Shown: piece after piece, positions 1-62,925 of the stretch
Position numbering within the stretch: the first letter of the stretch is position 1
How the letters are laid out: every line of letters begins with the position of its first letter
Assembly: GCA_045604085.1 (NCBI GenBank)
Contig: JAZUNK010000023.1
Span: 1 to 62,925 of the forward strand
Direction: 5' to 3'
Length of the DNA stretch: 62,925 bases
Source: Candidatus Nanosyncoccus sp.
GTDB taxonomy: Bacteria; Patescibacteriota; Saccharimonadia; Saccharimonadales; Saccharimonadaceae
Program-made: the position numbers and the translations under genes
Notes under the pieces: model-generated
Databases searched by the model: none
What the model was told of the DNA's origin: nothing
Seen by the model: the letters and a program-made list of their open reading frames with translations, nothing else

Positions 1-701
1 AGAAGAAAACTGAGGTAAAATCTCCAAAATATACTGCTCAGATGAAAAAGCTGTGGCAAATTGCGCAGACGGCGATGAAAGAAAGAAAACCTTTCCGCGC
101 AGAAAAAGCGCTTTTAACGATTTTAAAATTCGACGAAAAAAACGCAGCAGCCTATAACCGATTGGGTATTTTATACGCGAAGAGTCAAAAATATGATGAA
201 GCGGTAGAGTGTTTCGAAATTGCTCAATCGCTTGATAATAACCCGGCTTCGATTCATAATGTTGGATTAATTTATCTGGAGACTGGTGCGTATGAAAAGG
301 CGGCTATGGCGTTTACGCAGGCGATAGAGCTTGAGGGCGATGTTCCGGCAAGATATATCGCACTAGCAAAAGCTGAAGAAAAACTAGGTAGAACTAAAAA
401 AGCAGTCGAGGCCTTAGAAAGCGCATATGACCTGGATCCGAAAGTGGCTACACTGAGACAAATACTGGCTATTTATGAAGATATGGGAGACGTGGAAGCG
501 GCAACTGCGACGGCGGCTAGGATTGAATCTCAAATAGCTAAGGAGAATGAAGCAAAAAAGAAAAAGATTATTGCTGCTGAACGAAAAGTTAGTGCTACTA
601 GGAGAGCCGTTGCATCTAAAGACGCCAAAAACCAGAAAAAGAATAGTGTTAAAACTCTACCTAAGATTATAAAACCACACGCGGGACGAAAACGGATTTA
701 A
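1..701 (+). CDS. TPR-repeat protein with basic C-terminal tail (probably 5'-truncated by window edge)
   Basis: TPR motifs (AYNRLGILY, SIHNVGLIYLETGAYEKA); frame is open upstream of ATG 42 to the window start. Confidence 0.8.
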   Translation, partial: KKTEVKSPKYTAQMKKLWQIAQTAMKERKPFRAEKALLTILKFDEKNAAAYNRLGILYAKSQKYDEAVECFEIAQSLDNNPASIHNVGLIYLETGAYEKAAMAFTQAIELEGDVPARYIALAKAEEKLGRTKKAVEALESAYDLDPKVATLRQILAIYEDMGDVEAATATAARIESQIAKENEAKKKKIIAAERKVSATRRAVASKDAKNQKKNSVKTLPKIIKPHAGRKRI

Positions 702-742
702 TAACTTGATTTTTACAGACAGTTTGATATAATATATTAAGT

Positions 743-827
743 GCTGGAATCGTCTAGTGGCAATGACAAGAGACTGTAAATCTCTCGCCTTCGGGCTTCG
801 TAGGTTCGAGTCCTACTTCCAGCACCA
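743..827 (+). tRNA. tRNA-Tyr(GTA)
   Basis: GCTGGAA/TTCCAGC acceptor stem, AGAGA-CTGTAAA-TCTCT anticodon arm, long variable arm, GTTCGAG T-loop, CCA end. Confidence 0.95.
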
Positions 828-923
828 TTATTTGAGATTAAAAGCCGCCAGTGCGGCATTTTTCTTGCCTTGCTTTAGCAAAATCTAGTCCTACTTTAGA
901 AAGTGTGATATAATCGATTCAGT

Positions 924-999
924 GCCTTCTTAGCTCAGTCGGTAGAGCGCATCCATGGTAAGGATGAGGTCACCAGTTCAAACCTGGTAGAAGGCTCCA
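924..999 (+). tRNA. tRNA-Thr(GGT)
   Basis: GCCTTCT/AGAAGGC acceptor stem, CATCC-ATGGTAA-GGATG anticodon arm, CCA end. Confidence 0.95.
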
Positions 1000-1000
1000 T

Positions 1001-1022
1001 AAACACCTTAAGGTGTTTTTTT
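1001..1022 (+). terminator. Intrinsic terminator after tRNA-Thr
   Basis: AAACACC-TTAA-GGTGTTT followed by T run. Confidence 0.65.
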
Positions 1023-1077
1023 ATTATAAATAATATGCTACACTGTAAAGTAAGATATATGATAATTAAGGAGGAAA

Positions 1078-1839
1078 ATGTTTAATTTAAGTGGAAGAAT
1101 TGCGGTAGTTACTGGTGCTTCTTCTGGTTTAGGGCGACAGATGGCACTTGCGCTTGCGAGGCAAGGTGCGGGTTTAGCAATATTGGCTAGAAGAATAGAG
1201 AGACTAGAAGCTTTCAAGCCAGAGCTTGAAAAGGCGGGAGCTTCTAAGGTCGTGGCTTATAAATGTGACGTAACTAATACGGATAATATTAATAGTGTTG
1301 CAAAGGCGATTGAAAAAGAATTTGGGCGTGTAGATATTTTGTTGAATTGTGCTGGCTCTTCTAAAGACAAGGGTGTGCTCGAAATGACTGATGATGAATG
1401 GGACTTTACTATAGCGACGGATGAAACTAGCGTATTTAAAATGACTCGAGCATTTGCTAATATTATGAAAAAGAATAATTATGGACGAATTATTAATATT
1501 GCATCAATGTATGGCTTGGTTGGAAACACTGAGATCCATACTGTTGCCTATCATGCTTCTAAGGGGGCCGTTGTTAATTTTACCCGAGCGGTAGCAGCAG
1601 AGCTTGCAATGGATGGGATTACTTGTAATGCGATTTGTCCAGGATATTTTGAGACAGAATTAACAAAGCAGGTACTTGATACCCCATCTTTCCAAGAGTT
1701 CGCAAAAACTCATGTACCGATGCAGAGGTATGGCAAACCGGGAGAACTTGACGCGGCAGTGGTATTTTTGGCTTCCGATGAATCATCGTACGTAACAGGG
1801 CTTATTATGCCAGTTGATGGTGGATATACTGCTATTTAA
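1078..1839 (+). CDS. Classical SDR oxidoreductase (gluconate 5-dehydrogenase/FabG-like)
   Basis: TGASSGLG, NCAG, YHASK catalytic motif, VDGG; strong SD GGAGG. Confidence 0.9.
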   Translation: MFNLSGRIAVVTGASSGLGRQMALALARQGAGLAILARRIERLEAFKPELEKAGASKVVAYKCDVTNTDNINSVAKAIEKEFGRVDILLNCAGSSKDKGVLEMTDDEWDFTIATDETSVFKMTRAFANIMKKNNYGRIINIASMYGLVGNTEIHTVAYHASKGAVVNFTRAVAAELAMDGITCNAICPGYFETELTKQVLDTPSFQEFAKTHVPMQRYGKPGELDAAVVFLASDESSYVTGLIMPVDGGYTAI

Positions 1840-3188
1840 TGGATTGTTTTATTGCTATAGATTTAAAATCTTTCTACGCATCAGTAGAGTGTGTAGAAAG
1901 AGGTCTTGATCCGCTAAAGGCTAGGTTGGTTGTAGCCGATCCGTCACGAACTGAAAAAACGATTTGTCTTGCCGTTTCTCCTGCCTTGAAGAAATTGGGA
2001 ATACCCGGGCGGGCGCGTCTTTTTGAAGTGTTGCAGAAAACGCATAATTTCATGATTGCTCCACCTAGAATGCGAAAATATATGGAAGTTAGCTCACGAA
2101 TTTTTAGCATCTATGCAAAATATATTGCTATGGAAGATATACATGTTTATTCGGTCGACGAAGCTTTCCTTGATGTAACGCATTATCTTAAGACATACAA
2201 AATGACTCCACATGAACTTGCGATGACTATTGTTAAGGATGTTTATCAGCAAACTGGAATTACGGCTACTGTAGGGATTGGTACAAATTTATATCTTGCA
2301 AAAATTGCGATGGATATAGAGGCTAAACACCTTTCGGCGGATAAGGATGGAGTTAGAATTGCAGGACTAGACGAGATCTCTTATAGAAAAAAGCTTTGGA
2401 CTCATAAGCCCTTAACTGACTTTTGGCGTATAGGGCCAGGATACCAACGACGTTTACACGATCTTGGTATTCAAACTATGGGTGATCTTGCAAAATATTC
2501 TTTGACTGGGTCTGATAAGTTATATGAAAAATTTGGAATCAATGCGGAACTTTTGATTGATCACGCTTGGGGTTGGGAATCGGCAACGATGAGAGATATA
2601 AAAAATTTTAGGTCAACGAATCATAGTCTTAGTATTGGTCAGGTTCTATCGAAACCTTATGACTTTTACAAATCTCGCCTTGTGGTTTGGGAAATGGCAG
2701 ATGCGCTTAGTCTCGAATTGTTCGAAAAAGGACTGGTGGCAGACCAGATCGTTTTAACGGTTGGTTACGACTATAATAATGTTAGTTTTTTAAAAACAGA
2801 GATTGATCGCTATGGTAGACAAATACCTAAGAGTTCGCACGGCTCAATTAATTTTGGGTTTTTTTCTAATTCTTGCAAATTGATCACTGATAAGATGATG
2901 GAGCTTTTTGATAAGTGTGTGGATGAAAAATTGTTAACTAGACGTTTCTATGTGGTTGCTAACCATGTTCGTTATGAAAATGAGATTAAAACCCAAAGCA
3001 GACAACTCGCGCTTTTTTCTAATTATGATAAAGAGCTTAATGATGTTGAAAAAGAAAAACGATTAAGAAAGGCTGAAATCGAAATTAAAAATCGTTTTGG
3101 GAAAAATTCAATTTTGAAACTTAAGAACTTGGAGGAAGGGGCAACGATGGTTCAACGTAATAGACAAGTCGGAGGGCATAGAGCATGA
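1839..3188 (+). CDS. Y-family translesion DNA polymerase (ImpB/MucB/SamB, UvrX-like)
   Basis: IDLKSFYASVEC, YSVDEAFLD, GIGTNLYLAK, C-terminal RNRQVGGHRA. Confidence 0.9.
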   Translation: MDCFIAIDLKSFYASVECVERGLDPLKARLVVADPSRTEKTICLAVSPALKKLGIPGRARLFEVLQKTHNFMIAPPRMRKYMEVSSRIFSIYAKYIAMEDIHVYSVDEAFLDVTHYLKTYKMTPHELAMTIVKDVYQQTGITATVGIGTNLYLAKIAMDIEAKHLSADKDGVRIAGLDEISYRKKLWTHKPLTDFWRIGPGYQRRLHDLGIQTMGDLAKYSLTGSDKLYEKFGINAELLIDHAWGWESATMRDIKNFRSTNHSLSIGQVLSKPYDFYKSRLVVWEMADALSLELFEKGLVADQIVLTVGYDYNNVSFLKTEIDRYGRQIPKSSHGSINFGFFSNSCKLITDKMMELFDKCVDEKLLTRRFYVVANHVRYENEIKTQSRQLALFSNYDKELNDVEKEKRLRKAEIEIKNRFGKNSILKLKNLEEGATMVQRNRQVGGHRA

Positions 3189-3373
3189 ATTCTCCATATG
3201 AAGATATTATAGGATTGCCACATTTCCATGATTCTAAACGCCCTTTCATGTCAAATAGAGATCGTGCTGCTCAATTTATGCCTTTTAAGTCCTTAAATGA
3301 GTATGATGTGTATATCGATAATACAACTTCCGAGATTTTAAATGAAGATAACTATATTATTATTGAAGAGTAG
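3185..3373 (+). CDS. YolD-like small partner of Y-family polymerase (short)
   Basis: YEDIIGLPH...MSNRDRAAQFMPF motif; ATGA overlap with polymerase. Confidence 0.7.
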   Translation: MNSPYEDIIGLPHFHDSKRPFMSNRDRAAQFMPFKSLNEYDVYIDNTTSEILNEDNYIIIEE

Positions 3374-3398
3374 GTTATAATTAAAGGAAAGGAGGAAT

Positions 3399-3935
3399 AT
3401 GTATAAGGGAACAAAGACAGAAGAAAATTTAAAGAAAGCGCTTGCTGGCGAAAGTGAAGCAAGAACAAAATATGATTTTTTTGCTTCGCAAGCTAAAAAA
3501 GACGGCTATGAGCAAATTGCGGCAATTTTTGCAGAAACTGCAGCAAACGAGAAAGAACATGCGAAGTTATGGTATAAAGAGCTTCATGGTGGAGCAGTAG
3601 AACCCACGGAAATAAATTTACAGGCCGCTGCAGATGGCGAAAATTATGAATATACTGATATGTATGTAGAATTTGCTAAAGTAGCGCGAGAAGAAGGTTT
3701 TCATGAGCTGGCTGAAAAATTTGATCAGGTAGCTGCGATCGAAAAAACTCACGAAGAGCGATATTTGAAGCTACTCGCCAATGTTAAAGAAAAGAAAGTT
3801 TTTTCACGCGATGGCGATGCGATTTGGGTTTGTCGAAATTGTGGTCATATTGTAATTGGTAAAGATGCACCTGAAGTTTGTCCAGTTTGCAACCATCCAC
3901 GTGCGTATTTTGAAATCAAGGCACAAAATTATTAA
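3399..3935 (+). CDS. rbr: Rubrerythrin
   Basis: [15 protein letters not shown] diiron motifs; CRNCG...CPVC rubredoxin-like domain. Confidence 0.95.
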
Positions 3936-3966
3936 AAAATAAAATATTGTGGTATAATTACCACAT

Positions 3967-4042
3967 GCCGCCTTAGCTCAGTTGGTAGAGCAACGGTTTT
4001 GTAAACCGTAGGTCGTCAGTTCAAGCCTGACAGGCGGCTCCA
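3967..4042 (+). tRNA. tRNA-Thr(TGT)
   Basis: GCCGCCT/AGGCGGC acceptor stem, ACGGT-TTTGTAA-ACCGT anticodon arm, CCA end. Confidence 0.95.
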
Positions 4043-4105
4043 TGAGGGAAAACGGAAGTTAATTCCGTTTAATTTTTTGATTGCTGTTTATGCTATAATT
4101 GAAAC

Positions 4106-5311
4106 ATGGATGTAATTTTATTGATTTTGGGAATAATAATTATTGTTTTGTTAGCGGTATTGATCGTCTTGTCAATAAGAAAAAATAACAATACCTTAAA
4201 TTCAGCGAATTTTAAATCTATGGAAGAAAGGTTGATTCGTGTTGAGGGGGAGGTGGGGAAGATTAGTCCAGAAATGGATCGTAATTTTCGTGAGAATCGT
4301 AAGGAGATTACTGATAATTTTGAACGAATGCGAAGCAGTAATGAAAAAGAGCTTGAACGAATGCGGACGGGAAATGAAAAAAGCCTTGAACAGCTAAGAA
4401 CGAATAACGAAAAGAAACTCGAAGAAATGCGAGAGACAGTAGATGAAAAACTTAAAGCTTCGGTAGAAAAAAGATTCAACGAAAGTTTTAAATCTATTTC
4501 TACTCAACTAACTCAGGTTTATCAAGGATTAGGTGAAATGAAAAATCTCGCGACGGGTGTTGGAGATTTGAAAAAGGTAATGGAGGGAGTCAAAACTCGC
4601 GGGATCTATGGAGAAGTGCAGCTTGGCGCGATTATTGAAGACATCTTAAATAAATCACAATACGAAGAAAATACTATTACGAAAAAAGGAAGTACAGATA
4701 GAGTCGAGTTTGCAATTAAAATGCCGGGAAAAGACGTAGAAAGCGTAGTTTATTTACCAATTGACTCTAAATTCCCGGTTGAAAATTATTCAAGATTAAT
4801 TGCGGCTTATGATAGCGGAAATAAAACAGAGATTGAAAGATATGGGAAAGCTCTGGCAACGGATGTAAAAGAGCAGGCAAAGAAAATTTCGACAAAATAT
4901 CTTGATCCGCCGATGACTACAGATTTTGGAATTATGTTTGTGCCAACTGAATCTTTATATGCAGAGATTTTAAGGATTCCTGGGCTATCGGATGAAATTA
5001 GACAAAGATATCACGTTTCTATAACAAGCCCTTCCACATTGCCTGTTGCACTAAATGGGCTTTTGATGGGCTTTAAAACCGTTGCAATCGAAAAACGTTC
5101 AGCAGAAGTGTGGCAGATACTCGGAGCAGTTAAGACACAGTTTGGCAAATTTGGCGATTTGCTTGAAGGCGTACAGAAGAAATTGCAAGAATCTGCTAAT
5201 AAAATTGAGTCAGCTAAGACAACTTCGAGACAAATTGAACGAAAATTGAAGAGCGTTGAAGAATTACCGGAATCTGAATCTAAAAAGATGATTGGTGAAG
5301 TGCTTGATTGA
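4106..5311 (+). CDS. rmuC: DNA recombination protein RmuC
   Basis: N-terminal TM, coiled coil, KTRGIYGEVQL, LPIDSKFP, MFVPTESLY. Confidence 0.93.
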   Translation: MDVILLILGIIIIVLLAVLIVLSIRKNNNTLNSANFKSMEERLIRVEGEVGKISPEMDRNFRENRKEITDNFERMRSSNEKELERMRTGNEKSLEQLRTNNEKKLEEMRETVDEKLKASVEKRFNESFKSISTQLTQVYQGLGEMKNLATGVGDLKKVMEGVKTRGIYGEVQLGAIIEDILNKSQYEENTITKKGSTDRVEFAIKMPGKDVESVVYLPIDSKFPVENYSRLIAAYDSGNKTEIERYGKALATDVKEQAKKISTKYLDPPMTTDFGIMFVPTESLYAEILRIPGLSDEIRQRYHVSITSPSTLPVALNGLLMGFKTVAIEKRSAEVWQILGAVKTQFGKFGDLLEGVQKKLQESANKIESAKTTSRQIERKLKSVEELPESESKKMIGEVLD

Positions 5312-5316
5312 GGATA

Positions 5317-5351
5317 AAATGTGTTTGGCGGTCTGGCCGGCACATTTTTTT
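5317..5351. terminator. Terminator between convergent rmuC and lepB
   Basis: AAATGTG...CACATTT stem with T run. Confidence 0.55.
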
Positions 5352-5398
5352 GTTGAGCAAAAGTTATTGATAGCATTCTTTAATGCTAATTGTCTAAC

Positions 5399-6067
5399 TT
5401 AGAAAGTTCGGATTTTGTCAAACGGGAATAGCCTGAAAACTACTGGACCGATAATGCGGCAGTATGGTATTGTACCGAGACCGTTGCGAGAGTCCCAGGA
5501 ATTAGAACCCTCGCGATTGTCGCCGGAAACAAATAGTTCGCCTTCTGGTACAGTGAGGTCTACCTCGCCACTAGTATATTCTTTAGGTCCATCCGTCTCG
5601 GAAGTACGATATTCTTCGTCATAAATAAAGCCATCAGGGTGCTCTTCGTTATAGATCGTCATAATACCGTCCTTTACAACAACGCGTTCGCCAGGAAAAG
5701 CTATAACGCGTTTTATAATATATTGATCACTAACATTGGAAGGAACCGAACAGGTTAAAGGGTGTTCTATGCCTTGAGCTTTATATTCGGCAACTTTTGC
5801 TTCGTCTTCGTTTAGAAAAACGATGATCTGACCGCGTTCTGGAACATATTCCTGGCCAACAAAATGACTCCAGGAAACAGCAGCTCGATTTACTATAACT
5901 CGATCATCTTCATGTAAGGTATTTTCCATACTCCCGCCAACGACATTATAAGAACGATAAATATAAGTATTCAAAAATAGAGTACCGAGAATTATGGCAC
6001 CAATAAAGCCACCGAGACTAAGCAAGTCTTTCAATAAAGGGTGTTTTTGAAAAAAAGTTGGTTCCAT
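5399..6067 (-). CDS. lepB: Signal peptidase I
   Basis: GGSMENTL (Ser), IKRVIA (Lys), GDNR..S.DSR. Confidence 0.93.
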   Translation of the reverse strand: MEPTFFQKHPLLKDLLSLGGFIGAIILGTLFLNTYIYRSYNVVGGSMENTLHEDDRVIVNRAAVSWSHFVGQEYVPERGQIIVFLNEDEAKVAEYKAQGIEHPLTCSVPSNVSDQYIIKRVIAFPGERVVVKDGIMTIYNEEHPDGFIYDEEYRTSETDGPKEYTSGEVDLTVPEGELFVSGDNREGSNSWDSRNGLGTIPYCRIIGPVVFRLFPFDKIRTF

Positions 6068-6126
6068 GGATTTTATTATATCATTAATTTAAGCTTTATT
6101 TAAATTATTTGTTATAATATATAAGT

Positions 6127-6912
6127 ATGGCAGATTTTGTTTTAGCTAGGAAATCACGAAATATTGCAAGCAATCTTGTGCATGTTTTTTTAAATATTTT
6201 ACTTGGGGTTGGAACCGTTTTAATAACGGTCTTGTCGGGTAATCCTTTACCGGGAATAATATTAGTGCTTCTTTCTAAGTGGCGAATTTTTGCGGTTAGA
6301 GCAAGATATTTATGGCTGAATATAAAATCAAATTTGGTTGATATAATTGTTGGATTAAGTGTAGTGCTGTTAACCTATTATGCCGGTGCAGCATTCTTGC
6401 CAGTTGATTTCATTTTAATGGTTTTCTATTGCGTATGGTTGCTATTTATTAAACCTTTGTCCTCTGAGATGGCTACAATGGCACAATCTTTGATTGCCGT
6501 TTTTCTTGGTATTAGCGCTTCGGCAATTATGGCTGCAAATTTGAATACTATCGTTTTTGTGCTAATCGCCTTTTTGATTGGTTATTCAGCGAGCCGACAT
6601 GTTTTAGTACAGAGCAGTAGCGATCGTGACTTCACTTTGACTACTTTAGTTTGTGGATTAATTTTTGCGGAAATAGCTTGGCTTTGTTATTCTTGGTCGA
6701 TTGTGTATACTTTTGGTTCGACTGGAATTAGAATCCCTCAGGCTGCTATTATTTTAACAATATTTGCCTTTGTTTATAATTTTGTTCGTCAGACTATAGT
6801 AAAATACCAAGAGGATTTTCGTTTTAGACAAATTCTTGGACCAATCGCTTTTGGTATAATATTAACTGCAATAATTATAATATGGTTTAGTAATCCAATT
6901 TTTAATATATAA
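6127..6912 (+). CDS. Multi-pass membrane protein of unknown function
   Basis: Many hydrophobic helices; extended -10 just upstream of ATG. Confidence 0.75.
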   Translation: MADFVLARKSRNIASNLVHVFLNILLGVGTVLITVLSGNPLPGIILVLLSKWRIFAVRARYLWLNIKSNLVDIIVGLSVVLLTYYAGAAFLPVDFILMVFYCVWLLFIKPLSSEMATMAQSLIAVFLGISASAIMAANLNTIVFVLIAFLIGYSASRHVLVQSSSDRDFTLTTLVCGLIFAEIAWLCYSWSIVYTFGSTGIRIPQAAIILTIFAFVYNFVRQTIVKYQEDFRFRQILGPIAFGIILTAIIIIWFSNPIFNI

Positions 6913-6920
6913 GGAGGAAA

Positions 6921-8129
6921 ATGAAAAAAGAAGAGGGCGACTTTTCTGAAGCAAAAACAATTGAAGATAAAACAGAATCTACTTTGTCTATGAATGAGGG
7001 ATTAAGAAAAAAAAGTAGCTGTTGTAAAGTCGCGACCGTGATTTCTATTTTGGCGCTAGTACTCGGCGGAAGCGGACTTGTTCTAGGATGGATGGGATTG
7101 GAGAAAGCATCCACCCCGATTACTTTTTTATCAAATGGTACAGACGGGAATTCTGCAAATTTTACGGAAGGGTCAATTGCTGATATTGCGGATAAAGTTT
7201 CAAAAAGCGTCGTATCGATTGTTACCTCTACAAAAGCAACTAATTTTTTCGGGCAGAGCTATGATTCCTCGGCGGCCGGAACTGGAATTATTGTTTCGTC
7301 TGATGGGTATATATTAACAAATAAACATGTTATTAACGGCGCTACGAAGGTAATAGTTGTTTTAGATGATGGGACGACTTATGAAGATGTCGAGGTCGTG
7401 GCAACCGATCCACTAAATGATGTTGCCTTTCTAAAGATAGATGATGTATCAGACTTATCTGCTGCAACGCTGGGAGATTCTAAAACAATTTCAGTTGGGC
7501 AACAAGTTATCGCTATCGGTAATGCTTTAGGCGAATATCAAAATACGGTTACGGCTGGAATTATTTCTGGGACTGGACGTTCCGTGACCGCGTCGGACGG
7601 AAGCGGCTATAATACTGAAACTTTATCTGACATGATTCAAACAGATGCAGCTATTAATTCTGGGAATTCAGGCGGGCCGCTAGTAAACGCAGCCGGTCAA
7701 GTAATTGGAATTAATACTGCTACTTCAACTAGCGCTGAAAATATGGGCTTTGCTATACCAATTTCTTCGGTTAAGGGAATGTTAGCACAGCTTATAGAGT
7801 CTGGAAAAGCAGAAAGAACTTATCTTGGGGTCTATACGGTCGATATTACTTCCGAAGTTGCAAAAGCGTATAATCTTCCCGTGACTTCTGGTGCATATCT
7901 TTACAGCCCATCTTCATATTCTGCGATTGTTAATGATAGTCCAGCATCAAAAGCTGGTCTAAAAGATAAAGATATCATAACGGCAGTAAATGGTGTTAAA
8001 GTAGGCGCAGCCGGTTCGATTGCGAATTTAATAGGCGAATATAAGCCTGGTGACACTGTTCAATTGACGGTAATTCGTGAAGGAAAAGAAATTGCAATCA
8101 ATGTTACGCTTGAAGGATATAGTAAATAA
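6921..8129 (+). CDS. htrA: HtrA/DegP serine protease with PDZ domain
   Basis: TNKHV, DVAFLKI, AINSGNSGGPL, C-terminal PDZ, N-terminal TM. Confidence 0.95.
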   Translation: MKKEEGDFSEAKTIEDKTESTLSMNEGLRKKSSCCKVATVISILALVLGGSGLVLGWMGLEKASTPITFLSNGTDGNSANFTEGSIADIADKVSKSVVSIVTSTKATNFFGQSYDSSAAGTGIIVSSDGYILTNKHVINGATKVIVVLDDGTTYEDVEVVATDPLNDVAFLKIDDVSDLSAATLGDSKTISVGQQVIAIGNALGEYQNTVTAGIISGTGRSVTASDGSGYNTETLSDMIQTDAAINSGNSGGPLVNAAGQVIGINTATSTSAENMGFAIPISSVKGMLAQLIESGKAERTYLGVYTVDITSEVAKAYNLPVTSGAYLYSPSSYSAIVNDSPASKAGLKDKDIITAVNGVKVGAAGSIANLIGEYKPGDTVQLTVIREGKEIAINVTLEGYSK

Positions 8130-8140
8130 CTCTTTTAAAA

Positions 8141-8848
8141 TTATCTGGCACTTTTATATTTTACGGGATTTTTAATAAGAGTTATTATATATCCTCGAGT
8201 TTCAACATGACTAAAATTCTTTTTTTCGGCATAAGTAACTATGCTGTTATGTTGGCAGGGGTCGGCTTCTAATATTAAATATCGAATAGTTCTATCAGAC
8301 GCCTGATCTATTAGTTCATAAATTAATGCTAACCCTTTTTCTTTTGCATAAAGCGCTTCTTTGGGCTCAAAGCTAAGAGACTTTTTATCTAACCAGTCCC
8401 AATTTTCATCAACGTACGGTAAATTAGCTACAATAACATCAGGAGTAAAGTTGACATTTTTGAGTAAGTGTGATATAATGAAAGTTATGGATGCGTCATA
8501 ATTTTTGGCGTTTTTTTGTGCAATTTTTAAGGCCTTCTCGGAAATGTCTGAAGCAAAAATTTTTGATTCGGGTAATTCTTTTTTTAAAGTAATCGCAATG
8601 CAGCCAGAACCCGTGCCGACATCTATTATTTTTAGATTTTTACTATTAATTTTAGCTTTTGGCGGTTTGACTCCTGGTAAAATTGGTTTTCCAACAATAG
8701 ACAAAACAGCGTCGATTATTTGCTCGGTTTCGGGACGAGGGATTAAAACATCAGGCGTAACCATGAAATCACGACCATAAAAATCTTGTATTCCACGCTG
8801 ATAAGCTAGTGGGTAAGACTCATTATTTTTTTGTAAGCTCACGTTCAT
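8141..8848 (-). CDS. prmC: Release factor glutamine methyltransferase (N-terminal domain largely absent)
   Basis: [24 protein letters not shown]; directly downstream of prfA. Confidence 0.9.
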
Positions 8849-9863
8849 GTTTTACTAATTCATGAATAATATCGTCGATATCGCCATTCATTGCAGCGGG
8901 TATATTAGAGCGAGAATAATGGATGCGATGATCGGTAATGCGATCTTGGGGAAAATTATAAGTACGGATTTTTTCGGAGCGATCCCCAGTTCCGATGAGT
9001 GATTTACGAGCTTCAGATGCGTTCTTGATCTCTTTCTCCTTTTTCTTTTCAAGAAGACGCGAACGTAAAATATTCATTGCTTTAATGCGATTTTGTTGTT
9101 GCGAACGTTCATCTTGCATCGCAACGACGAGCCCGGTTGGGAGATGTGTAATACGAACAGCAGAATCGGTAGTATTAACTCCTTGGCCACCATGGCCACC
9201 GGAACGATAAATATCAATACGAAGATCTTCGGGATTAATTTCTAAATCTTCTTCGGCAGCTTCAGGAAGAACGGCGACTGTTGCAGTCGAGGTATGGATA
9301 CGACCCTGAGACTCGGTCACGGGAACACGTTGGACACGATGAACTCCACCTTCAAATTTTAATTGCCCGTAGGCGTTATCGCCAGAAATTTTAAAAATAA
9401 CTTCTTTTGTGCCGCCCGCTTCATTTTCATTTTGGCTGATTAGCTCTGCCTTTAGACCATGATTTTCAGCATATTTCAAATACATTCGATATAATTCTCC
9501 GGCAAATAAGCTAGCTTCGTCGCCTCCGGCTCCTGCGCGAATTTCAATGATAGCTGGTTTGTCATCTTCTGGATCGCGGGGAATTAGAAGTTCTTCAAGT
9601 TCGTTTTTAGCTAAGTCAATTTCTATCTTTAGATTTTTGATGTCCTCTTTAGCGAGCTCTCCGAGATCCGGATCGTTGACTAAATCTTCAGCCTCCTTAA
9701 GACTAGCTGAAGATCGATCAATTTTATTACATAAGTCAATGATCTGACGAAGGGTATTTGCGCGTTTAGACTTCACTGCAAAATTTGGGTCGCTATATGA
9801 GTCTGGCCGTGCTAGAAACCTATCAATCTCGTCTAACTCATTTTTAAACTTTGATAAATCCAT
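8823..9863 (-). CDS. prfA: Peptide chain release factor 1
   Basis: GGDEA, RVPVTE (PxT), [12 protein letters not shown]. Confidence 0.97.
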
Positions 9864-9889
9864 GATATAATATATTGTATCATACTTTT

Positions 9890-9966
9890 GGATCCTTAGC
9901 TCAGCTGGCTAGAGCGTACGATTCACATTCGTAAGGTCACAGGTTCGAGCCCTGTAGGATCCACCA
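9890..9966 (+). tRNA. tRNA-Val(CAC)
   Basis: GGATCCT/AGGATCC acceptor stem, TACGA-TTCACAT-TCGTA anticodon arm, CCA end. Confidence 0.93.
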
Positions 9967-9973
9967 CTAAATT

Positions 9974-10681
9974 ATGTTAGAATTAAAAAATGTTTCATTT
10001 GAAGTTAAAGAAGAGGGACGATATAGCCAGATTTTAAAAGATATTAGTTTAATGATTCCCGAAGGTACTTTTTTTGTGATAACTGGACCGAACGGAAGCG
10101 GAAAATCCACGCTCGCAAAAATCATTATGGGGATTTTGAAACCTACGAGTGGGAAAATATTCTTTAATGGCGAAGAAATAACTAGTACATCAATTATGCA
10201 GAGGGCAAAACTTGGGATATCTTTTTCTTTTCAGCAACCGGTGAAGATAAAAGGCATTTCTGTATATGAATTAATTGAAATAGCGGCAGAAAATAATTTG
10301 AGTCCTGAAGAAGTAAAAAAATGTATTGAAAATGTCGGGCTCAATCCGGATGATTATCTTAGTCGCGAGATAGATAATAGTCTATCTGGCGGCGAATTAA
10401 AGAGAATTGAAATTGCTTCTGTTCTAGCAAGAAAGAGTAAACTGACTATTTTTGATGAGCCAGAAGCAGGAATCGACCTCTGGAGTTTTGATGATTTAAT
10501 CAAAATTTTTAAGAAAATGCAAAGGGATAACCGGACAACTGTCGTTATTTCGCATCAAGAACGAATTTTGAACGTCGCAGATCAAATTATTGTTTTGGAA
10601 AATGGAACGATAAAAGACATTGGAGCTAAAGACAAAGTTCTACCGCGTGTTTTAAAGGGGGCCATTGATGGAATTAAATGA
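9974..10681 (+). CDS. sufC: SufC/SmsC-like ABC ATPase
   Basis: GPNGSGKST, SFQQP, LSGGELKRIE, DEPEAGID; adjacent to SufBD gene. Confidence 0.85.
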   Translation: MLELKNVSFEVKEEGRYSQILKDISLMIPEGTFFVITGPNGSGKSTLAKIIMGILKPTSGKIFFNGEEITSTSIMQRAKLGISFSFQQPVKIKGISVYELIEIAAENNLSPEEVKKCIENVGLNPDDYLSREIDNSLSGGELKRIEIASVLARKSKLTIFDEPEAGIDLWSFDDLIKIFKKMQRDNRTTVVISHQERILNVADQIIVLENGTIKDIGAKDKVLPRVLKGAIDGIK

Positions 10682-11591
10682 TTACGAAAAACAGATATTT
10701 TGTGAAGTGGCTGGAGACTTTAAAATCCCAGAAGGAGCTTATAATTTTCGAGTAAACGGAAAATCGATTGGTAGAAAATCAACAGACAATATAGACATAA
10801 GACCAAAAAGAAAGAATAGTGGACTCGAAATTTATATTAAAGCTGGAACAAAAAATGAGCAAGTGCATATTCCGGTTGCTATCAGCGTAGCTGGATTAAA
10901 AGAAGTGGTTTATAACGATTTTTACGTTGGCGAAGGAGCGGAAATAACAATTGTTGCTGGTTGCGGAATTTATAATTGTGGCGAACTAGATTCAAGACAT
11001 AATGGTGTACACCGATTTTTTATTGAGGAAGGTGCAAAAATAAGATATATTGAAAAACATTATGGTTTCGGGGCTGGACAAGGCGGAAAAATTCTAAATC
11101 CAACTACTGAAGTTTATTTGAAAAATGGAAGCGAAGCTTTTTTAGAAATGGAACAAATTAAAGGCGTAGACTCGACAGTCAGAAAAACAATTGCGAAATT
11201 AGATGACGGCACAAAGTTGATTGTTAAAGAACGGCTGATGACTCATGGTCGACAGGACGCGAAAAGTGATTATTATGTTGAATTGAACGGGGTCGATTCT
11301 GTTGTTGATATAGCATCGCGCTCCATTGCGCAAGATTATTCAGCACAAGAATTCTGTTCGAAAATTATTGGGAACAATAAATGTCGAGGACATTCCGAGT
11401 GTGATGCGATAATAATGGATAATGCGAAGGTCTTAGCAACCCCGTCGCTCGATGCAAGGAATATTGAGGCAGAATTAATTCATGAAGCAGCAATTGGAAA
11501 AATTGCCGGTGAGCAAATTATAAAATTGATGACTCTAGGCTTAAGCCGACGAGAAGCAGAGTCACAGATTATAAATGGATTTTTAAAATAA
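10668..11591 (+). CDS. SufBD/SmsB Fe-S scaffold protein
   Basis: Beta-helix repeats, GHSECDAII, IHEAAIGKIA, C-terminal IINGFLK. Confidence 0.88.
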   Translation: MELNDYEKQIFCEVAGDFKIPEGAYNFRVNGKSIGRKSTDNIDIRPKRKNSGLEIYIKAGTKNEQVHIPVAISVAGLKEVVYNDFYVGEGAEITIVAGCGIYNCGELDSRHNGVHRFFIEEGAKIRYIEKHYGFGAGQGGKILNPTTEVYLKNGSEAFLEMEQIKGVDSTVRKTIAKLDDGTKLIVKERLMTHGRQDAKSDYYVELNGVDSVVDIASRSIAQDYSAQEFCSKIIGNNKCRGHSECDAIIMDNAKVLATPSLDARNIEAELIHEAAIGKIAGEQIIKLMTLGLSRREAESQIINGFLK

Positions 11592-11611
11592 AATAGCATA
11601 AAAGTCTTGAA

Positions 11612-11660
11612 ATACTACATTTAGTGGTGTATTATAGTTCTAAGACACTAAATGTAGGGT
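11612..11660 (+). promoter_or_regulatory. Tandem NrdR boxes upstream of nrdD
   Basis: ATACTACATTTAGTGG (11612-11627) and ACACTAAATGTAGGGT (11645-11660) resemble acaCwAtATaTwGtg; 33 bp offset. Confidence 0.75.
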
Positions 11661-11742
11661 GACACGAGCATTACCATAGAGTCGTCCGACAGAAGGTCAT
11701 TCATATAAATAATTGAACTGGATACATTAAGGAGGTATATTT

Positions 11743-13938
11743 ATGTTCAAAAGAATCGTAAAACGGGATGGAAAAATTGTCAAATTTGATCCCGAAAAAA
11801 TTACTGAAGCAATCGCCAAAGCAGGATTAGCTACTGAAGAATTTAAACATGATAGAGCAAAGGCATTGTCTGATAAAGTCATAAAGAGAGCCGAAGAAAA
11901 AATTACGGCCAGGACTCCTAATGTTGAACAAATTCAGGATATTGTCGAAGAAATATTGATGGAATCAAGTTTTAAGCGAACAGCGCGAGAATATATACAA
12001 TATCGACAAGAAAGATCTAGAAGACGCGAAGCGAAATCTGATCTAATGATGATTTATAGAACGATTTCACACGCTGATGCGTCAGAGGATTCGGACGTGA
12101 AGCGTTCGAACGCTAACGTTGATGGCGATTCCGCAATGGGAAAGATGCTGCAGTTTGGTGCGGAGGGCTCAAAAGTTTTTGCGAAATCCCTACTCCTTCG
12201 TCCGGATATTGCGGCCGCACATGATAATGGTGATATCCATATTCATGATCTTGATTTCTATGCAACTGGAACTTTAACTTGTTGCCAGTCCGATCCTTTT
12301 GTTCTATTTGAAAATGGCGGCTTTAATACTGGGCATGGTCATCTTAGAACGCCAAATTCAATTGGCTCATATGGAGCGCTTGCGGCAATCCTATTACAAG
12401 CAAATCAAAACGAACAACATGGCGGACAATCTATTCCTAACTTTGATTATGCAATGGCACCCGGAGTCAATAAATCTTTTAGAAAAGCTTTAAAACGCAA
12501 TTTGGCTAAGTACAATAAATTCACTGGCAAAAAAGTCGATCTAGAAATTAAAGACGATTATGAATATGGCGACGATAAAAAACTTGAAAAAGCAAAATGG
12601 CCAAAGGAAGTCATCGAAGCGTCAAATGAAGATGTTGAGAGAGAAACTTTTCAAGCTATGGAAGGGTTCATCCACAATTTAAATACTATGCATTCTCGCG
12701 CTGGAGCGCAAGTACCATTCACGTCAATTAATTTTGGCACCGACACAACGCCAGCCGGTCGTCTCGTTTCTAAATATTTGTTAGAGGCGACTGAAAATGG
12801 TTTAGGGAAAGGTGAAACTCCAATTTTCCCGATTTCAATTTTCAAGGTTAAATCTGGTGTGAACTATGAGCCGGACGATCCAAATTATGATTTATTCAAA
12901 AAATCAATGGAAGTCTCTGCGAAAAGATTATTCCCAAATTTCTGCTTTATTGATGCGCCATACAATTTAAAATATTATAAAAAGGGCGATTATCGAACAG
13001 AGATTGCGACAATGGGGTGCCGCACTAGAGTTTTTGCCTCAGTTTTTCCAGAATCAGATGGAATTGTAACTGGGCGTGGTAATTTATCTTTTACGACAAT
13101 AAACTTAGTGCGTCTTGGCATAAAGCATGGGATTTGTTTAGGCGAAAGAAAAGAAGCTGACTGGGATGGTTTTTATAAAGAACTTGATGAGAAATTAGAA
13201 TTAGTAAAAGATGAACTTTTGGAACGTTTCGAATTCCAAGCGAATCAACACGTTCGCAATTTTCCGTTCTTAATGGGTCAAGGAAACTGGTTTGGGTCTG
13301 AAAAATTGGGACCGAACGACACCTTGAGGGATGTGATAAAACACGGGACTTTATCTATCGGATTTATTGGTCTAGCAGAAACTTTAGTTGCAATGACCGG
13401 TAAGCATCATGGTGAAGATGAAGACGCAAGAGAGCTCGGATTGGACATTATTACGCACATGCGAGAAAAATGTGATGAATATTGTAAAAAATATAAACTT
13501 AATTTCTCATTACTTGCAACTCCGGCAGAAGGGATTGCTGGTAGATTTACAAAAATTGACAAAAAGGAATTTGGTATTATACCAGGAGTAACTGATCGTG
13601 AATTCTATACGAATTCATTTCATGTACCAGTTTATTATCCTATCTCGGCGTTTGAGAAGATTGAAATAGAGGCGCCCTACCACAATCTTTGTAATGCTGG
13701 TCATATTACATATATCGAACTCGATGGCGATCCTTCACAAAATATTGCCGCGTTTGAGTCGGTGATTCGAAAAATGCATGATGAAGGAATAGGATACGGC
13801 TCTGTAAATCATCCAGTAGACAGAGACCCGGTTTGTGGATTTTCTGGCGTAATTACTGGGGATAGATGCCCGCATTGCGGAAGACTTGAGGGCGATGTTC
13901 CGTTTGAAAAAGTTTGTGCCTGTGCGAAGGGTGAATAA
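11743..13938 (+). CDS. nrdD: Class III anaerobic ribonucleoside-triphosphate reductase with ATP cone; C-terminal glycyl-radical motif absent
   Basis: ATP cone IVKRDG, IHIHDLD, TCC, MGCRT, ATPAEG, YTNSFH, DPVCG..CPHCG; ends VCACAKGE with no RxxGY. Confidence 0.93.
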   Translation: MFKRIVKRDGKIVKFDPEKITEAIAKAGLATEEFKHDRAKALSDKVIKRAEEKITARTPNVEQIQDIVEEILMESSFKRTAREYIQYRQERSRRREAKSDLMMIYRTISHADASEDSDVKRSNANVDGDSAMGKMLQFGAEGSKVFAKSLLLRPDIAAAHDNGDIHIHDLDFYATGTLTCCQSDPFVLFENGGFNTGHGHLRTPNSIGSYGALAAILLQANQNEQHGGQSIPNFDYAMAPGVNKSFRKALKRNLAKYNKFTGKKVDLEIKDDYEYGDDKKLEKAKWPKEVIEASNEDVERETFQAMEGFIHNLNTMHSRAGAQVPFTSINFGTDTTPAGRLVSKYLLEATENGLGKGETPIFPISIFKVKSGVNYEPDDPNYDLFKKSMEVSAKRLFPNFCFIDAPYNLKYYKKGDYRTEIATMGCRTRVFASVFPESDGIVTGRGNLSFTTINLVRLGIKHGICLGERKEADWDGFYKELDEKLELVKDELLERFEFQANQHVRNFPFLMGQGNWFGSEKLGPNDTLRDVIKHGTLSIGFIGLAETLVAMTGKHHGEDEDARELGLDIITHMREKCDEYCKKYKLNFSLLATPAEGIAGRFTKIDKKEFGIIPGVTDREFYTNSFHVPVYYPISAFEKIEIEAPYHNLCNAGHITYIELDGDPSQNIAAFESVIRKMHDEGIGYGSVNHPVDRDPVCGFSGVITGDRCPHCGRLEGDVPFEKVCACAKGE

Positions 13939-13941
13939 ACG

Positions 13942-14490
13942 ATGGATTGGCATAAGATTTCTTTAGAAAAAATTGCCAGACAACTCGAAACGCCGGATGG
14001 GTTTATCCGAGTTTCGGGTCCACTCGAACGCGATAATATTGTGAACGGCGATGGTCTTAGAGCTGTTCTTTGGACGCAAGGTTGCCCAAATGGCTGCTTG
14101 GGATGTCAGAATCCTGAGACTTGGGACTATAAAGCTGGGATATTAATTTCTATCGATGAGATTATGGAACAGCTATCCCATTTTAAAGGTCAGACTGGAA
14201 TAACTTTTTGTGGTGGTGAACCTTTTGTACAACCTAAGGCCTGCCGCGAGATAGCAGAAAGGGTTAGAAAGGAATTCGGTTGGGATGTTTGGAGTTTTTC
14301 CGGATTTACTTATGAAATTATAAAGGAATTTGGTGGCGAACCTTGGGATTTTTTAAAAACGTTAGATGCACTAATTGATGGACCGTTTATATTAAAACAA
14401 AGGGATCTAAGTTTAAGGTATCGTGGCTCCAAGAATCAAAGACTATTACGATTAGAAATTGGGACTGGAAAAATTACGAGTATCGAATAA
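13942..14490 (+). CDS. nrdG: Class III RNR activating radical SAM enzyme
   Basis: VNGDGLR, QGCPNGCLGCQNPETW, GGEP, RGSKNQR. Confidence 0.93.
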   Translation: MDWHKISLEKIARQLETPDGFIRVSGPLERDNIVNGDGLRAVLWTQGCPNGCLGCQNPETWDYKAGILISIDEIMEQLSHFKGQTGITFCGGEPFVQPKACREIAERVRKEFGWDVWSFSGFTYEIIKEFGGEPWDFLKTLDALIDGPFILKQRDLSLRYRGSKNQRLLRLEIGTGKITSIE

Positions 14491-14548
14491 ATGTATCGAC
14501 AGTATAGTATTAGACATGATATAATTAAGAAAATGATGGAGGTGAAAA

Positions 14549-15397
14549 ATGGATAATATGTTTATGGTGACCCCTATGAGCCAACGGGTTTCACTTAATC
14601 CTGGAGAGGTTTACGAAGGTTCAATCACTATCGTCAATCCTGCAGATGCATCAGAAGATTTTAACTATAAGGTTTCCGTTTCTCCTTATGGTGTAGCAGG
14701 AAGAGATTATAGTGCTGATTTTACGACTATCTCCGGCATAACCCAAATTGCTAATTGGATTACAATTGATGAGCCAACGGGTGTTATCAAACCAAATGGT
14801 AGCAAAAAAATCACATTTAAAATTACTGTTCCCGAATCAGCTCCAGCAGGAGGACAATATGCATCCATTATGGTTAGCTCTGACGACAATTCAAGCACAG
14901 AGAACGGCGTAGCGGTTAAGAACGTTTTTGAGATGGCTAGTTTAATTTATGCTGATGTTGCCGGTGAAACTGTACACGATGGTCAAATTTTAGAAAACAA
15001 CGTCCCAGGTTTTTCAACAACTGTACCAATAACCGTTAGTGCCTTATTAAATAATAAAGGCAATATCCATGAAGATGCCACTTTTGCTATTTCAGTTACT
15101 AATGTTTTTACGGGAGAATCAATTTTACCCACAGAAGATAATGATGGTCGCTATTCTGAAATTATTATACCCGATACTGAAAGATACATTTCTCGAGAGA
15201 TTAGTAATTTACCACTTGTTGGAGTCGTGAAAGTAAACCAGAGTATTTATTATAATGGCGATGTTTCTACCGTTGTGAAAGATGTTTTTATTTGCCCTAT
15301 TTGGTTTTTGTTGCTCGTCGTAGCAACAATTGGAGCGATTATCGCGGTTGTAATTAAGATTATTAAGAAAAACCGTAATAAAAAGTATTCAGCATAA
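14549..15397 (+). CDS. Ig-like beta-sandwich surface protein with C-terminal TM anchor (DUF916-like)
   Basis: VPESAPAGGQYA, NKGNIH motifs; C-terminal TM plus basic tail. Confidence 0.6.
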   Translation: MDNMFMVTPMSQRVSLNPGEVYEGSITIVNPADASEDFNYKVSVSPYGVAGRDYSADFTTISGITQIANWITIDEPTGVIKPNGSKKITFKITVPESAPAGGQYASIMVSSDDNSSTENGVAVKNVFEMASLIYADVAGETVHDGQILENNVPGFSTTVPITVSALLNNKGNIHEDATFAISVTNVFTGESILPTEDNDGRYSEIIIPDTERYISREISNLPLVGVVKVNQSIYYNGDVSTVVKDVFICPIWFLLLVVATIGAIIAVVIKIIKKNRNKKYSA

Positions 15398-15407
15398 GGT
15401 TTCTAAT

Positions 15408-16187
15408 ATGAAGGTTGCAATTTTAGGTGCAGGAGCTTTCGGAACGGCGCTTGGCGGAATTTTGGCTAATAATGGCTATGATGTAGATTATTATGATCCA
15501 AGGATTGAAAAAGAGCGACTGGGCGACGTCTTAGGTGGGGCCGGGTTCATTGTATTATCTGTTCCATCCCATGCTGTTTCGTATTTATTGCCACGTTTGC
15601 CAAAAAATATACCCCTGCTTATCGCCACGAAGGGAATACTCTCAGATGAGGGATTTAAAAATTTTAGGGATTGGATGGTGCTTTCTGGTCCAGGTTTTGC
15701 GGATGATATAAAAGCTAAAAAATCGACGGTTTTTAGTATAACCGACGATAGAATTACAAAAATGTTTGCGGCAAATTATATAAAATTTGACCCCGTTGAT
15801 GACAGGCATGGAGTTTTAATGTGTGGGGCTTTAAAAAATGTTTATGCAATTTTGGCTGGGTATAAAGGATTAAAACCACAAACAATAACAATGCGTAATT
15901 TTTTGGAAGAGGTCTCGTCTGAAATGGCAGAAATTCTAAAAATAAATTCGTGCGATCCTTCTACGGTCTATCATGCTTGTGGGATTGGTGATTTAACTCT
16001 AACTTGTTCACCGCAATCGAGAAATTATGAATTTGGAGAAAAGGTTCGTTTAAACCCAAATTATAGGCCAGAAAAAACCGTAGAGGGATGGACTGCGCTA
16101 ACAAAGATTAAACGAAGCGTAATTAAAATCCCCCAAGGTATGAAAAAATTGAATGAATTGATTGAATTAAGTAAAGAGTGGTATTAA
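15408..16187 (+). CDS. gpsA: NAD(P)H-dependent glycerol-3-phosphate dehydrogenase (compact)
   Basis: GAGAFGTAL, LSGPGFA, GALKNVYA, GIGDLTLTC..SRN. Confidence 0.88.
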   Translation: MKVAILGAGAFGTALGGILANNGYDVDYYDPRIEKERLGDVLGGAGFIVLSVPSHAVSYLLPRLPKNIPLLIATKGILSDEGFKNFRDWMVLSGPGFADDIKAKKSTVFSITDDRITKMFAANYIKFDPVDDRHGVLMCGALKNVYAILAGYKGLKPQTITMRNFLEEVSSEMAEILKINSCDPSTVYHACGIGDLTLTCSPQSRNYEFGEKVRLNPNYRPEKTVEGWTALTKIKRSVIKIPQGMKKLNELIELSKEWY

Positions 16188-16239
16188 TAGAGATAATGCG
16201 GCATTTTCACAGGCGCTTAATTGATAGAAAAGGAGGAAA

Positions 16240-19200
16240 ATGGGGTTAAACAAGAACCAGAAAAAAGCAGTTGAGTATTTGTCTGGGCCGCTATTAGTAC
16301 TTGCAGGACCGGGTACAGGAAAAACGCAGTTACTATCCTCAAAGGTTGCCTATATCTTAGAAAATACCGATACAAATCCGGAAAATATTTTATGTTTGAC
16401 TTTCACTGAAACTGGCGCAAAAAATATGCGTGAGCGATTAAAAACAATGATCGGAAAAGACGCAATGAAAGTTAATATTGGTACTTATCATGCATTCGGT
16501 TCGGAAATTTTAGCACAGTATAAAAATTATTCGCCAGACTATGATCGAAAGTTAGATTCGGCAATCGACGAAGTCGGGCAGTACAAAATTATTAAATCAA
16601 TTCAAGATTCTTTGCCCGGAAATGATATTCTGCGTGGCGATCCGATAAAAGATATAATTAGTGTAATCGGCGAAACGAAAGCAGCTGGACTTTCTGAAGA
16701 TGATTTATCTAAAATTGCAAAACAGAATACTGAAGATTCAAAAGTACTTTCAGAAACAATTTCGCCCCTTCTCAAGGAGGTTGTTCCGCGAAATTTTGAA
16801 GCCTCGTATGAAAATGCCTATCGACCGATTTACGATTTAATTTCGAAATATTCTGAGAGTTCCTCGATAATTTTGAAAAATATCGAAAGAACTATTTCTA
16901 TTTTAGCGAGAGATTTAAAGCAGGCGATAATTGAAGCTAAAAGTTCACAAAAAATAAAACCATTATCAACTTGGAAAGATAAATACTTTGAAAAAGACCA
17001 GAAGGGAGAATATCGTCTTAAGGACCGCGTGGCAAACAAGAAGCTGTCGTCAATCGCACACGTAATGGAAAAATACGAAAAGTATTTACAAGAAAACGGT
17101 CTCTATGATTTTAATGACATGATTGAAGAGGCTGTAAAAGTCCTAGAAGCTGATGATGGTTTTAGAATGACGTTACAGGAGAGATATCAATTTATAATGT
17201 TAGATGAATTTCAGGATACAAATCCGTCTCAATTTATGATAGTGAAAAAGCTGACTGATTATGAAAAGCCGATGATTATGGCAGTTGGCGACGACGATCA
17301 GGCAATTTACGAATTTCAGGGGGCCCTCTCTTCCAACCTAACCGACTTTCAGGAGCATTATAATGCTGAGGTAATCCCGTTGGTTGAAAATTATCGAAGC
17401 ACTCAAGAAATTTTGGATTTTTCACGCGAGATAATTAGGCAGGCTTCTGATAGGTTTGCAGATAAGGAGTTATTTTCCCATCAGCTATCTCCAAAAGATT
17501 CACAAATCCATCGACTTGAATTTATGTCTTCAGATATGGAATATGGCTTTATCGCTGATGAGGTGTCTAAACTTATTAAATCCGGAGTTAAGCAAAGTGA
17601 GATAGCGATTATCTCTTATAAGCGAAAATATTTTGAACCTTTACTGCCTTATTTAAAAGAGCATGAGGAAATTAATATTGCCTACGAACAGCAATCTGAC
17701 TTGTTTGAGGATGAAAAAATCCATCAAATATTAACGTTAGCGCGCTTTATGTATGAATTGGCAAATGATAAAAAAATAAGTGTGCCAATTTTAGAAATTT
17801 TAACCTATCCCTGTCTTGGTTTGCCGGCTATTGACTCAATAAAATTGATAAGTAAAGCAAAAAAAGAAAAAAGATCAATTTTCGACGTAATGAGCGCCTA
17901 CGAAAATTCCGCATTTAAAGAGGTGACAGAATGGTTTTCGGATTTAGCCGTTAAATCTTTCAATGAACCACTTACGGTCTTTTTAGGGCATTTTGTTGAG
18001 CGAATAGAGGCCTTGAAAATGGATGAATATGAGAGATTTCGTTTTTACGAAAATCTCGCATCGCTCAGAGGAAAATTAGCCAAACATTTTGGAGATAAAA
18101 ATCTAAAATTAGAAGATTTAATTGAAATGGTGAATGATTATGAAGCAGCCGGAATGCCTCTTTCGTCCACATCTCCTTACCGAGACGCCGATGAGGCGGT
18201 CTCTATCTTAACCGCGCATAAGGCAAAGGGGCTCGAATTTGAATACGTTTTTATCATCTCGGCTGACCATACGGCTTGGGGTAAAGGTAAAGGCAACAAT
18301 AATTTACTCGCTTTACCAAAAAACTTAATGCAAATACGACACACCGGAACTACCGATGGCGAAAAATTGCGAATTTTATATGTTGCGTTAACTCGTGCAA
18401 AAAAATGTCTTTATATTACTAATTCCTTGCATGATTTCAACGATAAATCCCCAGAAAGGTTAGAGTATCTTAATGAATATGTAGAGGGCGATGAAGTTAT
18501 TTCGCCTTTTCTTCCAAACCATAAGGTCAAGCTAATATATGATTCTCTAAATTTTAAGAAAAAAGAGGAAAACCTGAAGAATTGGCTTAAAACTTATGTT
18601 GCTTATTCCCCAGATATGCGCGCAATCTATAAGGAACGAATCCAGAACTGGCGAATGTCGGCTTCTAGTTTAACTTCTTTTATTGATATCGTGTATGCTG
18701 GGCCAGAGGCCTTCTTCAAAACTTATATTTTGCAGGCTCCACGCGAACCGGAAACTGAGGCTCTAGCGTTTGGGACCTTAATACACTCGGTGTTCGAAGC
18801 CGTTACTAACCAGAAAATTTCGGATAACGAAGCAATAAATCTTTTCTTATCTGAGCTCTCTAAACATGATCTTCCTCCAGAAGTAACACAAAAACTTCGC
18901 GAAAAAGGTCCGATCGATTTGTCTATTTCGCTCACCCAATTTGGTAATGTTTTAAGGCGGGGCGTGGCAGAGGTAGATTTTGCTTCGGAAAAACTTTCTA
19001 TAGAGGGAGTGCCGATTGTCGGCAAAATTGACCATCTACTGATAGATGAAGATTCAAAAACTATTGAAATTTACGATTTTAAAACTGGCGGATATCATAA
19101 AGAAAAATGGCAAGCGCATGCTACGCTTTATAAGTACATGTTGCAACTTGGATTTTATAAATTACTATTAAATAAGTCGGCAAAGTATCGAAACTATAAG

Positions 19201-19446
19201 GTCTTACGAGCACATATTTTATTCGTGACTCCAGATAAAGATGGAGAAGTATACGATAAAGTTTACGAGTTTGAAGATGAAACGGAAAAAGAACTAATTC
19301 GTTTAATGAAAGCGGTTTATGGTATAGTCTTATCGCTCAAATTCCTTGATGACCCAGAAATATTTATTGCGGCTGATGCAGGCCGAGGAATAAAAGACAT
19401 TAAATCATTTATTGCGCTCTTGCTTGAAAAAAGAGAGATAGAATAG
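16240..19446 (+). CDS. UvrD/PcrA-family helicase fused to C-terminal PD-(D/E)xK nuclease
   Basis: AGPGTGKT, DEFQD, GDDDQAIY, NYRS, HKAKGLEF, YVALTRA; GKID...DFKTG. Confidence 0.92.
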   Translation: MGLNKNQKKAVEYLSGPLLVLAGPGTGKTQLLSSKVAYILENTDTNPENILCLTFTETGAKNMRERLKTMIGKDAMKVNIGTYHAFGSEILAQYKNYSPDYDRKLDSAIDEVGQYKIIKSIQDSLPGNDILRGDPIKDIISVIGETKAAGLSEDDLSKIAKQNTEDSKVLSETISPLLKEVVPRNFEASYENAYRPIYDLISKYSESSSIILKNIERTISILARDLKQAIIEAKSSQKIKPLSTWKDKYFEKDQKGEYRLKDRVANKKLSSIAHVMEKYEKYLQENGLYDFNDMIEEAVKVLEADDGFRMTLQERYQFIMLDEFQDTNPSQFMIVKKLTDYEKPMIMAVGDDDQAIYEFQGALSSNLTDFQEHYNAEVIPLVENYRSTQEILDFSREIIRQASDRFADKELFSHQLSPKDSQIHRLEFMSSDMEYGFIADEVSKLIKSGVKQSEIAIISYKRKYFEPLLPYLKEHEEINIAYEQQSDLFEDEKIHQILTLARFMYELANDKKISVPILEILTYPCLGLPAIDSIKLISKAKKEKRSIFDVMSAYENSAFKEVTEWFSDLAVKSFNEPLTVFLGHFVERIEALKMDEYERFRFYENLASLRGKLAKHFGDKNLKLEDLIEMVNDYEAAGMPLSSTSPYRDADEAVSILTAHKAKGLEFEYVFIISADHTAWGKGKGNNNLLALPKNLMQIRHTGTTDGEKLRILYVALTRAKKCLYITNSLHDFNDKSPERLEYLNEYVEGDEVISPFLPNHKVKLIYDSLNFKKKEENLKNWLKTYVAYSPDMRAIYKERIQNWRMSASSLTSFIDIVYAGPEAFFKTYILQAPREPETEALAFGTLIHSVFEAVTNQKISDNEAINLFLSELSKHDLPPEVTQKLREKGPIDLSISLTQFGNVLRRGVAEVDFASEKLSIEGVPIVGKIDHLLIDEDSKTIEIYDFKTGGYHKEKWQAHATLYKYMLQLGFYKLLLNKSAKYRNYKVLRAHILFVTPDKDGEVYDKVYEFEDETEKELIRLMKAVYGIVLSLKFLDDPEIFIAADAGRGIKDIKSFIALLLEKREIE

Positions 19447-19452
19447 TATAAT
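19424..19452 (+). promoter_or_regulatory. Sigma70-type promoter of intergenic RNA
   Basis: TTGAAA-17 bp-TATAAT. Confidence 0.7.
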
Positions 19453-19457
19453 AATTA

Positions 19458-19660
19458 AGTCGGGGAACTACCGGGAGGTTTTCTAGTTCTTTTGAAAGGG
19501 GGTATAGCGAATGTTCGCTAAATTTGATGATCGACCGCGTAAGCGGAATGTGTTTGGCGTAACGTGGACCTGCCGCCGTTGCGGCGCCGTGTTTCTGACC
19601 CAAGGTCAATACGCTGTTCACATTCTCACTTGTGGCTCCTAGGCCGATTCATCACTGCTT
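19458..19660 (+). ncRNA. Candidate structured non-coding RNA (6S-like or novel)
   Basis: GC-rich, many complementary segments, own promoter and terminator, no credible ORF. Confidence 0.65.
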
Positions 19661-19688
19661 AGGCAAGGAATAAATCCTTGCCTTTTTT
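19661..19688 (+). terminator. Intrinsic terminator of ncRNA
   Basis: AGGCAAGGA-ATAAA-TCCTTGCCT plus T run. Confidence 0.85.
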
Positions 19689-19716
19689 ATTTATCTGTGG
19701 TAAAATTAGTGTAATT

Positions 19717-19926
19717 ATGGCAAAGAAGAATAATACTAAAAGAAAGTTGGTTGGGCTTGTTTCGGAAGAATCCGGAGTTAGAGCTTATTATACTAAGAAA
19801 AATACGATGAACACTCCGGATAAATTATCTTTACGTAAATATGATCCGGTCCTTCGTAAGCATGTCTTGTTCGTTGAAACGAAGAAAAATCTTGGCCGAA
19901 ACGAAGTAAAAGAGAAGAAGCGCTAA
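19717..19926 (+). CDS. rpmG: 50S ribosomal protein L33 (Zn-independent type)
   Basis: YYTKKN..NTPDKLSLRKYDPVLRKHVLFVE; ATG 19717 is the likely start. Confidence 0.92.
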   Translation: MAKKNNTKRKLVGLVSEESGVRAYYTKKNTMNTPDKLSLRKYDPVLRKHVLFVETKKNLGRNEVKEKKR

Positions 19927-19950
19927 AAGAGCTCAAGCTACCAGTAAAGC

Positions 19951-20082
19951 AGTTTGGATCTGTTTGTCCTGCAAAGAAAATGCAACGCAAATCAAGAAAA
20001 ATCCCCTTTATTTGTCCTACGGACTTAGAGGAGATTTTTTCTTTGCTGAGTTGTGTTTTTTTACGACAAATAAATCTGGATT
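19951..20082. repeat. Long imperfect palindrome (fold-back element 1)
   Basis: GGATCTGTTTGTC/GACAAATAAATCT, AAAATGCAAC/GTTGTGTTTT, AAAAATCCCCT/AGGAGATTTTT; apex GTCC-TAC-GGAC. Confidence 0.75.
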
Positions 20083-20112
20083 AAATCTCATTACGCTGTT
20101 TTAGATAGGATT

Positions 20113-21312
20113 TTATTTTCTAGCGCTTATCCTATATTCTATATCTCTTAACACATTTTCAAAATACATAAACGATTCGTACGGCGAAGCGTAGGCGGAA
20201 AAATAGGCATGGACATCGCCATCGTTCCAATATTTTGTGCACATTGAGTAAGGATGATCGGAAGTCGTCATATATCGCCAATCGCGAATTAGGTCCTCGT
20301 CTTTAGTCTCCATAACATCTGTTCGCATTGAATAAAGCTCTTCCATCGCGGAAGTCTGCATTGAATTTGATAACCAGGCCGAAAGGTCTCGCTCCGTGTC
20401 GGCCCAAGTGACTGTTTCCGGCATCGAAATTTCATCAACCGGCCCAGAAGAATTACAAGCTTCAGAGACCGTAAGAAATTTGTTATCATATTCTTTCAGC
20501 CATTCCGGAATTAGATTATTCATAAAATCAAAGATACCAGTGTCTTTCCATTGATGTTCGCCAAAAGTTTCAAAATCCATAAATAGATTTATTAAATTTC
20601 CTCGCAAGCAATCCATTTCGAGCCAATTCTTATATTTTGGTACAGTCAGCGGCCATTCGCTCCAACTACGATTTGAGAACCGGAATGCAACATCATCTGA
20701 AAGACGATAATTTTTTAATAAGAGTTTTATATTTTTACATCCAGCTGGACGATAAACATAGTTCGGGCTGCGCCAGCCAAGGATTTTATCCCAACCTTCA
20801 GCCAAAATGCCACGATAACCTTGTTCCTCCGCCCATTTAGCCAAATTATCATTATAAGCAAATTCTGTGTTGCGGAAAACTTTCGGAGTTACGCCGAACA
20901 AGCCTTTAATTTTTTCGGTGTGTTTTTTTACTTGTTCGTTAAATTCGTCGCGATCATAGAAAAATGCGAGTGAGTGATAGTATGTCTCGCTAACAATTTC
21001 AACTTGCCCATAATCAACCATACGCTTAACTTGTTTAATTAATTCGGGACCCCATTTTTCAGCTTGATCTAACCAGGTGCCAGTAATTGAAAAAGATACC
21101 TTAAAGCCAGGATATTTTTTCATATTTTTTTCCAACAAATCAAGCATTGGTATATAACTTTTTTCTGCGACTTTTTTAAAGATACGCTCATTTGACTGAC
21201 GGCCGTTATAATTATCGTTAAAATAGTTAGAATTATTCGCAACGTCAAAAATAGAATATTCGCGATAGCGAACAGGCTGATGAATATGTAGATATAAACA
21301 AATCGCGCGCAC
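20113..21312 (-). CDS. GH57 alpha-amylase/glucan hydrolase
   Basis: HIHQP, ETYYHS, FRNTE, FMDFETFGEH. Confidence 0.92.
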   Translation of the reverse strand: MRAICLYLHIHQPVRYREYSIFDVANNSNYFNDNYNGRQSNERIFKKVAEKSYIPMLDLLEKNMKKYPGFKVSFSITGTWLDQAEKWGPELIKQVKRMVDYGQVEIVSETYYHSLAFFYDRDEFNEQVKKHTEKIKGLFGVTPKVFRNTEFAYNDNLAKWAEEQGYRGILAEGWDKILGWRSPNYVYRPAGCKNIKLLLKNYRLSDDVAFRFSNRSWSEWPLTVPKYKNWLEMDCLRGNLINLFMDFETFGEHQWKDTGIFDFMNNLIPEWLKEYDNKFLTVSEACNSSGPVDEISMPETVTWADTERDLSAWLSNSMQTSAMEELYSMRTDVMETKDEDLIRDWRYMTTSDHPYSMCTKYWNDGDVHAYFSAYASPYESFMYFENVLRDIEYRISARK

Positions 21313-21315
21313 CCT

Positions 21316-22536
21316 CTATTTCCTCTTATGCTTTACATCATTATAAATCTTTAAACATTTTTTTGCAACTTGATCCCAAGATATTTTGTGATATTCATTC
21401 TTTATATTGTCTTGCAGAGTTTTATAAAGAACTGGGTTTTCAACAATCGCAAGTATCTCATCCGCAAGTTTTTTGATATCCCAAAAATCATATTTCATGG
21501 CCGACCAAATGATTTCTGAAACACCGGATTGTTTAGTAATAATTAATGCATCACCATGGTGTGCCGCTTCTAGCGCAGTGAGGCCAAATGGTTCAGATAT
21601 TGAGCTCATTACGAATATGTTCGAAATAGAATATATGTCGCGTAATTTTTTTCCGCGAATAAAGCCAGTGAAAATTACATTTTTAGAAATTCCAAGATCG
21701 GCAGCTAGATTAATTAGATCATTTCTTTCTTCGCCGTCTCCAGCAAAGACAAAAATTAATTTAGGATTTTTTGAAATAGCGAGAGCGGCGGCATGCATTA
21801 AATTATATAAACCTTTTTGAATCGTAAAACGCCCAACCGTAGAAATAATTGTATAGCCATTTTCTTTTAATTTTTCTAAATACCCATATGAATCTTCGTT
21901 AAATTTATAATCTGCTATATCATAATTTTCGTCAAGGGAATTATAAATTACATCGATCTTATTTAATGGGATGTGATATTTCTCATGAATAATCCGCTTC
22001 GTTATTTCTGAGACTGCAATAATTTTATCAGCAAACATTAAGCCTTCGTACTCAATTTCATGAATTAACGGATTACCCGCGTGCATGCCAGCTCGATCGA
22101 ATTCAGTAGCATGAACATGAGCGATTAGCGGAAGACCATATTGCTTTTTAGCCAAAATGCCAGCTTCATAAGTCAGCCAATCGTGTGCGTGGACTAGATC
22201 TGGCTTATATTCCATAAGATATTTTTCAATAAATTCACAATATGTTTTTTGAACATCGCGAAGAGAAACCAGGCTGCTCTTATCGATAGTAGGAATGATT
22301 TCTTCAAAAAGTTTTAAGGATTCATATGACCCGCCGCCATAACGGAAAAGTGGGTCAAGATGCGTAGCTGAAAGGATATGCATGAAATTAATTTCAGGAT
22401 AATCGGCTTCATAGGGAATCACGAAATCGATTTTGGCACCTTCCTTAGAGAGAGCGCGTGCCATATTTAAACAAGCAACACCAAGCCCCCCACTATTATG
22501 GGGTGGGAGCTCCCAGCCTAGCATGAGTATTTTCAT
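21316..22536 (-). CDS. GT4 glycosyltransferase (glycogen synthase-like)
   Basis: GWELPPHNSGGLG, HAHDWLT, HATEFDR, SEPFGLTALEA. Confidence 0.9.
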   Translation of the reverse strand: MKILMLGWELPPHNSGGLGVACLNMARALSKEGAKIDFVIPYEADYPEINFMHILSATHLDPLFRYGGGSYESLKLFEEIIPTIDKSSLVSLRDVQKTYCEFIEKYLMEYKPDLVHAHDWLTYEAGILAKKQYGLPLIAHVHATEFDRAGMHAGNPLIHEIEYEGLMFADKIIAVSEITKRIIHEKYHIPLNKIDVIYNSLDENYDIADYKFNEDSYGYLEKLKENGYTIISTVGRFTIQKGLYNLMHAAALAISKNPKLIFVFAGDGEERNDLINLAADLGISKNVIFTGFIRGKKLRDIYSISNIFVMSSISEPFGLTALEAAHHGDALIITKQSGVSEIIWSAMKYDFWDIKKLADEILAIVENPVLYKTLQDNIKNEYHKISWDQVAKKCLKIYNDVKHKRK

Positions 22537-22579
22537 CTATACTATTTTAGCATGATTTAAGAATAATCACAATAAAAAA

Positions 22580-22655
22580 TGGCAGGGGTGGCAGGACTTG
22601 AACCCACGACACGCGGTTTTGGAGACCGCTGCTCTACCAACTGAGCTACACCCCT
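22580..22655 (-). tRNA. tRNA-Trp(CCA)
   Basis: Minus strand AGGGGTG...GCGGT-CTCCAAA-ACCGC...CACCCCTGCCA. Confidence 0.95.
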
Positions 22656-22717
22656 AACTAAATGTACTACATATATTTTACCATAAAATACTAGAAATAT
22701 GCTATAATGGTTTTATT

Positions 22718-23209
22718 ATGGAAGGTAATAAAAAAAACAAACCGCGAGCGTTACTAGTTTTCGGTGCCCCTTGTAGTGGAAAAACTTTGTTTGCAGAAAA
22801 ATTTGCGAACAAATTTAGTCTTGCATATTATAATTTAGATGAAATTCGATCGGATCATGATTTTTCCCACAAAACGTTGCTTGCAATCCTCGAGTTAATT
22901 ACACGAACTAAACAAACTCTAATTATAGAAGGTGGTCTGAAAACCGAAAAAGATAGAACGGATATTCGTAATATTTTAAGGAATAATGGGTATGAACCTT
23001 CTCTCGTTTGGGTACAAACTGATTTTTCTACAATTAAATTGCGCCTGAAGTCGAAATATCGAAATATTAAAAAAGCCAAAGAAATCTATGACAACGCAGT
23101 AGCCGAACTAGAGGCTCCTGCTGATTTTGAAAAACCAATCATACTGTCTGGCAAACATACTTTTGAAACTCAAACTAAACATGTGTTGACTGGACTTGCG
23201 GACATCTAA
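22718..23209 (+). CDS. P-loop kinase (AAA_33-like)
   Basis: GAPCSGKT Walker A in a small kinase fold. Confidence 0.75.
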   Translation: MEGNKKNKPRALLVFGAPCSGKTLFAEKFANKFSLAYYNLDEIRSDHDFSHKTLLAILELITRTKQTLIIEGGLKTEKDRTDIRNILRNNGYEPSLVWVQTDFSTIKLRLKSKYRNIKKAKEIYDNAVAELEAPADFEKPIILSGKHTFETQTKHVLTGLADI

Positions 23210-23216
23210 AAAATAA

Positions 23217-23762
23217 ATGATCATAAACGATGAAGAATTTGGGGAAGTAATTGTAAGAAAAAACTCTTTAGCACGAGGTGTTAAGTTTTCTATTTCTACA
23301 TCCGGGCGACTACAAATGTCGGTTCCAAAATACACTTCAAATTTTTTAGCGAAGAGATTTCTAAATACTAGTCGCGAAGAGATACATAAAAAATTACCGA
23401 TCAAAGATCCCAAAGAGCAACGATCTAGAGACTATCAAAAAAAATTACTCACCAAGAAAGCTAAAGAGTATTTGCCATATCGTTTGGAATATTATGCTAA
23501 ACTCTATGGGTATTCTTATAGCAAGTGTCGGTTAAGCCACGCCAATACAAGATGGGGGAGTTGTTCTAGCAATCGAACCATTTCATTAAATATAGGCCTA
23601 ATGAAGGTTCCGGAAATTTTAAGAGATTATGTGATTTTACACGAACTAGCACATCTTAATCATATGGATCACTCAAAAGCTTTTTGGGCGGAAGTCAGTC
23701 TTCATGATAAAAATTATAAAATTCACGAAAAAAAATTAAAAATGTTTAATCCGGGAGTTTGA
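23217..23762 (+). CDS. YgjP/DUF45 metal-dependent hydrolase
   Basis: TRWGSCS, YVILHELAH..HMDHS..FW. Confidence 0.88.
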   Translation: MIINDEEFGEVIVRKNSLARGVKFSISTSGRLQMSVPKYTSNFLAKRFLNTSREEIHKKLPIKDPKEQRSRDYQKKLLTKKAKEYLPYRLEYYAKLYGYSYSKCRLSHANTRWGSCSSNRTISLNIGLMKVPEILRDYVILHELAHLNHMDHSKAFWAEVSLHDKNYKIHEKKLKMFNPGV

Positions 23763-23884
23763 GACAAATTACCCTATAAAATACGCAACTATGTTTTTTA
23801 AATATAATAGTGTGTTTTAAAAAAATGTATATTTTTTAAATAAAATTTAAAGCTTATGCTATAATAGACGTAAAGGAGGATGGT

Positions 23885-24376
23885 GTGGAGCTTAAAAAGC
23901 ATTTAAGTCCGAGAAGTTTTTTAATCGGTATGTATGTCTTTGCCTTTTTGGTGTATATTATTTATGGTCTGCAGCCGGCAAAAGCTTCTTATTATAATAT
24001 TTCGACAAAAATTTTAATCCCTAGCATCAATCTCTCTTCGGATGTGACAGAATTAAAACTTGAAAATCAAAAACTTAATACTCCAGACGAAATTGTAGGT
24101 AGTTTTTCGAAATATAAAAATAAAACACTCCTTATTGGACATTCTAGTACGGTTTTTGAAAATTTATCTAATTTAGAAATAAAAGAATCCGTCTTTTACG
24201 ATCAAAAACACTATATTATTACCGAAAAAAAGATTTTATTAAAGTCAGATATACGAATGAGCGAACTTTTATCCGAATCAGAAAGAGACACGTTAATTAT
24301 TATGACTTGCGCTGGAGAGGATCTCGGTAACGGCGATGCTACGGAGCGCTTGATTTTAACAGCTAAAAGACTCTAA
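23885..24376 (+). CDS. Sortase-family protein (class F-like)
   Basis: N-terminal TM, LIGHS, IMTCAG, ERLI (His/Cys/Arg triad). Confidence 0.75.
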   Translation: MELKKHLSPRSFLIGMYVFAFLVYIIYGLQPAKASYYNISTKILIPSINLSSDVTELKLENQKLNTPDEIVGSFSKYKNKTLLIGHSSTVFENLSNLEIKESVFYDQKHYIITEKKILLKSDIRMSELLSESERDTLIIMTCAGEDLGNGDATERLILTAKRL

Positions 24377-26325
24377 AGCTTCTTTAGTTGTATTGCGAAT
24401 CCACCTCCTGGAGCCATATAAATATCAATATAATCATAGTTACCAACACGTTTATGCTGTTTTTTGATACTAAATTGATTATCGCGATAGTGAGCGTCGT
24501 CGGCATCAGCATATACAACCGCCTCAAAAACTCCTTCGCCCAAAAAGTCGAGAGAAATGTGGATGTGCCGAGAAGACTCGTCAGTAACACCCCCAAGATA
24601 CCAATTTTCTGAATCTCGATCTTTTCGCGCGACGATATAATATTCGCCGATTTCACCAGCGAGCGGAATAGTTTTTTCAAAATTTGTAGGAACATTACGA
24701 ATAAAAGTGAATTCGTCTGAGAACCTCTCTTCGTAGATAAAGGGTCGGTCGGCCGCCATTTGCATGCCAGAGTAAATGGTGACAAAATAGGCGAGCTGCC
24801 TAGCTAGGGTCGTAGATATTCTTCGAACATTATTTGCAAGGTCAAAAATTCCACTTGTATAATCCATCCCGCCAGCAAGTAGTCTTGTATATGGCAAAAA
24901 ACAAGCGTGAGAAGGAGATAGGGCTCCGCCTTCGTATTCTTGTCCACGAGCGCCCTCACGAGACAAGAGATTCGGCCAAGTGCGTTCAATACCGGTACCT
25001 TTAATTGGCTCGTGAATGTCTAGGCAAATATGTTTTTTTGCAGCCAATTCAACGGTTTTTTGATAATGTCTAACACCAAATTGTGAATGATGATATTCAC
25101 GGCGCCCATTAATTAGCATCATGCTGCCGGCGTAACCAGTTTTTATGTAATGAATATTATTAGAAGCATAATAATTATAAGCCTCTTCGATTTGTTGTTC
25201 ATAGTTGTCTATAAAACCGACCGTCTCATTGTGGCTAATGAATTCGATATTTTTGCTTTTTGCATAGCGGGCAACTTCTTCAAAATTAAAATCCGGTGTT
25301 GAAACCGTAAATTTGTTATTAATGCCGTTTTGAAGCCAGTCGCCTTCCCAACCTTCATTCCAACCTTCAATCAATAAGCCGGAAATACCAAGCCGAACGG
25401 CGGCATCGATATATTCTTTAGCGTGTTTGGTTGTAGCGCCATGACGTTCCCCGGGTGCCCAGGTCCATTCGCCAACATACATGGCCCACCAAATACCAAT
25501 AAATTTTAAAGTTTTTACCCAACTAAAATCTCCCCTTGGCGGTTCATTTAACGCATACATAATTCGATTTGTAGTTAGCTCAATAGCTGAATCCGCAATC
25601 ATGATTAAACGCCAAGGAGATAAAAAAGGTAGGGACACATGTGCCTTCGTGCCATCGGACAGTGGAGTGATGTCTGATTTTAAAATATTTTTTTCATTTA
25701 ATTTTATAGTCATTGACCCATAATCATATAAGGCCGCTTCGTGGAGAGATATGAAATAGCCGTTAGGGGTTTTTATCGTTAACGGTGTATGGACAGAATT
25801 TTTTAAATCGTAAACACTAGTTTTTTCATAATTATACTCATAGCGATCGGGTTGATATGCAGGGATCTTCCATGCTGTTGAATTTAAATTGATATTAAAC
25901 TCAGTCAATTCGTCCTGAACCGTAAGCTGTTGAAATTTTGGTTGTGGCGGAATTTCGTAACGAAAAGCAACCCCATCATCAAAAACTCTAAACCTAAGAG
26001 TCATTATGCGTTTTGGTTCTTTACTTTCGGAAAGATAAAAAGCTGATTCAATATAGTTGTTAGAAATATATCTATCTTCGCCCCAAGGCAACTCGAAAAC
26101 TTCTTCGTGTTTTTTCTTTTGTTCGCGGATTAGTTTTAATTTATCACCAAATGGGTCCTCTCCGCAAATTAAAAAGCCAAGCTTTGATGAATTAATAATT
26201 ATCTTGCCATCTTTATAAACTGAATAACTGATTCCATTAGATTTTAGAACGAAATGACATTTAACTCGACCATTAGGTGAAAAAATATCACGCTCTATTT
26301 CACTTTTTCCGAACCAATTAAACAT
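24373..26325 (-). CDS. GH97 alpha-glucosidase
   Basis: LHEAALYDY, GIWW, LIEGWN, HNET, KTGY, EGARGQEY, MAAD. Confidence 0.93.
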   Translation of the reverse strand: MFNWFGKSEIERDIFSPNGRVKCHFVLKSNGISYSVYKDGKIIINSSKLGFLICGEDPFGDKLKLIREQKKKHEEVFELPWGEDRYISNNYIESAFYLSESKEPKRIMTLRFRVFDDGVAFRYEIPPQPKFQQLTVQDELTEFNINLNSTAWKIPAYQPDRYEYNYEKTSVYDLKNSVHTPLTIKTPNGYFISLHEAALYDYGSMTIKLNEKNILKSDITPLSDGTKAHVSLPFLSPWRLIMIADSAIELTTNRIMYALNEPPRGDFSWVKTLKFIGIWWAMYVGEWTWAPGERHGATTKHAKEYIDAAVRLGISGLLIEGWNEGWEGDWLQNGINNKFTVSTPDFNFEEVARYAKSKNIEFISHNETVGFIDNYEQQIEEAYNYYASNNIHYIKTGYAGSMMLINGRREYHHSQFGVRHYQKTVELAAKKHICLDIHEPIKGTGIERTWPNLLSREGARGQEYEGGALSPSHACFLPYTRLLAGGMDYTSGIFDLANNVRRISTTLARQLAYFVTIYSGMQMAADRPFIYEERFSDEFTFIRNVPTNFEKTIPLAGEIGEYYIVARKDRDSENWYLGGVTDESSRHIHISLDFLGEGVFEAVVYADADDAHYRDNQFSIKKQHKRVGNYDYIDIYMAPGGGFAIQLKKL

Positions 26326-26380
26326 AAGTTTATTATAACATAGCTAAGGGTTTGGGTTAATATGATATAATATATAATAT

Positions 26381-27865
26381 ATGGCTCGAAGAGAACGGAG
26401 TTTGGCGAAAAAGTTCTTTTTAACGATTGTGATTTTTGTTTTTGTTGCGGCTGTTGCTTTTTTTGGGATTCAATTTCTTACCAAAACTGGTATTTTTCGA
26501 ATTCCGGGGGTAGTTTATTACGATGAAAGTCTGAATGATGATGAGTCGGAAAAGCTAAAAACAATTTTTACGGATGAAATAGAACTTGACAAGGATGTCC
26601 ATATTTCGGCTGAAAATTATTTATATAGACCGGACTTATCTGAGGGCGAATTTGTTGAAGAAATTTTTGTGCCGGTGGCTGATTTCTATAATAGTAAATC
26701 CAACATTGAAATCACAAATATAGATGAACTATTTACGAACTGCATGGAATGTGATTACAAATTTATAGCTATCAATGACTTGGATTTCACGCAAAAGTTA
26801 TTGTCGATAAATGATAAATATTTTTTGGATGATTTTAATTCAGGAGCCGTTTTTCGAGTAATCAAATTCTCATCTGATAGATATACTGATGAAATTATGC
26901 CCCTAGTTTCGGAAAGCTTTACGAAAGTTTTTCCAGAGAAGGAAACCGTGCTTTCTTTTGCACAGACTGGCGTGACGGCGTTGTCTCGGGGGATGAATGA
27001 AAAATTATACCAAATCGGGGATGCAAAGTATTTCAGTGAGAAAATCGCTGATTTTCTGTCCGAATTCGATCTAACGCACACTTCCAATGAATCATCTTTT
27101 AGCGATTATGCGTCTTCCAATAATATTTGTTCAGATAAAAGATTTATTGATACTTTAGGGCATATTGGTTTGGATATTGTTGAATTAACCGGCAACCACA
27201 ACCAAGACTGCGGCGACGAAGCAGCACTTGAAAGTATTAATATTTATAATGAAAAGGGAATAAAAGTCGTTGGTGGAGGGAAAACGGCAAAAGAAGCGGC
27301 TATTCCTTTAGAAATTGACGAAAAAGACTCAAAGATTACATTGCTCGCATATAATCTTTCAACGGGTGGAGCAACTTATGATGATACTCCTGGAGCAAAT
27401 CAATACCATGAAGAAAATGCGGCTTCTGATATCAAAATCGCAAAAGAACGGGGGGATTTTGTGATCGTTGATGTGCAATATTATGAATGTAGCATGTACG
27501 TAGCTGAATATGAGGACTCAACATGTGACTATGCTGATTCAGCTGCGGGGGACCAAGTTGGATTTTTTAGGCACTTAATTGATCTCGGTGCGGATGTCGT
27601 GGTAGGGACAAGTGCGCACCAACCACAGACTTTTGAACTATATGGTGATGGTGTAATTTATTATGGTTTAGGTAATCTATTTTTCGATCAAATTTGGTGG
27701 CCGGGAACAACACGAAGTTTAGTTTTGTCACATTATTTCTATAATGGAAAATTATTACAAACAAATATCGTACCTACTATATACGATTCCTCAATGCAAA
27801 CAAAGCTGATGGACAGAGAGATGTCAGAGTGGTTTATAAGACGTTTAATGAATGCTAGACCATGA
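26381..27865 (+). CDS. CapA (PGA_cap) metallophosphatase-family membrane protein
   Basis: N-terminal TM, LTGNHNQDCG, GADVVVGTSAH, YGLGNLFFDQ. Confidence 0.85.
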   Translation: MARRERSLAKKFFLTIVIFVFVAAVAFFGIQFLTKTGIFRIPGVVYYDESLNDDESEKLKTIFTDEIELDKDVHISAENYLYRPDLSEGEFVEEIFVPVADFYNSKSNIEITNIDELFTNCMECDYKFIAINDLDFTQKLLSINDKYFLDDFNSGAVFRVIKFSSDRYTDEIMPLVSESFTKVFPEKETVLSFAQTGVTALSRGMNEKLYQIGDAKYFSEKIADFLSEFDLTHTSNESSFSDYASSNNICSDKRFIDTLGHIGLDIVELTGNHNQDCGDEAALESINIYNEKGIKVVGGGKTAKEAAIPLEIDEKDSKITLLAYNLSTGGATYDDTPGANQYHEENAASDIKIAKERGDFVIVDVQYYECSMYVAEYEDSTCDYADSAAGDQVGFFRHLIDLGADVVVGTSAHQPQTFELYGDGVIYYGLGNLFFDQIWWPGTTRSLVLSHYFYNGKLLQTNIVPTIYDSSMQTKLMDREMSEWFIRRLMNARP

Positions 27866-28773
27866 ATACATGTAAAACATCCAAATATTATAGTTCGTGG
27901 CGAATACGGGTGTTTTTTGTTATACTACTGCTAATTATTTTAACGTTGGCTTTTTCTGCAATTAAATTTGAGAAGGCGCCCGATGAAAGCGACAGTGTTT
28001 CGATTTTGAAAGAAAATACGGAGTTGCCTGAAGTAGAGGCGAAAAACATAAAAGAAATAAATTTCCAGCCGGTCGTAGACGAGTGGGCTGAATCGATCAA
28101 GGGCAATAAAAGCATTCTAATTTACGATCTTGAGAAAAAAGAGGCGGTAGGTGCATATGATACAGAAAGAAGTTATAATACCGCTTCCTTATATAAATTA
28201 TTTGTGGTTTATGAAGGATATCGACGTTTATCTTCTGGAGAATGGATGGCTAACGACATTGCGGGGACAACTGGATATTCAATTTTAGAATGTTTGGATT
28301 TAGCAATTAGAGAATCATATTCTCCGTGTGCGGAAACTTTGTGGAAAATGATTGGACATGATGAGCTAGACCAAATTATACGCGAAGATTTTAAAATCAC
28401 AAATTCGAAAATCTCTAATTTAGTTTCTAATGTTCGTGACATAGCAAAAATTATGGAGTTATTTTATGAACATCCAGATTTTAACGATGAAGTTTTGGTT
28501 GAGCGTATGAAGGATTCATTTTTAAATCAACCTGAAACAATATATAATTGGCGGCAGGGGCTACCCAGCGGGTTTTCTAATGTCGCTAAAGTCTATAATA
28601 AAGTCGGGTGGGAATGGGATGGAGAACGCTGGAATATTTATCACGATGCGGCAATAGTTGAATTTCCTGAAGACGATCGTCATTTCATTGTTATAGTGAT
28701 GACGAACTACGTTTCGTATACCGAAATCGCAAAGCTAGGAACTATGATAGAGGAAAAATTTAATACGTACTAA
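27862..28773 (+). CDS. Beta-lactamase-fold serine hydrolase / PBP-like protein
   Basis: ASLYK (SxxK), NKVG, HDAAIV; N-terminal TM. Confidence 0.8.
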   Translation: MNTCKTSKYYSSWRIRVFFVILLLIILTLAFSAIKFEKAPDESDSVSILKENTELPEVEAKNIKEINFQPVVDEWAESIKGNKSILIYDLEKKEAVGAYDTERSYNTASLYKLFVVYEGYRRLSSGEWMANDIAGTTGYSILECLDLAIRESYSPCAETLWKMIGHDELDQIIREDFKITNSKISNLVSNVRDIAKIMELFYEHPDFNDEVLVERMKDSFLNQPETIYNWRQGLPSGFSNVAKVYNKVGWEWDGERWNIYHDAAIVEFPEDDRHFIVIVMTNYVSYTEIAKLGTMIEEKFNTY

Positions 28774-29716
28774 AGAATTGCGACCAATAAGTTTTATAAT
28801 CCGAATTGATATCAAAAATGAAGCCAACTGAAAGCTTAGTGTAATCAGGATTCAGAATATTTTCACGGTGACTTTCAGACCCCATCCAGAGCGCTACTAC
28901 CGAAGCCGGCGAAACGGCGGCATTCCCAATAGCGAGATTCTCTCCGCTAACCCCACCAGAATTAGGCACTGGACAAGCGGTTGACCAGCTCGAACCATCG
29001 GGACGAGTATGGCTATAAAGGACTTTTGTTTCAGTGGCCCTGACATTTGCGGCAGACTCACAAGTTTCTCCCCAAGAAAGTTGATTTAAATTATTTTTTA
29101 TTCTAATTTTATTAACTAGAGTAAGAACTTCGTACTCCCATTGCCTAGCCGGAGGGTCAATAACTGTTACGGTAATGGTATCCTTTCTGGTTCCGTCATA
29201 AGTCCCAGCCGTAATTGTTGTGGTGCCAATTCCGCTGATAACCGGATAACGACAGGTCTCTTTGTCGTAACCAAGCCAAGTACGGGCAGAATTATAAAAG
29301 CCAGAAATTACACTAGCATTCGAAGTTTGCCAATACATGTCTCCTAAGCCAGAGAGTCCACCGCCAACACAAATATCGACGTCTGGAGTTGCATAAATAG
29401 TGATGGCTGACTCGTTCCATAATTCGCCGGAAGAAACCGCTGAGTTATCAAATTCATGACTCGAAGTGGATATATAATCATCATTACCAAAGGCGTAAGA
29501 CACAACCTCGGCGTCCGAATCTGACACGGACTCTAGCAAAGATGTCTCGCTAACCGCTCCTTCAATCACATCCGTGCGTTCTCCAACGGCTCGAAATTCA
29601 ATACCTCCATTGAACCAAATGGCGCTAGATACTAAAATCCCAGCTATTAAAACCGCTGCCGCGTTTAGAGAGAGTAGAATTACAATTTTAGGATTATGAA
29701 GAGGTTTTCTGTCCAT
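28760..29716 (-). CDS. CAP/SCP-domain protein with Ig-like domain and TM anchor
   Basis: SHTRPDG, GENLA, WMGSESHRENIL; WQTSNASV Ig-like segment. Confidence 0.85.
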   Translation of the reverse strand: MDRKPLHNPKIVILLSLNAAAVLIAGILVSSAIWFNGGIEFRAVGERTDVIEGAVSETSLLESVSDSDAEVVSYAFGNDDYISTSSHEFDNSAVSSGELWNESAITIYATPDVDICVGGGLSGLGDMYWQTSNASVISGFYNSARTWLGYDKETCRYPVISGIGTTTITAGTYDGTRKDTITVTVIDPPARQWEYEVLTLVNKIRIKNNLNQLSWGETCESAANVRATETKVLYSHTRPDGSSWSTACPVPNSGGVSGENLAIGNAAVSPASVVALWMGSESHRENILNPDYTKLSVGFIFDINSDYKTYWSQFFSTY

Positions 29717-29718
29717 TA

Positions 29719-30672
29719 TTAGTGCTCGTTTTTCTTCTCTTCTTTAGTTGATATTTCTTTGTGACCAGTAATAAGTGCTCGAACTGACGACATTAATTCG
29801 TTCAAGGCCGGCATTAGTAGGATAAAAATAAGAATCATAATAAAATTCAAAACAATAACTTCGGTCGATGGGGTAGAACCGCGGAAAAGTGCCGCAAAGA
29901 TAAGAGAAAATATAATCATATATATAATGGCGACGGAGGAAATCATGACAATATAAGAAAACACTTTTAACCAGATTGATGCGAGATTGAGAGCGTGATA
30001 ACGAAGGATTGTATAGTAAAAGGCAATAATCGTTGCAGAGAGAGCCAAGGGCCCAAGCCAAATCATGCCCCAATTGCCGAAAAGTGGCAAAATTAAATTA
30101 GCTATTAAAACTAATGTGCTAGATAATCCGAAACTACCCATGATGACTAGATCGCCGCCACGTTTTTGTTTTGATTTGGTTTTAATGGATTGCTTCAAGA
30201 GGTTAATGACAATTGCCGGAACAATCAGGCAGAAAAATGCAATATAAGAAAAATAAAGTGGCCCAATATTCATTTCGACACTATTACCGGTCTTTGCCAA
30301 TTCAACGTTGTTATACAATAAGGATGGATTATAAAAGATAAAGGCACTGATGATTAAACCAAAGACGAGAAAGATAAAAGTTAAAATTTTACCATATTTT
30401 TCTCGCCAGGCAACATAGCCAAGGAAGGCAACATCAATAATAATTGCACTAACAAAGGTCCATTCGACGTGCCAATCAATAACATCGATCATGTCTGTAC
30501 CAGCGGTCAAGAATATAGAAATCGAAGCCATCCAGACTGTGGCAAAAATGGCGGCTAAGAAAAACCAAGCGGAACGAAGCTTATCTCCTTTAGAAGCCCC
30601 AAAAAAGACAATTGCGCCAGACAAGAACGTTAATATTGATACAGTAGCAAGCAAGATTATAATTAGATGCAT
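29719..30672 (-). CDS. Multi-TM sensor-like membrane protein (HisKA_7TM-like) with no catalytic domain
   Basis: About 9 TM helices, GPLY, ANLILP, YTILRY motifs; ends after the TM region. Confidence 0.6.
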   Translation of the reverse strand: MHLIIILLATVSILTFLSGAIVFFGASKGDKLRSAWFFLAAIFATVWMASISIFLTAGTDMIDVIDWHVEWTFVSAIIIDVAFLGYVAWREKYGKILTFIFLVFGLIISAFIFYNPSLLYNNVELAKTGNSVEMNIGPLYFSYIAFFCLIVPAIVINLLKQSIKTKSKQKRGGDLVIMGSFGLSSTLVLIANLILPLFGNWGMIWLGPLALSATIIAFYYTILRYHALNLASIWLKVFSYIVMISSVAIIYMIIFSLIFAALFRGSTPSTEVIVLNFIMILIFILLMPALNELMSSVRALITGHKEISTKEEKKNEH

Positions 30673-30733
30673 ATACCTCCTTTATAATAATATTATAGCA
30701 TATACATAACCAAAAGACTGTTTTTAAGACCGA

Positions 30734-32368
30734 TTATTTCTGTCTATTTCCAGGCATCATCATTTGATTAGTGTTACTATTACCAACTACAGTAGTAATA
30801 CTGGAAATTGTAAAATCTTGATATTTTGTACCGTTCAGATAAATTGCGTAAGTTTCGCCAAGTTTAAAATTCTCCGAGCCGACTGAAATATGATTAAAAG
30901 TTTTTGCAGAAGTATGAGAAATAATTGTTTCGTTTGCTGAATTTTTAATTTCAATTTTAGTTCCAGAGGCCTGAGCGGAAGCGAGATAGATGCTTGCATT
31001 ATAAACTGCTGAATTAGAGCCTAGTGTTTCAGCCATACCACTAGCGCCAACAGCAATTACTGTTCCGCCACTCATGCTGATTCCAGCACCAGCATCTAAT
31101 GCGCCATTACCGTTATTTGTTGGTCCATCGACTATAATGGTTCCACCGTTAAAGTAAAGATAGCCATTACTGTCAATACCGTCGCCAGACGAATTAACAT
31201 AAACATTCCCGCCGCTAATCGTTATTATACAACTCGTGTCCGCATCAAAGGCACCGGCGCCTTGACGATTTGTCGCCGATGCGTCAGCTCCCCCGCCAGC
31301 ATTCATCCCGTCATCAGAAGCAATAATGTTGATTTCTCCGCCATTAATAGTAATCGCTTGAGCTTCAATCCCTTCGTAAGATTTTTTGATCGCAATATTC
31401 CCACCGTCGATAATTAATTCTTTATCAGCATGAATGCCATCATCGCCGGAAGTTATTTCAAAGTTACCGTCGACAATTCCAACGTAATTATTAGAATGGA
31501 TTGCGTCGTCATAAGTATTGATTTTGAAATCGCCGCCATATATTAGTATACTGTTTATAGCTTTTAGGCCCTTTGCGGATGAAATAATATCAAAAGATCC
31601 TTTTTCAATTAGGACGAATCCTTTTCCAGTATCAGTTTCATTCGTAGATTTAATAGCATCAGCAACTGAATTAATTGTAAAATTACCATCGACGATATAA
31701 ACCGAATCTTTTCCACGAATTCCATCGTCGTTTGCCGTGATGTTATATATTCCACCGTTAAATTTTAAATCATCCTTGCTCACTATACCGTCTTGATATT
31801 TTGCAGTTAAATCTAAACTACCGTCGCCCTGAAAGGTTAAATCGGCTTTAGAATAAATTGCTCCCGTAACATCTTCATCATAATCGGCAGAATAGCTTGC
31901 ATTATCTTCCAAAGTGTTTTCACCAACGAGCTCGATTACTAGATCGTCAGCAGAATAACAAGCAATCGCTGGGCCAGAAGAGTTTTTAATATTGACATTG
32001 TCAAGAATTAATCTCACGACCCCATCACCGGCATTAATGATAATTAACCCGTCATTTAAATTTCCGGTAAGATGGTAGGTTCCAGATTCGGTGATAGTTA
32101 ACGTTTCGGCTAGTTCAACATCGAGAGTTTTGTAGCGATCCCAGTTTATTTTGAGGTCACCATTATCGGCCGATATTGTGCCTTCAATTTTTGTGCTGGA
32201 GCCATCTATATGATTATTGTTCATTATTATAGTAGTTATAATAGCTACAAAAATAACTAGACCGATAAGAAACCATTTTGCGTCGATCCCAGTCTCAAAT
32301 TTTGGTCCAGGAAGATCAGTCTTGATTACCGGTGCCTTCTTGGATTTTTTACCATTAGTCTTCGTCAT
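30734..32368 (-). CDS. Carbohydrate-binding beta-helix protein (DUF4353/Cthe_2159-like)
   Basis: ITESGTYHLTG, repeated DGI/DAI.S/GG.F.I units, DGIDSNG. Confidence 0.85.
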   Translation of the reverse strand: MTKTNGKKSKKAPVIKTDLPGPKFETGIDAKWFLIGLVIFVAIITTIIMNNNHIDGSSTKIEGTISADNGDLKINWDRYKTLDVELAETLTITESGTYHLTGNLNDGLIIINAGDGVVRLILDNVNIKNSSGPAIACYSADDLVIELVGENTLEDNASYSADYDEDVTGAIYSKADLTFQGDGSLDLTAKYQDGIVSKDDLKFNGGIYNITANDDGIRGKDSVYIVDGNFTINSVADAIKSTNETDTGKGFVLIEKGSFDIISSAKGLKAINSILIYGGDFKINTYDDAIHSNNYVGIVDGNFEITSGDDGIHADKELIIDGGNIAIKKSYEGIEAQAITINGGEINIIASDDGMNAGGGADASATNRQGAGAFDADTSCIITISGGNVYVNSSGDGIDSNGYLYFNGGTIIVDGPTNNGNGALDAGAGISMSGGTVIAVGASGMAETLGSNSAVYNASIYLASAQASGTKIEIKNSANETIISHTSAKTFNHISVGSENFKLGETYAIYLNGTKYQDFTISSITTVVGNSNTNQMMMPGNRQK

Positions 32369-33040
32369 TTAAATCTCCTCTTCTTGACAAGGCTCAGATA
32401 ATAAAACTTTTAAATTACAATTTTTAACGCGAATTTCATCTAGAAATTCTTTTTCCTTTACGCCGTGTCTTATTTTTACGTCATATGTAAGCTTATAGAG
32501 ACTGCCCATATTCATAGTCTTCATACGCACTAGATTTGCGCGAGAGGTATATTTTTTAAATATGTCGGCAAACACATCTTCGTAGTCTAAATCTTCTGGA
32601 ATAACTATTTTGAGAACTCGTTCATGACGATCAGGCTCAAGAAAATGCGTGTAGGTAAAGAAGACTATAGCGATAATATAAATTAACATAATTACCGTTG
32701 CGAAAAGCACGTGACCCATACCACAGGCGAGACCGATCATCATTGCGGCAAAAATTGCAAGAAGATCTTTCGCGCGTCCTGCAATAGAACGAAAACGAAT
32801 AAGCGAGAAAGCACCGAGAATTGCTATCGAGGTCCCAAGGTTGCCATTTATCATGATCATGACCGCCATCACGAGAACCGGTAGAACCGCAAGTGTAATC
32901 ATCATTCCTTTTGTAGTTTGCGAGGTTTTCGCATGCGAAATCGCAAGTGCAACTCCAAGTATTAATGCAACTCCAGCAGAAATTAAAGCACTTGATATTT
33001 CAAGACCAGTTGATGTGAAATCAAATATACTATTGAACAT
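32369..33040 (-). CDS. DUF4956 membrane protein
   Basis: GNLGTSIAILGAFSLIRFRS, IPEDLDY, MGSLYKLTY. Confidence 0.9.
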   Translation of the reverse strand: MFNSIFDFTSTGLEISSALISAGVALILGVALAISHAKTSQTTKGMMITLAVLPVLVMAVMIMINGNLGTSIAILGAFSLIRFRSIAGRAKDLLAIFAAMMIGLACGMGHVLFATVIMLIYIIAIVFFTYTHFLEPDRHERVLKIVIPEDLDYEDVFADIFKKYTSRANLVRMKTMNMGSLYKLTYDVKIRHGVKEKEFLDEIRVKNCNLKVLLSEPCQEEEI

Positions 33041-33758
33041 TTTGCTCCTTTATTATTTTTTGATAAATTTTGCCAACTTTACTAAATTGCTGCGGGTAAA
33101 CCTTTTGCTCCGACATGACTTCTGCGAGCCAGAGAGGAATTACGCCGTGCGCTTTAACTTCCATAATAATGTTATGGTCGTCCTTAAAATAAATTTTATC
33201 ATGCTTTTCTTTAACGAAGCTTAAATTTTTATTGCGATACTTCAAATTTTCGTCGAAAGTAATTCGAAGTCCATCGTCATTTTTGTAACTTTCGCGATCA
33301 TAAATAACCAAAAGCTTCGGCTTTAAATCAAATTTTTCGATTAAATAATCAACTTCTTTTGCAATTTGAAGATCATTTTCAGTTTCAATGGATTCTTGCG
33401 ACAACTCAGTTAAAGTTTTATTCTTGCTAATTAATTCCTTAAAATCATCGTGCGTAATCATCACGCGACGTTTATAGCCGACATTATTTTCTTTACCGCG
33501 AATTTTAGTTTTAATTTCGAGAAAAACTCGGTCATAGCCGCCATAAGAGCGGGCACGAAGTTTTTCTTTAAAATCAGTCCAATCGATCGATTGCGTAATT
33601 AAATCGTAATTATCATTGTCAAAATATAAGTTTAAGACTTCAGATTTAAAATAGCTGTCTTTTTTCATATTATTTTCAATAACAGCCAATAGATGTTTTT
33701 TCTGGTCTTTGGTGATTAGATATTTCTTTTCGATACGATCGAATACTTTATTGTCCAT
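33030..33758 (-). CDS. VTC/polyphosphate polymerase domain (CYTH-like) protein
   Basis: RIEKKY, LYFD, KEKLRARSY, FLEIK, LRITFD, MEVK, FSK. Confidence 0.9.
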   Translation of the reverse strand: MDNKVFDRIEKKYLITKDQKKHLLAVIENNMKKDSYFKSEVLNLYFDNDNYDLITQSIDWTDFKEKLRARSYGGYDRVFLEIKTKIRGKENNVGYKRRVMITHDDFKELISKNKTLTELSQESIETENDLQIAKEVDYLIEKFDLKPKLLVIYDRESYKNDDGLRITFDENLKYRNKNLSFVKEKHDKIYFKDDHNIIMEVKAHGVIPLWLAEVMSEQKVYPQQFSKVGKIYQKIIKEQNVQ

Positions 33759-33765
33759 ATATATT

Positions 33766-33798
33766 ATATTATATACTATAGGTTAAAATTAGCTTAAA
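33766..33798 (-). promoter_or_regulatory. OmpR/CiaR-type direct-repeat box and -10 for the VTC operon
   Basis: Minus strand TTTAAG-N5-TTTAAC, 10 bp, TAATAT, 7 bp, ATG. Confidence 0.65.
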
Positions 33799-33968
33799 AT
33801 AACTGCATAGAGCGAGCCCACTTATTTTTAACAACTTTTCCTCATCCGAGGCGAGTAAAGTTGCAAGCCCGAAGGGCTGTGCAACTTGATCGAGACGAGG
33901 ATTGAGCGAAACGTTGTGAAAAATAATATGGCGCGAGCGTAAAGCAGTTATTTTAAGCTAATTTTAAC
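33782..33968. repeat. Long palindrome (fold-back element 2) with 25 bp perfect terminal inverted repeat
   Basis: GTTAAAATTAGCTTAAAATAACTGC (33782-33806) / complement (33944-33968); apex GCCC-GAA-GGGC at 33867-33877. Confidence 0.9.
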
Positions 33969-33984
33969 GCTAATATATTATAAT
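33952..33984 (+). promoter_or_regulatory. OmpR/CiaR-type direct-repeat box and -10 for the response regulator
   Basis: TTTAAG-CTAAT-TTTAAC, 10 bp, TATAAT, 7 bp, ATG. Confidence 0.7.
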
Positions 33985-33991
33985 CGTAAAT

Positions 33992-34654
33992 ATGAGAATA
34001 TTATATGTTGAAGATGAAAAATTTTTAGCCGAAGCGGTTGTACATTTGTTAAAGAAAGAGAAGATTGTAGTAGATTGGGCGGCAGACGGAGAGGAAGGAC
34101 TAAAGCTTGCCCTGAAACCTAGCTATGATGTAATCGTGCTTGATATTATGCTGCCAAAAATTTCTGGGTTGGAAATTTTAAAAACAATTCGTGGACGAGG
34201 GATTAAAACGCCGGTAATCATGCTGTCCGCTTTGAATGAAGTTGAGGATAAAATCCGAGGATTAGATTATGGAGCGGACGACTACCTCGCTAAGCCATTT
34301 AAAACTGCAGAGTTAATTGCAAGATTAAATGCATTGGCTAGGCGACCAGCTTTAGTCGAAGCGAAAGTATTAAATTATGAAGATCTGGAACTAGATTTAA
34401 CGAATCGAACGTTAAACGGGACAGAGTTAACTGATAAAGAAGCTGGGATTTTTGAAATGTTAATCAAAACACCAGGCTCGGCGATTACGAAAGAGCAAAT
34501 CCTGGCGCACGTTTGGGGCTCGGAGGCAGAGTTTGAAGAAAATTATGTGGAAGTTTATGTATCTTATCTGCGAAAAAAGTTGAAAAGTTTAAACTCGCGC
34601 GCTGAGATTAAGACAATACGTAATTTAGGTTATAAATTATGTTTAAAAAATTAA
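33992..34654 (+). CDS. OmpR-family response regulator
   Basis: VEDE, LDIMLP, GADDYLAKPF, winged helix VYVSYLRKKL, TIRNLGY. Confidence 0.95.
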   Translation: MRILYVEDEKFLAEAVVHLLKKEKIVVDWAADGEEGLKLALKPSYDVIVLDIMLPKISGLEILKTIRGRGIKTPVIMLSALNEVEDKIRGLDYGADDYLAKPFKTAELIARLNALARRPALVEAKVLNYEDLELDLTNRTLNGTELTDKEAGIFEMLIKTPGSAITKEQILAHVWGSEAEFEENYVEVYVSYLRKKLKSLNSRAEIKTIRNLGYKLCLKN

Positions 34655-35562
34655 GAAATAAATTAATCTGGATCAATCTTGGAATTACGTCGATGGTGAT
34701 TTTGATTGTTTTTTCGGCAATTTATGTTTTTGCAACCCGTTCGGCGGAGCAAAGACCGCCGATGAATGCAGAAAAAATTGAGTTTTATCCGGATGATGTT
34801 GAGAATCTTGTACAAATTTCAATCGCCAATGAGAGAAAATCTGCTGCACAGAATCTTTTGATGACTTTAGTGATGTCTGGAGTAGCAATTGAACTAGTGG
34901 TAGCGTTTATTTCATATTTTCTGGCAGAGGAAGCCGTCAAGCCGGTGCGTGAAGCTTATGATTCACAAAAAGTATTTATCGCTAACGCTTCGCATGAAAT
35001 CAAAACTCCGCTTGCGGCGATCTCGGCCAATCTCGAAGCGGCTGATATAAAAGGCAATAAATGGATTTCAAATGTGGAAAAGGAGACGGCAAAATTGACC
35101 GCACTAAATAATGAACTGCTGGATCTCGCGCGGACAGATTTAGTCAAGGAATCTAAGATCGAGGAAGTTAATTTGGGCGATTTGATAAACAAATTAACTG
35201 ATGGGTTTGAGCCGAGGTTGGATGGTATCAGATTTAAAAAAGAGGGTTTGGCGCGCGGTAAAGTAAAACTGGCCGTCGCTGATTTTTCGCAGATTTTCGG
35301 CATCTTGATGGATAATGCTATTAAATATTGTGATAAAAAAATTATATTAAAAATTACAAATCATGAACTGATAATTTCAAATGACGGCGCAAAGATTCCC
35401 GAAAATGATTTAGCGCATGTTTTTGAAAGATTTTATCAGACAGACAAAACGTCTGAAGGGGTTGGTCTTGGTCTTTCGATCGCAAAGTCTATTGCTGAAC
35501 GAAATGGATGGGACTTATCGGCACTGAGTGAAAAGCTAACGACTTTTACATTAAAATTTTAA
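34639..35562 (+). CDS. Sensor histidine kinase
   Basis: Two TMs, ANASHEIKTPL, DNAIKY, FERFY, GLGLSIA. Confidence 0.93.
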   Translation: MFKKLRNKLIWINLGITSMVILIVFSAIYVFATRSAEQRPPMNAEKIEFYPDDVENLVQISIANERKSAAQNLLMTLVMSGVAIELVVAFISYFLAEEAVKPVREAYDSQKVFIANASHEIKTPLAAISANLEAADIKGNKWISNVEKETAKLTALNNELLDLARTDLVKESKIEEVNLGDLINKLTDGFEPRLDGIRFKKEGLARGKVKLAVADFSQIFGILMDNAIKYCDKKIILKITNHELIISNDGAKIPENDLAHVFERFYQTDKTSEGVGLGLSIAKSIAERNGWDLSALSEKLTTFTLKF

Positions 35563-35665
35563 AACATAACCGTGTATTTTAAAAAAATAATATACATTTT
35601 AACAGAGAAGGAATAAATTATAATATTAAAATCGAAAAACCTGTCGTCATGATATAATAATATAT

Positions 35666-38600
35666 ATGTTAGAAATTCGGAGAGTGGCGAAGGTCTATGA
35701 GACCGGTGGAGTTAGTCGTGCGGTTTTAAAGAAAGTATCGATTAATTTTCGCACTTCGGAATTTGCAGCGATTTTGGGCCCTTCGGGATCCGGGAAGACG
35801 ACACTTCTTAATATTATTGGTGGTTTAGATAAATATACTACCGGGGATTTGATAATTAATGAAAAATCGACAAAAAAATTTCGGGACAAAGACTGGGATT
35901 CATACCGAAACCATCGAATTGGATTCGTTTTTCAGAGTTACAATTTAATACCGCACCAGACTGTCTTACAAAATGTACGATTGGCGCTTACGCTTTCTGG
36001 AATTTCTAAACGTGAGTCAATACGTCGCGCAAAAAGAGCGCTGAAAGAAGTTGGTTTAAAGGACCATATCTATAAGCGCCCGGCGCAGCTTTCAGGCGGA
36101 CAGATGCAGAGAGTCGCAATCGCACGAGCCCTAGTTAATAACCCAGATATTTTATTAGCGGATGAGCCAACTGGGGCGCTGGATTCTGAAACAAGCATCC
36201 AAGTTATGGAAATTTTGAAGAAAATTGCTAGAGACAAACTCGTAATTATGGTAACGCATAACCCCGAGCTGGCGGAAAAGTATGCAACGAGAATTATTTC
36301 CCTTAAAGACGGAGAAATTACATTAGACTCCGACCCTTACGATGGAAAAATTAAAACCGATTTAGACCTTAAGGAGACAGAACGAAAAAGCAAGAAGACA
36401 AAAATGTCTTTTATTACAGCTTTGTCTTTGTCATTAAAAAATTTACTTACAAAAAAAGCACGAACTATTCTGGTTGCGGTTGCGGGGTCAATTGGGATTA
36501 TCGGGATAGCGCTTATTAGCGCGGTTTCAACTGGCTTTCAAAATTATATAGATAAAATTGAAGAAGATACCTTAACTTCGTATCCGTTAACCTTAATGAA
36601 AGAGTCGGCAGACGTAACTGGGATACTACTGAGTCTGACTGGTAATGAAAACGCTGCGACTATTGATGGAAAATTGCGTGAAAATCAGATCCTTACCTCA
36701 ACGTTAGGAAACGTGTCAAACAACGATCTGCCAAGTTTTGTAGATTATCTTAAGACTCATCAAGATGAAGTTGAAGGCGACATTAGATTAATGGAATATG
36801 AATACAACGTCGATCCGTTAATATATACGATCGACACCACGGGCGAATTGGCGAAGCTGAACCCGAGCAGTTTATTCACCTCGCTAATCGGAGAATCGTC
36901 GCTACTTTCTAATTATTCGTCAATGACGTCGGTTTTTCGGCAGTATGATTTAGAGAATTTAAAGAATGATACTGAGCTAGTAGCGGGACGATACCCAGAA
37001 GAATATAATGAGATGGCTTTAGTATTATCGAACCCGAGCCAAATTTCGGATTTAATTACTTACTCGTTAGGTTTTCATGATACAAGAGAACTTAATAATA
37101 TCTTATCTAAAATTTTAAGTGGAGAAAATGTGACAATTGACAACGAGCCGTTAGAATTGACTTATGATGATATATTTAACGCGGATTTACGACTTATACC
37201 GGCGACCTCGACATATAAATTTAATTCTAAATATGATGTATATGAAGATATGAGTGGCGACAAAAGTTACATGCTAGACATCTATAACGATGCGGAAAAA
37301 TTAAAAATTGTAGGAATCTTAACGCCGGATGGGGAAATGGTTGCAGGCGGAAATGGTATAGCATATCTACCATCATTAGTAACGCATATCATCGGAGAAG
37401 CAAGTGATACGGAAATTGTAAAGAAGCAGCTAGCCAATCCGTCGGTTGATATATTTTCGAATACCAAATTTGGCGAAGAAGGAAATGATTTTAATTTTGA
37501 ATTCTCGGATCTAGTATCAATAGATGAGGCGAAGTTAACACAAGCGTTTGGAGTAAAAATCGACCAAAATGCGGTTTCAGCAAAAATAAAGGAATATATG
37601 AGTCAGATTTCTGATGATATTACGGCAGATGTATCGCCCGTGAAGAACGTTTTAATCGAGAGATTCCGGAGTTTAGCTGGGGAGCTAGAGACTAAAATCA
37701 CAACCGATGGTGGTGCTTTTATGAAAGCTGATATTTCTGAGATGGTGGAAAATTTTATTGGCGAGCAGAATTTTAGCGATTTAGAAAGAAACTACTATGC
37801 GCCGGAGGATAGGTTCATGGAAATGTATAATGGACTACTTACTGGATTACTTAATGCCTATGCGGAAGGATATGGAACAATGGTGACAATGTCCGGAGGA
37901 GCTTTTGATCCTAATGTTGATCCTGTCGTTTTATTACCTACGGTTTATGCGCAAACGCTCGAAACTTATCTCGGGATGACAAAGGTAGATATGGTTTTTG
38001 AGGCGATTTCAATACCGGTGACTGAGATAAACATGCAAAAAGATGTTTTGACCGCAGTAGGTAATTTAACATCATATTTAACTTCGAGTTTTGTGGAAGC
38101 CTTTAAAGTAGATCAAAGCGCGATACTGGGGGCGTTTCGGTTGAACTTTTCAGAAGATGAGCTATCCCGCGTGGTGACGGCGATGTTTACAAAAAAGAAA
38201 TCGACTCTAGCGACGAACCTTTCTGCATTAGGTTATCAGGATTTAGACGATCCAACTGAAATTGCATTTTATTTCTGGAATTTTGACGGCAAAACACATT
38301 TCATGGAATTCTTAGATAATTATAATGATTTAATGGATGATCTTAACCAGGAAGAAAAAGTAATAGACTATGCTGACACAACGGGAATATTAATGTCGTC
38401 GGTTAAAACAATCGTAGATGCAGTGTCGTATGTTTTAATTGCATTCGTGTCGATTTCTTTGATTGTTAGCTCGATTATGATTGGAGTAATTACTTATATT
38501 TCGGTTTATGAGAGAACGAAAGAAATCGGGATTTTGCGCGCAATTGGTGCTTCTAAGCATAATATTTCTTCGATTTTTAATGCAGAGACATTTATCATCG

Positions 38601-38827
38601 GGTTGTTGTCGGGAATTTTTGGTGTGGTATTTTCCTATTTATTAATACCACCAATCAACCTGGTGCTGCATCATTTTACGGGAGACATACCACTTTCGGC
38701 GGCGCTTGACTCCAAAATGGCATTGTTCTTGATTGGGCTTTCAATAATCTTGACTTTAATTGGTGGATTAATTCCGGCAAAATCAGCGTCTAAAAAAGAT
38801 CCGGTAGAAGCATTGCGAAGCGAATAG
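35666..38827 (+). CDS. MacB/FtsX-type fused ABC ATPase-permease
   Basis: GPSGSGKT, LSGGQMQR, DEPTGALD, large extracellular loop, ERTKEIGILRAIGA, DPVEALR. Confidence 0.92.
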   Translation: MLEIRRVAKVYETGGVSRAVLKKVSINFRTSEFAAILGPSGSGKTTLLNIIGGLDKYTTGDLIINEKSTKKFRDKDWDSYRNHRIGFVFQSYNLIPHQTVLQNVRLALTLSGISKRESIRRAKRALKEVGLKDHIYKRPAQLSGGQMQRVAIARALVNNPDILLADEPTGALDSETSIQVMEILKKIARDKLVIMVTHNPELAEKYATRIISLKDGEITLDSDPYDGKIKTDLDLKETERKSKKTKMSFITALSLSLKNLLTKKARTILVAVAGSIGIIGIALISAVSTGFQNYIDKIEEDTLTSYPLTLMKESADVTGILLSLTGNENAATIDGKLRENQILTSTLGNVSNNDLPSFVDYLKTHQDEVEGDIRLMEYEYNVDPLIYTIDTTGELAKLNPSSLFTSLIGESSLLSNYSSMTSVFRQYDLENLKNDTELVAGRYPEEYNEMALVLSNPSQISDLITYSLGFHDTRELNNILSKILSGENVTIDNEPLELTYDDIFNADLRLIPATSTYKFNSKYDVYEDMSGDKSYMLDIYNDAEKLKIVGILTPDGEMVAGGNGIAYLPSLVTHIIGEASDTEIVKKQLANPSVDIFSNTKFGEEGNDFNFEFSDLVSIDEAKLTQAFGVKIDQNAVSAKIKEYMSQISDDITADVSPVKNVLIERFRSLAGELETKITTDGGAFMKADISEMVENFIGEQNFSDLERNYYAPEDRFMEMYNGLLTGLLNAYAEGYGTMVTMSGGAFDPNVDPVVLLPTVYAQTLETYLGMTKVDMVFEAISIPVTEINMQKDVLTAVGNLTSYLTSSFVEAFKVDQSAILGAFRLNFSEDELSRVVTAMFTKKKSTLATNLSALGYQDLDDPTEIAFYFWNFDGKTHFMEFLDNYNDLMDDLNQEEKVIDYADTTGILMSSVKTIVDAVSYVLIAFVSISLIVSSIMIGVITYISVYERTKEIGILRAIGASKHNISSIFNAETFIIGLLSGIFGVVFSYLLIPPINLVLHHFTGDIPLSAALDSKMALFLIGLSIILTLIGGLIPAKSASKKDPVEALRSE

Positions 38828-38875
38828 ACTTGTGGTATAATTTTATTTGTACCGAATTAATACGGTGGCGATTGT

Positions 38876-38950
38876 TGGGGATTCGCCAAGTGGTAAGGCA
38901 TCGGGTTCTGGTCCCGACATTCGGGGGTTCGAATCCCTCATCCCCAGCCA
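38876..38950 (+). tRNA. tRNA-Gln(CTG)
   Basis: TGGGGAT/ATCCCCA acceptor stem, TCGGG-TTCTGGT-CCCGA anticodon arm, CCA end. Confidence 0.95.
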
Positions 38951-38993
38951 TGCTCTTCCAGAGAGCTTTTTTGTTCGGGACTCGTTCTTCGAA

Positions 38994-39210
38994 TCGAATC
39001 CCTCATCCCCAGCCATGATAGTCTTTGATGAGAAGAAACTAGGAAAGCGTAGCTTTCCGAAGGATACGAGAAATGTAAAAAATCTAGAGCTCGCTCTAGT
39101 ATTTTTTACATTTTGAGTAGACTGAAGGGGCATAGCCCCTAGTTTCTTCTTGACGTAATTATCTGGCTCGCAGGGAATATAGGGATTATATATCCCTCAT
39201 CCCCAGCCAT
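38994..39210 (+). repeat. Two extra direct copies of the tRNA-Gln 3' end
   Basis: TCGAATCCCTCATCCCCAGCCATG at 38994-39017; ATCCCTCATCCCCAGCCAT at 39192-39210. Confidence 0.9.
38997..39187. repeat. Long branched palindrome (fold-back element 3)
   Basis: AGAAGAAACTAGG/CCTAGTTTCTTCT, AAATGTAAAAAAT/ATTTTTTACATTT, side hairpins GGAAAGC-GTA-GCTTTCC and GGGGC-ATA-GCCCC. Confidence 0.85.
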
Positions 39211-39311
39211 TTTATTATTATGTTATTCGATAAAATATGATATAATGTTCTACGGCATGGCGGGCGCAAAAGCTCCGCCTTGTACTTTTTTAGAAGGAGG
39301 CAGAACAAAAA

Positions 39312-41483
39312 ATGTTCGTCTACTGTGCAACAATAGTCGTCATCTTGATAGCGTTTGTGTTGATTCGACGCAACTTCGTAGACCTTCGTAACCACGATGA
39401 AGGCACCGAAGACATGCAAGAACTTGCGGGCATTATCAGGTCGGGGGCTAAAACTTTTCTGAGACGGGAATACCGAGTAATCATTCCGTCGGTGGTTATC
39501 ATCGCATTGCTTTACTCGTTATTCAAGGAGGTATTTTCAGGGCTAACTTTGTTGTTTGGTTCACTCATCAGTATGACGGCAGTAGAAATCGGGATGCGCG
39601 GAGGCACTTACGCTAACGTACGTACTACAAACGCTGCTAAAGTGACTGGCGCAATGAGTCGGACGATGAGGATCGCCCTGCTCGGAGGATCTCTGAGCGG
39701 CTATACTGTTCCGGCATTCGGACTGTTTGGTTTCTTAGTGGTTTGGTTGCTGTCCGGTGGTACTCATGCTAACACGGTTGGGCACGGTATAATCATCCAA
39801 GACCCGTGCAACGTAGCGACTATTAGGCTAATGACCTACGCGCTTGGCTGTTCGATTGTAGGAATGTTTAATCGCGTGGCCGGTGGCAACTACACTAAAG
39901 CGGCTGATATCTCGGCAGACATTGTAGGCAAGAATGTTCACAATATGCCCGAAGACGATTCGCGAATGCCAAACACCGTGGCCGACTTTATTGGCGACTG
40001 CGTAAATGACATTGCGGGTAATATTTCAGACTTATTGGAGAGCTTCGTTGCGACACCGACAGCCTGCATCTTAATTGCGATGCAACTGTTCGACGGGAAT
40101 GAGCCGGCCCTCAATGCGGCATGTTTGTATCCATTTATATTGGCTAGTGGAGGTCTGCTTAGCAGTTTGATTGGAGTTAATCACATTATCCTTAAAAACC
40201 GCAAGCAGAAAAAGTTAGTAGAGGAAAACGGTAAGACGATCGAAGTCGAATATTCTCGTGCTACCGACGACCCCGGCGAAGAGTTGAATCGTGCGACTTA
40301 TTTGTCTGCGATAGTAGTGGCCGTGTTGGGGCTTTATGGCGCACACGCAATCTTTAGCAAAATAGAAGGATTAAATAATTTTGCTTGGGGATGGGTGTCA
40401 CCATGGGTAGCTGCAGTGCTTGGCATGGTAAGTTCCGTTGCTGTTGGCAAAATAACTGAGTATTACACCAGCACCAAATACCGTCCTGTAAAAGTCTTAG
40501 CCGAAATGGCTACTGAAGGAGAGGCGTTTGTAGTAACTGAAGGCGATGCGGTAGGTGCCAGATCGGTATTACTACCAGTGCTTGTAATAGGCGCATCAAT
40601 GATGTTTGCAAATGGGCTATGTGGTACCTATGGTATCGCAATTGCGGCGCTTGGCATGTTATCTTTCGTTGGGACAACTGTATCGATTGATGCTTTTGGA
40701 CCGATTGCAGATAACGCTGGCGGCATTGCGGAAAGTTGCCATTTAGACCCAAAAGTACGTGAGATCACTGACGAGTTAGATGCAGTAGGTAACACTACGG
40801 CGGCGATTGGTAAAGGTAATGCCATTGGCGCAGCGGCTTTTGCTACTGTGGCATTAATCATGTCATACATGGGCAGTTACCCATCAACTGGTCTTAGCAG
40901 TGCTAGTGCCATTGTAGATGTTTTTGTCGGCATGATGGTGGGCGGCGCATTGATTTTTTACTTTTCATCAATGTTGACTCACAACACGATAGAGGCCGCA
41001 AAGTTCATGGCTGACGAAGGAGAGCGTCAACTCCGTGAAGTCCCTGGCATACTTGAAGGCACCGTGAAGCCTGATTATCAGCGCGTAATCCAAATGGCTT
41101 CCGATCAAGCCTTGCGCTATATGCTACTGCCGTCGATTTTGGCGATTGCTGCGCCCGTAGTACTGGGATTCCCGTTCGGTCCCGAGGTAGTACTCGGCGC
41201 ACTAATTGGTAGCACCGTCACTGCAATTGCGCTAGCGATTTACAATGGCAACTCTGGTGGTGCATTTGACAACGGGAAAAAATACATTGAAACTGGTAAG
41301 CTGAAAGGCTGCGAGCCTGGCACTGATAAGTTTGATGTAGCGCATAAAGCTTCCGTTGTAGGCGACACCGTTGGAGACACTCGCAAAGACGTAGTTGGCG
41401 TAGCCCTGGACATTTTTATTAAAATGATGTCTACTGTAGCTAATACGCTCGCAACTGTGTTTTACACCTATCACTTGTTCTAA
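39312..41483 (+). CDS. hppA: Membrane-integral Na+/H+-translocating pyrophosphatase (divergent)
   Basis: GGNYTKAAD, DAFGPIADNAGGIAE, LDAVGNTTAAIGKG, GDTVGD..KD; many TMs. Confidence 0.93.
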   Translation: MFVYCATIVVILIAFVLIRRNFVDLRNHDEGTEDMQELAGIIRSGAKTFLRREYRVIIPSVVIIALLYSLFKEVFSGLTLLFGSLISMTAVEIGMRGGTYANVRTTNAAKVTGAMSRTMRIALLGGSLSGYTVPAFGLFGFLVVWLLSGGTHANTVGHGIIIQDPCNVATIRLMTYALGCSIVGMFNRVAGGNYTKAADISADIVGKNVHNMPEDDSRMPNTVADFIGDCVNDIAGNISDLLESFVATPTACILIAMQLFDGNEPALNAACLYPFILASGGLLSSLIGVNHIILKNRKQKKLVEENGKTIEVEYSRATDDPGEELNRATYLSAIVVAVLGLYGAHAIFSKIEGLNNFAWGWVSPWVAAVLGMVSSVAVGKITEYYTSTKYRPVKVLAEMATEGEAFVVTEGDAVGARSVLLPVLVIGASMMFANGLCGTYGIAIAALGMLSFVGTTVSIDAFGPIADNAGGIAESCHLDPKVREITDELDAVGNTTAAIGKGNAIGAAAFATVALIMSYMGSYPSTGLSSASAIVDVFVGMMVGGALIFYFSSMLTHNTIEAAKFMADEGERQLREVPGILEGTVKPDYQRVIQMASDQALRYMLLPSILAIAAPVVLGFPFGPEVVLGALIGSTVTAIALAIYNGNSGGAFDNGKKYIETGKLKGCEPGTDKFDVAHKASVVGDTVGDTRKDVVGVALDIFIKMMSTVANTLATVFYTYHLF

Positions 41484-41490
41484 AACTCCT

Positions 41491-41520
41491 AAAACCCTCA
41501 GCTTGGCGTTGAGGGTTTTT
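41491..41520 (+). terminator. Intrinsic terminator after hppA
   Basis: AAAACCCTCAGC-TTGGC-GTTGAGGGTTTT. Confidence 0.8.
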
Positions 41521-41570
41521 GTTCGTTAAAAATAAATACCTTTTTAAGATTGTATTATATAATAGTATAT

Positions 41571-42527
41571 ATGAAGAAAAAAATTTTCACGAAAAGTGAG
41601 CTAAAAACGCTCTCGGCAGAAGAGATTATTGAAAAAATAAAATATGAGAATTATTCGTTGCTCGATTCATTTGGTGCAGAAAAACTAAGAAAAGAAATGG
41701 TACCGGTTGGGAAAGTTTGTAATGCAATTGTAAATTATTTTTTTAGAACTACTGGGCCTAAGCACAATCAGGAAAAACATAACAAGGCCGCGCGGAAGAA
41801 ATTAGTGAAGGTTCTTTCTAAAATTGCACCTGGGACTTATTCTAATGTTCCGAAAGATAACAAAAATGGGCTCATAGTTGGCTTCAATCATCCTTCGCTT
41901 GGTGAAATTGGCAGAATTCTAATGATGAAAATAGACATTATGGGCAATAAGCCAATGTATTTTCCGGTAAATTTGCCATGGTACGAAGCTTTGGCTCCAA
42001 ACTTCGATAGAATTAAACGACTTGGAATAATTATTACTCCGACCATTACACCTTCGACCTGGAAGAAGATGAATCTAGAAGAGGGAACTATGTTATATGA
42101 GGCGGGTAATCGTATAAAAAAAGATTTTAGAAATATATACACGGAATTATCTCACGATGCGGTAAAAAATGGCGGAGTGATTTTCGTGGCACCATCAGCA
42201 ACCAGACAGGCTACCGTCTTTAAAAACAAAGCGGCTTTTGATGGAAAAGAAGATATTATACCGACAATGTCGATGCTGGCACTCAAACTATATTCTGATC
42301 CAGATGTTAACTGTGATTTTTTACCCCTCGCTATTTTGCCGCCGGAAAATTATAAACGTGGATTAAACTTAAGAAAAAAATATTGTCTGATCCCTGGCGA
42401 GATAATGACCGCAAAGTATATTCGTAACAAATACTTTAAAGATAAAGAACAAAAAAGGCTCGAGGGGTTTGATCGAGATTTCCATCAAAGAATTGCCGAC
42501 AAGTTACCGAAAAAATTTTGGTACTAA
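41571..42527 (+). CDS. Divergent lysophospholipid/glycerol-phosphate acyltransferase (PlsC/LPLAT-like)
   Basis: LIVGFNHPSLGE (HX4E, block I), VIFVAPSATR (variant of FPEGTR block III), LPLAI. Confidence 0.55.
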   Translation: MKKKIFTKSELKTLSAEEIIEKIKYENYSLLDSFGAEKLRKEMVPVGKVCNAIVNYFFRTTGPKHNQEKHNKAARKKLVKVLSKIAPGTYSNVPKDNKNGLIVGFNHPSLGEIGRILMMKIDIMGNKPMYFPVNLPWYEALAPNFDRIKRLGIIITPTITPSTWKKMNLEEGTMLYEAGNRIKKDFRNIYTELSHDAVKNGGVIFVAPSATRQATVFKNKAAFDGKEDIIPTMSMLALKLYSDPDVNCDFLPLAILPPENYKRGLNLRKKYCLIPGEIMTAKYIRNKYFKDKEQKRLEGFDRDFHQRIADKLPKKFWY

Positions 42528-42573
42528 TTACTTATAATTATAAAGGCTTTGTGATAGAATAATTATAAGCATT

Positions 42574-44316
42574 ATGGAAGAAGAGAAGTATTTTTATCAT
42601 CCTTTGGAAAATATTGAAGATATTGATATATTTTACGAAGCGGTTGAGCGGAATCATTTAACAAAAGCTGTTTCGCCTGATCGGCCATATACTTATTGGA
42701 CAATTGAGCTATATGATCAAAAAAACGGAATTCGAGGCGGTGGTGGTCTAGGCGTATTAGCTGCTGACACCAGACGCGTCGCAGAAGCGATGGGAGTTCC
42801 GTTCTCCTTAATCACACCGTTTTACCCATTCGAGTCGCATCAAGTGATGCAAAACGGTGTGCTACGAGATGAGGTGCGACCAGTAAATTATAATGATTTT
42901 GGCTTTAAATTTATTGACAATGTAAACATAAAATGTAACGGTCATCTTTGCAAATTAGAAGTTATCGAAAAAAAATTTCAGAATACCAGAATTATTGCAG
43001 TCACAGAACCAAACTTCAAAGAGCTCTATGCAGACACGAGCGGGTCAGATCATAGACTATACCAAGAAGTTGCTCTAGGGTTCGGTGGATATGCAGCCTT
43101 GAAGCTTTTAGGTCTTAGGCCGGCAATTATGCAACTAAATGAGGTCGCTACATTTTTTGCAGCTCTTGCGAGGCTCGATGAACTCGCAAGCAATGGAATG
43201 GATTTTTATGAAGCGGTAGTCTACACGCGAAAACATACTTTGTACACGAATCATACTTTAGTTCAAGCAGCAGAAGCCGATTTTTCTTTTGAACAATTTG
43301 AACGCTTTGTCTTTCTTAATTTAAAATCGCTTGCTGTAAAAAAATGGCTGGCTGATAAGTTCGAACATGGGAGACTAAGATTATCTTCTGCCACTATTGA
43401 GTTAGCGGAGCTCAGGAGTGGCGTTTCTAAATTGCACGCAAGGGTCGCAAATTATAAAGATATAGCGGGCAATAAAGTAAAATTCAAGGCTATCACGAAT
43501 GGCATTGATTTAAAAACCTGGGTTTTGCCAGAAATATTACGGTTTTATTACCAAAACAACATACTTGATTCATATGATTTCCCAATACAAGATTATTCAG
43601 ATAAAATGTCTCTACTCACGGCCGATAAGATTCGCGAACTTAAAAAACAAGGTCGGAAAGTATTAAATGACGCCTTAGAAAATAGACCGGACCAGCATGG
43701 CAGGATTCTACATTTTACTGATAACGACTTTATCTTTGATTTCAAACGAAGGTTCGTGGATTATAAGCGACCAGATTTACCATTCCGGGACCACTTAAGA
43801 TTACGAAATATTTTAGCAGAATGTGGAGCGCATTATATTATTGCCGGCAGGGTGCATACTGGAGACACGGCAATGTCGCAAAAATTGCAGCATTTGCTAA
43901 GAATCGTAGATAGTGATGATTATTTAAGGAACCACGTTCATTATATCGCCGATTACGATGAAGAGTTAGCGTATGCACTGTCGGTTGGTTCAAATGCGGC
44001 AATTAATGTTCCGGTCGTGGGACTAGAGGCTTGCGGAACTTCATGGATGAAAGATGTAGCAAACTTAAATATGCTAATTTCAACGCATGATGGTGGGGTA
44101 GCGGATGGCTCGATTAATTCCTATCTTAATGTTTCTGGAACATCAGAAGAGGAGGAGCTAAACGTGCTTTATCAAAGAATGGAGGAAGCCATTGCTGCGA
44201 ATTCTAATGATTTTGATTTGGAGTATATTATTCAAAAACAACTTAATACGTTTTTGCCAATCATTTCTGGATCCAGAATGTTAAAAGATTATCTTGACTA
44301 TTTATTCCCAAAGTAG
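42574..44316 (+). CDS. glgP: Alpha-glucan (glycogen/starch) phosphorylase
   Basis: GGGLGVLAAD, HRLYQEVALG, TNHT, ITNG, RRFVDYKRP, EACGTSWMK (PLP Lys). Confidence 0.9.
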   Translation: MEEEKYFYHPLENIEDIDIFYEAVERNHLTKAVSPDRPYTYWTIELYDQKNGIRGGGGLGVLAADTRRVAEAMGVPFSLITPFYPFESHQVMQNGVLRDEVRPVNYNDFGFKFIDNVNIKCNGHLCKLEVIEKKFQNTRIIAVTEPNFKELYADTSGSDHRLYQEVALGFGGYAALKLLGLRPAIMQLNEVATFFAALARLDELASNGMDFYEAVVYTRKHTLYTNHTLVQAAEADFSFEQFERFVFLNLKSLAVKKWLADKFEHGRLRLSSATIELAELRSGVSKLHARVANYKDIAGNKVKFKAITNGIDLKTWVLPEILRFYYQNNILDSYDFPIQDYSDKMSLLTADKIRELKKQGRKVLNDALENRPDQHGRILHFTDNDFIFDFKRRFVDYKRPDLPFRDHLRLRNILAECGAHYIIAGRVHTGDTAMSQKLQHLLRIVDSDDYLRNHVHYIADYDEELAYALSVGSNAAINVPVVGLEACGTSWMKDVANLNMLISTHDGGVADGSINSYLNVSGTSEEEELNVLYQRMEEAIAANSNDFDLEYIIQKQLNTFLPIISGSRMLKDYLDYLFPK

Positions 44317-44371
44317 TATACTATTGACAAGTCTGGTATCAGACTTTTTTGATATCAAATAAAGGAGTAAG

Positions 44372-44758
44372 ATGGCTAAAATCACAAGAATAAAAGCAAG
44401 TGACGGACCTTCTAAAGAAGAGGGGGACAAGATAGCGACAATTACTCGAAAAAAAATTGTCGTTAAAGACAAAAAAACTGAAAAAGAGAAGAGAAAAGAA
44501 GCTAAGCGTGCTAAGAATGAAATTGGCAATAAAAGCAAAGACGACAAGAAACCATTTATTTTAATACGACCTTTTGTATATCTTGGACGCTATTTAAAGG
44601 ATTCGTGGCGTGAGTTACGCCAAGTACGATGGCCAAATCGAAAAACAACCTGGAAGATGGTAATCGCGGTACTAATATATACGGTGTTATTTGTGATTTT
44701 CATTTCCGTATTAGATATATTCTTTACTTGGCTATTTAATTTAATATTTGGTAATTAA
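44372..44758 (+). CDS. secE: Preprotein translocase SecE with charged N-terminal extension
   Basis: ELRQVRWP plus TM; upstream of nusG. Confidence 0.9.
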   Translation: MAKITRIKASDGPSKEEGDKIATITRKKIVVKDKKTEKEKRKEAKRAKNEIGNKSKDDKKPFILIRPFVYLGRYLKDSWRELRQVRWPNRKTTWKMVIAVLIYTVLFVIFISVLDIFFTWLFNLIFGN

Positions 44759-44770
44759 AAAGGAGAGATT

Positions 44771-45319
44771 ATGGCAGTAAATAGATACGATGATACAAGA
44801 GCTTGGTATGCAATTTCTACATACAGTGGCTATGAAGATAAAGTTGCCGATTCTATTAATCAAAGAACAAATACCGTAGAGATGGCGGATAAGATCTTTG
44901 AGGCAATTGTACCAAAAGAAAAACAAATTGAGATTAAAAACGGAAAACGAAAAATCGTTGACCGAAAAATTCTACAAGGTTATGTCCTTGTCGATATGAA
45001 ATTATCGGATGAAACTTGGTATATTATCCGTAATACACCTGGGGTAACTGGCTTTATCGGCACTGGAACACAACCAACCCCAGTCTCCGAGAAAGAAATC
45101 GCAAAAATCAAAAAACGAATGGGCGTCGAAGATCCAAAGTTTTCAGTCAAATATGAAGTCGGTGAAGTCGTTTCAATTACCGATGGGCCATTTAAAGGAT
45201 TTGATGGTGCAATTTCGGAAATTGATGCCGCAAAGGGTAAATTGAAAGTTATGGTTTCGATGTTTGGTCGAGAAACGCCAGTTGAGCTTGATGCTTTACA
45301 AGTAAAACAACTTTCTTAG
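44771..45319 (+). CDS. nusG: Transcription factor NusG
   Basis: WYAISTYSGYE, GYVLVDM, NTPGVTGF, KOW GPFKGF, FGRETPVEL. Confidence 0.97.
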   Translation: MAVNRYDDTRAWYAISTYSGYEDKVADSINQRTNTVEMADKIFEAIVPKEKQIEIKNGKRKIVDRKILQGYVLVDMKLSDETWYIIRNTPGVTGFIGTGTQPTPVSEKEIAKIKKRMGVEDPKFSVKYEVGEVVSITDGPFKGFDGAISEIDAAKGKLKVMVSMFGRETPVELDALQVKQLS

Positions 45320-45361
45320 ACTTTTCTTTCAACAAAAAAGTTTGGCAAAAGAAAACAGTAT

Positions 45362-45399
45362 GAAAATCGAAATGAAAGTGAATTCCATTTCGATTTTTT
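45362..45399 (+). terminator. Terminator after nusG
   Basis: AAAATCGAAATG...CATTTCGATTTT plus T run. Confidence 0.7.
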
Positions 45400-45477
45400 G
45401 TTTACAAAAATGGATTTTTGTAGTATAATTATTCAGTTACGCAAAATGCTTCTATATTAAATTAAATAAGGATTTGT

Positions 45478-45906
45478 ATGGCAGAAAAGAAAGTTATTGG
45501 AAATTTGAAACTTCGTATCCCAGCAGGTCGTGCAACGGCTGGACCTCCGGTCGGCTCGACGCTCGGTCAATGGGGTCTAAATATGATGGATTTTATCAAT
45601 CCGTTCAATGAGGCGACTAAAGATCTTATGGGCAAGAATGTGATTGTCCATATCCGCGTTTTCGAAGATCGGACTTTTGACTGGAAATCTTTAGGTCAAC
45701 CAGTTGATGATTTGATTCGCGAAGCAATTAAAATCGAAAAAGGTTCTGGTAAACCAAATGTCGATAAAATTGGAAAAATCACCAAAGATCAACTCCGCGA
45801 GATTGCCGAAAAGAAAATGGATCAATTGAACGCTATTGATATTGAAGGTGCTATTAAAATAGTAGCTGGTACCGCTCGTTCAATGGGCGTTACCGTGGAA
45901 GAATAA
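45478..45906 (+). CDS. rplK: 50S ribosomal protein L11
   Basis: PAGRATAGPPVG..LGQ, GTARSMG. Confidence 0.97.
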   Translation: MAEKKVIGNLKLRIPAGRATAGPPVGSTLGQWGLNMMDFINPFNEATKDLMGKNVIVHIRVFEDRTFDWKSLGQPVDDLIREAIKIEKGSGKPNVDKIGKITKDQLREIAEKKMDQLNAIDIEGAIKIVAGTARSMGVTVEE

Positions 45907-45916
45907 AATTAATTAA

Positions 45917-45945
45917 GTTGGGAGGGAAAAACCCGTTAATACCAC
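45917..45945 (+). promoter_or_regulatory. L1 autoregulatory mRNA binding site
   Basis: GTTGGGAG-GGAAAACCC-GTTAATACCAC just before the rplA SD, resembling L1-binding leaders. Confidence 0.6.
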
Positions 45946-45957
45946 GAAAGGAATAAT

Positions 45958-46857
45958 ATGACAGAAGAAAAAGCCACAAAAACAGAACAAATTGAAGAGG
46001 TTAACAAAACCGAAGAAACTTTTGCGAAGTCTGGAAAAAAATCAAAAAAGCATATTGAAGAAGTTAAAGCCGAAGAGGAGCGTCAAGCAAGAAAAGCCGA
46101 ACGCGCTACAACCGACGCAACCGTAAAACCAAAAGGGGTCACTCCTATTACGCGATCTCGCTTAGAGCGTCGTGGTAAAAAATATCAAGATGCTGCAAAA
46201 ATGGTCGAAAAAAATAAAGCCTACTCGCTTGGTGAAGCAATTGAGCTAGCTATTAAGACCAGCCCAGTAAAATTTGATGCAAGCGTAGAAGTTCATGCTC
46301 GTCTCGGGGTCGATCCGCGTCAAGCTGACCAAAATATCCGCACGACTTTAGTGCTTCCAAATGGCAACGGTAAAGCTGTTCGCGTTGCAGTTTTTGCGCC
46401 ACTAGATGTTTGTAAAACAGCTAAGGCTGCCGGTGCCGATATCGCTGAAGATGAAGAATTTTTAAAGCAGCTCGAGAAAGGCACGATTAATTTCGACGTT
46501 CTAATCTCTACCCCCCAGTATATGCCAAAACTAGGTAAATTTGCACGTTTACTCGGGCCAAAAGGTTTAATGCCAAATCCAAAAGCCGGGACCGTCACTA
46601 CTGATGTAGAAAAGGCCGTAAAAGAAGCCAAGGCTGGCAAAGTAGAATATCGCGTTGATAAGCAGGCCATCGTTCATATCGGCGTCGGAAAGGTTTCGTT
46701 TGGCGCAGACAAGTTAATCGAAAATGTAAATGCATTCTTTGATTCTTTGAAGGCCCAAAAACCGACTTCGCTTAAAGGAACTTACATAAAATCAGTGTTC
46801 ATTACAACAACGATGGGTCCTTCGATCCAAATTGAAAACCTTTATAATTTAAAATAG
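45958..46857 (+). CDS. rplA: 50S ribosomal protein L1 with N-terminal extension
   Basis: KFDASVE, LGVDPRQADQ, LGPKGLMPNPKAGTV, TTMGP. Confidence 0.97.
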   Translation: MTEEKATKTEQIEEVNKTEETFAKSGKKSKKHIEEVKAEEERQARKAERATTDATVKPKGVTPITRSRLERRGKKYQDAAKMVEKNKAYSLGEAIELAIKTSPVKFDASVEVHARLGVDPRQADQNIRTTLVLPNGNGKAVRVAVFAPLDVCKTAKAAGADIAEDEEFLKQLEKGTINFDVLISTPQYMPKLGKFARLLGPKGLMPNPKAGTVTTDVEKAVKEAKAGKVEYRVDKQAIVHIGVGKVSFGADKLIENVNAFFDSLKAQKPTSLKGTYIKSVFITTTMGPSIQIENLYNLK

Positions 46858-46876
46858 CCCTTCGGGGCTATTTTTT
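46852..46876 (+). terminator. Terminator after rplA
   Basis: AATAGCCC-TTCG-GGGCTATT plus T run. Confidence 0.9.
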
Positions 46877-46892
46877 ATGCTATAATAAACTT

Positions 46893-47471
46893 ATGGATAT
46901 CGATAAAGTTAAAAACACCATTAGCAACTTTGAAATTCCTGAGCTCCTGATTATGGCTGGAGCCGGTTTAGCCTTAACCTTGTTTGGGTATCGGATTAAA
47001 AAAATCGCATTCTTTGTCATTTGGTTTATTCTTGGATATAATTTAATGGGTCTTTTAATGCCGACTATTGAAACAGCTGTACCACAAATTGTCGGAAATG
47101 ACCTCTATCAAATTCTATTGCCAATTGCTGGTGGGTTACTACTTGCCTTGCTCGGTTTTTCGATTGAAAAATTCTGTGTTGGTGGAATTTGTTTTGCATT
47201 AATAATGATTATAACAGCACAACAATTTGGCACCGAGATGCAAACTTTAGCGATTGGTGCGGTCGTAGCGATCATTGCTGCCGGTGCAGCTGTGATGCTA
47301 ATAAAACCCGCCACAATTATTGCTACTTCTGCGGTAGGGGCGTATGCTCTAATGGAAGCTATTGTGGCCCTAACTAGTTTTGAAGCAAACACCTATTACT
47401 GGCCACTCTTTTTAGGAATAACGGCGATCGGAGCGATATTCCAATTTGTTACTACTAAACGAATTGATTAG
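46893..47471 (+). CDS. DUF4203-like multi-TM protein
   Basis: Six to seven Gly/Ala-rich TMs, LFGYR, TSAVGAY, FQF end. Confidence 0.65.
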   Translation: MDIDKVKNTISNFEIPELLIMAGAGLALTLFGYRIKKIAFFVIWFILGYNLMGLLMPTIETAVPQIVGNDLYQILLPIAGGLLLALLGFSIEKFCVGGICFALIMIITAQQFGTEMQTLAIGAVVAIIAAGAAVMLIKPATIIATSAVGAYALMEAIVALTSFEANTYYWPLFLGITAIGAIFQFVTTKRID

Positions 47472-47561
47472 GCTAAAAGTTGACTTTTTGAGAAAAGTGT
47501 GCTATAATAAAAAGAGGTTACGATGTAATTGCTCATTAAAATGTTTTTTGGAGGTGTGCCA

Positions 47562-48230
47562 ATGCGCAGATTTGTGTGGAGAAATCGGACCATATCAAGC
47601 CCGTCCGACTACGAAGAGTCTATGGAGTTCGCTCGGTTAACTCCCGAGCAGCTCAAGTACAAAAAAATAGCAGCCGAAGAGATGTATTACAAAAGCGATA
47701 AGCTTTATCGTCGAAGTGTCTCTCCAAAGGGCTGGGCAGAGCTTCTTGTTATTGCACTACTTATTACATTTGCTGTAGCTCTTGCTACAAAATCCGTACT
47801 AGCCGGCGTGGCGGTATTCGCAGTTGTTTTGGTAGCAAAACTACTTTACTGTCAAAAGCTAAAGGCTAGTGCAAGCCAAGCGAAAGACAGCTTGGACGAA
47901 ATCCTCGATAAGAGCAAAACGATAATCAGACCCAGCAGCTTCACATCAACCGATAAGCCTCTTTCTCCGGATAAAGATTTTTACTTTGATCTTCCGCCGG
48001 TCAAAAAAGAGAGGCGATACGAATTCCACCTTGATGATTCACCGAAAAAAGACTCCGCCGATACCACTGACCACTCAGATAAATCTGTAACTGAGGAAGA
48101 AATCAAATCTGATTTGAAAACTGTAAATGCTTCAGGCGAAACAGAAGACGTTTTTGAAGATGATAGCGAAGAACTTCTTGCAGAAGTATTAGAGGAGCTT
48201 CGCGAGGCAGCAATTGCATTATCAACCTAA
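47562..48230 (+). CDS. Hypothetical protein with two TMs and acidic low-complexity tail
   Basis: SD GGAGGTG before ATG 47562; own promoter (TTGACT...TATAAT) and terminator at 48238-48262. Confidence 0.65.
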   Translation: MRRFVWRNRTISSPSDYEESMEFARLTPEQLKYKKIAAEEMYYKSDKLYRRSVSPKGWAELLVIALLITFAVALATKSVLAGVAVFAVVLVAKLLYCQKLKASASQAKDSLDEILDKSKTIIRPSSFTSTDKPLSPDKDFYFDLPPVKKERRYEFHLDDSPKKDSADTTDHSDKSVTEEEIKSDLKTVNASGETEDVFEDDSEELLAEVLEELREAAIALST

Positions 48231-48297
48231 CCATTTAGGTCCGCACTTTTGCGGACCTTTTTCTTGATTTTTTAAAGTATCAGTGATATAATAAAGG

Positions 48298-48352
48298 CAG
48301 TTACCAAAGACAGTGGCGAGGTTAACCTTTAATAATGCCACCTAGGAGATTC
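48298..48352 (+). promoter_or_regulatory. L10 leader (rplJL autoregulatory RNA)
   Basis: CCAAAGACAGTGGC...TTAA...GCCACCTAGG matches L10-leader pattern upstream of rplJ. Confidence 0.7.
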
Positions 48353-48424
48353 TTATGATTTTGTTTGGTGACGCTATTTAACAATTAGCTAACTAAATAT
48401 TAATATTAACCAAAGGAACTTTTT

Positions 48425-48922
48425 ATGGCAATTTCAAAAGATAAAAAGAATACATTGGTTGCTGATTTGACTGCGCTTCTAAATGATTCTAAGATGGTTG
48501 TTTATGCTAAATATGAAGGTTTAACCGTTGCAGAATTACAAGAGCTTAGAAAACTTGCTCGCGATGCGAATGTTAAAATTAAAGTCGTTAAGAACCGACT
48601 TGTCAAAGTCGCAATGAAAGAAATCGCGGCATATAAAGACACAGACGCTTCAGGACTTACCGGGCAATTATTGTATGCTCTTGGTAGTGACGAAGATTTC
48701 GATGCGGCTAAAGTTTTAGCAAAGTTTGCAAAAACGCACGATAAGATGGAACTAGTTGGCGGCTTCAATAGCGACGGCACAAATCTTTCGAAGGACGAAG
48801 TGACAACGCTCGGTAATCTACCGACTAAGAATGAGCTTATTGCGCAGGTCGTTGACACACTACTTTCTGGTATCAACGGCATTGTTTCTGGCTTAGAAGA
48901 ACACGCTAAAGAAAGCAACTAA
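48425..48922 (+). CDS. rplJ: 50S ribosomal protein L10
   Basis: YEGLTVAELQELRK, VVKNRL, LPTKNELIAQ. Confidence 0.96.
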   Translation: MAISKDKKNTLVADLTALLNDSKMVVYAKYEGLTVAELQELRKLARDANVKIKVVKNRLVKVAMKEIAAYKDTDASGLTGQLLYALGSDEDFDAAKVLAKFAKTHDKMELVGGFNSDGTNLSKDEVTTLGNLPTKNELIAQVVDTLLSGINGIVSGLEEHAKESN

Positions 48923-49035
48923 TTAATTATTAATCAATTTTAAAAATTGGGACACACGCCTATTTTTAAATTATAATCAAAAGGAAGATTAGGAAGGGAA
49001 GATGTGACCCTTTTCTTATTCTGAAGGAGAATTTT

Positions 49036-49407
49036 ATGGCAACTGATATTAAAAAGTTGGCAGAAGAGCTTGTTAATATGACAGTTCTAGAAGTCAATGA
49101 ATTAAAAACTTTACTTAAAGATGAGTATGGAATTGAGCCGGCAGCAGCTGTTGTAGCTGTGGCTGGTGGCGATGCTGCTGGTGCGGATGAAGGCAAGAGC
49201 GAATATGACGTCGTTCTTAAGGACGCAGGTGCGCAGAAGATTGCAGTAATTAAGGCTGTAAAGGAAGCTACTGGGCTCGGGCTCGGCGAAGCTAAAGCTA
49301 TCGTTGATGGCGCTCCGGCAACCGTAAAAGAGAAGGTCGCGAAGGCTGACGCTGAGGCGATGAAGAAAGCTCTCGAAGAGGCTGGCGCGACTGTTGAACT
49401 CGCATAA
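49036..49407 (+). CDS. rplL: 50S ribosomal protein L7/L12
   Basis: [35 protein letters not shown]. Confidence 0.97.
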
Positions 49408-49441
49408 ATAATCAAATGGTTAGCTAATTGTTATGAGAAAA

Positions 49442-49606
49442 GGAAATTAAATAATCCTTTCTTCAGTGGGCAAAATGCCCCTCAAGTTAAAAATTACAAC
49501 ACCAGTCGGACTGTTTCGGAAACTACATTTCCCTCAGTAATCCGTGGAGTTGTAATTTTTATATGAGGGGATTTTGTATATTTCGGAGAAGGATTATTTA
49601 ATTTCC
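49442..49606. repeat. Long imperfect palindrome (fold-back element 4), 18 bp perfect terminal IR
   Basis: GGAAATTAAATAATCCTT/AAGGATTATTTAATTTCC, CCCCTCA/TGAGGGG, AAAAATTACAAC/GTTGTAATTTTT; apex GGAAA-CTACA-TTTCC. Confidence 0.9.
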
Positions 49607-49623
49607 CGTGATATAATACTTGT

Positions 49624-50790
49624 ATGAACGAGTTTGACTATTTACGCGAGGGGGAAGTATATCTTGATAGTGCATGTCAAAGTTTAAGACCGAGATGCGT
49701 GATTGATGCGGTTAATAAATATTACACAGAACATAATTCTTGTGGGGAGCGAGTAAAATATAAGTGGGGAATGGAGACTGACGAAAAGGTTGAGGCAACA
49801 CGAGAAAAGGTTTTAAAGTTTTTAAAACTATCGGCGCGAAAATATACCGTTTCTTTTACACTCAATACGACTTATGGAATTAATTTAATTCTGTCGCAAA
49901 TTAAGCCAACACGTTTTAAAAAGGTAATGACAAGTGAAATTGAACATAATTCACCATTTTTAGCAACAATGGCATTCGCGAAACGAACTGGGTTACCCCG
50001 CGAAGTAATGAAGAGGAACGATGACGGCTCGATCGAAACAAGTACTTATGATTTCACAGATTCTGTGGTTGTGATTAATTGTGCGTCGAATTTTGACGGA
50101 CGAAAACTTTTGAATATTTCGGAAATAGTTAAGGCGGTGCATAAAGCTGGCGGAATTATTATTATCGATGCAGCGCAGGCGATGGCACACTCTTCCGATA
50201 TTCTACGTGGGGTTGAGGCAGATGCAATTTGTTTTTCGGCGCACAAACTATATGCGCCGTCACTTGGTGTGATCGTGTGGCGGGATGAACTTGCGTCAGA
50301 TTTAGAAGTTGGATTTGTCGGAGGCGGAATGGTGGACGATGTTAACGTAGATTCTTATTTACTATCTGCGGAGGGGAAAGAACATCGATATACGAGATTT
50401 GAATCTGGGCTGCAGGCCTGGGGGGAGATTGTAGGGTTAGGGGTAGCGTTGGATTTTTTGAATGAAGTACCAAAAAAAGAATGGCGCAAATTTGAAGAAA
50501 ATTATACAGAGCTTTATGAATTTTTAGCAAGCTCGAAAAAAGTACATCTCGTAAATTACGAAGTTAATCCGACAATGTCGTTTTACATTGAAGGAATAGA
50601 TTCACATTTACTCGGGAGTGCCCTTTCGCGAGAGAATATCATGGCGCGGACGGGATATTTTTGCGCACACTATTATCTAGACCATGTATGTAAGTTTCCG
50701 CCGTTAATTCGATTTTCGCTTGGCCTTCACAATACGCCGGAATCAATCGAAAAAGTCAAAAAAGTAATGGTAAAAATTATTCAGGAGTGA
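49624..50790 (+). CDS. SufS/CsdA-like PLP-dependent cysteine desulfurase (aminotransferase class V)
   Basis: YLDSA, EHNS, DAAQ, FSAHK, RFESG, RTGYFCA. Confidence 0.88.
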   Translation: MNEFDYLREGEVYLDSACQSLRPRCVIDAVNKYYTEHNSCGERVKYKWGMETDEKVEATREKVLKFLKLSARKYTVSFTLNTTYGINLILSQIKPTRFKKVMTSEIEHNSPFLATMAFAKRTGLPREVMKRNDDGSIETSTYDFTDSVVVINCASNFDGRKLLNISEIVKAVHKAGGIIIIDAAQAMAHSSDILRGVEADAICFSAHKLYAPSLGVIVWRDELASDLEVGFVGGGMVDDVNVDSYLLSAEGKEHRYTRFESGLQAWGEIVGLGVALDFLNEVPKKEWRKFEENYTELYEFLASSKKVHLVNYEVNPTMSFYIEGIDSHLLGSALSRENIMARTGYFCAHYYLDHVCKFPPLIRFSLGLHNTPESIEKVKKVMVKIIQE

Positions 50791-50805
50791 TAAAATAATT
50801 TTGTT

Positions 50806-51876
50806 ATGGTGTGCATAGCTGCGTTTATTATCTTGGCTTTGATTGGTGTATTTGTTGCAGCAATTTCTATTTTTAAACCAAAAATTGGAAAAGCATATTT
50901 AAAGGCTTTAAAAAAAGCTTGGGGATGTCTATGGAAAAAAGTGCGCCTACAAAAGTGTGAGACTGGATTTAAGGACGATGTGAAAAATACTTTACTTTCG
51001 CGGATAATGCTTAAAAAACCGCAACTTGTTAAACCCCTTTCGATTGTAATTGAGGTTGGCTCCATACTGATTGTGATAATTGCGGTTTGGGCAATTTTAA
51101 CCGCCATCAAGTCACTTCTAGCACTTTGGGCGCTTGGATCGTGCAACGTCACAAAGCCGTCTGCATGTTCTCTCGGGGCAGAAGTTTGTTCGATTGATGA
51201 ATCGGAACCGACTAATGTTTTTGAGGCAACAGGTAGATGGTTTACAGAATGGGGAGAAATTTTCGAGGCAATTCCTGATAAATTTAAAAATTATAATGCG
51301 GAAGATTACGATTTTAACTATATATCTATAAATAATGACGAGAATGAAACTTTGCCATACGTAATTGATATTTTTGATCCGGGATGTTCAGTATGCATGA
51401 TTTCATATCGAAATCAAAAAGAGGCGGGCTTTCTCAATAATCACAATGTTAGACTGGTACCATTTGCAATCCAGGATGCAGATAACAATTATAAATTTAA
51501 AAATTCTGAAATAATTGTTAAATATATGTTTGCGGCCGAAGGTGTTAGAAAAGGTACAGGAAAAAAAATAATTGATAAAATATTTACCGATAAGAACAGC
51601 GAGGGGTTATCTTATCAAAATAAGTTCAATGAAGATTATACGCAAGATGAGGCAATAAATAAATTAAAACAATGGCTAAAGGATTTTGGTTTAAATGAAG
51701 AAGAAATAACGAAAACGCAAGAATATACTGAAGGTAAACCATTCAAAGATGGGCAAACAATCGATGAGCTGCTAGCTAAGAATCGCGAAATTGTAGAAAA
51801 ACAACTACGCGTAAAGGGCATTCCGACCATGATTTATGATGGGAAGCGACACACTGGTCTTTGGAAAAATGAGTAA
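50806..51876 (+). CDS. Membrane-anchored DsbA/thioredoxin-fold protein
   Basis: FDPGCSVC (CxxC), cis-Pro loop VKGIPTM, two N-terminal TMs. Confidence 0.75.
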   Translation: MVCIAAFIILALIGVFVAAISIFKPKIGKAYLKALKKAWGCLWKKVRLQKCETGFKDDVKNTLLSRIMLKKPQLVKPLSIVIEVGSILIVIIAVWAILTAIKSLLALWALGSCNVTKPSACSLGAEVCSIDESEPTNVFEATGRWFTEWGEIFEAIPDKFKNYNAEDYDFNYISINNDENETLPYVIDIFDPGCSVCMISYRNQKEAGFLNNHNVRLVPFAIQDADNNYKFKNSEIIVKYMFAAEGVRKGTGKKIIDKIFTDKNSEGLSYQNKFNEDYTQDEAINKLKQWLKDFGLNEEEITKTQEYTEGKPFKDGQTIDELLAKNREIVEKQLRVKGIPTMIYDGKRHTGLWKNE

Positions 51877-51999
51877 TTTTTACAACATTTTTCACGCTAC
51901 CGATGTTTTTTAAGTGGAAAACTTTTAAGAAAAAACCTTGACTTTATGTCTGATAAGATATAATATAATATTAATACTATATTTAGACAGGAATGCGAG

Positions 52000-52521
52000 G
52001 TGATGTCTGAAATCCCAGAAAAACAAATAAAAAGGTTACGAGCTCTACTGAGCGAGGCTGAGACCAATTTGTCTGCTGCAAAGGAATTGCTGTTTTCTAT
52101 TTTGGGAGACGGCGAAAAAATTTCTGCGCCGCGAGAAACAGTTGTTTCGGGACCTGAAGGAAAAGTAATCGAAGGAATTTTTGACGGCCAAATCATGATT
52201 GGCCCGGATGGCAAAAATTATCCTGTTCCAGCGAATTACGCTTCGAAATCCAAATTAGTCGAAGGTGATATTATGAAGCTAACAATTACCGAAGATGGAA
52301 AGTTCTTGTATAAACAAATTGGGCCGGTTGAGCGAAAGACGGTAATTGGAACATTAACGCACCATGACGATAAATATTTTGTCGAAGTAGCAGGAAAAGA
52401 ATATCAGATTTTATATGCTTCGGTAACTTATTTCCATCTTCGCGATGGCTCACAGGTTTCAGTGACAATACCGGCGAAAAACGACGATGCTACATGGGCA
52501 GCGGTCGAAGCCGCTCTATAA
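52000..52521 (+). CDS. Conserved hypothetical protein (CPR-type)
   Basis: VIEGIFDGQIMIGPDGKNYPVPANYASKSKLVEGD, a motif I associate with Patescibacteria proteins; function unknown. Confidence 0.7.
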   Translation: MMSEIPEKQIKRLRALLSEAETNLSAAKELLFSILGDGEKISAPRETVVSGPEGKVIEGIFDGQIMIGPDGKNYPVPANYASKSKLVEGDIMKLTITEDGKFLYKQIGPVERKTVIGTLTHHDDKYFVEVAGKEYQILYASVTYFHLRDGSQVSVTIPAKNDDATWAAVEAAL

Positions 52522-52566
52522 ATTTAAGCTTTATTTGAGAAAGAAATTTAATAAAGAAATGATGGA

Positions 52567-52598
52567 TGAATCCGAGAAATGAATTCTCGGATTCTTTT
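52567..52598 (+). terminator. Intrinsic terminator
   Basis: GAATCCGAGAA-ATGAA-TTCTCGGATTC-TTTT. Confidence 0.75.
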
Positions 52599-52619
52599 GA
52601 TTATGATATAATGTAGATA

Positions 52620-54050
52620 GTGAAAAACCTTTATAGACGCTATAGGCCGTTAAAACTAAGCGAGGTAGTTGGTCAAGATCAAGTTATTGAGCCCTTAAAA
52701 AAATCCCTCGCTCAAGGGAAAATTGGACATGCATATCTTTTTGTGGGGCCAAGAGGGTGCGGTAAAACGAGCGTGGCGCGTATCCTAGCACATGAGGTGA
52801 ACAATTTTAAATATGAAATTGAAGATAATTATGTTGATATTATCGAGATTGACGGCGCAAGTAATCGTGGGGTCGATAATATTAGAGAATTAAGAGAAAA
52901 AGTAACGATTGCGCCAACAGCTGGAAAATATAAAGTATATATTATAGATGAAGTCCATATGTTGACAAAAGAAGCCTTCAACGCGCTTCTTAAAACCCTT
53001 GAAGAACCACCAAAACATGCAATATTCATCCTGGCGACAACTGACGCATATAAAGTACCTGTCACAATCACTTCAAGGACGCAAACCTATACTTTTAAAT
53101 TAGCTGACACTGATACGATGTTTGATTTTCTAAAATCAGTTGCCGAGAAAGAAAAAATCGACATAAGCGATGACGCGTTAAAAATTGTAGCTAAAAGGAG
53201 CGGAGGATCCTTCCGCGACTCTTTGAGCCTACTCGATCAAATCTCAACTTTATCGGAAACTAAAATTACCAAAGATTTAGTTATTTCAGCAATGGGGTTA
53301 CCAAGTGACGAAAAAATTGCGACGCTTTTGTCTGAATACATTAATGGAAATGTTGTAAAAATTGTGGCCAACCTGAAGGATTTATTATTATCTGGAGTTA
53401 AAGCCGAGACTTTAACGGAGGAAATAATTTCAAAAATCGTCGAAAATCCTAGACCTGAATTGCTAACTTTACTATCTAAATTACCCGACGTAAAGGCTCC
53501 TTATGCCGAAGCAAAATTATTGGTTGCCTTAGCTGTAAATGACGCGCGGGTGGCCGGCAATGTCTTTTTCAAGGGCGGTGACCGATTAGCTCGTTCTGAG
53601 GCGTATATTCCTGACGGACCCGAGAAAGCTGCCCGAAGGGCAGACTTTCCCGGAGCTCCAGCGCATGACGCCGAAGGCGAGTTAGTCGGCCCCAAAAAAG
53701 GCATGTCGGACAGGACCCGTGCTAATAGTAAAAGCAAGGATTTTGACTGGGATGGATTTCTTGATAATGTAAGACAGAAAAATGAGGCAGTTTATTTACA
53801 GCTGACAAAAACACAGCATGAATTGGACGGAAATGAATTACACATTTATCCGATAAAGAAAATTGTTAAAAATATTTTATCGCGCGATAATAATAAAAAA
53901 ATATTAATCGACGTGGCGGCTGGTGTAAAAATTACAATACATGAAATAGATGAGGTCCCAAATAATAGTAAAAAAGATACAACCCTCTCGAAAATATCTG
54001 ATATAATGGGTGGAGAGGTAATAAATGATGGAGGAGGAAGCCCGTTCTAG
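52620..54050 (+). CDS. dnaX: DNA polymerase III subunit gamma/tau
   Basis: LYRRYRP, GPRGCGKT, EIDGASNRGVD, IIDEVHML, FNALLKTLEEPP. Confidence 0.96.
   Translation: MKNLYRRYRPLKLSEVVGQDQVIEPLKKSLAQGKIGHAYLFVGPRGCGKTSVARILAHEVNNFKYEIEDNYVDIIEIDGASNRGVDNIRELREKVTIAPTAGKYKVYIIDEVHMLTKEAFNALLKTLEEPPKHAIFILATTDAYKVPVTITSRTQTYTFKLADTDTMFDFLKSVAEKEKIDISDDALKIVAKRSGGSFRDSLSLLDQISTLSETKITKDLVISAMGLPSDEKIATLLSEYINGNVVKIVANLKDLLLSGVKAETLTEEIISKIVENPRPELLTLLSKLPDVKAPYAEAKLLVALAVNDARVAGNVFFKGGDRLARSEAYIPDGPEKAARRADFPGAPAHDAEGELVGPKKGMSDRTRANSKSKDFDWDGFLDNVRQKNEAVYLQLTKTQHELDGNELHIYPIKKIVKNILSRDNNKKILIDVAAGVKITIHEIDEVPNNSKKDTTLSKISDIMGGEVINDGGGSPF
53544..53722 (+). repeat. Palindromic insertion in-frame within dnaX (fold-back element 5)
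   Basis: GCGCGGGT/ACCCGTGC, CCGGCAATGTCTTTTT/AAAAAGGCATGTCGG, CCGATTAGCTCGTT/GGCGAGTTAGTCGG; apex CTGCCC-GAA-GGGCAG. Confidence 0.88.
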
Positions 54051-55389
54051 GAATGGTGGTCGCGTGCCACCGCAAGATGTCGTAGCTGAAAAATCGCTGC
54101 TGGGTGCTATTATGCTTTCAAACGATGTCCTGCCTGAAATTTTAACTATTTTGAGGCCGCGCGATTTTTACAAAAATCGACATCAGATAATTTTCCAATC
54201 TATTATCGACTTGTATGACCAACATAAGCCGATCGACTTATTAACTTTGACTGCCGAGTTGAAATCCAAAAAGAAGCTAAAAGAAATTGGAGGAGCATCG
54301 TATTTAACTGAGCTTTCTAACTTTGTGCCCGCAGCTTCACACGCAAAGGCCTATGCTGATATCATCGAAAAAGCTTCGGTTAGACGACGTTTAATAAAGG
54401 CAGGGACGCAAATCGCAGATAAGGCTTACGAAGACGATGCGGATGCCGACAATTTAATTGGAGCAGCAGAAAAAGAATTATTTGAAGTATCAGATAAAAT
54501 TATAAAAAGCGATTATGTTGCTATGGATGAGTTGCTTGCTGATGCGTTTGACAGAATTGAAGAACTACATAAAAATAAAGGGATTTTGCGTGGTCTTAAA
54601 ACTGGTTTTCGTGATTTAGATAAAAAAACAGCAGGTTTTCAAAAAGGTGATCTCGTCATTATAGGTGCACGCCCGGCAATGGGTAAAACAACTTTTGCTC
54701 AAAACTTAGCATATAATATTGCAAGCATAAACAAAAAAGGCGTTCTATTCTTTTCGATGGAAATGGCGGCGAATGAGATTATAGACCGCATGATTTCTGA
54801 TGTATCGGGAGTTGATAACTGGAAAATGCGAACTGGGAATTTGAGCGATGAAGAATTTTCTCGTATCGGTGACGCGTTAGGAGAGATGGATGAAATACCA
54901 ATTTATATAGACGATACTAGCTCTATGACAATCGTCGAACTTCGCAACAAAGCACGACGCGCAATGCACGACCACGATATCGGAATTGTAATTGTTGATT
55001 ATTTGCAGTTAATTTCTGGGTCCGATCGGTACGCGGGGAACCGTGTGCAAGAAGTAACAGAAATTTCGCGTGGTCTAAAAATCCTTGCGCGCGAGCTTGA
55101 AATACCAGTCGTCGCTTTAGCTCAGCTTTCGCGTAATGTGACTGGCCGTGATGACCCTCGCCCAGTCTTATCCGACCTTCGCGAATCGGGCTCAATCGAG
55201 CAGGATGCTGATCTGGTAATGTTTCTACATCGCCCAGATTATTATCGTCAAAATGATGACAATTATGAAGAAACACACATTACGGAGCTCTTGATCGCAA
55301 AACATCGCCATGGTGCAGTTGGGAAAATTGAATTATATTTTCACCCAGAGCTTCTTCGTTTTATGTCTCTTGATAAAACCCGCGAATAA
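54025..55389 (+). CDS. dnaB: Replicative DNA helicase
   Basis: PPQDVVAE, GARPAMGKT, FSMEM, VDYLQL, SDLRESGSIEQDAD, AKHRHG. Confidence 0.97.
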   Translation: MMEEEARSRNGGRVPPQDVVAEKSLLGAIMLSNDVLPEILTILRPRDFYKNRHQIIFQSIIDLYDQHKPIDLLTLTAELKSKKKLKEIGGASYLTELSNFVPAASHAKAYADIIEKASVRRRLIKAGTQIADKAYEDDADADNLIGAAEKELFEVSDKIIKSDYVAMDELLADAFDRIEELHKNKGILRGLKTGFRDLDKKTAGFQKGDLVIIGARPAMGKTTFAQNLAYNIASINKKGVLFFSMEMAANEIIDRMISDVSGVDNWKMRTGNLSDEEFSRIGDALGEMDEIPIYIDDTSSMTIVELRNKARRAMHDHDIGIVIVDYLQLISGSDRYAGNRVQEVTEISRGLKILARELEIPVVALAQLSRNVTGRDDPRPVLSDLRESGSIEQDADLVMFLHRPDYYRQNDDNYEETHITELLIAKHRHGAVGKIELYFHPELLRFMSLDKTRE

Positions 55390-55404
55390 GTATATAATGG
55401 TTAT

Positions 55405-56856
55405 GTGAAGAAAACACCGATCACAAAGCTTTTTTTATACCGATATCGCTTCATTATCGGGTACTCTATTTTGGGCATTGCTTTCGTTGCTTTATTGTTC
55501 TTGTTGCCGCTAATCGCACAGAAAGGATTATCGCAAACCGAAATTGAATCAGCGACAAGTTCTTATTATTTAGGAAAAAATGGAATTATCAATGGCGATT
55601 TGGTTGATTTGCCATACCGTATATTGCAAAAACTTTCCATATCGATTTTTGGATTGTCTGCTTACGCGATAAAATTTCCTAGTATATTGATTGGGCTACT
55701 TTTAGGTTTTATGTTAATCCTCTTACTAAACCGTTGGTTTAAAACCAATGTATCATTACTCGCATCGTGCCTAGTTGTGCTTTCAACGCCGTTTTTATTT
55801 CTGGCCGGTTCGGGAACACCGCTTATTATGATTATCTTTTGGCCCACACTATTACTTTGGCTCGGTTCGAAAATTCAAGGCGAAAAACGACCAAGACCTC
55901 TATATAGTTTTATTTTCGCTATTGCTATGTTGCTTTCTGTTTTTACACCATATATGATATATTTCGCTATTTTCTGCGTCTTTTTTGTAATATCGCAACC
56001 ACATCTACGTTTTATTATCAAAAGTTTACCGAGACTACCTTTAATAATTATTACTATTTTTGTTATTTCTGGATTTACTATATTGGGAATAAGCGTCTTC
56101 AATCATCCAGAAACCATTATGGAACTATTGTTTGCAGGAGATTTTAAAATGTCGAACTTTTTTCCAAACATTCTCACAGGGATCGCGCCGCTATTTTCTT
56201 GGCATAACAGTCTAGAAGGCGTCTTCTTGTCTCCGCTTGCCAGTTTACCTATTTTTGCGCTCTCCTTGATCGGACTATTTTCGACAACAAAAGGCTTTTT
56301 TGCGTCAAGAAATTCAATTGCATCACTACTTATCATCTTCTGCCTAATTATTACAGGATTTAATCCAAATGCAATTATATTTTTTATCTTACCGTTTTCT
56401 ATTCTTATTGCACACGGTTTAAGATATATGCTGGAAAAATGGTATGGGCTCTTTCCAGAAAACCCATATGCAAGAATATCAGCACTTATCCCATTAACAA
56501 TATTATTTGGAGTCATGATTATTCCAGGACTTTTACAATATGTATATGGCTATCGCTATAACCCAGTAGTAGCGGATGATTTTAGCGATACCCTAGAGGT
56601 TATTCGAAATAATCTTAGCGATGAGACTCTATTGATATCTGATAATTATGATTTTTATAAAATATTAGAGTCTTCTACAAAAATAAAAGTAGTAGATAGC
56701 CTGGATGAGAGTGCTGAAAAACTTGCAGTACTCGAGAAGATTGAAGACGAATCAATGAAAAACTACCAGCTTTCACAGATAATTACATCTCCGAAACGAG
56801 ATAATTCTGATATAATATATTTATATAATTTTAGTGAAAAATTGGAAGGAGAGTAA
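55405..56856 (+). CDS. ArnT/PMT-like (GT-C fold) polytopic membrane protein
   Basis: About 12 TMs, DLPY...SIFGLSAYAIKFPS pattern, soluble C-terminal domain. Confidence 0.6.
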   Translation: MKKTPITKLFLYRYRFIIGYSILGIAFVALLFLLPLIAQKGLSQTEIESATSSYYLGKNGIINGDLVDLPYRILQKLSISIFGLSAYAIKFPSILIGLLLGFMLILLLNRWFKTNVSLLASCLVVLSTPFLFLAGSGTPLIMIIFWPTLLLWLGSKIQGEKRPRPLYSFIFAIAMLLSVFTPYMIYFAIFCVFFVISQPHLRFIIKSLPRLPLIIITIFVISGFTILGISVFNHPETIMELLFAGDFKMSNFFPNILTGIAPLFSWHNSLEGVFLSPLASLPIFALSLIGLFSTTKGFFASRNSIASLLIIFCLIITGFNPNAIIFFILPFSILIAHGLRYMLEKWYGLFPENPYARISALIPLTILFGVMIIPGLLQYVYGYRYNPVVADDFSDTLEVIRNNLSDETLLISDNYDFYKILESSTKIKVVDSLDESAEKLAVLEKIEDESMKNYQLSQIITSPKRDNSDIIYLYNFSEKLEGE

Positions 56857-56857
56857 A

Positions 56858-57160
56858 ATGGGTCAGACTATCGACCAAATGAAGCTTTTAAATCAACTAC
56901 GCAAAGCCCAAAAAGAGCTTAAAAATGAAATTGTAGAAGTAGAAGCTGGAGATGGCGCCGTGGTGGTACAAATCAATGGCGAACTCAAAGTGAAAAAGGT
57001 AAAACTTGATCCAGAAAAAATCGATTTTGATGATATTCATGAACTTGAGCGTTGGATCGAGAATTGCATGCGTGATGGTTTCGCTAAAGCACAGGAGATT
57101 GCGACCGATAAAATGAAGCCCCTAATGGGCGGGCTTGGCAATCTTGGTCTTGGAATGTAG
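56858..57160 (+). CDS. ybaB: YbaB/EbfC nucleoid-associated protein
   Basis: VEVEAGDGAVVVQING; upstream of recR. Confidence 0.9.
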   Translation: MGQTIDQMKLLNQLRKAQKELKNEIVEVEAGDGAVVVQINGELKVKKVKLDPEKIDFDDIHELERWIENCMRDGFAKAQEIATDKMKPLMGGLGNLGLGM

Positions 57161-57162
57161 AA

Positions 57163-57768
57163 ATGTTACCGCGAGCTCTTGCTGATGTAATTGAGGCGCT
57201 CGGTCGTTTGCCGGGAGTCGGACCACGTACCGCCGAAAGGTATGCGTATTATCTTTTTAAATCTAACGAAAAAATATCCGAAAATATTGCAAACTCGCTT
57301 CAAAAATTACATAGTGGCGTAAAATCTTGTCCTGTAACTTTCGCGATCATTGACGCAGAGGAAGAAGTATCACCGCTTTATTCTGACCCAACTAGAGATA
57401 AGTCTACCGTTTTAGTAGTTGAGGAGCCACTTGACATTTATTCAATCGAACAAACCCGGAGTTATAAGGGTACCTATCATGTGCTGGGTGGGGCAATTTC
57501 GCCAATCGATGGAGTCACTCCAGAGCAATTACATATTGGCGAATTAATCAAACGAGTCAATGCTGACAACGTAAAAGAAGTTATTATTGCTACTAATCCC
57601 TCAATAGAAGGCGAATCGACAGCGTTATTGCTTGAAAAAATGCTTCATGAACAAAATCCAAATTTAAAACTAACGCGTCTCGCTCGCGGATTGCCACTCG
57701 GCGTTGACCTTTCGTATGCTGATCAAATTACTCTTAGCGCCGCGCTAGAAAATAGAACTGACCTATAA
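57163..57768 (+). CDS. recR: Recombination mediator RecR (C4 zinc finger degenerate)
   Basis: LPGVGPRTAER, VVEEPLD, YHVLGG.ISP.DG, ATNPSIEGE, LARGLP. Confidence 0.95.
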   Translation: MLPRALADVIEALGRLPGVGPRTAERYAYYLFKSNEKISENIANSLQKLHSGVKSCPVTFAIIDAEEEVSPLYSDPTRDKSTVLVVEEPLDIYSIEQTRSYKGTYHVLGGAISPIDGVTPEQLHIGELIKRVNADNVKEVIIATNPSIEGESTALLLEKMLHEQNPNLKLTRLARGLPLGVDLSYADQITLSAALENRTDL

Positions 57769-59493
57769 CCGTTCTAACGCCTTAAAATCGACTTTAGCTA
57801 ACTTGGTTTTTGGAAGTTCAGGAATAAAACGAATTTCGCGCGGAATTTCATATTTAGCAAGATATTTTTTATAAATATTTGCGAGTTCTTTCCTCGCAAC
57901 GCGTTCAGAAGCGTTTTCTCTTAAAACGACAAAAATAACAACCTTTTCGCCGCGTAATTTATCTTCGCGACCAACAGCGGCGCAGCTATTAACTAAATCG
58001 CACTTTAGGGTGACATCTTCTATGTTTGTAGGGTAAATATTATAGCCGTTTGACACTATCATACGCTTTAGGCGTGAACGGAAATGAATTACGCCACGTT
58101 CGTCGGCGTAACCGATGTCTCCAGTACGGAGATATTTTTTTGTACCGATTTTAATGAAGGCATCTTCGGTTTCTTTTGGTTTATTTAAATAGCCCTTCAT
58201 AACTGAAAGCCCTCGTACCAAAATCTCGCCATCTTCGCCCAGCTTTGCTTCCTTCTTGGTTTTTAGATCCATAATCAGAACTTCATTGTCTGGAATTGGA
58301 TAACCTATTACGTCAGGTTCTTCGGCGATACTTCTTGGAGAAAAGATAAATCCGCCAGATGCTTCTGTTAAACCATACCCGTTTTCCAATATTGCGCTTG
58401 AGCCGTGAGCTTTCAGAAAATCGTTAACTTTTTCTTTCGTAGCAATACTTATTACGTCCCCACCAGAAACTACGAACTTAACACTACGCAATTCTTCTTT
58501 TTTCAGTTTTATTTTTGTAAGGTAATCAAAAACAGTTGGGACGCCTACGAGAATATTGATTTTATACTTCTTGATGTATTTTCTTAATTTTTTAGCGTTG
58601 AACTGTGGGATTAGAACAATTCGTGAACCAAAATAAAGCGGCATATGAATGCAGCAGCCAAAACCGAAAGCGTGAAAATTCGGTAGAAATGTCAGGAAGG
58701 AATGTTCGGTCTTCAAAAGCTCAGGGACAAGGTACTTAGCACCTAACGCTTGGGCATTAAAATTTAAATTCGATAAAACAATTCCTTTCGGTTTGCCAGT
58801 AGTGCCACCAGAATACATAATTATTGCATCATCTTTTGACTCTACTCGAGCATGAGGATTTCCAATATATTTATTGGCTTTATTTAAAAATCTATCCCAC
58901 GTGATAACATGCTGACTTTTCTTGATATGGTTCTTGCGTCCTTTAGTGATTTTATAAATCGCGCGTACTAAAAAATCCATCGAGCGGGAAGGCGAGACTA
59001 CGATGACTTGTTCTACTTCTGTATTTTTAATAATAGCCTCTACTTTTGGATATGAAATGTCTATGCAGAGCATAATTTTTGAATGAGCCTGGTTAAGATA
59101 ATCTTCGATTTCTTTTTCGGAAGAAAGAGGATGAACCATATTTGCTACGGCACCAATCTCGTTCACCGCATAGATCATGTATACACCTTCTGGGGTATTT
59201 GGCATACAAATCGTAATCTTATCGCCTTTTTCGGCCCCAATTGCTTTCAGGGCTGCCGCGACTTTATTAATCTTCTTGATTAGCTCTTTATAAGTAATCT
59301 GGGTATCAAAATATTCGAGAGCAGGATTATGTGGCCATTTACATGACGCCTCATAGACGGCATCGTATAGGCCTCCGTTAAAATATTCAATTTCTTTTGG
59401 TAGCCTCTCTATATAGCCATACTTTGCGCGCTCGATTCGCATATCGATTTTACGTAAAGCATTTTTAATCTTATTGTACATAAATTCTAACAT
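57763..59493 (-). CDS. Long-chain fatty acid-CoA ligase / class I adenylate-forming enzyme
   Basis: YSGGTTGKPKG, GYGLTE, GEILVRG..VMKGY, LRTGDIG, LPKTKLAK. Confidence 0.88.
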   Translation of the reverse strand: MLEFMYNKIKNALRKIDMRIERAKYGYIERLPKEIEYFNGGLYDAVYEASCKWPHNPALEYFDTQITYKELIKKINKVAAALKAIGAEKGDKITICMPNTPEGVYMIYAVNEIGAVANMVHPLSSEKEIEDYLNQAHSKIMLCIDISYPKVEAIIKNTEVEQVIVVSPSRSMDFLVRAIYKITKGRKNHIKKSQHVITWDRFLNKANKYIGNPHARVESKDDAIIMYSGGTTGKPKGIVLSNLNFNAQALGAKYLVPELLKTEHSFLTFLPNFHAFGFGCCIHMPLYFGSRIVLIPQFNAKKLRKYIKKYKINILVGVPTVFDYLTKIKLKKEELRSVKFVVSGGDVISIATKEKVNDFLKAHGSSAILENGYGLTEASGGFIFSPRSIAEEPDVIGYPIPDNEVLIMDLKTKKEAKLGEDGEILVRGLSVMKGYLNKPKETEDAFIKIGTKKYLRTGDIGYADERGVIHFRSRLKRMIVSNGYNIYPTNIEDVTLKCDLVNSCAAVGREDKLRGEKVVIFVVLRENASERVARKELANIYKKYLAKYEIPREIRFIPELPKTKLAKVDFKALERL

Positions 59494-59540
59494 ATTTATA
59501 TTTTAACATTTTATATAATATTTAGTGCTATAATATTGCT

Positions 59541-60227
59541 ATGGATAAGAATTTTCGAGTGAGGGTTATTGTTGGGTTCGGCATGTTTGTCGTTTCGCTT
59601 ATTGCCTTATATACCTTTGACAGCATTCCATTCAAAATCATTTTTGGAATTTTCGCTTTTATTTCACTTGTTGAATTGTTAAGTTTTTTTAAGAAAAAAC
59701 GAAAACCTGTTAATGTTTTGCTTTCGCTGGTTGAGATATTTTTCTTAGTATGCGGCACAATTTTTATTGCTAAAATTGACGTAAAACATTTCTGGTATAT
59801 TATACTGGGGGTTTGTGGATATGATATTTTTGCTTATCTATTTGGAAAATTGTTTGGTGGAAAGATATTTAAAAAAGCTCGTCCTTTTCCGCATGTTTCC
59901 AAAAATAAAACTTGGGAGGGGACGGTGCTTGGTTTACTAACTTCGATAATATTTGTCGCAATATTAATGGCAACACGCGGTGCCTTTTCGACTGATAGTA
60001 TGTATTTATTATGTGGTCCCCTAGCTTTAGCGGGAGATCTTTTCGAGAGCTTCCTAAAGCGAATGTTCGGCGTCAAGGATTCAAATGAAATTTTAATTAA
60101 AAATAAGTTCTTCGAGAAGCTTGAGATGGCAGTAGGCGGAAGCGAGGGACATGGCGGTTTTCTCGACCGCTTGGATTCGACTGCTTTTGCTTCAACGGTT
60201 TTACTTTTTATTTCTTTGATTTTTTAA
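59541..60227 (+). CDS. cdsA: Phosphatidate cytidylyltransferase
   Basis: DIFAYLFG, SKNKTWEG, GDLFESFLKR..GVKDS, GHGGFLDRLDS. Confidence 0.93.
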   Translation: MDKNFRVRVIVGFGMFVVSLIALYTFDSIPFKIIFGIFAFISLVELLSFFKKKRKPVNVLLSLVEIFFLVCGTIFIAKIDVKHFWYIILGVCGYDIFAYLFGKLFGGKIFKKARPFPHVSKNKTWEGTVLGLLTSIIFVAILMATRGAFSTDSMYLLCGPLALAGDLFESFLKRMFGVKDSNEILIKNKFFEKLEMAVGGSEGHGGFLDRLDSTAFASTVLLFISLIF

Positions 60228-60755
60228 TAACTTTTTATAACCGTTTTTTAAATAATCCATACCGGAAAAAACAGTCAGAGTAAGAGAAATGTATAAAGTT
60301 ATATTTCCAATAATGAAAAATATCTCTAAGTTGACAATTAAATTAAAAAGGAAAATAATCAACGCAATCATTTGAAAAGTAGTTTTTAACTTGCCGAAGA
60401 TTGAGGCAGCTATCGTAATCCCGTTTTTTGCGACCATCATACGCATGCCGTCGACGGCAAAATCGCGAACTAAAATCACCGCAAAGACCCAAAGGGGGAC
60501 AATATTTAAATATGTTAGAATTAAAAATGCGAGGTTTACTAGCATTTTATCTGCGAGGGGATCTAAAAAGGCCCCGATATCTGTTACTATTTTTTTCTTA
60601 CGTGCCCATTTTCCGTCAATTAAATCAGTTAAAGCAGCGATGATGAACAAAATAAGTGCCGTAATTTTTGCCCAAGTTTCAGACATCAGCGAAAACGCCA
60701 TAAATAAAACTGAGAGAATCATTCTAATTATTGTTAAATATGTTGGGCCGGTCAT
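60201..60755 (-). CDS. pgsA: CDP-diacylglycerol-glycerol-3-phosphate 3-phosphatidyltransferase
   Basis: LTIIR, TDLIDGKWAR, GAFLDPLADK, GKLKTTFQM. Confidence 0.92.
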   Translation of the reverse strand: MTGPTYLTIIRMILSVLFMAFSLMSETWAKITALILFIIAALTDLIDGKWARKKKIVTDIGAFLDPLADKMLVNLAFLILTYLNIVPLWVFAVILVRDFAVDGMRMMVAKNGITIAASIFGKLKTTFQMIALIIFLFNLIVNLEIFFIIGNITLYISLTLTVFSGMDYLKNGYKKLLKNQRNKK

Positions 60756-61183
60756 ACAATATCTCTCCTATGCTCCACTTTCCAGGCGCGTACTTTAGCG
60801 GCCTTTGCGGCCAACACATCGGTCGACCACTTATCACCCAACATGGCTGTCTCTTCTGGTGAAAATTTATATTTAACCATGGCTTCGGTTAGCTTTTTAC
60901 TCATCGGTTTTTTTGCCCACCAAACGCAATCCACGCCGATAGGTTCGCAAAATCTTTGCATCATTTTCTTTCGCCCATTATTACTAATGATCACTATTTT
61001 TACATTAGCCTTTTTGCATTCTTCAACCCACTTTGCCAACTCGTCAGCCGGCGCTTTTTCGGAATGTAATCTTAAGGTGTTATCTAAATCGCAAAGTAAT
61101 AATTTTACGCCTTCTTTTTTTAATATTTCAGGTGTGACATCTTCAAAACGCTCAAATTTTTTATCAGCTCGAAAAATACTCAT
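60752..61183 (-). CDS. YqeG-like HAD IIIA phosphatase (candidate PGP phosphatase)
   Basis: DLDNTL, ISNN, AKKP, GDKWSTDVLA; overlaps pgsA start. Confidence 0.85.
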   Translation of the reverse strand: MSIFRADKKFERFEDVTPEILKKEGVKLLLCDLDNTLRLHSEKAPADELAKWVEECKKANVKIVIISNNGRKKMMQRFCEPIGVDCVWWAKKPMSKKLTEAMVKYKFSPEETAMLGDKWSTDVLAAKAAKVRAWKVEHRRDIV

Positions 61184-61213
61184 ACATCTATTTTATCATG
61201 TTATAATTAGTAT

Positions 61214-62215
61214 ATGTATAATAAATTTACTGAGTTTTTGAAGGACAAAGATAGGATTTGTATTATTCAAGCAGAAAATCCAGACGGGGATTCGCTCGGA
61301 AGCGCAATCGCGCTAGACTATCTATTGTCCGATAAAGATGTGAGCTTATACTGTCCGGTCGATATTCCAAAATATCTACATTATTTCACTGATTGGTCAC
61401 GAGTAACCAAAGATTTTGATTTTAAAGCGGATGGTTATATTGTTGTGGATACGGCGGCAAATGTATTGTTGTCAAAATTACTTGAAGACTCTGCAATAAA
61501 GAATCGATTATATACGGCGCCAGTTTTTATAATTGACCATCATGAAACACCGGACGATATATCATTCCCCCATGAAAGTATAATCGAAATCCTACCATCG
61601 TGCACATTGGTTATTTATCGTATAGCAAAAGCGGAAAATTTAGTTATTAACAAAGAGGCCGCCGAAGCAATTTTTCAAGGTCTTCTTTCCGACACGCTTG
61701 GTTTAACGAGCTCGTCCGTAACGGCTGACACCTTTGAAACGTCGGCTGAGCTCACGAAACTCGGAGCTAATATCTCAGATCTTGAAGAGCGCCGAAGAGA
61801 ATATATGAAGAAATCACAAAAAATTCTCGACTATAAAGCCGATTTAATTAAACGAATTGAATATTATCTTGATGGAGCGTTAGCTACAGTGCACATACCG
61901 TGGGAAGAGATTGCCGAATATTCAAATGAGTATAATCCTAATGTACTCATATTAGAAGAAATGCGCCTGGTTGAAAAGGTAAAAGTTGCTGTTGCGATAA
62001 AAACTTACCCAGACGGTAAGGTGACTGGAAAAATACGCTGCAGTGCTGACGCAAAGATTGCAGACAAAATCGCTGGTTTTTTTGGCGGTGGTGGGCATAC
62101 ACAAGCGGCAGGCTTTCGTACCTATGATACAACTTATGAAGAGGTAGTGAGAGAATTAATTAATATTTTACCGGAGTTAATACAAAATGGAAACCAACAA
62201 GAATTTAACCAATAA
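61214..62215 (+). CDS. DHH/DHHA1 phosphoesterase (NrnA-like)
   Basis: NPDGDSLGS, VVDT, IDHH, SDT, GGGGHTQAAG. Confidence 0.92.
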   Translation: MYNKFTEFLKDKDRICIIQAENPDGDSLGSAIALDYLLSDKDVSLYCPVDIPKYLHYFTDWSRVTKDFDFKADGYIVVDTAANVLLSKLLEDSAIKNRLYTAPVFIIDHHETPDDISFPHESIIEILPSCTLVIYRIAKAENLVINKEAAEAIFQGLLSDTLGLTSSSVTADTFETSAELTKLGANISDLEERRREYMKKSQKILDYKADLIKRIEYYLDGALATVHIPWEEIAEYSNEYNPNVLILEEMRLVEKVKVAVAIKTYPDGKVTGKIRCSADAKIADKIAGFFGGGGHTQAAGFRTYDTTYEEVVRELINILPELIQNGNQQEFNQ

Positions 62216-62925
62216 ACTAATTTTAGAGAAAACCCACGATTTTTGTAAAAGTAAAGAGCCTAAATTGGCCGTGATTTTAATTCACGGTATTGCGTCCGAT
62301 TCTTCGACTTTTGACAAGGCGTTAGATTATCTAGAAAATGTAAATTGCGCCGAAGACTTGCGCTTTATCACTTTTGACTTGCTAGGTTCTGGTAAATCTT
62401 ATGCAGACGATAACTTAAATTATGATTATAACGATCAGCTTACCGCATTACATAATTCAATTAAAAAACTAAAATTGGATATACCAATTATACTTGTTGG
62501 GCATTCAATGGGAACTTTAATCGTTACGCGATATGCTAATACTTATAAAAATATGGTTAAGGGACTAGTTCTAGTCTCGCCCCCATTATATACCGAAAAA
62601 GATTTGGCAAACCCAGCTTTTGAGGCTGCAGTTAAAGTCTTTCGAGATGCGGTTAGTGTTAAAAACCATAAAATTTTAAAAGAAAAATCATTTAATAACT
62701 CAATGAAAAAAATTGTGTTAGATAAAAACAATTTCAAGGTTATTTCCGAAATAGAGATCCCCACAACTTTGATATATGGAAAATTAGATCAATTTATTTC
62801 GTCTTACAATATACCAAAACTTATAAAAATAAATCCAAAATATATTACGGCTATCGAGACAGAAGGGAAACACGGTGTGTCACGCGATAAATATGTCGAG
62901 ATATCAAAAATACTAAATAATATTA
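62187..62925 (+). CDS. Alpha/beta hydrolase (lipase/esterase-like), runs off window
   Basis: Read manually from ATG 62187: LIHGIAS, FDLLGSGKS, VGHSMG nucleophile elbow; absent from ORF track because no stop lies in the window. Confidence 0.85.
   Translation, partial: METNKNLTNKLILEKTHDFCKSKEPKLAVILIHGIASDSSTFDKALDYLENVNCAEDLRFITFDLLGSGKSYADDNLNYDYNDQLTALHNSIKKLKLDIPIILVGHSMGTLIVTRYANTYKNMVKGLVLVSPPLYTEKDLANPAFEAAVKVFRDAVSVKNHKILKEKSFNNSMKKIVLDKNNFKVISEIEIPTTLIYGKLDQFISSYNIPKLIKINPKYITAIETEGKHGVSRDKYVEISKILNNI

Follow-up and report, generated by a model that had tools for sequence, protein, structure and literature searches.

The question raised by this locus is where a class III ribonucleotide reductase (RNR) would keep its radical when its catalytic chain lacks the glycyl-radical loop. 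The window, that is, the whole stretch of 62,925 nucleotides that was analysed, corresponds to contig C23 in the genome assembly (730 kb, 96% complete) of Candidatus Nanosyncoccus sp. It encodes, on the forward strand, nrdD (11743..13938), a 731-aa class III RNR catalytic body without this loop. NrdD is the only DNA-building-block reductase found in the genome, and no class I or class II RNR subunits were found there. Comparative sequence analysis and structure prediction point to a second gene, located far from nrdD, and they make it likely, with a probability of about 0.88, that NrdD and the 144-aa product of that gene form an obligate two-piece class III RNR.

The truncated NrdD and its activase

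The catalytic body of NrdD retains the ATP cone, the TCC and MGCR motifs and the metal site, as had been noticed from the sequence before, and all of these lie on the forward strand. The ATP-cone domain covers residues 4-92 (11752..12018; PF03477, E 3e-21). It is followed by the NxN flap N123-A-N125 (12109..12117), which was aligned to P. copri NrdD and is invariant in the 64 NrdDs compared. The TCC motif (12277..12285) contains C180, whose counterpart in the alignment with P. copri NrdD is the second catalytic Cys of that enzyme, and the invariant MGCR finger loop (M424-G-C426-R, 13012..13023) carries the thiyl-radical Cys426. The barrel with C426 and C180, by which a class III NrdD is recognised, is present, both cysteines being invariant in the 64 sequences, and the TIGR02487 (NrdD) score is above its cut-off. 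Residues D695, C698, C709 and C712 (13825..13878), again invariant in the 64 NrdDs, make up a putative Zn-ribbon-type site that is kept on the large chain. The first ligand position of this site is Asp (D695-x-x-C698...C709-x-x-C712), which is also the case in full-length relatives and in the clostridial outgroups. Moreover, N447 is aligned with the Asn marking formate-type enzymes in P. copri NrdD; according to the accessible text of PMC11226230, an Asn at the third-Cys position is the mark of formate-type NrdDs.

The protein breaks off just past this site. The Pfam NRDD match (PF13597, E 1e-180) spans profile positions 2-529 of 562 and ends after the Zn ribbon. The open reading frame terminates in ...DRDPVCGFSGVITGDRCPHCGRLEGDVPFEKVCACAKGE-stop, where the truncated tail FEKVCACAKGE-stop (13903..13938, forward strand) replaces FERLRRITGY...VKH. 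The RxxGY motif, which a one-chain NrdD has in the same polypeptide, is missing from NrdD, and the loop is found on a separate gene. The earlier note had seen no RxxGY in the forward frames and no loop-bearing ORF nearby. This observation extends to every frame on both strands of 13796-14100, from which RxxGY is absent, and to a six-frame scan of the genome, which found no RxxGY-type loop near nrdD. Similar ends occur among same-genus relatives: in 11 out of 24, the chain breaks off no more than about 2-20 residues from this position, and the tails vary. Two further observations concern other genomes. The nrdD matches at G112:C71:5071-6846 and G151:C5:21057-22949 have one in-frame TGA each, which may reflect an error, a pseudogene or recoding. 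G347 (L181), from the same family, has a different full-length NrdD lineage with an RVVGF-type loop, which is consistent with independent acquisition.

The activase gene nrdG (13942..14490, forward strand) starts 3 bp past the nrdD stop and encodes a 182-aa radical-SAM protein with an intact CxxxCxxC motif. Its TIGR02491 score of 128.2 bits, against a cut-off of 126.1, identifies it as the cognate activase expected of a class III RNR. Thus, the description of a chain ending without a glycyl-radical motif immediately before an intact nrdG, given in the earlier note, is borne out by the reading frame, the Pfam match and the TIGR02491 score. Two radical-SAM proteins were found in the genome, and NrdG is the only one of the activase type; the other is a 464-aa SPASM peptide-maturase-like protein (G000:C41:8975-9433, L257). 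Directly upstream of nrdDG lie genes for a SufC-like ABC ATPase and a SufB/D-core protein (window 9974-11591), and these Suf-like genes might provide NrdG with its Fe-S cluster. Among members of the split clade, NrdG (window 13942-14000; L003-L012) frequently starts with about 20 additional residues that include a recurring W-x-K-I motif; the full-length genomes compared showed no such extension. It could help to recognise a separate partner.

The separately encoded glycyl loop

The six-frame scan of the genome located one NrdD-type Gly loop within a real gene, which lies on contig C6. This small gene (G000:C6:6077-6508, reverse strand, outside the window) encodes protein P0001 of 144 aa with the loop RITGY, and it is flanked by a near-consensus promoter and a terminator-like hairpin. 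The search for a small loop-bearing ORF, which the earlier note had recommended, was therefore successful. Its proposal of a split enzyme with a distant radical-carrier peptide is strongly supported, although the carrier exceeds the size of a peptide and has its own NrdR-boxed promoter.

Residues 85-117 of the small protein read FERLRRITGY...VKH and are near-identical to the tail of full-length relatives. Residues 84-116 match positions 532-562 of the NRDD profile (its last 31 positions), which is exactly the part absent from NrdD, and they can be aligned to the Gly loop and the tail in PDB 8P23. Residues 85-97 are invariant in all 17 of the 17 small proteins compared, as is His49, and the F-E junction residues are contained in both NrdD and the small protein. 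In two other loci, L264 (G143) and L277 (G050), the small proteins have 124 and 119 aa, the last helix having been lost and the loop kept, which suggests that the final helix is dispensable.

Both genes are preceded by putative operators of NrdR. Upstream of nrdD, two NrdR-box-like palindromes (11612..11627 and 11645..11660, forward strand) are separated by a 17-bp spacer, and the pair scores 28.4 bits, the second-best value in the genome. The best pair, at 36.7 bits, lies upstream of the small gene, and the next independent pair reaches 13.1 bits in 2.9 million position-spacing tests. The weight matrix was built from 23 boxes upstream of relatives' nrdD only, giving a 16-bp palindromic consensus, and these training boxes were collected with a seed pattern that we take to represent the NrdR box. 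A box pair with a 16-17 bp spacer occurs around the -35 element in 17 of 17 small genes. The sequences thereby present the architecture of an apparent NrdR regulon, in which paired 16-bp palindromes with about 15-17 bp between them overlie the promoter, and the spacing at the small gene is within the range that binds NrdR well (accessible text of PMC12051234). The genome contains an NrdR-like gene (C8:11509-11913) that matches TIGR00244 only, with E about 1e-32 and 112 bits, below the cut-off of 124.65. Additionally, a lone strong NrdR-box-like palindrome (20.8 bits) is located at G000:C8:40874, without a partner at 30-33 bp. It is likely, judging from the paired boxes, that NrdR co-represses nrdD and the small gene. 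The view of the earlier note that the boxes and the activase look intact agrees with these scores.

In the predicted structure of the small protein, the head (residues 1-80) is confident, with pLDDT mostly 70-91, and the loop region is of low confidence when modelled alone. When the head model (residues 1-87) was compared with 48,161 chains, the top seven matches were all ATP-cone proteins, the best with Z 9.0 and an rmsd of 2.5 Å over 78 residues; the first match outside this group had Z 5.4. As modelled, the head of the small protein has an ATP-cone-like fold. There was no PF03477 match on the head at E up to 1, the hhalign probability for an ATP cone was 4.5%, and Foldseek with the small protein gave no match at E up to 0.001 (best E 0.049). 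The ESM Atlas search with the small protein returned this protein's own clusters only, and the PHROGs search returned NrdD only. The KRDG motif is absent from the head, which has neither the sequence profile nor the nucleotide motif of an ATP cone, and nucleotide binding or sensing by the head is consequently doubtful.

The predicted complex of the small protein with NrdD residues 100-731 scored 0.79, compared with 0.00 for the best of three controls. This mark is reached by 116 of 157 solved complexes and by 2 of 215 mismatched pairs. The runs agree in at least 91% of contacts, with a partner pLDDT of at least 80. The predicted interface takes in NrdD 425-427, within the MGCR finger loop, as well as residues 80-97 of the partner, and NrdD 724-725 and 727-730 are also within it. 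In the head, His49 and Cys52 are predicted to contact NrdD 712-714, making the Zn-ribbon-type site the predicted docking surface for the head. The loop part of the score may reflect likeness to the solved one-chain NrdD; for the contacts of the head with NrdD 712-714, we know of no solved template.

Distribution, origin and alternative explanations

Among 151 genomes of the genus, 72 have a truncated NrdD, 73 have a full-length one and 6 are unclassified; the truncated state was read from the sequence in 33 of the 72 and from the end of the Pfam match in the others. The small gene is present in 69 of the 72 genomes with truncated NrdD versus 15 of the 73 with the full-length form. The three exceptions are due to assembly gaps at the locus, since two of them also lack mutM and the contig of the third ends inside the 5' part of mutM. 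The small gene adjoins mutM in all 21 of the split-genome loci fetched versus none of 15 in genomes with both forms, where its neighbours differ widely. In several genomes, including G011, nrdD and the small gene are on one contig, about 30-40 kb apart, which means that their separation is real. A relaxed search of two full-length-only genomes (98-99% complete) found the NrdD tail alone. Within the 15 genomes with both forms, the loop of the small protein is 82-100% identical to the tail of its own NrdD; in a test for gene conversion, the DNA identity of the small gene was 0.77 to the genome's own nrdD tail versus 0.73 to the others.

The history of the split was examined with a tree of 66 NrdD cores, from which the tail had been removed, obtained by a quick search and rooted on two clostridial proteins. 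G112 (internal TGA), G258, G347 (different NrdD lineage) and fragments of G005, G020 and G149 were left out. All 31 truncated NrdDs in the tree form one clade (SH-aLRT 99) nested among full-length proteins, and the genomes with both forms are dispersed, with 8 changes, over the full-length lineages. Among the small proteins, those from split genomes likewise form one clade (support 99), sister to those from both-form genomes. Because the split has a single origin, the co-occurrence represents one event followed by long retention, not 72 independent tests, and for this reason a Fisher test on the 2x2 table was set aside. In comparisons with nine split relatives, nrdD has pN 0.04-0.08 and pS 0.80-0.88, and the small gene has pN 0.07-0.20 and pS 0.74-0.96, synonymous sites being saturated in both. 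Judging from these values, nrdD and the small gene are under purifying selection. Outside the genus, NrdD matches were found in 6 of 251 genomes sampled from other genera of the order. The NrdD of G3 Saccharibacteria was reported to cluster with Clostridia (PMC7427843), and the accessible text of that paper makes no mention of a split NrdD.

In the proposed two-piece enzyme, NrdG would install the radical at Gly93 in the small protein; the loop of this protein would then enter the NrdD barrel beside Cys426, like the covalent tail in P. copri NrdD. The ATP-cone-derived head (residues 1-83) would clamp onto the Zn ribbon of NrdD, replacing the lost covalent link. Historically, the small gene may first have been an optional spare copy beside a full-length NrdD, as in 15 genomes today. 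The spare gene would often have been lost or moved, until one lineage lost the nrdD tail and the spare became essential. The small gene is missing from 58 of the 73 full-length genomes, so that any spare-part role in them must be dispensable. The two-piece RNR was probably derived from a GrcA-like spare part.

Several other explanations have to be considered beside an obligate two-piece enzyme. The small protein might be a regulator or decoy of NrdD or NrdG, with the radical coming from another source; the ATP-cone-like head is a regulatory fold, and similar phage mini-proteins often have no nrdD match in the fetched flank. This is very improbable, however, as searches of the genome turned up no second Gly loop, no part of the small protein varies less than this loop, and the gene is kept in nearly every truncated genome (69 of 72). 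It might also be supposed that nrdD is decaying or has been repurposed in an epibiont that takes deoxynucleotides from its host. Most sampled genera elsewhere in the order yielded no NrdD match, with matches in 6 of 251 genomes, indicating that relatives manage without it, and G112, from the truncated clade, has an in-frame TGA in nrdD. Such decay or repurposing is very improbable: between species, pN is much lower than pS, none of the catalytic motifs varies among 64 sequences, nrdG is intact, as are the operators, and the short form persists in 72 species-level genomes. The presence of the short form in 72 of the 151 genomes of the genus also answers the concern, raised in the earlier note, that the truncation is peculiar to one strain and marks a pseudogene.

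A new radical relay, or a redox shuttle resembling that of classes I and II, through the C-terminal Cys-Ala-Cys was the other reading offered at the outset. At least one Cys is present in 26 of 32 truncated tails, CxC in 14, and NrdD 724-725 and 727-730 are within the predicted interface. Yet 6 of the 32 tails lack any Cys past the Zn ribbon, another 12 have other Cys patterns, two end four residues past the Phe (FERLG, FERLS), and a stray Cys follows VKH in 17 of 34 full-length tails. With Asn447 at the position where a third Cys is missing from formate-type NrdDs, moreover, no disulfide shuttle is expected. A relay of this kind is scarcely credible, and Cys-Ala-Cys, which is not conserved among truncated tails, is best read from the alignments as a remnant of a variable tail. 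The two products could otherwise be joined at the RNA or protein level (trans-splicing), in which case the working enzyme would be conventional; phage nrdD genes are indeed split by introns and inteins (accessible text of PMC3653736). There is only a slim chance of this, given that Pfam scans found no intein domain on NrdD or the small protein, that the F-E junction residues are duplicated in both pieces, that a folded 83-residue head precedes the loop, and that nrdG, 3 bp past the stop, leaves no room for an intron structure. As for an assembly or sequencing error, a contig from an independent run extends over 13665-13917, as far as FEKVC, and differs in one letter, far upstream, and none of the contigs of four runs crosses the stop codon (13936-13938). 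The likelihood of such an error is nevertheless negligible: no frame contains RxxGY, so that no frameshift, which the earlier note had feared, restores the motif, and the same truncation is present in 71 other genomes.

Known systems, phage relatives and implications

The obligate two-piece enzyme favoured here can be compared with three groups of known systems. The one-chain, formate-type NrdD with NrdG (P. copri NrdD, PDB 8P23; NCBIfam PRK07111) has the same ATP cone, NxN flap, barrel and both catalytic cysteines, along with Asn in place of the third Cys, the Zn ribbon and an adjacent nrdG. In contrast to the P. copri type, the Gly loop and its following helix are here on a second, unlinked gene, and the break lies inside the glycyl-radical domain, past the Zn ribbon.

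The E. coli protein GrcA/YfiD and the phage T4 protein Y06I are, like the protein described here, small free proteins that combine an N-terminal region with a copy of the partner's Gly loop (accessible text of PMC8683613), and phage-borne relatives exist in both cases. GrcA/YfiD and Y06I rescue oxygen-cleaved pyruvate formate-lyase (PFL) in trans, and spare parts for other glycyl-radical enzymes are presented as a possibility (PMC8683613 and PMC13450708, in their accessible parts). As far as the available text of the 2026 review (PMC13450708) goes, formate lyases are the sole class of glycyl-radical enzymes with identified spare parts. Unlike GrcA/YfiD, the small protein has an NrdD-type loop and an RNR as partner; PF01228, the PFL-type Gly-radical domain by which GrcA/YfiD is defined, has no match on it or in the genome, and no PFL/GrcA domain was found in the 96%-complete genome. 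Its head is predicted to be folded and ATP-cone-like, whereas the N-terminal half of YfiD is disordered. Furthermore, the part is likely to be obligatory here because this nrdD never makes the loop. By analogy, the two-piece system is one that would act like GrcA with cleaved PFL, being neither a member of the GrcA family nor a one-chain NrdD.

RNR catalytic chains encoded in two genes are also represented by the class II NrdJa/NrdJb of Pseudomonas aeruginosa and by NrdA of phage Aeh1 (accessible text of PMC5704485 and PMC3653736). In these, the two pieces lie side by side, and what has been split off is a reductant-relay Zn domain or a half-barrel, not the radical-storing residue. The accessible parts of PMC5704485, PMC3653736 and PMC4009431 thus describe split RNRs of class II as well as phage genes broken by mobile elements. 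The ATP-cone domain of NrdR, NrdD and NrdA/B, finally, has a fold in common with the predicted small-protein head, in which the Pfam match and the KRDG motif are missing. The literature searched, consisting mostly of open papers without supplements, contains no account of a class III RNR whose Gly loop is encoded separately, and a split class III enzyme is absent from the accessible text of PMC9669993, PMC12288474, PMC4493059 and PMC4390871.

The small protein belongs to a wider family. A profile search gave 2154 representatives at E up to 0.001. Among the best 150 of these, 149 are no longer than 250 aa, and 107 begin with Met and have the loop but no CxxC, although some may be contig-edge fragments. 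In 66 viral loci, the loop is on a short ORF in 46, on a long NrdD in 10 and could not be assigned in 10. The whole head-plus-loop protein is encoded at five viral loci (four distinct proteins), and at four loci (L197, L225, L229 and L240) a tail-less NrdD lies near a loop ORF of 47-92 aa. On viral contigs L191-L195, full-length homologues of the small protein are encoded just downstream of genes resembling terminases, and the 3-kb flanks contain no nrdD match. On another viral contig (L226:2998-3950), the reading frame of a head-plus-loop mini-gene breaks off within the Gly motif, ending in RITGK, and an HNH-like ORF comes next, an arrangement that suggests, from the sequence, a self-splicing intron in the radical motif. 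Several representatives of 91-95 aa from the profile search end at the same profile position as this mini-gene.

A broader model can be offered tentatively, at somewhat less than even odds, in which the oxygen-fragile radical site has become a replaceable cartridge. NrdG would charge a free 16-kDa protein that docks on the Zn ribbon by means of a repurposed ATP cone. Once cleaved by oxygen, this protein could be exchanged for a fresh copy, and the 82-kDa barrel would not have to be made anew. The genus would then keep a series from one chain, through a chain with a spare, to an obligate two-piece enzyme, and phages would carry the cartridge to feed or rescue the host enzyme.

The question can be put to a direct test with three small recombinant proteins. 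As the loop is missing from the large chain, activity of any kind has to arise in trans. The parting of the Gly loop from the Zn ribbon likewise allows a clean test of what NrdG recognises. The proposed enzyme would be an example of an optional repair part that turned into an essential subunit. In addition, it would imply that neither truncated nrdD genes nor the hundreds of database entries for mini 'NrdD' proteins need be pseudogenes or fragments.

Follow-up and report, generated by a model that had tools for sequence, protein, structure and literature searches.

A genus-wide family of fold-back DNA repeats in Candidatus Nanosyncoccus and its possible routes of spread

The window analyzed here, a stretch of 62,925 nucleotides from a Candidatus Nanosyncoccus (Saccharibacteria) genome (G000), carries five long fold-backs with dissimilar arms and similar loops, which raises the question of what these sequences are and how they reached their present sites. 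We found the five copies to belong to a family of DNA fold-back repeats that extends across this genus of tiny gut bacteria. All of them, together with every motif named in the original prediction, lie where it had placed them and fold into long rods. The best z-scores with RNA and DNA parameters, respectively (40 dinucleotide shuffles each), were −5.7 and −2.6 for the copy at 19951, −14.7 and −11.0 at 33782, −9.0 and −12.2 at 38997, −11.2 and −11.4 at 49442, and −6.1 and −3.4 at 53544. The apex GCCCGAAGGGC occurs at 33867 and 53631, and GTA hairpins occur at 39042 and, on the minus strand, at 49518 and 20014. Since the fold-back score of the copy at 19951 (69) is inside the shuffle range, the support for this copy was taken from its sequence relatives. 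On energy alone, the folding strand is ambiguous for the copies at 19951 and 49442, as had been anticipated.

Residence of the five copies

The arms of the five copies are unrelated to one another, in agreement with the original prediction, but each copy has sequence relatives elsewhere: four have them in G000 or in the related genome G167, and the copy at 38997 has them in the congener G050 and at a tRNA-Ser. Instead of the single loop-defined class that had been envisaged, the copies represent five sequence subfamilies (subtypes), one of which is tRNA-linked. GNA-type triloops are modestly enriched in fold-backs (23 of 67 perfect triloop hairpins, compared with 257 of 1433 outside; p = 0.002).

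Three copies are intergenic. The subtype F copy (19951..20082, minus strand) has rpmG (L33) and a convergent GH57 gene as its neighbors and its GTA triloop on the minus strand; at this site G167 has, as read by eye, a half remnant of subtype F in the opposite orientation. The subtype B copy (33782..33968, plus strand), with a perfect 25-bp locus-private outer stem and a GAA triloop at 33867, has a divergent VTC-domain gene on one side and a response regulator on the other, and a G-type core is found upstream of the same gene in G050. The subtype D copy (49442..49606, minus strand) is placed between rplL and a class-V aminotransferase gene, a site that holds a short terminator-like hairpin in G167 and G012 and a G-type core in G061.

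The subtype A copy (53544..53722, plus strand) lies in frame in dnaX (52620..54050, plus strand; assigned by Pfam), the gene for DNA polymerase III gamma/tau, orthologues of which were found in 41 of 41 genomes. It occupies approximately residues 309–368 of DnaX, within a variable linker. This in-frame position had been overlooked in the original prediction. The copy contains the terminal module GGGTGGC ... CAGGACCC (53548..53718, plus strand; 53548–53554 with 53711–53718), which is common to several core types, and the conserved core of subtype A (53602..53670, plus strand) with a GAA triloop at 53631. Its relatives in other G000 genes are 90–93% identical, and the DnaX linker of congeners is occupied by other cores or by the opposite orientation. 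Many family copies are in frame in housekeeping genes; for core A, 78 of 127 copies are in long open frames, 54 antisense and 24 sense. The reading frames are open in both element orientations, and from these open frames translation into peptide is predicted, so that DnaX, Pol I, aminoacyl-tRNA synthetases, and other proteins essential to these streamlined CPR genomes would still be gaining inserts of roughly 25–60 residues.

The fifth copy is associated with tRNA-Gln(CTG) (38876..38950, plus strand), the 3′ end of which recurs twice downstream, giving an 18-nt repeat at 38933, 38998, and 39192. These repeats, which bracket the copy, had also escaped the original prediction. A small tRNA-end module (38978..39015, plus strand) consists of an inverted partial T-arm copy, a short hairpin, and a direct tRNA 3′-end repeat, and similar modules lie behind several other tRNAs of G000. 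The four-way tRNA-linked fold-back of subtype T (38997..39209, plus strand) ends in the third tRNA-Gln 3′-end copy. The same architecture, with compensatory changes, was found at tRNA-Gln in G050 (L292) and at tRNA-Ser in G000 and G167, and in this subtype the GNA loops are on the transcribed strand. Integrative elements leave direct repeats of tRNA 3′ ends, and the bracketing 18-nt repeats give the copy at 38997 a similar appearance; however, it is only about 190 bp long, is non-coding, and has an additional inverted degenerate copy of the tRNA end. Contigs of four DNA sequencing runs contained no clean empty allele; a single shorter variant, at the level of contigs, was present behind tRNA-Gln.

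Distribution and fold of the family

A genome-wide fold-back scan, which the original prediction had called for, revealed further copies: 40 fold-backs scored at least 90 in G000, compared with 0 and 1 in two block-shuffled genomes, and 45 were found in G167. The rods are roughly 110–250 bp long and fall into at least nine sequence clusters; the cores measure 75–130 bp, and their alignments have no terminal GTAG or CGTC tag. Core A or G is present in 109 of 150 congeners and in none of 150 genomes drawn across the order. Cores with 90–96% identity occur at unrelated loci and across species, which refutes a purely local origin. The proposal of a structure-defined, non-autonomous repeat family is supported by covariation, by strand-specific G.T pairs, by presence and absence between relatives, and by the lack of an Rfam match, the covariance models giving none over the window elements and none at nine loci at E ≤ 0.5. 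A literature search found no description of this family, and the Minerva preprint mentions neither Saccharibacteria nor Patescibacteria. A phage origin was considered and rejected, as three viral scans gave 0, 0, and 4 matches, and the 4 do not fold as rods.

In each copy an imperfect but conserved core is enclosed by a stem that is private to its locus. The private stems pair with their own arms (score 8.4, compared with −5.0 for swapped arms), copies of core G have outer arms that bear no relation to one another (left-versus-left score −4.8), and the imperfect terminal module is found on some copies only. The hairpin-generating process that had been offered as another reading is supported for the outer arms only. 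Because RNAalifold on a plain MAFFT alignment of core G gave the tip hairpin only, the formal covariation test was confined to core A, for which 97.9% of the cells were paired and the covariation of 0.388, compared with 0.147, was reached by 0 of 500 shuffles; the pattern-based collection of copies fixes some of the core positions. Wobble mismatches had been taken as marks of a conserved single-strand fold, and this was confirmed within 45 nt of core A, where isolated mismatches on the element's own strand are G.T in 58 cases and A.C in 3. Where the element's own strand is the template strand, the counts are 25 and 0, and the bias is thus independent of the mRNA strand; beyond 45 nt they are 13 and 19. 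At the level of columns the bias is 26 to 13, the counts coming from related sequences. Among the 127 core A apices, 64 are C-GNA-G and 19 are C-GNNA-G, 10 of the latter being GNYA; in core G the loops are NACG tetraloops instead of GNA, and the G.T bias is weak (18 to 11). GNA and GNNA mini-hairpins are described as far more stable as DNA than as RNA (PMC13037366). The bulges cluster (17 of 23 at 26–29 and 26 of 36 at 31–34), and among 65 copies their order was left-right in 12 and right-left in 1. This conservation of bulges and loops implies a recognizing protein, for which no candidate was found.

Turnover at shared sites and replication polarity

Comparison of orthologous loci showed that presence and absence differ between relatives: 24 of 40 syntenic G000 sites are at least 55 bp shorter in G167. 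One obgE site holds different cores between flanks that are 94–97% identical. The same sites are refilled, swapped, and flipped across relatives, same-site flips are common, and collapsed arm-only remnants are present. At G000 C37, about 21 nt of the 3′ flank recur in inverted form within the insert, and the arms at obgE and xth mirror conserved host codons; over 26 site pairs there is no uniform answer as to which of the arms is host-derived, with a few clean cases that fit and at least one (C1:3030) that is contrary. The insertion junctions are blurred, since the nearest empty/filled pairs are only 75–87% identical, and at this flank identity the pairs showed overlaps (1, 4, 7, 21, and 33 nt) or a replacement of host bases. 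The 18-nt direct repeat belongs to the tRNA subtype only. Among 313 copies there was no empty/filled pair with more than 90% flank identity, and no mobile intermediate or new insertion was seen. At shared sites the cores are more conserved than the host flanks (96% and about 83%, respectively; 11 pairs), a difference that would not be expected if a parasite were simply decaying neutrally. Taken singly, sbcB, trmD, and polA look like homing with long co-conversion tracts; homing is not claimed, because the flanks show no significant gradient (4 of 11 pairs; p = 0.29).

With the replication strand called from the GC skew of fragmented assemblies (97% of 153 windows match the contig-level skew), the C-rich strand carries the element's own strand in 82 of the 92 A copies that could be scored and in 36 of the 37 G copies, in 33 of the 36 G copies and 15 of the 17 D/E copies of G000 and G167, and in 59 of the 69 G copies of separate metagenome loci. 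The polarity is the same whether the element lies sense or antisense in its host. Within the window, three copies of the five (33782, 38997, and 53544) have the less common orientation. The GAG-type A subgroup is less polar (18 to 9), subtype B is split 2 to 2, and perfect GNA triloops in G000 and G167 are split 10 to 11 between the strands. The C-rich strand probably represents nascent lagging-strand sequence, on which the folding strand would mostly lie. The cDNA of diversity-generating retroelements (DGR) is stated to prefer annealing to the lagging-strand template (PMC12875486). The biased strand is the one that an annealing single-stranded DNA would likewise occupy, and we counted this in favor of single-stranded DNA uptake.

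Possible routes of spread and comparison with known systems

We suggest, giving this reading an even chance, that the family spreads as folded single-stranded DNA into the new lagging strand and that its stems are written from host sequence through template switching. The mobile form, presumably single-stranded DNA, would pair at the fork with an existing hairpin (a terminator, an older arm, or a tRNA end) and be sealed in like an Okazaki fragment; fold-back copying would mirror one flank, and later switches may flip or delete the core. A lack of SbcCD and MutS could allow the products to persist; SbcD and MutS were each below the cut-off in five of five genomes, with positive controls. Within genes, only in-frame copies in tolerant loops would survive. 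A bolder version, which we find possible but doubtful, is a transposase-free mobile DNA whose sole information is its single-strand fold: host enzymes would take it into the lagging strand, template switching would build its ends from the target, old ends would be captured as new layers, and the element would re-home into its own remnants.

It is also conceivable, although unlikely in our estimate, that the copies are elements similar to Rickettsia palindromic elements (RPE) or to MITEs, moved by a dedicated enzyme of the HUH or tyrosine recombinase type that has been lost, has escaped detection, or is only a visitor. Conserved bulges and loops suit recognition by a protein, a terminal module is shared, flips at one site are frequent, and the CGTC REPs likewise have no known transposase (PMC3733652). 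The polarity would then be survival bias, with faster excision or flipping of copies whose folding strand is on the lagging-strand template, by analogy with the attC sites of sedentary integrons, whose bottom strands show this same polarity, most of them lying on the leading-strand template (PMC5371416); however, the most alike G copies in G000 are already on the C-rich strand. The link to REP and HUH systems made in the original prediction was not supported: Y1 (RAYT) transposase is absent from G000 and from the 38 carriers of core A, it occurs in 7 of 150 congeners without association with the elements, and the six Y1 loci scanned have no family fold-back. Rep_trans was found in 0 of 5 genomes, Y2_Tnp in 0 of 5, and integron integrase in 0 of 151, the controls of the latter two being also silent, and no cassette arrays were seen. 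No HUH protein was present among 98 unexplained G167 proteins (of 590 ORFs, the rest being filtered or recognized by eye), and no cognate insertion sequence with matching ends was found in G000 or G167 for the families searched. G000 encodes a single XerC/D-like recombinase with an integron-integrase score of 126 (cut-off 265), and the three viral scans gave no real match.

A further reading, to which we assign a low probability, takes the single-stranded DNA to be cDNA that a reverse transcriptase (RT), probably the abundant DGR enzyme, copies from element-bearing transcripts and that anneals at the fork. RT is commoner in genomes with core A or G (80 of 109) than in those without (17 of 41; p = 5e-4), a weak co-occurrence that is confounded by kinship and assembly quality. 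Five RT loci are presumably DGR-like, with a template repeat and FISUMP-domain targets, the class being assigned from motifs; the strand preference of DGR cDNA would fit, and the cDNA of most in-gene A copies would be the folding strand because antisense copies prevail. However, 29 carriers and G000 have no RT match (contig C2 of G000 breaks off at the point where the RT of G167 starts), the RT loci share no sequence with the elements, and no family hairpin was seen downstream of DGR-type target genes. Equally improbable is a replication-polar DNA signal on the leading-strand template that the host uses in priming, restart, or recombination, possibly domesticated from a mobile ancestor. The polarity of about 90% and the conservation of shared-site cores above their flanks agree with it, third-position identity reaches at least 85% in 7 of 68 near-element windows and in 28 of 2405 far ones, and phage priming signals are described as containing GNA mini-hairpins; yet two syntenic genomes have only a minority of their sites in common, the core types, of which there are at least nine, replace one another, 41 of 150 congeners and all 150 order-level genomes have neither tested core, and essential coding sequence is a costly place. 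A role as substitute for missing PriA was rejected, as PriA is present. RNA-level structures (terminators, leaders, or introns excised from mRNA), or hairpins that grew locally and never spread between loci, are very improbable. Ordinary terminators at some sites in relatives, strongly favorable RNA energies, and the transcribed-strand loops of the tRNA-linked subtype speak for RNA, but the wobble bias and orientation track the element and replication, not transcription, frames are open both ways, there is no Rfam match, and local growth does not account for cores with 90–96% identity at unrelated loci and across species. Likenesses to the hairpin ribozyme, the T-loop, and the dnaX frameshift signal were weighed by eye and dropped.

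Judged by the descriptions, the closest known kind appears to be RPE, not REP. RPE are listed, in the excerpts available, as hairpin repeats of about 100–200 bp in several families with a 12-bp terminal inverted repeat (PMC10969869, PMC2229807). They resemble the present family in size, in number of families, in being intergenic as well as in frame in conserved proteins, in having no known mover, and in being limited to one lineage. The present family, in contrast, has no family-wide terminal inverted repeat, its outer stem is site-private and partly host-derived, its bulges are stereotyped, and at fixed sites one core is exchanged for another, flipped, or collapsed; the strand-specific DNA-type fold and the replication polarity are unmentioned in those excerpts. 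YPAL/RU-2 MITEs are about 170 bp with a long stem-loop, and YPAL targets dyad symmetry with target duplications of variable length (PMC2229807); unlike these and other MITEs, the family has no shared terminal repeat and no cognate IS, and its target copies are inverted as well as direct. Integron attC sites (PMC5371416) are also structure-defined single-stranded hairpins with variable stem sequence, extrahelical bases, strand selectivity, and, in sedentary integrons, the folding strand on the leading-strand template, whereas our family is dispersed, lies in essential genes, and gave no integrase match (with a silent control) and no visible cassette arrays; of 90 fold-backs, 18 have AAC at the end of a stem, where four other triplets are more frequent, so that the AAC/GTT stem end is not specially enriched. 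REP/REPIN-RAYT and IS200/IS605 derivatives are palindromic, plausibly single-stranded, and replication-linked, some REPs being intragenic (PMC3733652, PMC5027513), but the family is far longer than 20–40 bp, has a conserved center with variable arms and no adjacent Y1 transposase, and has its folding strand mostly opposite to the active strand of IS608, which is on the lagging-strand template, if the folding strand is the active one. Template switching at quasi-palindromes (PMC8794818) produces reverse-complement stems, multi-base compensatory changes, and loop inversions, all of which the family shows; such mutation is local, however, and on its own can neither carry a core to distant loci nor preserve loops that are asymmetric.

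If the bolder version is correct, a transposase-free, fold-only DNA rewrites loops of essential proteins across a bacterial genus. To our knowledge, the movement of protein-coding palindromes such as RPEs has been an open question since their discovery. Here hundreds of copies are available in many genomes, with measurable strand-specific fold and polarity and with filled, swapped, flipped, and collapsed states visible, and the mechanism therefore becomes testable. The repeats also break assemblies, several contig ends lying inside them.

Fold-back elements within and beyond the window

The five long imperfect palindromes claimed in the original prediction, which start at 19951, 33782, 38997, 49442 and 53544 of the window, all fold into long rods, with z-scores as low as −14.7 (40 dinucleotide shuffles per stretch), and every loop and stem motif named for them was found in its place. 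Further copies are present genome-wide: a custom scan of the source genome G000 (730 kb, 46 contigs, 96% complete) returned 40 fold-backs scoring at least 90, whereas two block-shuffled genomes gave 0 and 1. Copy 19951 scored 69, inside the shuffle range, and is accepted because of its sequence relatives and not its fold score. By BLAST clustering, the G000 fold-backs form at least nine subfamilies related in sequence. The five copies, foreseen as one structure-defined set, do belong to a genome-wide repeat family but represent five separate subfamilies: F (19951), B (33782), D (49442, on the basis of its matches to D copies of the congener G167), A (53544) and a tRNA-linked type (38997). Recurring GNA-type triloops, which had also been predicted, are enriched within the fold-backs, but just 2.4-fold (23/67 versus 257/1433 outside). 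No Rfam family was matched by the elements of the window and further loci; an Rfam L10 leader lies 5' of rplJ (window 48286-48434), with a score barely over the gathering threshold. At window ~8125-8190, two convergent genes are separated by a short, AT-rich inverted repeat that is 39 bp longer than its G167 counterpart and is possibly the remnant of a collapsed element.

Among the best 80 of the 119 genome matches of core A, one of the two conserved hairpin centres used for wide searches, 77 bear Saccharibacteria or Ca. Nanosyncoccus in their title and the other 3 "bacterium". Core A occurred in 38 of 150 congeners, core G in 99, and either one in 109; neither was found in 150 genomes sampled across the order.

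Many elements reside in frame in genes. Copy 53544 is read as about residues 309-368 of DnaX, and elsewhere in G000 copies are read in frame within genes that we take, by sequence recognition, to be gyrA, leuS (two copies), pheT, polA, trmD, obgE (two copies), argS, ileS, uvrB, gatA, gatB, typA, tgt, sbcB and rluB. The elements at C30:20128-20447 and C30:8487-8692 of G000 occupy spots at which G167 has a pair of overlapping convergent genes; at both, the two gene tails are retained and are now mirror images of one another. Because the ends of contigs C24, C30, C37, C39, C40, C41, C42 and C43 fall within elements, the number of copies is an underestimate, and some halves that were counted singly may belong to the same locus.

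The 3' end of tRNA-Gln is repeated over 18 nt on both sides of the tRNA-linked copy 38997, whose four-way fold was found again in the congener G050, with compensatory changes. A direct repeat of the tRNA's own 3' end lies behind 12 of 46 tRNAs in G000 (window 38876-39209 and contigs C2, C4, C8, C28, C30, C34, C39, C41 and C42) and 6 of 44 in G167. The spacer of the G000 repeats is a hairpin, often with an inverted T-arm copy and a GCGNAGC-type mini-hairpin.

A strand-specific DNA fold with replication polarity

In each copy an imperfect but conserved core, about 75-130 bp long, is closed by a stem of 5-45 bp private to its site, and some cores carry shared outer layers, such as GGGTGGC/CAGGACCC. 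Core A (48 sequences chosen from 101, with the structure derived from the same alignment) shows strong covariation, with 97.9% of cells paired, a score of 0.388 versus 0.147, reached by 0 of 500 shuffles, and slid controls below 0.1. The arms of core G pair solely with their own partner (8.4 versus −5.0 when swapped), those of different copies being unrelated, and single-base bulges in its stems concentrate at two distances, and their order is fixed (L-R 12, R-L 1; 65 copies, 22 of them without a scored bulge).

The conserved fold belongs to DNA, on a single strand. Isolated mismatches within 45 nt of core A, read on the own strand on which the fold forms, were G.T in 58 cases and A.C in 3 (127 copies), and 25 versus 0 where that strand is the host template strand; counted by alignment column the bias is weaker (26 versus 13), and beyond 45 nt there is none (13 versus 19). 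Of the 127 core A copies, 64 have a C-GNA-G apex loop and 19 a C-GNNA-G one, motifs described as far more stable in DNA than in RNA (PMC13037366). Unlike these GNA loops, the apex of core G is an NACG tetraloop; its own strand was assigned by purine-rich loops, a terminal module and a weak wobble bias (18 versus 11).

By GC skew, 92 core A copies could be scored (35 could not), and in 82 of these the own strand is the C-rich one, as it is in 36 of 37 core G copies; the counts include related sequences and are not independent. The same holds for 33/36 G and 15/17 D/E copies of G000 and G167 combined and for 59/69 core G copies at separate metagenome loci (15 unscorable), in sense and antisense host genes. 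Polarity is weaker in a GAG-type A subgroup (18 versus 9) and subfamily B (2 versus 2); perfect GNA triloops of G000 and G167 are split (10 versus 11), and three of the five window copies have the rarer orientation. We take the G-rich strand, by the standard rule, as the leading strand; it carries most genes in five of six skewed large G167 contigs, C8 being the exception. On this reading the folding strand would have the sequence of the nascent lagging strand. This polarity is opposite to that of IS608 (PMC5027513) and the same as that of attC in sedentary integrons (PMC5371416), and annealing single-stranded DNA would occupy the strand that bears the fold (PMC12875486).

Turnover of sites between relatives

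G167 is syntenic with G000 at about 75% identity and carries 45 fold-backs scoring at least 90. Forty of 59 G000 fold-backs could be placed in it, and for 24 of these 40 the G167 site is shorter by 55 bp or more. The element is cleanly absent at leuS residue 262 and obgE site 1, replaced by another core in polA, leuS residue 685 and tgt, and flipped in dnaX, trmD, valS, xth and tatD; arm-only remnants were also seen, the shortest about 28 nt. One obgE site bears core A on one and core G on the other of two contigs that are 94-97% identical. No empty/filled pair more than 90% identical was found among the copies compared. Where G000 has copy 49442, G167 and G012 show a terminator-like hairpin and G061 carries core G, and on this comparison of sequences pre-existing hairpins look like insertion targets.

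About 21 nt of the 3' flank are repeated in inverted orientation at the start of an insert on G000 C37, and in the obgE and xth elements one arm mirrors conserved host codons; over 26 site pairs the host-derived side is mixed. At shared sites core identity was 96% versus about 83% for the flanks (11 pairs, picked for core identity of at least 90%), with no significant co-conversion gradient in the flanks. Third-position identity of at least 85% occurred in 7 of 68 windows near elements versus 28 of 2405 far away. About 1% of G000/G167 coding windows show third-position identity of 85-100% against a background of 52% (for example C34:11550-12450, C20, C33:10500-11100 and window 31500-32250), which suggests recent gene exchange between the species.

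Possible mechanism and relation to known systems

We propose that a single-stranded DNA form of the elements, perhaps including the tRNA-linked type, would pair, at the replication fork, with a pre-existing hairpin and become sealed into the lagging strand. A flank would be copied as a mirror image, and the core later inverted or removed, by template switching, which is described at quasi-palindromes (PMC8794818); absence of SbcCD and MutS would allow fold-back products to survive, and selection would retain just the tolerated in-frame copies. We give this scheme as a whole an even chance. SbcD and MutS scored below the cut-off in all five genomes searched, and DprA and PriA are both present.

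That a dedicated enzyme moves the elements, their polarity then being a survival bias, seems unlikely to us. The suggested REP/HUH link found no support: G000 has no Y1 transposase, and no Y1-element association was seen over 150 congeners. A profile search of five genomes did not find Rep_trans. Among 98 of 590 G167 ORFs, selected as soluble and unrecognised, a Pfam scan detected no HUH enzyme, though it did detect a resolvase and an IS3-type transposase; G000 has one XerC/D-like recombinase. The attC sites follow a similar logic, but no integron integrase was found in 151 genomes, nor Y2 transposase in 5, with positive controls silent in both searches. That the mobile single strand is cDNA made by a reverse transcriptase (RT) agrees with co-occurrence, since RT, present in 97 of 150 congeners, is found in 80 of 109 genomes with core A or G versus 17 of 41 without. 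However, the RT loci read, which are DGR-like, share no sequence similarity with the elements, and the G000 assembly contains no RT, contig C2 stopping right where the G167 RT locus begins; we consider this origin improbable. A role as a host signal, set beside the turnover of sites, is about equally improbable, and RNA-level structures or a purely local origin, set beside the strand-specific DNA fold, are highly improbable.

The elements behave like RPE (PMC10969869, PMC2229807) but differ in testing negative for a terminal repeat common to the family, and membership in REP/RAYT (PMC3733652) was rejected. We regard them as an RPE-like kind already known, in a variant form for which no published description in Saccharibacteria, Nanosyncoccus or Patescibacteria was found among titles and listings of the open-access literature.

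Several other genes were noted. Several FISUMP-like genes with DGR-type variable ends occur on G000 contigs C8, C13, C24, C34 and C46, an observation that also draws on loci L272-L276. In G167, an IS3-type transposase pair adjoins a CdiA C-terminal-like gene (L238:11390-13570), and a second CdiA_C gene lies at L241:9804-10205. Two conserved window proteins of 325 and 173 aa (41550-42527 and 52000-52521) had no NCBIfam match, nor did their G167 counterparts or the 325-aa protein itself match Pfam. The window also encodes a Y-family (Pol IV/UmuC-like) polymerase (1839-3188) and an AddA-like UvrD-helicase/PD-(D/E)XK fusion (16240-19446), either of which could be relevant to template switching.

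Follow-up and report, generated by a model that had tools for sequence, protein, structure and literature searches.

Repeats that fold into long hairpins and sit in frame within conserved genes are known from Rickettsia. In the accounts of these Rickettsia palindromic elements (RPEs; Ogata et al. 2000, 2002) drawn on here (PMC2229807, PMC10969869), the elements are dispersed stem-loops similar in size to the repeat described below, lie both between genes and in frame within conserved genes, form several families per genome, are near-neutral for the protein that carries them and occur in small, host-dependent genomes; these accounts name no mobiliser. Reviews, in the parts that treat such coding palindromes, leave their movement open.

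Here we describe a hairpin repeat in the dnaX gene of a Candidatus Nanosyncoccus sp. (Saccharimonadia). The window, by which we mean the whole stretch of 62,925 nt that was analysed (contig JAZUNK010000023.1 of assembly GCA_045604085.1), belongs to a genome of 730 kb in 46 contigs that is 96% complete (G000 in the following). A sequence-only reading of the window had proposed a coding-compatible repeat comparable to RPEs, and this view has held up: the element is a rod of 171-179 nt, is dispersed within unrelated genes as well as between genes, keeps the frame where many DnaX orthologs lack it, and shows strong compensatory change.

Results

A hairpin repeat occupies the linker of DnaX

The dnaX gene (52620..54050, plus strand) encodes the tau/gamma subunit of DNA polymerase III, a protein of 476 aa assigned by Pfam and NCBIfam. 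It is a single-copy gene whose frame is intact despite the insert, and its end is overlapped by the dnaB helicase gene on the same strand (54025..55389). GC content is 0.55-0.60 at 53550-53750, compared with 0.28-0.43 in the adjoining coding DNA and a genome mean of 0.40. The GC-rich hairpin first noticed in this AT-rich gene was recovered with its apex at 53629-53643, and the peptide quoted for it lies within the open frame, which the hairpin does not break. Over the interval originally given to it, 53524..53738, it folds into a single unbranched rod of -98.1 kcal/mol (z = -6.1), an energy that none of 200 shuffles reached. Host sequence makes up 53524-53543 and 53723-53738, and the interval trimmed to 53544-53722 reached a z of -7.05; the opposite strand folds more weakly (z = -3.1). 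The hairpin is missing from the 25 longest inverted repeats of the window because its stem is gapped.

The core of the repeat, which we call family A, spans 53548..53718 on the plus strand. It is 171 nt or 57 codons long, begins at codon position 2 and covers DnaX residues 310-367. Copy-specific extensions lengthen its stem, 4 nt on the left (53544..53547) pairing with the right extension (53719..53722) through one G-T pair among others. A 5' terminal motif (53548..53557) and its 3' partner (53708..53718) face each other in an asymmetric internal loop and are common to other hairpin families of the genome. The inner module (53602..53670) contains near-invariant loop motifs at 53602-53616 and 53658-53670 that are kept in all family members, and at its tip an apical stem-loop (53629..53643) varies between copies in length and sequence. 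The 3' junction is covered by a 216-nt contig of a public run, which matches 53684-53899 with 3 differences, so an assembly artefact is unlikely there; among the contigs of the public runs, none spanned the whole element.

In an AlphaFold2 model, DnaX residues 308-372 form a coil that separates the helical core from a folded C-terminal domain encoded 3' of the insert (residues 377-440, 53748..53939, pLDDT 82-87), and pLDDT falls below 50 at residues 308-344 and 358-372. The insert is thus predicted by the model to sit in a disordered linker, and it is probably unimportant for DnaX function. That dnaX carries an insert was correctly recognised at the outset; that it adds about 60 residues overstated the net gain. 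The linker has 66 codons here and from 20 codons upward in element-free proteins, and the nearest DnaX homolog in our tree has 437 aa compared with 476 aa. Because removal of the core would leave a linker of 9 codons, below any element-free linker seen (at least 20), the element has largely replaced the DnaX linker rather than lengthened it. A naturally short DnaX of 359 aa (L035, G021:C1) is without the folded C-terminal domain and keeps the terminal tail.

The repeat is dispersed in the same genome

A scan of other coding sequences for similar hairpins, which had been recommended, revealed dispersed in-frame copies in unrelated genes of G000. The core recurs at 93%, 93% and 91% identity in the genes for PheT, PolA and TrmD, each time in frame. 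A half copy in a FemAB gene at a contig end and a diverged, reversed copy in an exonuclease I-like gene are also in frame, and one family A copy is intergenic. The dnaX copy is 91-93% identical to the pheT, polA and trmD copies of its own genome, whereas identity to 6 dnaX-linker copies of other species (L097 and L088 left out) is 65-78%. Since the pheT, polA and trmD copies resemble it more than any of these 6 dnaX copies do, it is a recent arrival or was recently overwritten.

Using blastn from 18 seeds, we counted 55 copies of several hairpin families in G000, so that a streamlined genome of 0.73 Mb carries at least 55 repeats. About 41 lie in long open frames, some of them near the frame start, where they may precede the true start. 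Nine of the 55 lie at contig ends; such hairpin repeats break assemblies. AT-rich intergenic families are additional to the 55, and a genome-wide hairpin scan by GC content and folding was too unspecific to serve as a basis for the census. Two terminal motifs are common to several families, in which they surround different interiors.

The window holds further repeats. At 33771-33980, an intergenic rod of 210 nt has outer inverted repeats that match perfectly over 25 bp (33782-33806 / 33944-33968) and a family A-like apex; its relatives in G000 are on contigs C34 (91% over 125 nt) and C39. The rod at 19948-20119 represents an AT-rich intergenic family with about 8 copies in G000 (contigs C8, C21, C24, C27, C28, C30, C32 and C40), which has a middle bulge motif in common with family A. 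Three direct copies of a 24-nt stretch at 38929-39211 resemble a tRNA 3' end and mark a possible integration site. Elsewhere in G000, a fully collapsed copy consists of the two terminal motifs only, with complementary flanks (G000:C29:4888-4910), and a mini copy of 33 nt lies in frame in an ORF of 808 aa (G000:C42:25341-25373); both are end states of interior deletion. One hairpin family can also be nested in the apex of another and still be in frame, as at G000:C41:15810-15968 and in the L091 dnaX linker.

Structure and frame are kept while the peptide is free

We aligned 17 copies, which are related, and predicted a structure from this alignment; both partners have changed in 35 of its 57 pairs, and 96.4% of cells are paired. 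None of 500 shuffles scored as high, and slid structures gave 7-14. In 105 copies, stems vary, but hardly any change is seen at the unpaired and wobble positions of the inner module. Among the four G000 copies, pN (0.055-0.126) is close to pS (0.050-0.124), and sense, antisense and frame-shifted readings were all found. Structure is conserved and the peptide is free. The opposite pattern, a peptide conserved across relatives without compensatory changes, was looked for at the suggestion of the sequence-only reading; instead, the hairpin covaries and the peptide varies.

We examined 95 copies, 55 of which split a gene that is recognisable on both sides, and all 55 frames are open: 53 directly and the two others, flagged as RecG matched to a shadow frame, on other analyses. 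The core has only one open register per strand and, as it is 57 codons long, inversion in place turns one open register into the other. This bears on the idea that the repeat is an intron-like RNA, spliced out so that the peptide is never made. The length and stability of the RNA rod, its covariation and its closed ends would suit an intron, but splicing would not require that 55 of 55 gene-splitting copies keep the frame; moreover, both orientations occur and no Rfam match was obtained at E up to 10. We give this explanation next to no credence.

The DnaX linker is a recurrent site

Many DnaX orthologs lack the element, as the recommended alignment across relatives revealed, and linker content is swapped between them. 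Of 46 distinct linkers, 17 fold much more stably than their shuffled versions (z <= -3.5), a number that includes the window's own linker and three loci chosen for carrying the element; boundaries could not be set for six linkers. The well-folding linkers belong to at least three families and occur in both orientations. In a search of 113 DnaX homologs, 69 had an element match, a number inflated because the query contained the element, and 44 had none; 26 carry family A reversed. Ten sequences with family A in the same orientation are scattered on a quick DnaX tree built with the linker removed, where they require 10 changes, and well-supported branches make 4 of these unavoidable. The sister proteins P0003 and P0120, only 0.03 changes per site apart, have the element in opposite orientations, and alleles that are 94-96% identical upstream contain wholly different linker elements. 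The trmD, pheT and polA sites of five relatives likewise hold other families, remnants or nothing. We rejected a single ancestral insertion into dnaX on the basis of the tree and of the higher identity to copies of the same genome. Together, these comparisons argue that the DnaX linker has been re-occupied repeatedly by different hairpin families, and in this genus the "variable linker" of DnaX derives in large part from repeats. Swapped linkers could, however, reflect recombination between strains and not a property of the element.

In many bacteria, according to the account in PMC6815119, a slippery site before a stem-loop in dnaX gives a short product. A gamma-like product had also been considered for the present gene, by way of a DnaX-specific recoding signal that acts through frameshift, pausing or mRNA cleavage. 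The site does follow the clamp-loader core, where truncation would yield a gamma-like protein, and a -1 shift in the left arm meets a stop within 4 codons. However, there is no in-frame slippery heptamer in 53519-53729, the same element is present in the unrelated proteins PheT, PolA and TrmD, and other DnaX homologs have no element match, family A reversed or other families. The idea of a DnaX-specific signal is thus unsupported, and we consider it highly improbable.

Elements are probably reshaped in place

Nine exoIII genes bear an element, and in all nine the outer stem consists of conserved host GT(A/T)x(L/I) codons before the site and their reverse complement after it. Each gene's stem mirrors the synonymous codons used in that gene, and two of the nine have a flipped core. 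The element-free exoIII gene of G000 has no such stem. Template switching, as set out in PMC8604942, yields two products, arm homogenisation and spacer inversion, and stem growth into host codons together with a flipped core is what it predicts. Template switching would also account for the copy-specific complementary flanks.

Eight close copy pairs showed 37 uncompensated single stem changes and 8 compensated double changes, five of the latter from the most diverged pair, compared with about 0.5 doubles expected. Copying between arms would produce such doubles, but selection could explain them equally well, and the support from close pairs is modest. Nor can template switching account for everything, since it should erase asymmetric loops, yet these are invariant.

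The repeat prefers one strand

The plus strand of the element lies on the strand that is C-rich at four-fold sites in 82 of 103 copies (24/34 sense, 29/36 antisense and 29/33 intergenic), counts that are not independent, as copies are related and several sit in the same host gene. In G000, the skew does not simply follow gene direction. The window's dnaX copy and the pheT and trmD copies are on the minority strand; the preference for the C-rich strand is a bias, not a rule. On the plus strand of the element, G-T oppositions outnumber A-C oppositions (361 vs 222). Because this excess is found in sense, antisense and intergenic copies, and is strongest in antisense, the relevant fold follows the element and not the mRNA. 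A G-rich strand may mark the leading strand; if it does so here, the better-folding strand would be the nascent lagging strand or the leading-strand template.

The repeat was found in one genus and is patchy within it

Of the 201 genus genomes searched, 46 matched the family and 155 did not; relatives with names are Ca. Nanosyncoccus or unclassified Saccharibacteria. The exact inner pattern was not found in a further 250 genomes of the order, 248 of which are from other genera. There were 0 matches to the exact core pattern in viral contigs, and no blastn match was found in phage and plasmid collections. We located 76 metagenome loci, 40 in long frames, 26 intergenic and 10 unclear. These loci (L226-L301) contain divergent subfamilies of the core, and their host genes include uvrA, uvrC, dinB, recG, recJ, priA, pcrA, fpg, lepA, mnmA, prmC and tatD, among others.

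Among 369 genomes of the genus we found no true empty allele: the closest other genome is 71% identical in the dnaX DNA upstream of the element. Contigs of 4 public runs contained no joint that skips the element at dnaX-dnaB or pheT, a result made uninformative by patchy cover. The trmD region of the window's genome (G000:C8:30816-31718) is 92% identical over 1 kb to that of G289:C14 (L004, L202), whereas neighbouring DNA is 66-78% identical, which suggests that the element-bearing trmD gene was recently exchanged between species.

Of 34 host proteins scanned, 30 were given a family name, and nearly all of these act on DNA, tRNA or ribosomes. Could the repeat be a domesticated host signal, either a strand-polarised DNA site for replication, repair, uptake or segregation, or an mRNA structure that tunes genes for DNA and tRNA handling? 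The set of host genes would fit, as would the invariant loops, the strand polarity and the trmD copy, which is 96.5% identical to that of a sister species and so exceeds its flanks (90-93%). On the other hand, genes for proteins acting on DNA, tRNA and ribosomes make up much of any reduced genome. A host signal is also at odds with the 155 genomes that have no match, with fast site turnover in which either orientation is accepted, and with a G-T excess that follows the strand of the element and not that of the mRNA. We judge a host signal to be quite improbable.

No mobiliser was found among the protein families searched

In the G000 genome, complete to 96%, searches for Y1 and IS110 transposases and for reverse transcriptases found none. 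Across the genus, a Y1 transposase occurs in 9 of 201 genomes, and only one of these 9 is among the 46 carriers; no element adjoins any of 10 Y1 loci. The sole tyrosine recombinase of G000 is XerC/XerD-like (312 aa), and the genes adjoining intergenic copies are, by inspection, ordinary. SbcD scored below the curated cut-off in all 41 genomes of the order, compared with 8 of 14 control genomes matching. Absence of SbcD would let long hairpins persist; it is also missing in other genera without the element, however, and therefore does not explain the restriction to this genus.

The repeat could nevertheless be a non-autonomous, MITE- or REP-like element served by a transient or missed transposase of the DDE or HUH/RAYT type, with the terminal motifs as its ends and template switching as later decay. 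The same terminal motifs around different interiors, down to the 33-nt mini copy and the fully collapsed copy, are consistent with this possibility, and invariant loops suggest recognition by a protein. HUH elements show strand bias and leave no visible target duplication, and both features fit the present repeat. Against such an element stand the lack of Y1, IS110 and reverse transcriptase genes in G000, a Y1 distribution that does not track carriers, Y1 loci and intergenic neighbours that offer no link, and the many copies that keep a perfect outer stem without any terminal motif. Overall, we think this origin unlikely.

Discussion

The explanation that we favour, and hold to be likely, is that of a dispersed in-frame repeat of 171 nt that is probably selfish, encodes a neutral linker peptide, is reshaped by template switching and spreads via folded single-stranded DNA. 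Survival would be limited to copies that landed in tolerant loops and in the single register that is open for their orientation. Copying from arm to arm would extend stems into host DNA, generate compensatory changes and invert the interior in frame. Once occupied, a site may become a hot spot where short common modules allow replacement by other copies or families. A folded single strand of DNA at the replication fork would serve as the intermediate by which new sites are reached. A putative trans-acting protein may recognise the invariant loops, a step to which we give an even chance.

A more far-reaching version is possible, though we put it forward tentatively and would rather doubt it: a transposase-free selfish class that spreads as folded single-stranded DNA from one strand of the fork, has its invariant asymmetric loops read by host replication or repair proteins, writes itself into host codons by copying between its arms and uses the DnaX linker as a revolving door. 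If this were true, whole peptide cassettes in loops of essential enzymes would turn over, by exchange and inversion, at a higher rate than mutations arise in the enzyme core. The 369 genomes of this one genus contain hundreds of copies, in either orientation and in nested forms, with strand polarity and with sites used recurrently, which makes the question of movement testable by comparison. Some Saccharibacteria are reportedly genetically tractable (PMC10633639), so bench tests appear feasible.

How does the repeat relate to other known systems? Like bacterial MITEs (Correia/NEMIS, ERIC, RUP and YPAL), as characterised in PMC2229807, it is of the 100-200 bp class, codes for no transposase, and has a stable stem-loop and imperfect inverted ends. 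Unlike them, it shows no visible TA ends or direct duplication at the dnaX, pheT, polA and trmD copies of G000, for which the search gave no close empty allele, and its flanks are complementary instead. Imperfect terminal inverted repeats are conserved in many copies and missing in others, the ends often being lost while the stem is kept. With the CGTC-tagged REP superfamily, in the description of Di Nocera et al. 2013 (PMC3733652), the repeat shares the lack of a dedicated transposase and the frequent presence of intragenic copies in tRNA genes and genes for DNA repair and replication; in addition, the inner module terminates, on the minus strand, in a CGTC tetramer. Those REPs are defined by a stem of 8-9 bp, a loop of 4-5 nt, an unpaired tag and a CCA tail, whereas here the rod has 60-70 bp and the tetramer is paired. 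Identity with this superfamily was rejected, as the folds fail the definition of an unpaired tag, short stem and CCA tail.

Two further candidates were discarded. A RAYT-linked REP (REPtron, REPIN) does not agree with Y1 genes that are neither flanked by repeats nor co-occur with them, and an integron attC site does not agree with a single, XerC/XerD-like recombinase and copies inside genes. The changes at the exoIII and dnaX sites resemble template switching at imperfect inverted repeats, for which arm homogenisation, spacer inversion and multi-codon changes in coding DNA are reported in PMC8604942. Template switching acts in place, however, and explains on its own neither spread to new genes nor invariant loops.

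No paper on such repeats in Saccharibacteria or Patescibacteria was found in the full-text literature searched, which mostly comprised papers outside subscription and main texts without supplements. The dnaX repeat is best described as an analogue of the RPEs, a likeness judged by its properties. It differs in belonging to another phylum and in its length, 171 nt compared with the 105-146 bp given for RPEs in the sources cited above. Further points of difference may be that it is read in both orientations, consists of nested and swappable modules, undergoes repeated replacement at one site, extends stems into host codons and has strand polarity. The class as such is known from Rickettsia; it is the density of copies, the recurrent swapping at one linker, the mirroring of host codons and the strand polarity that make the movement of such elements a testable question here.
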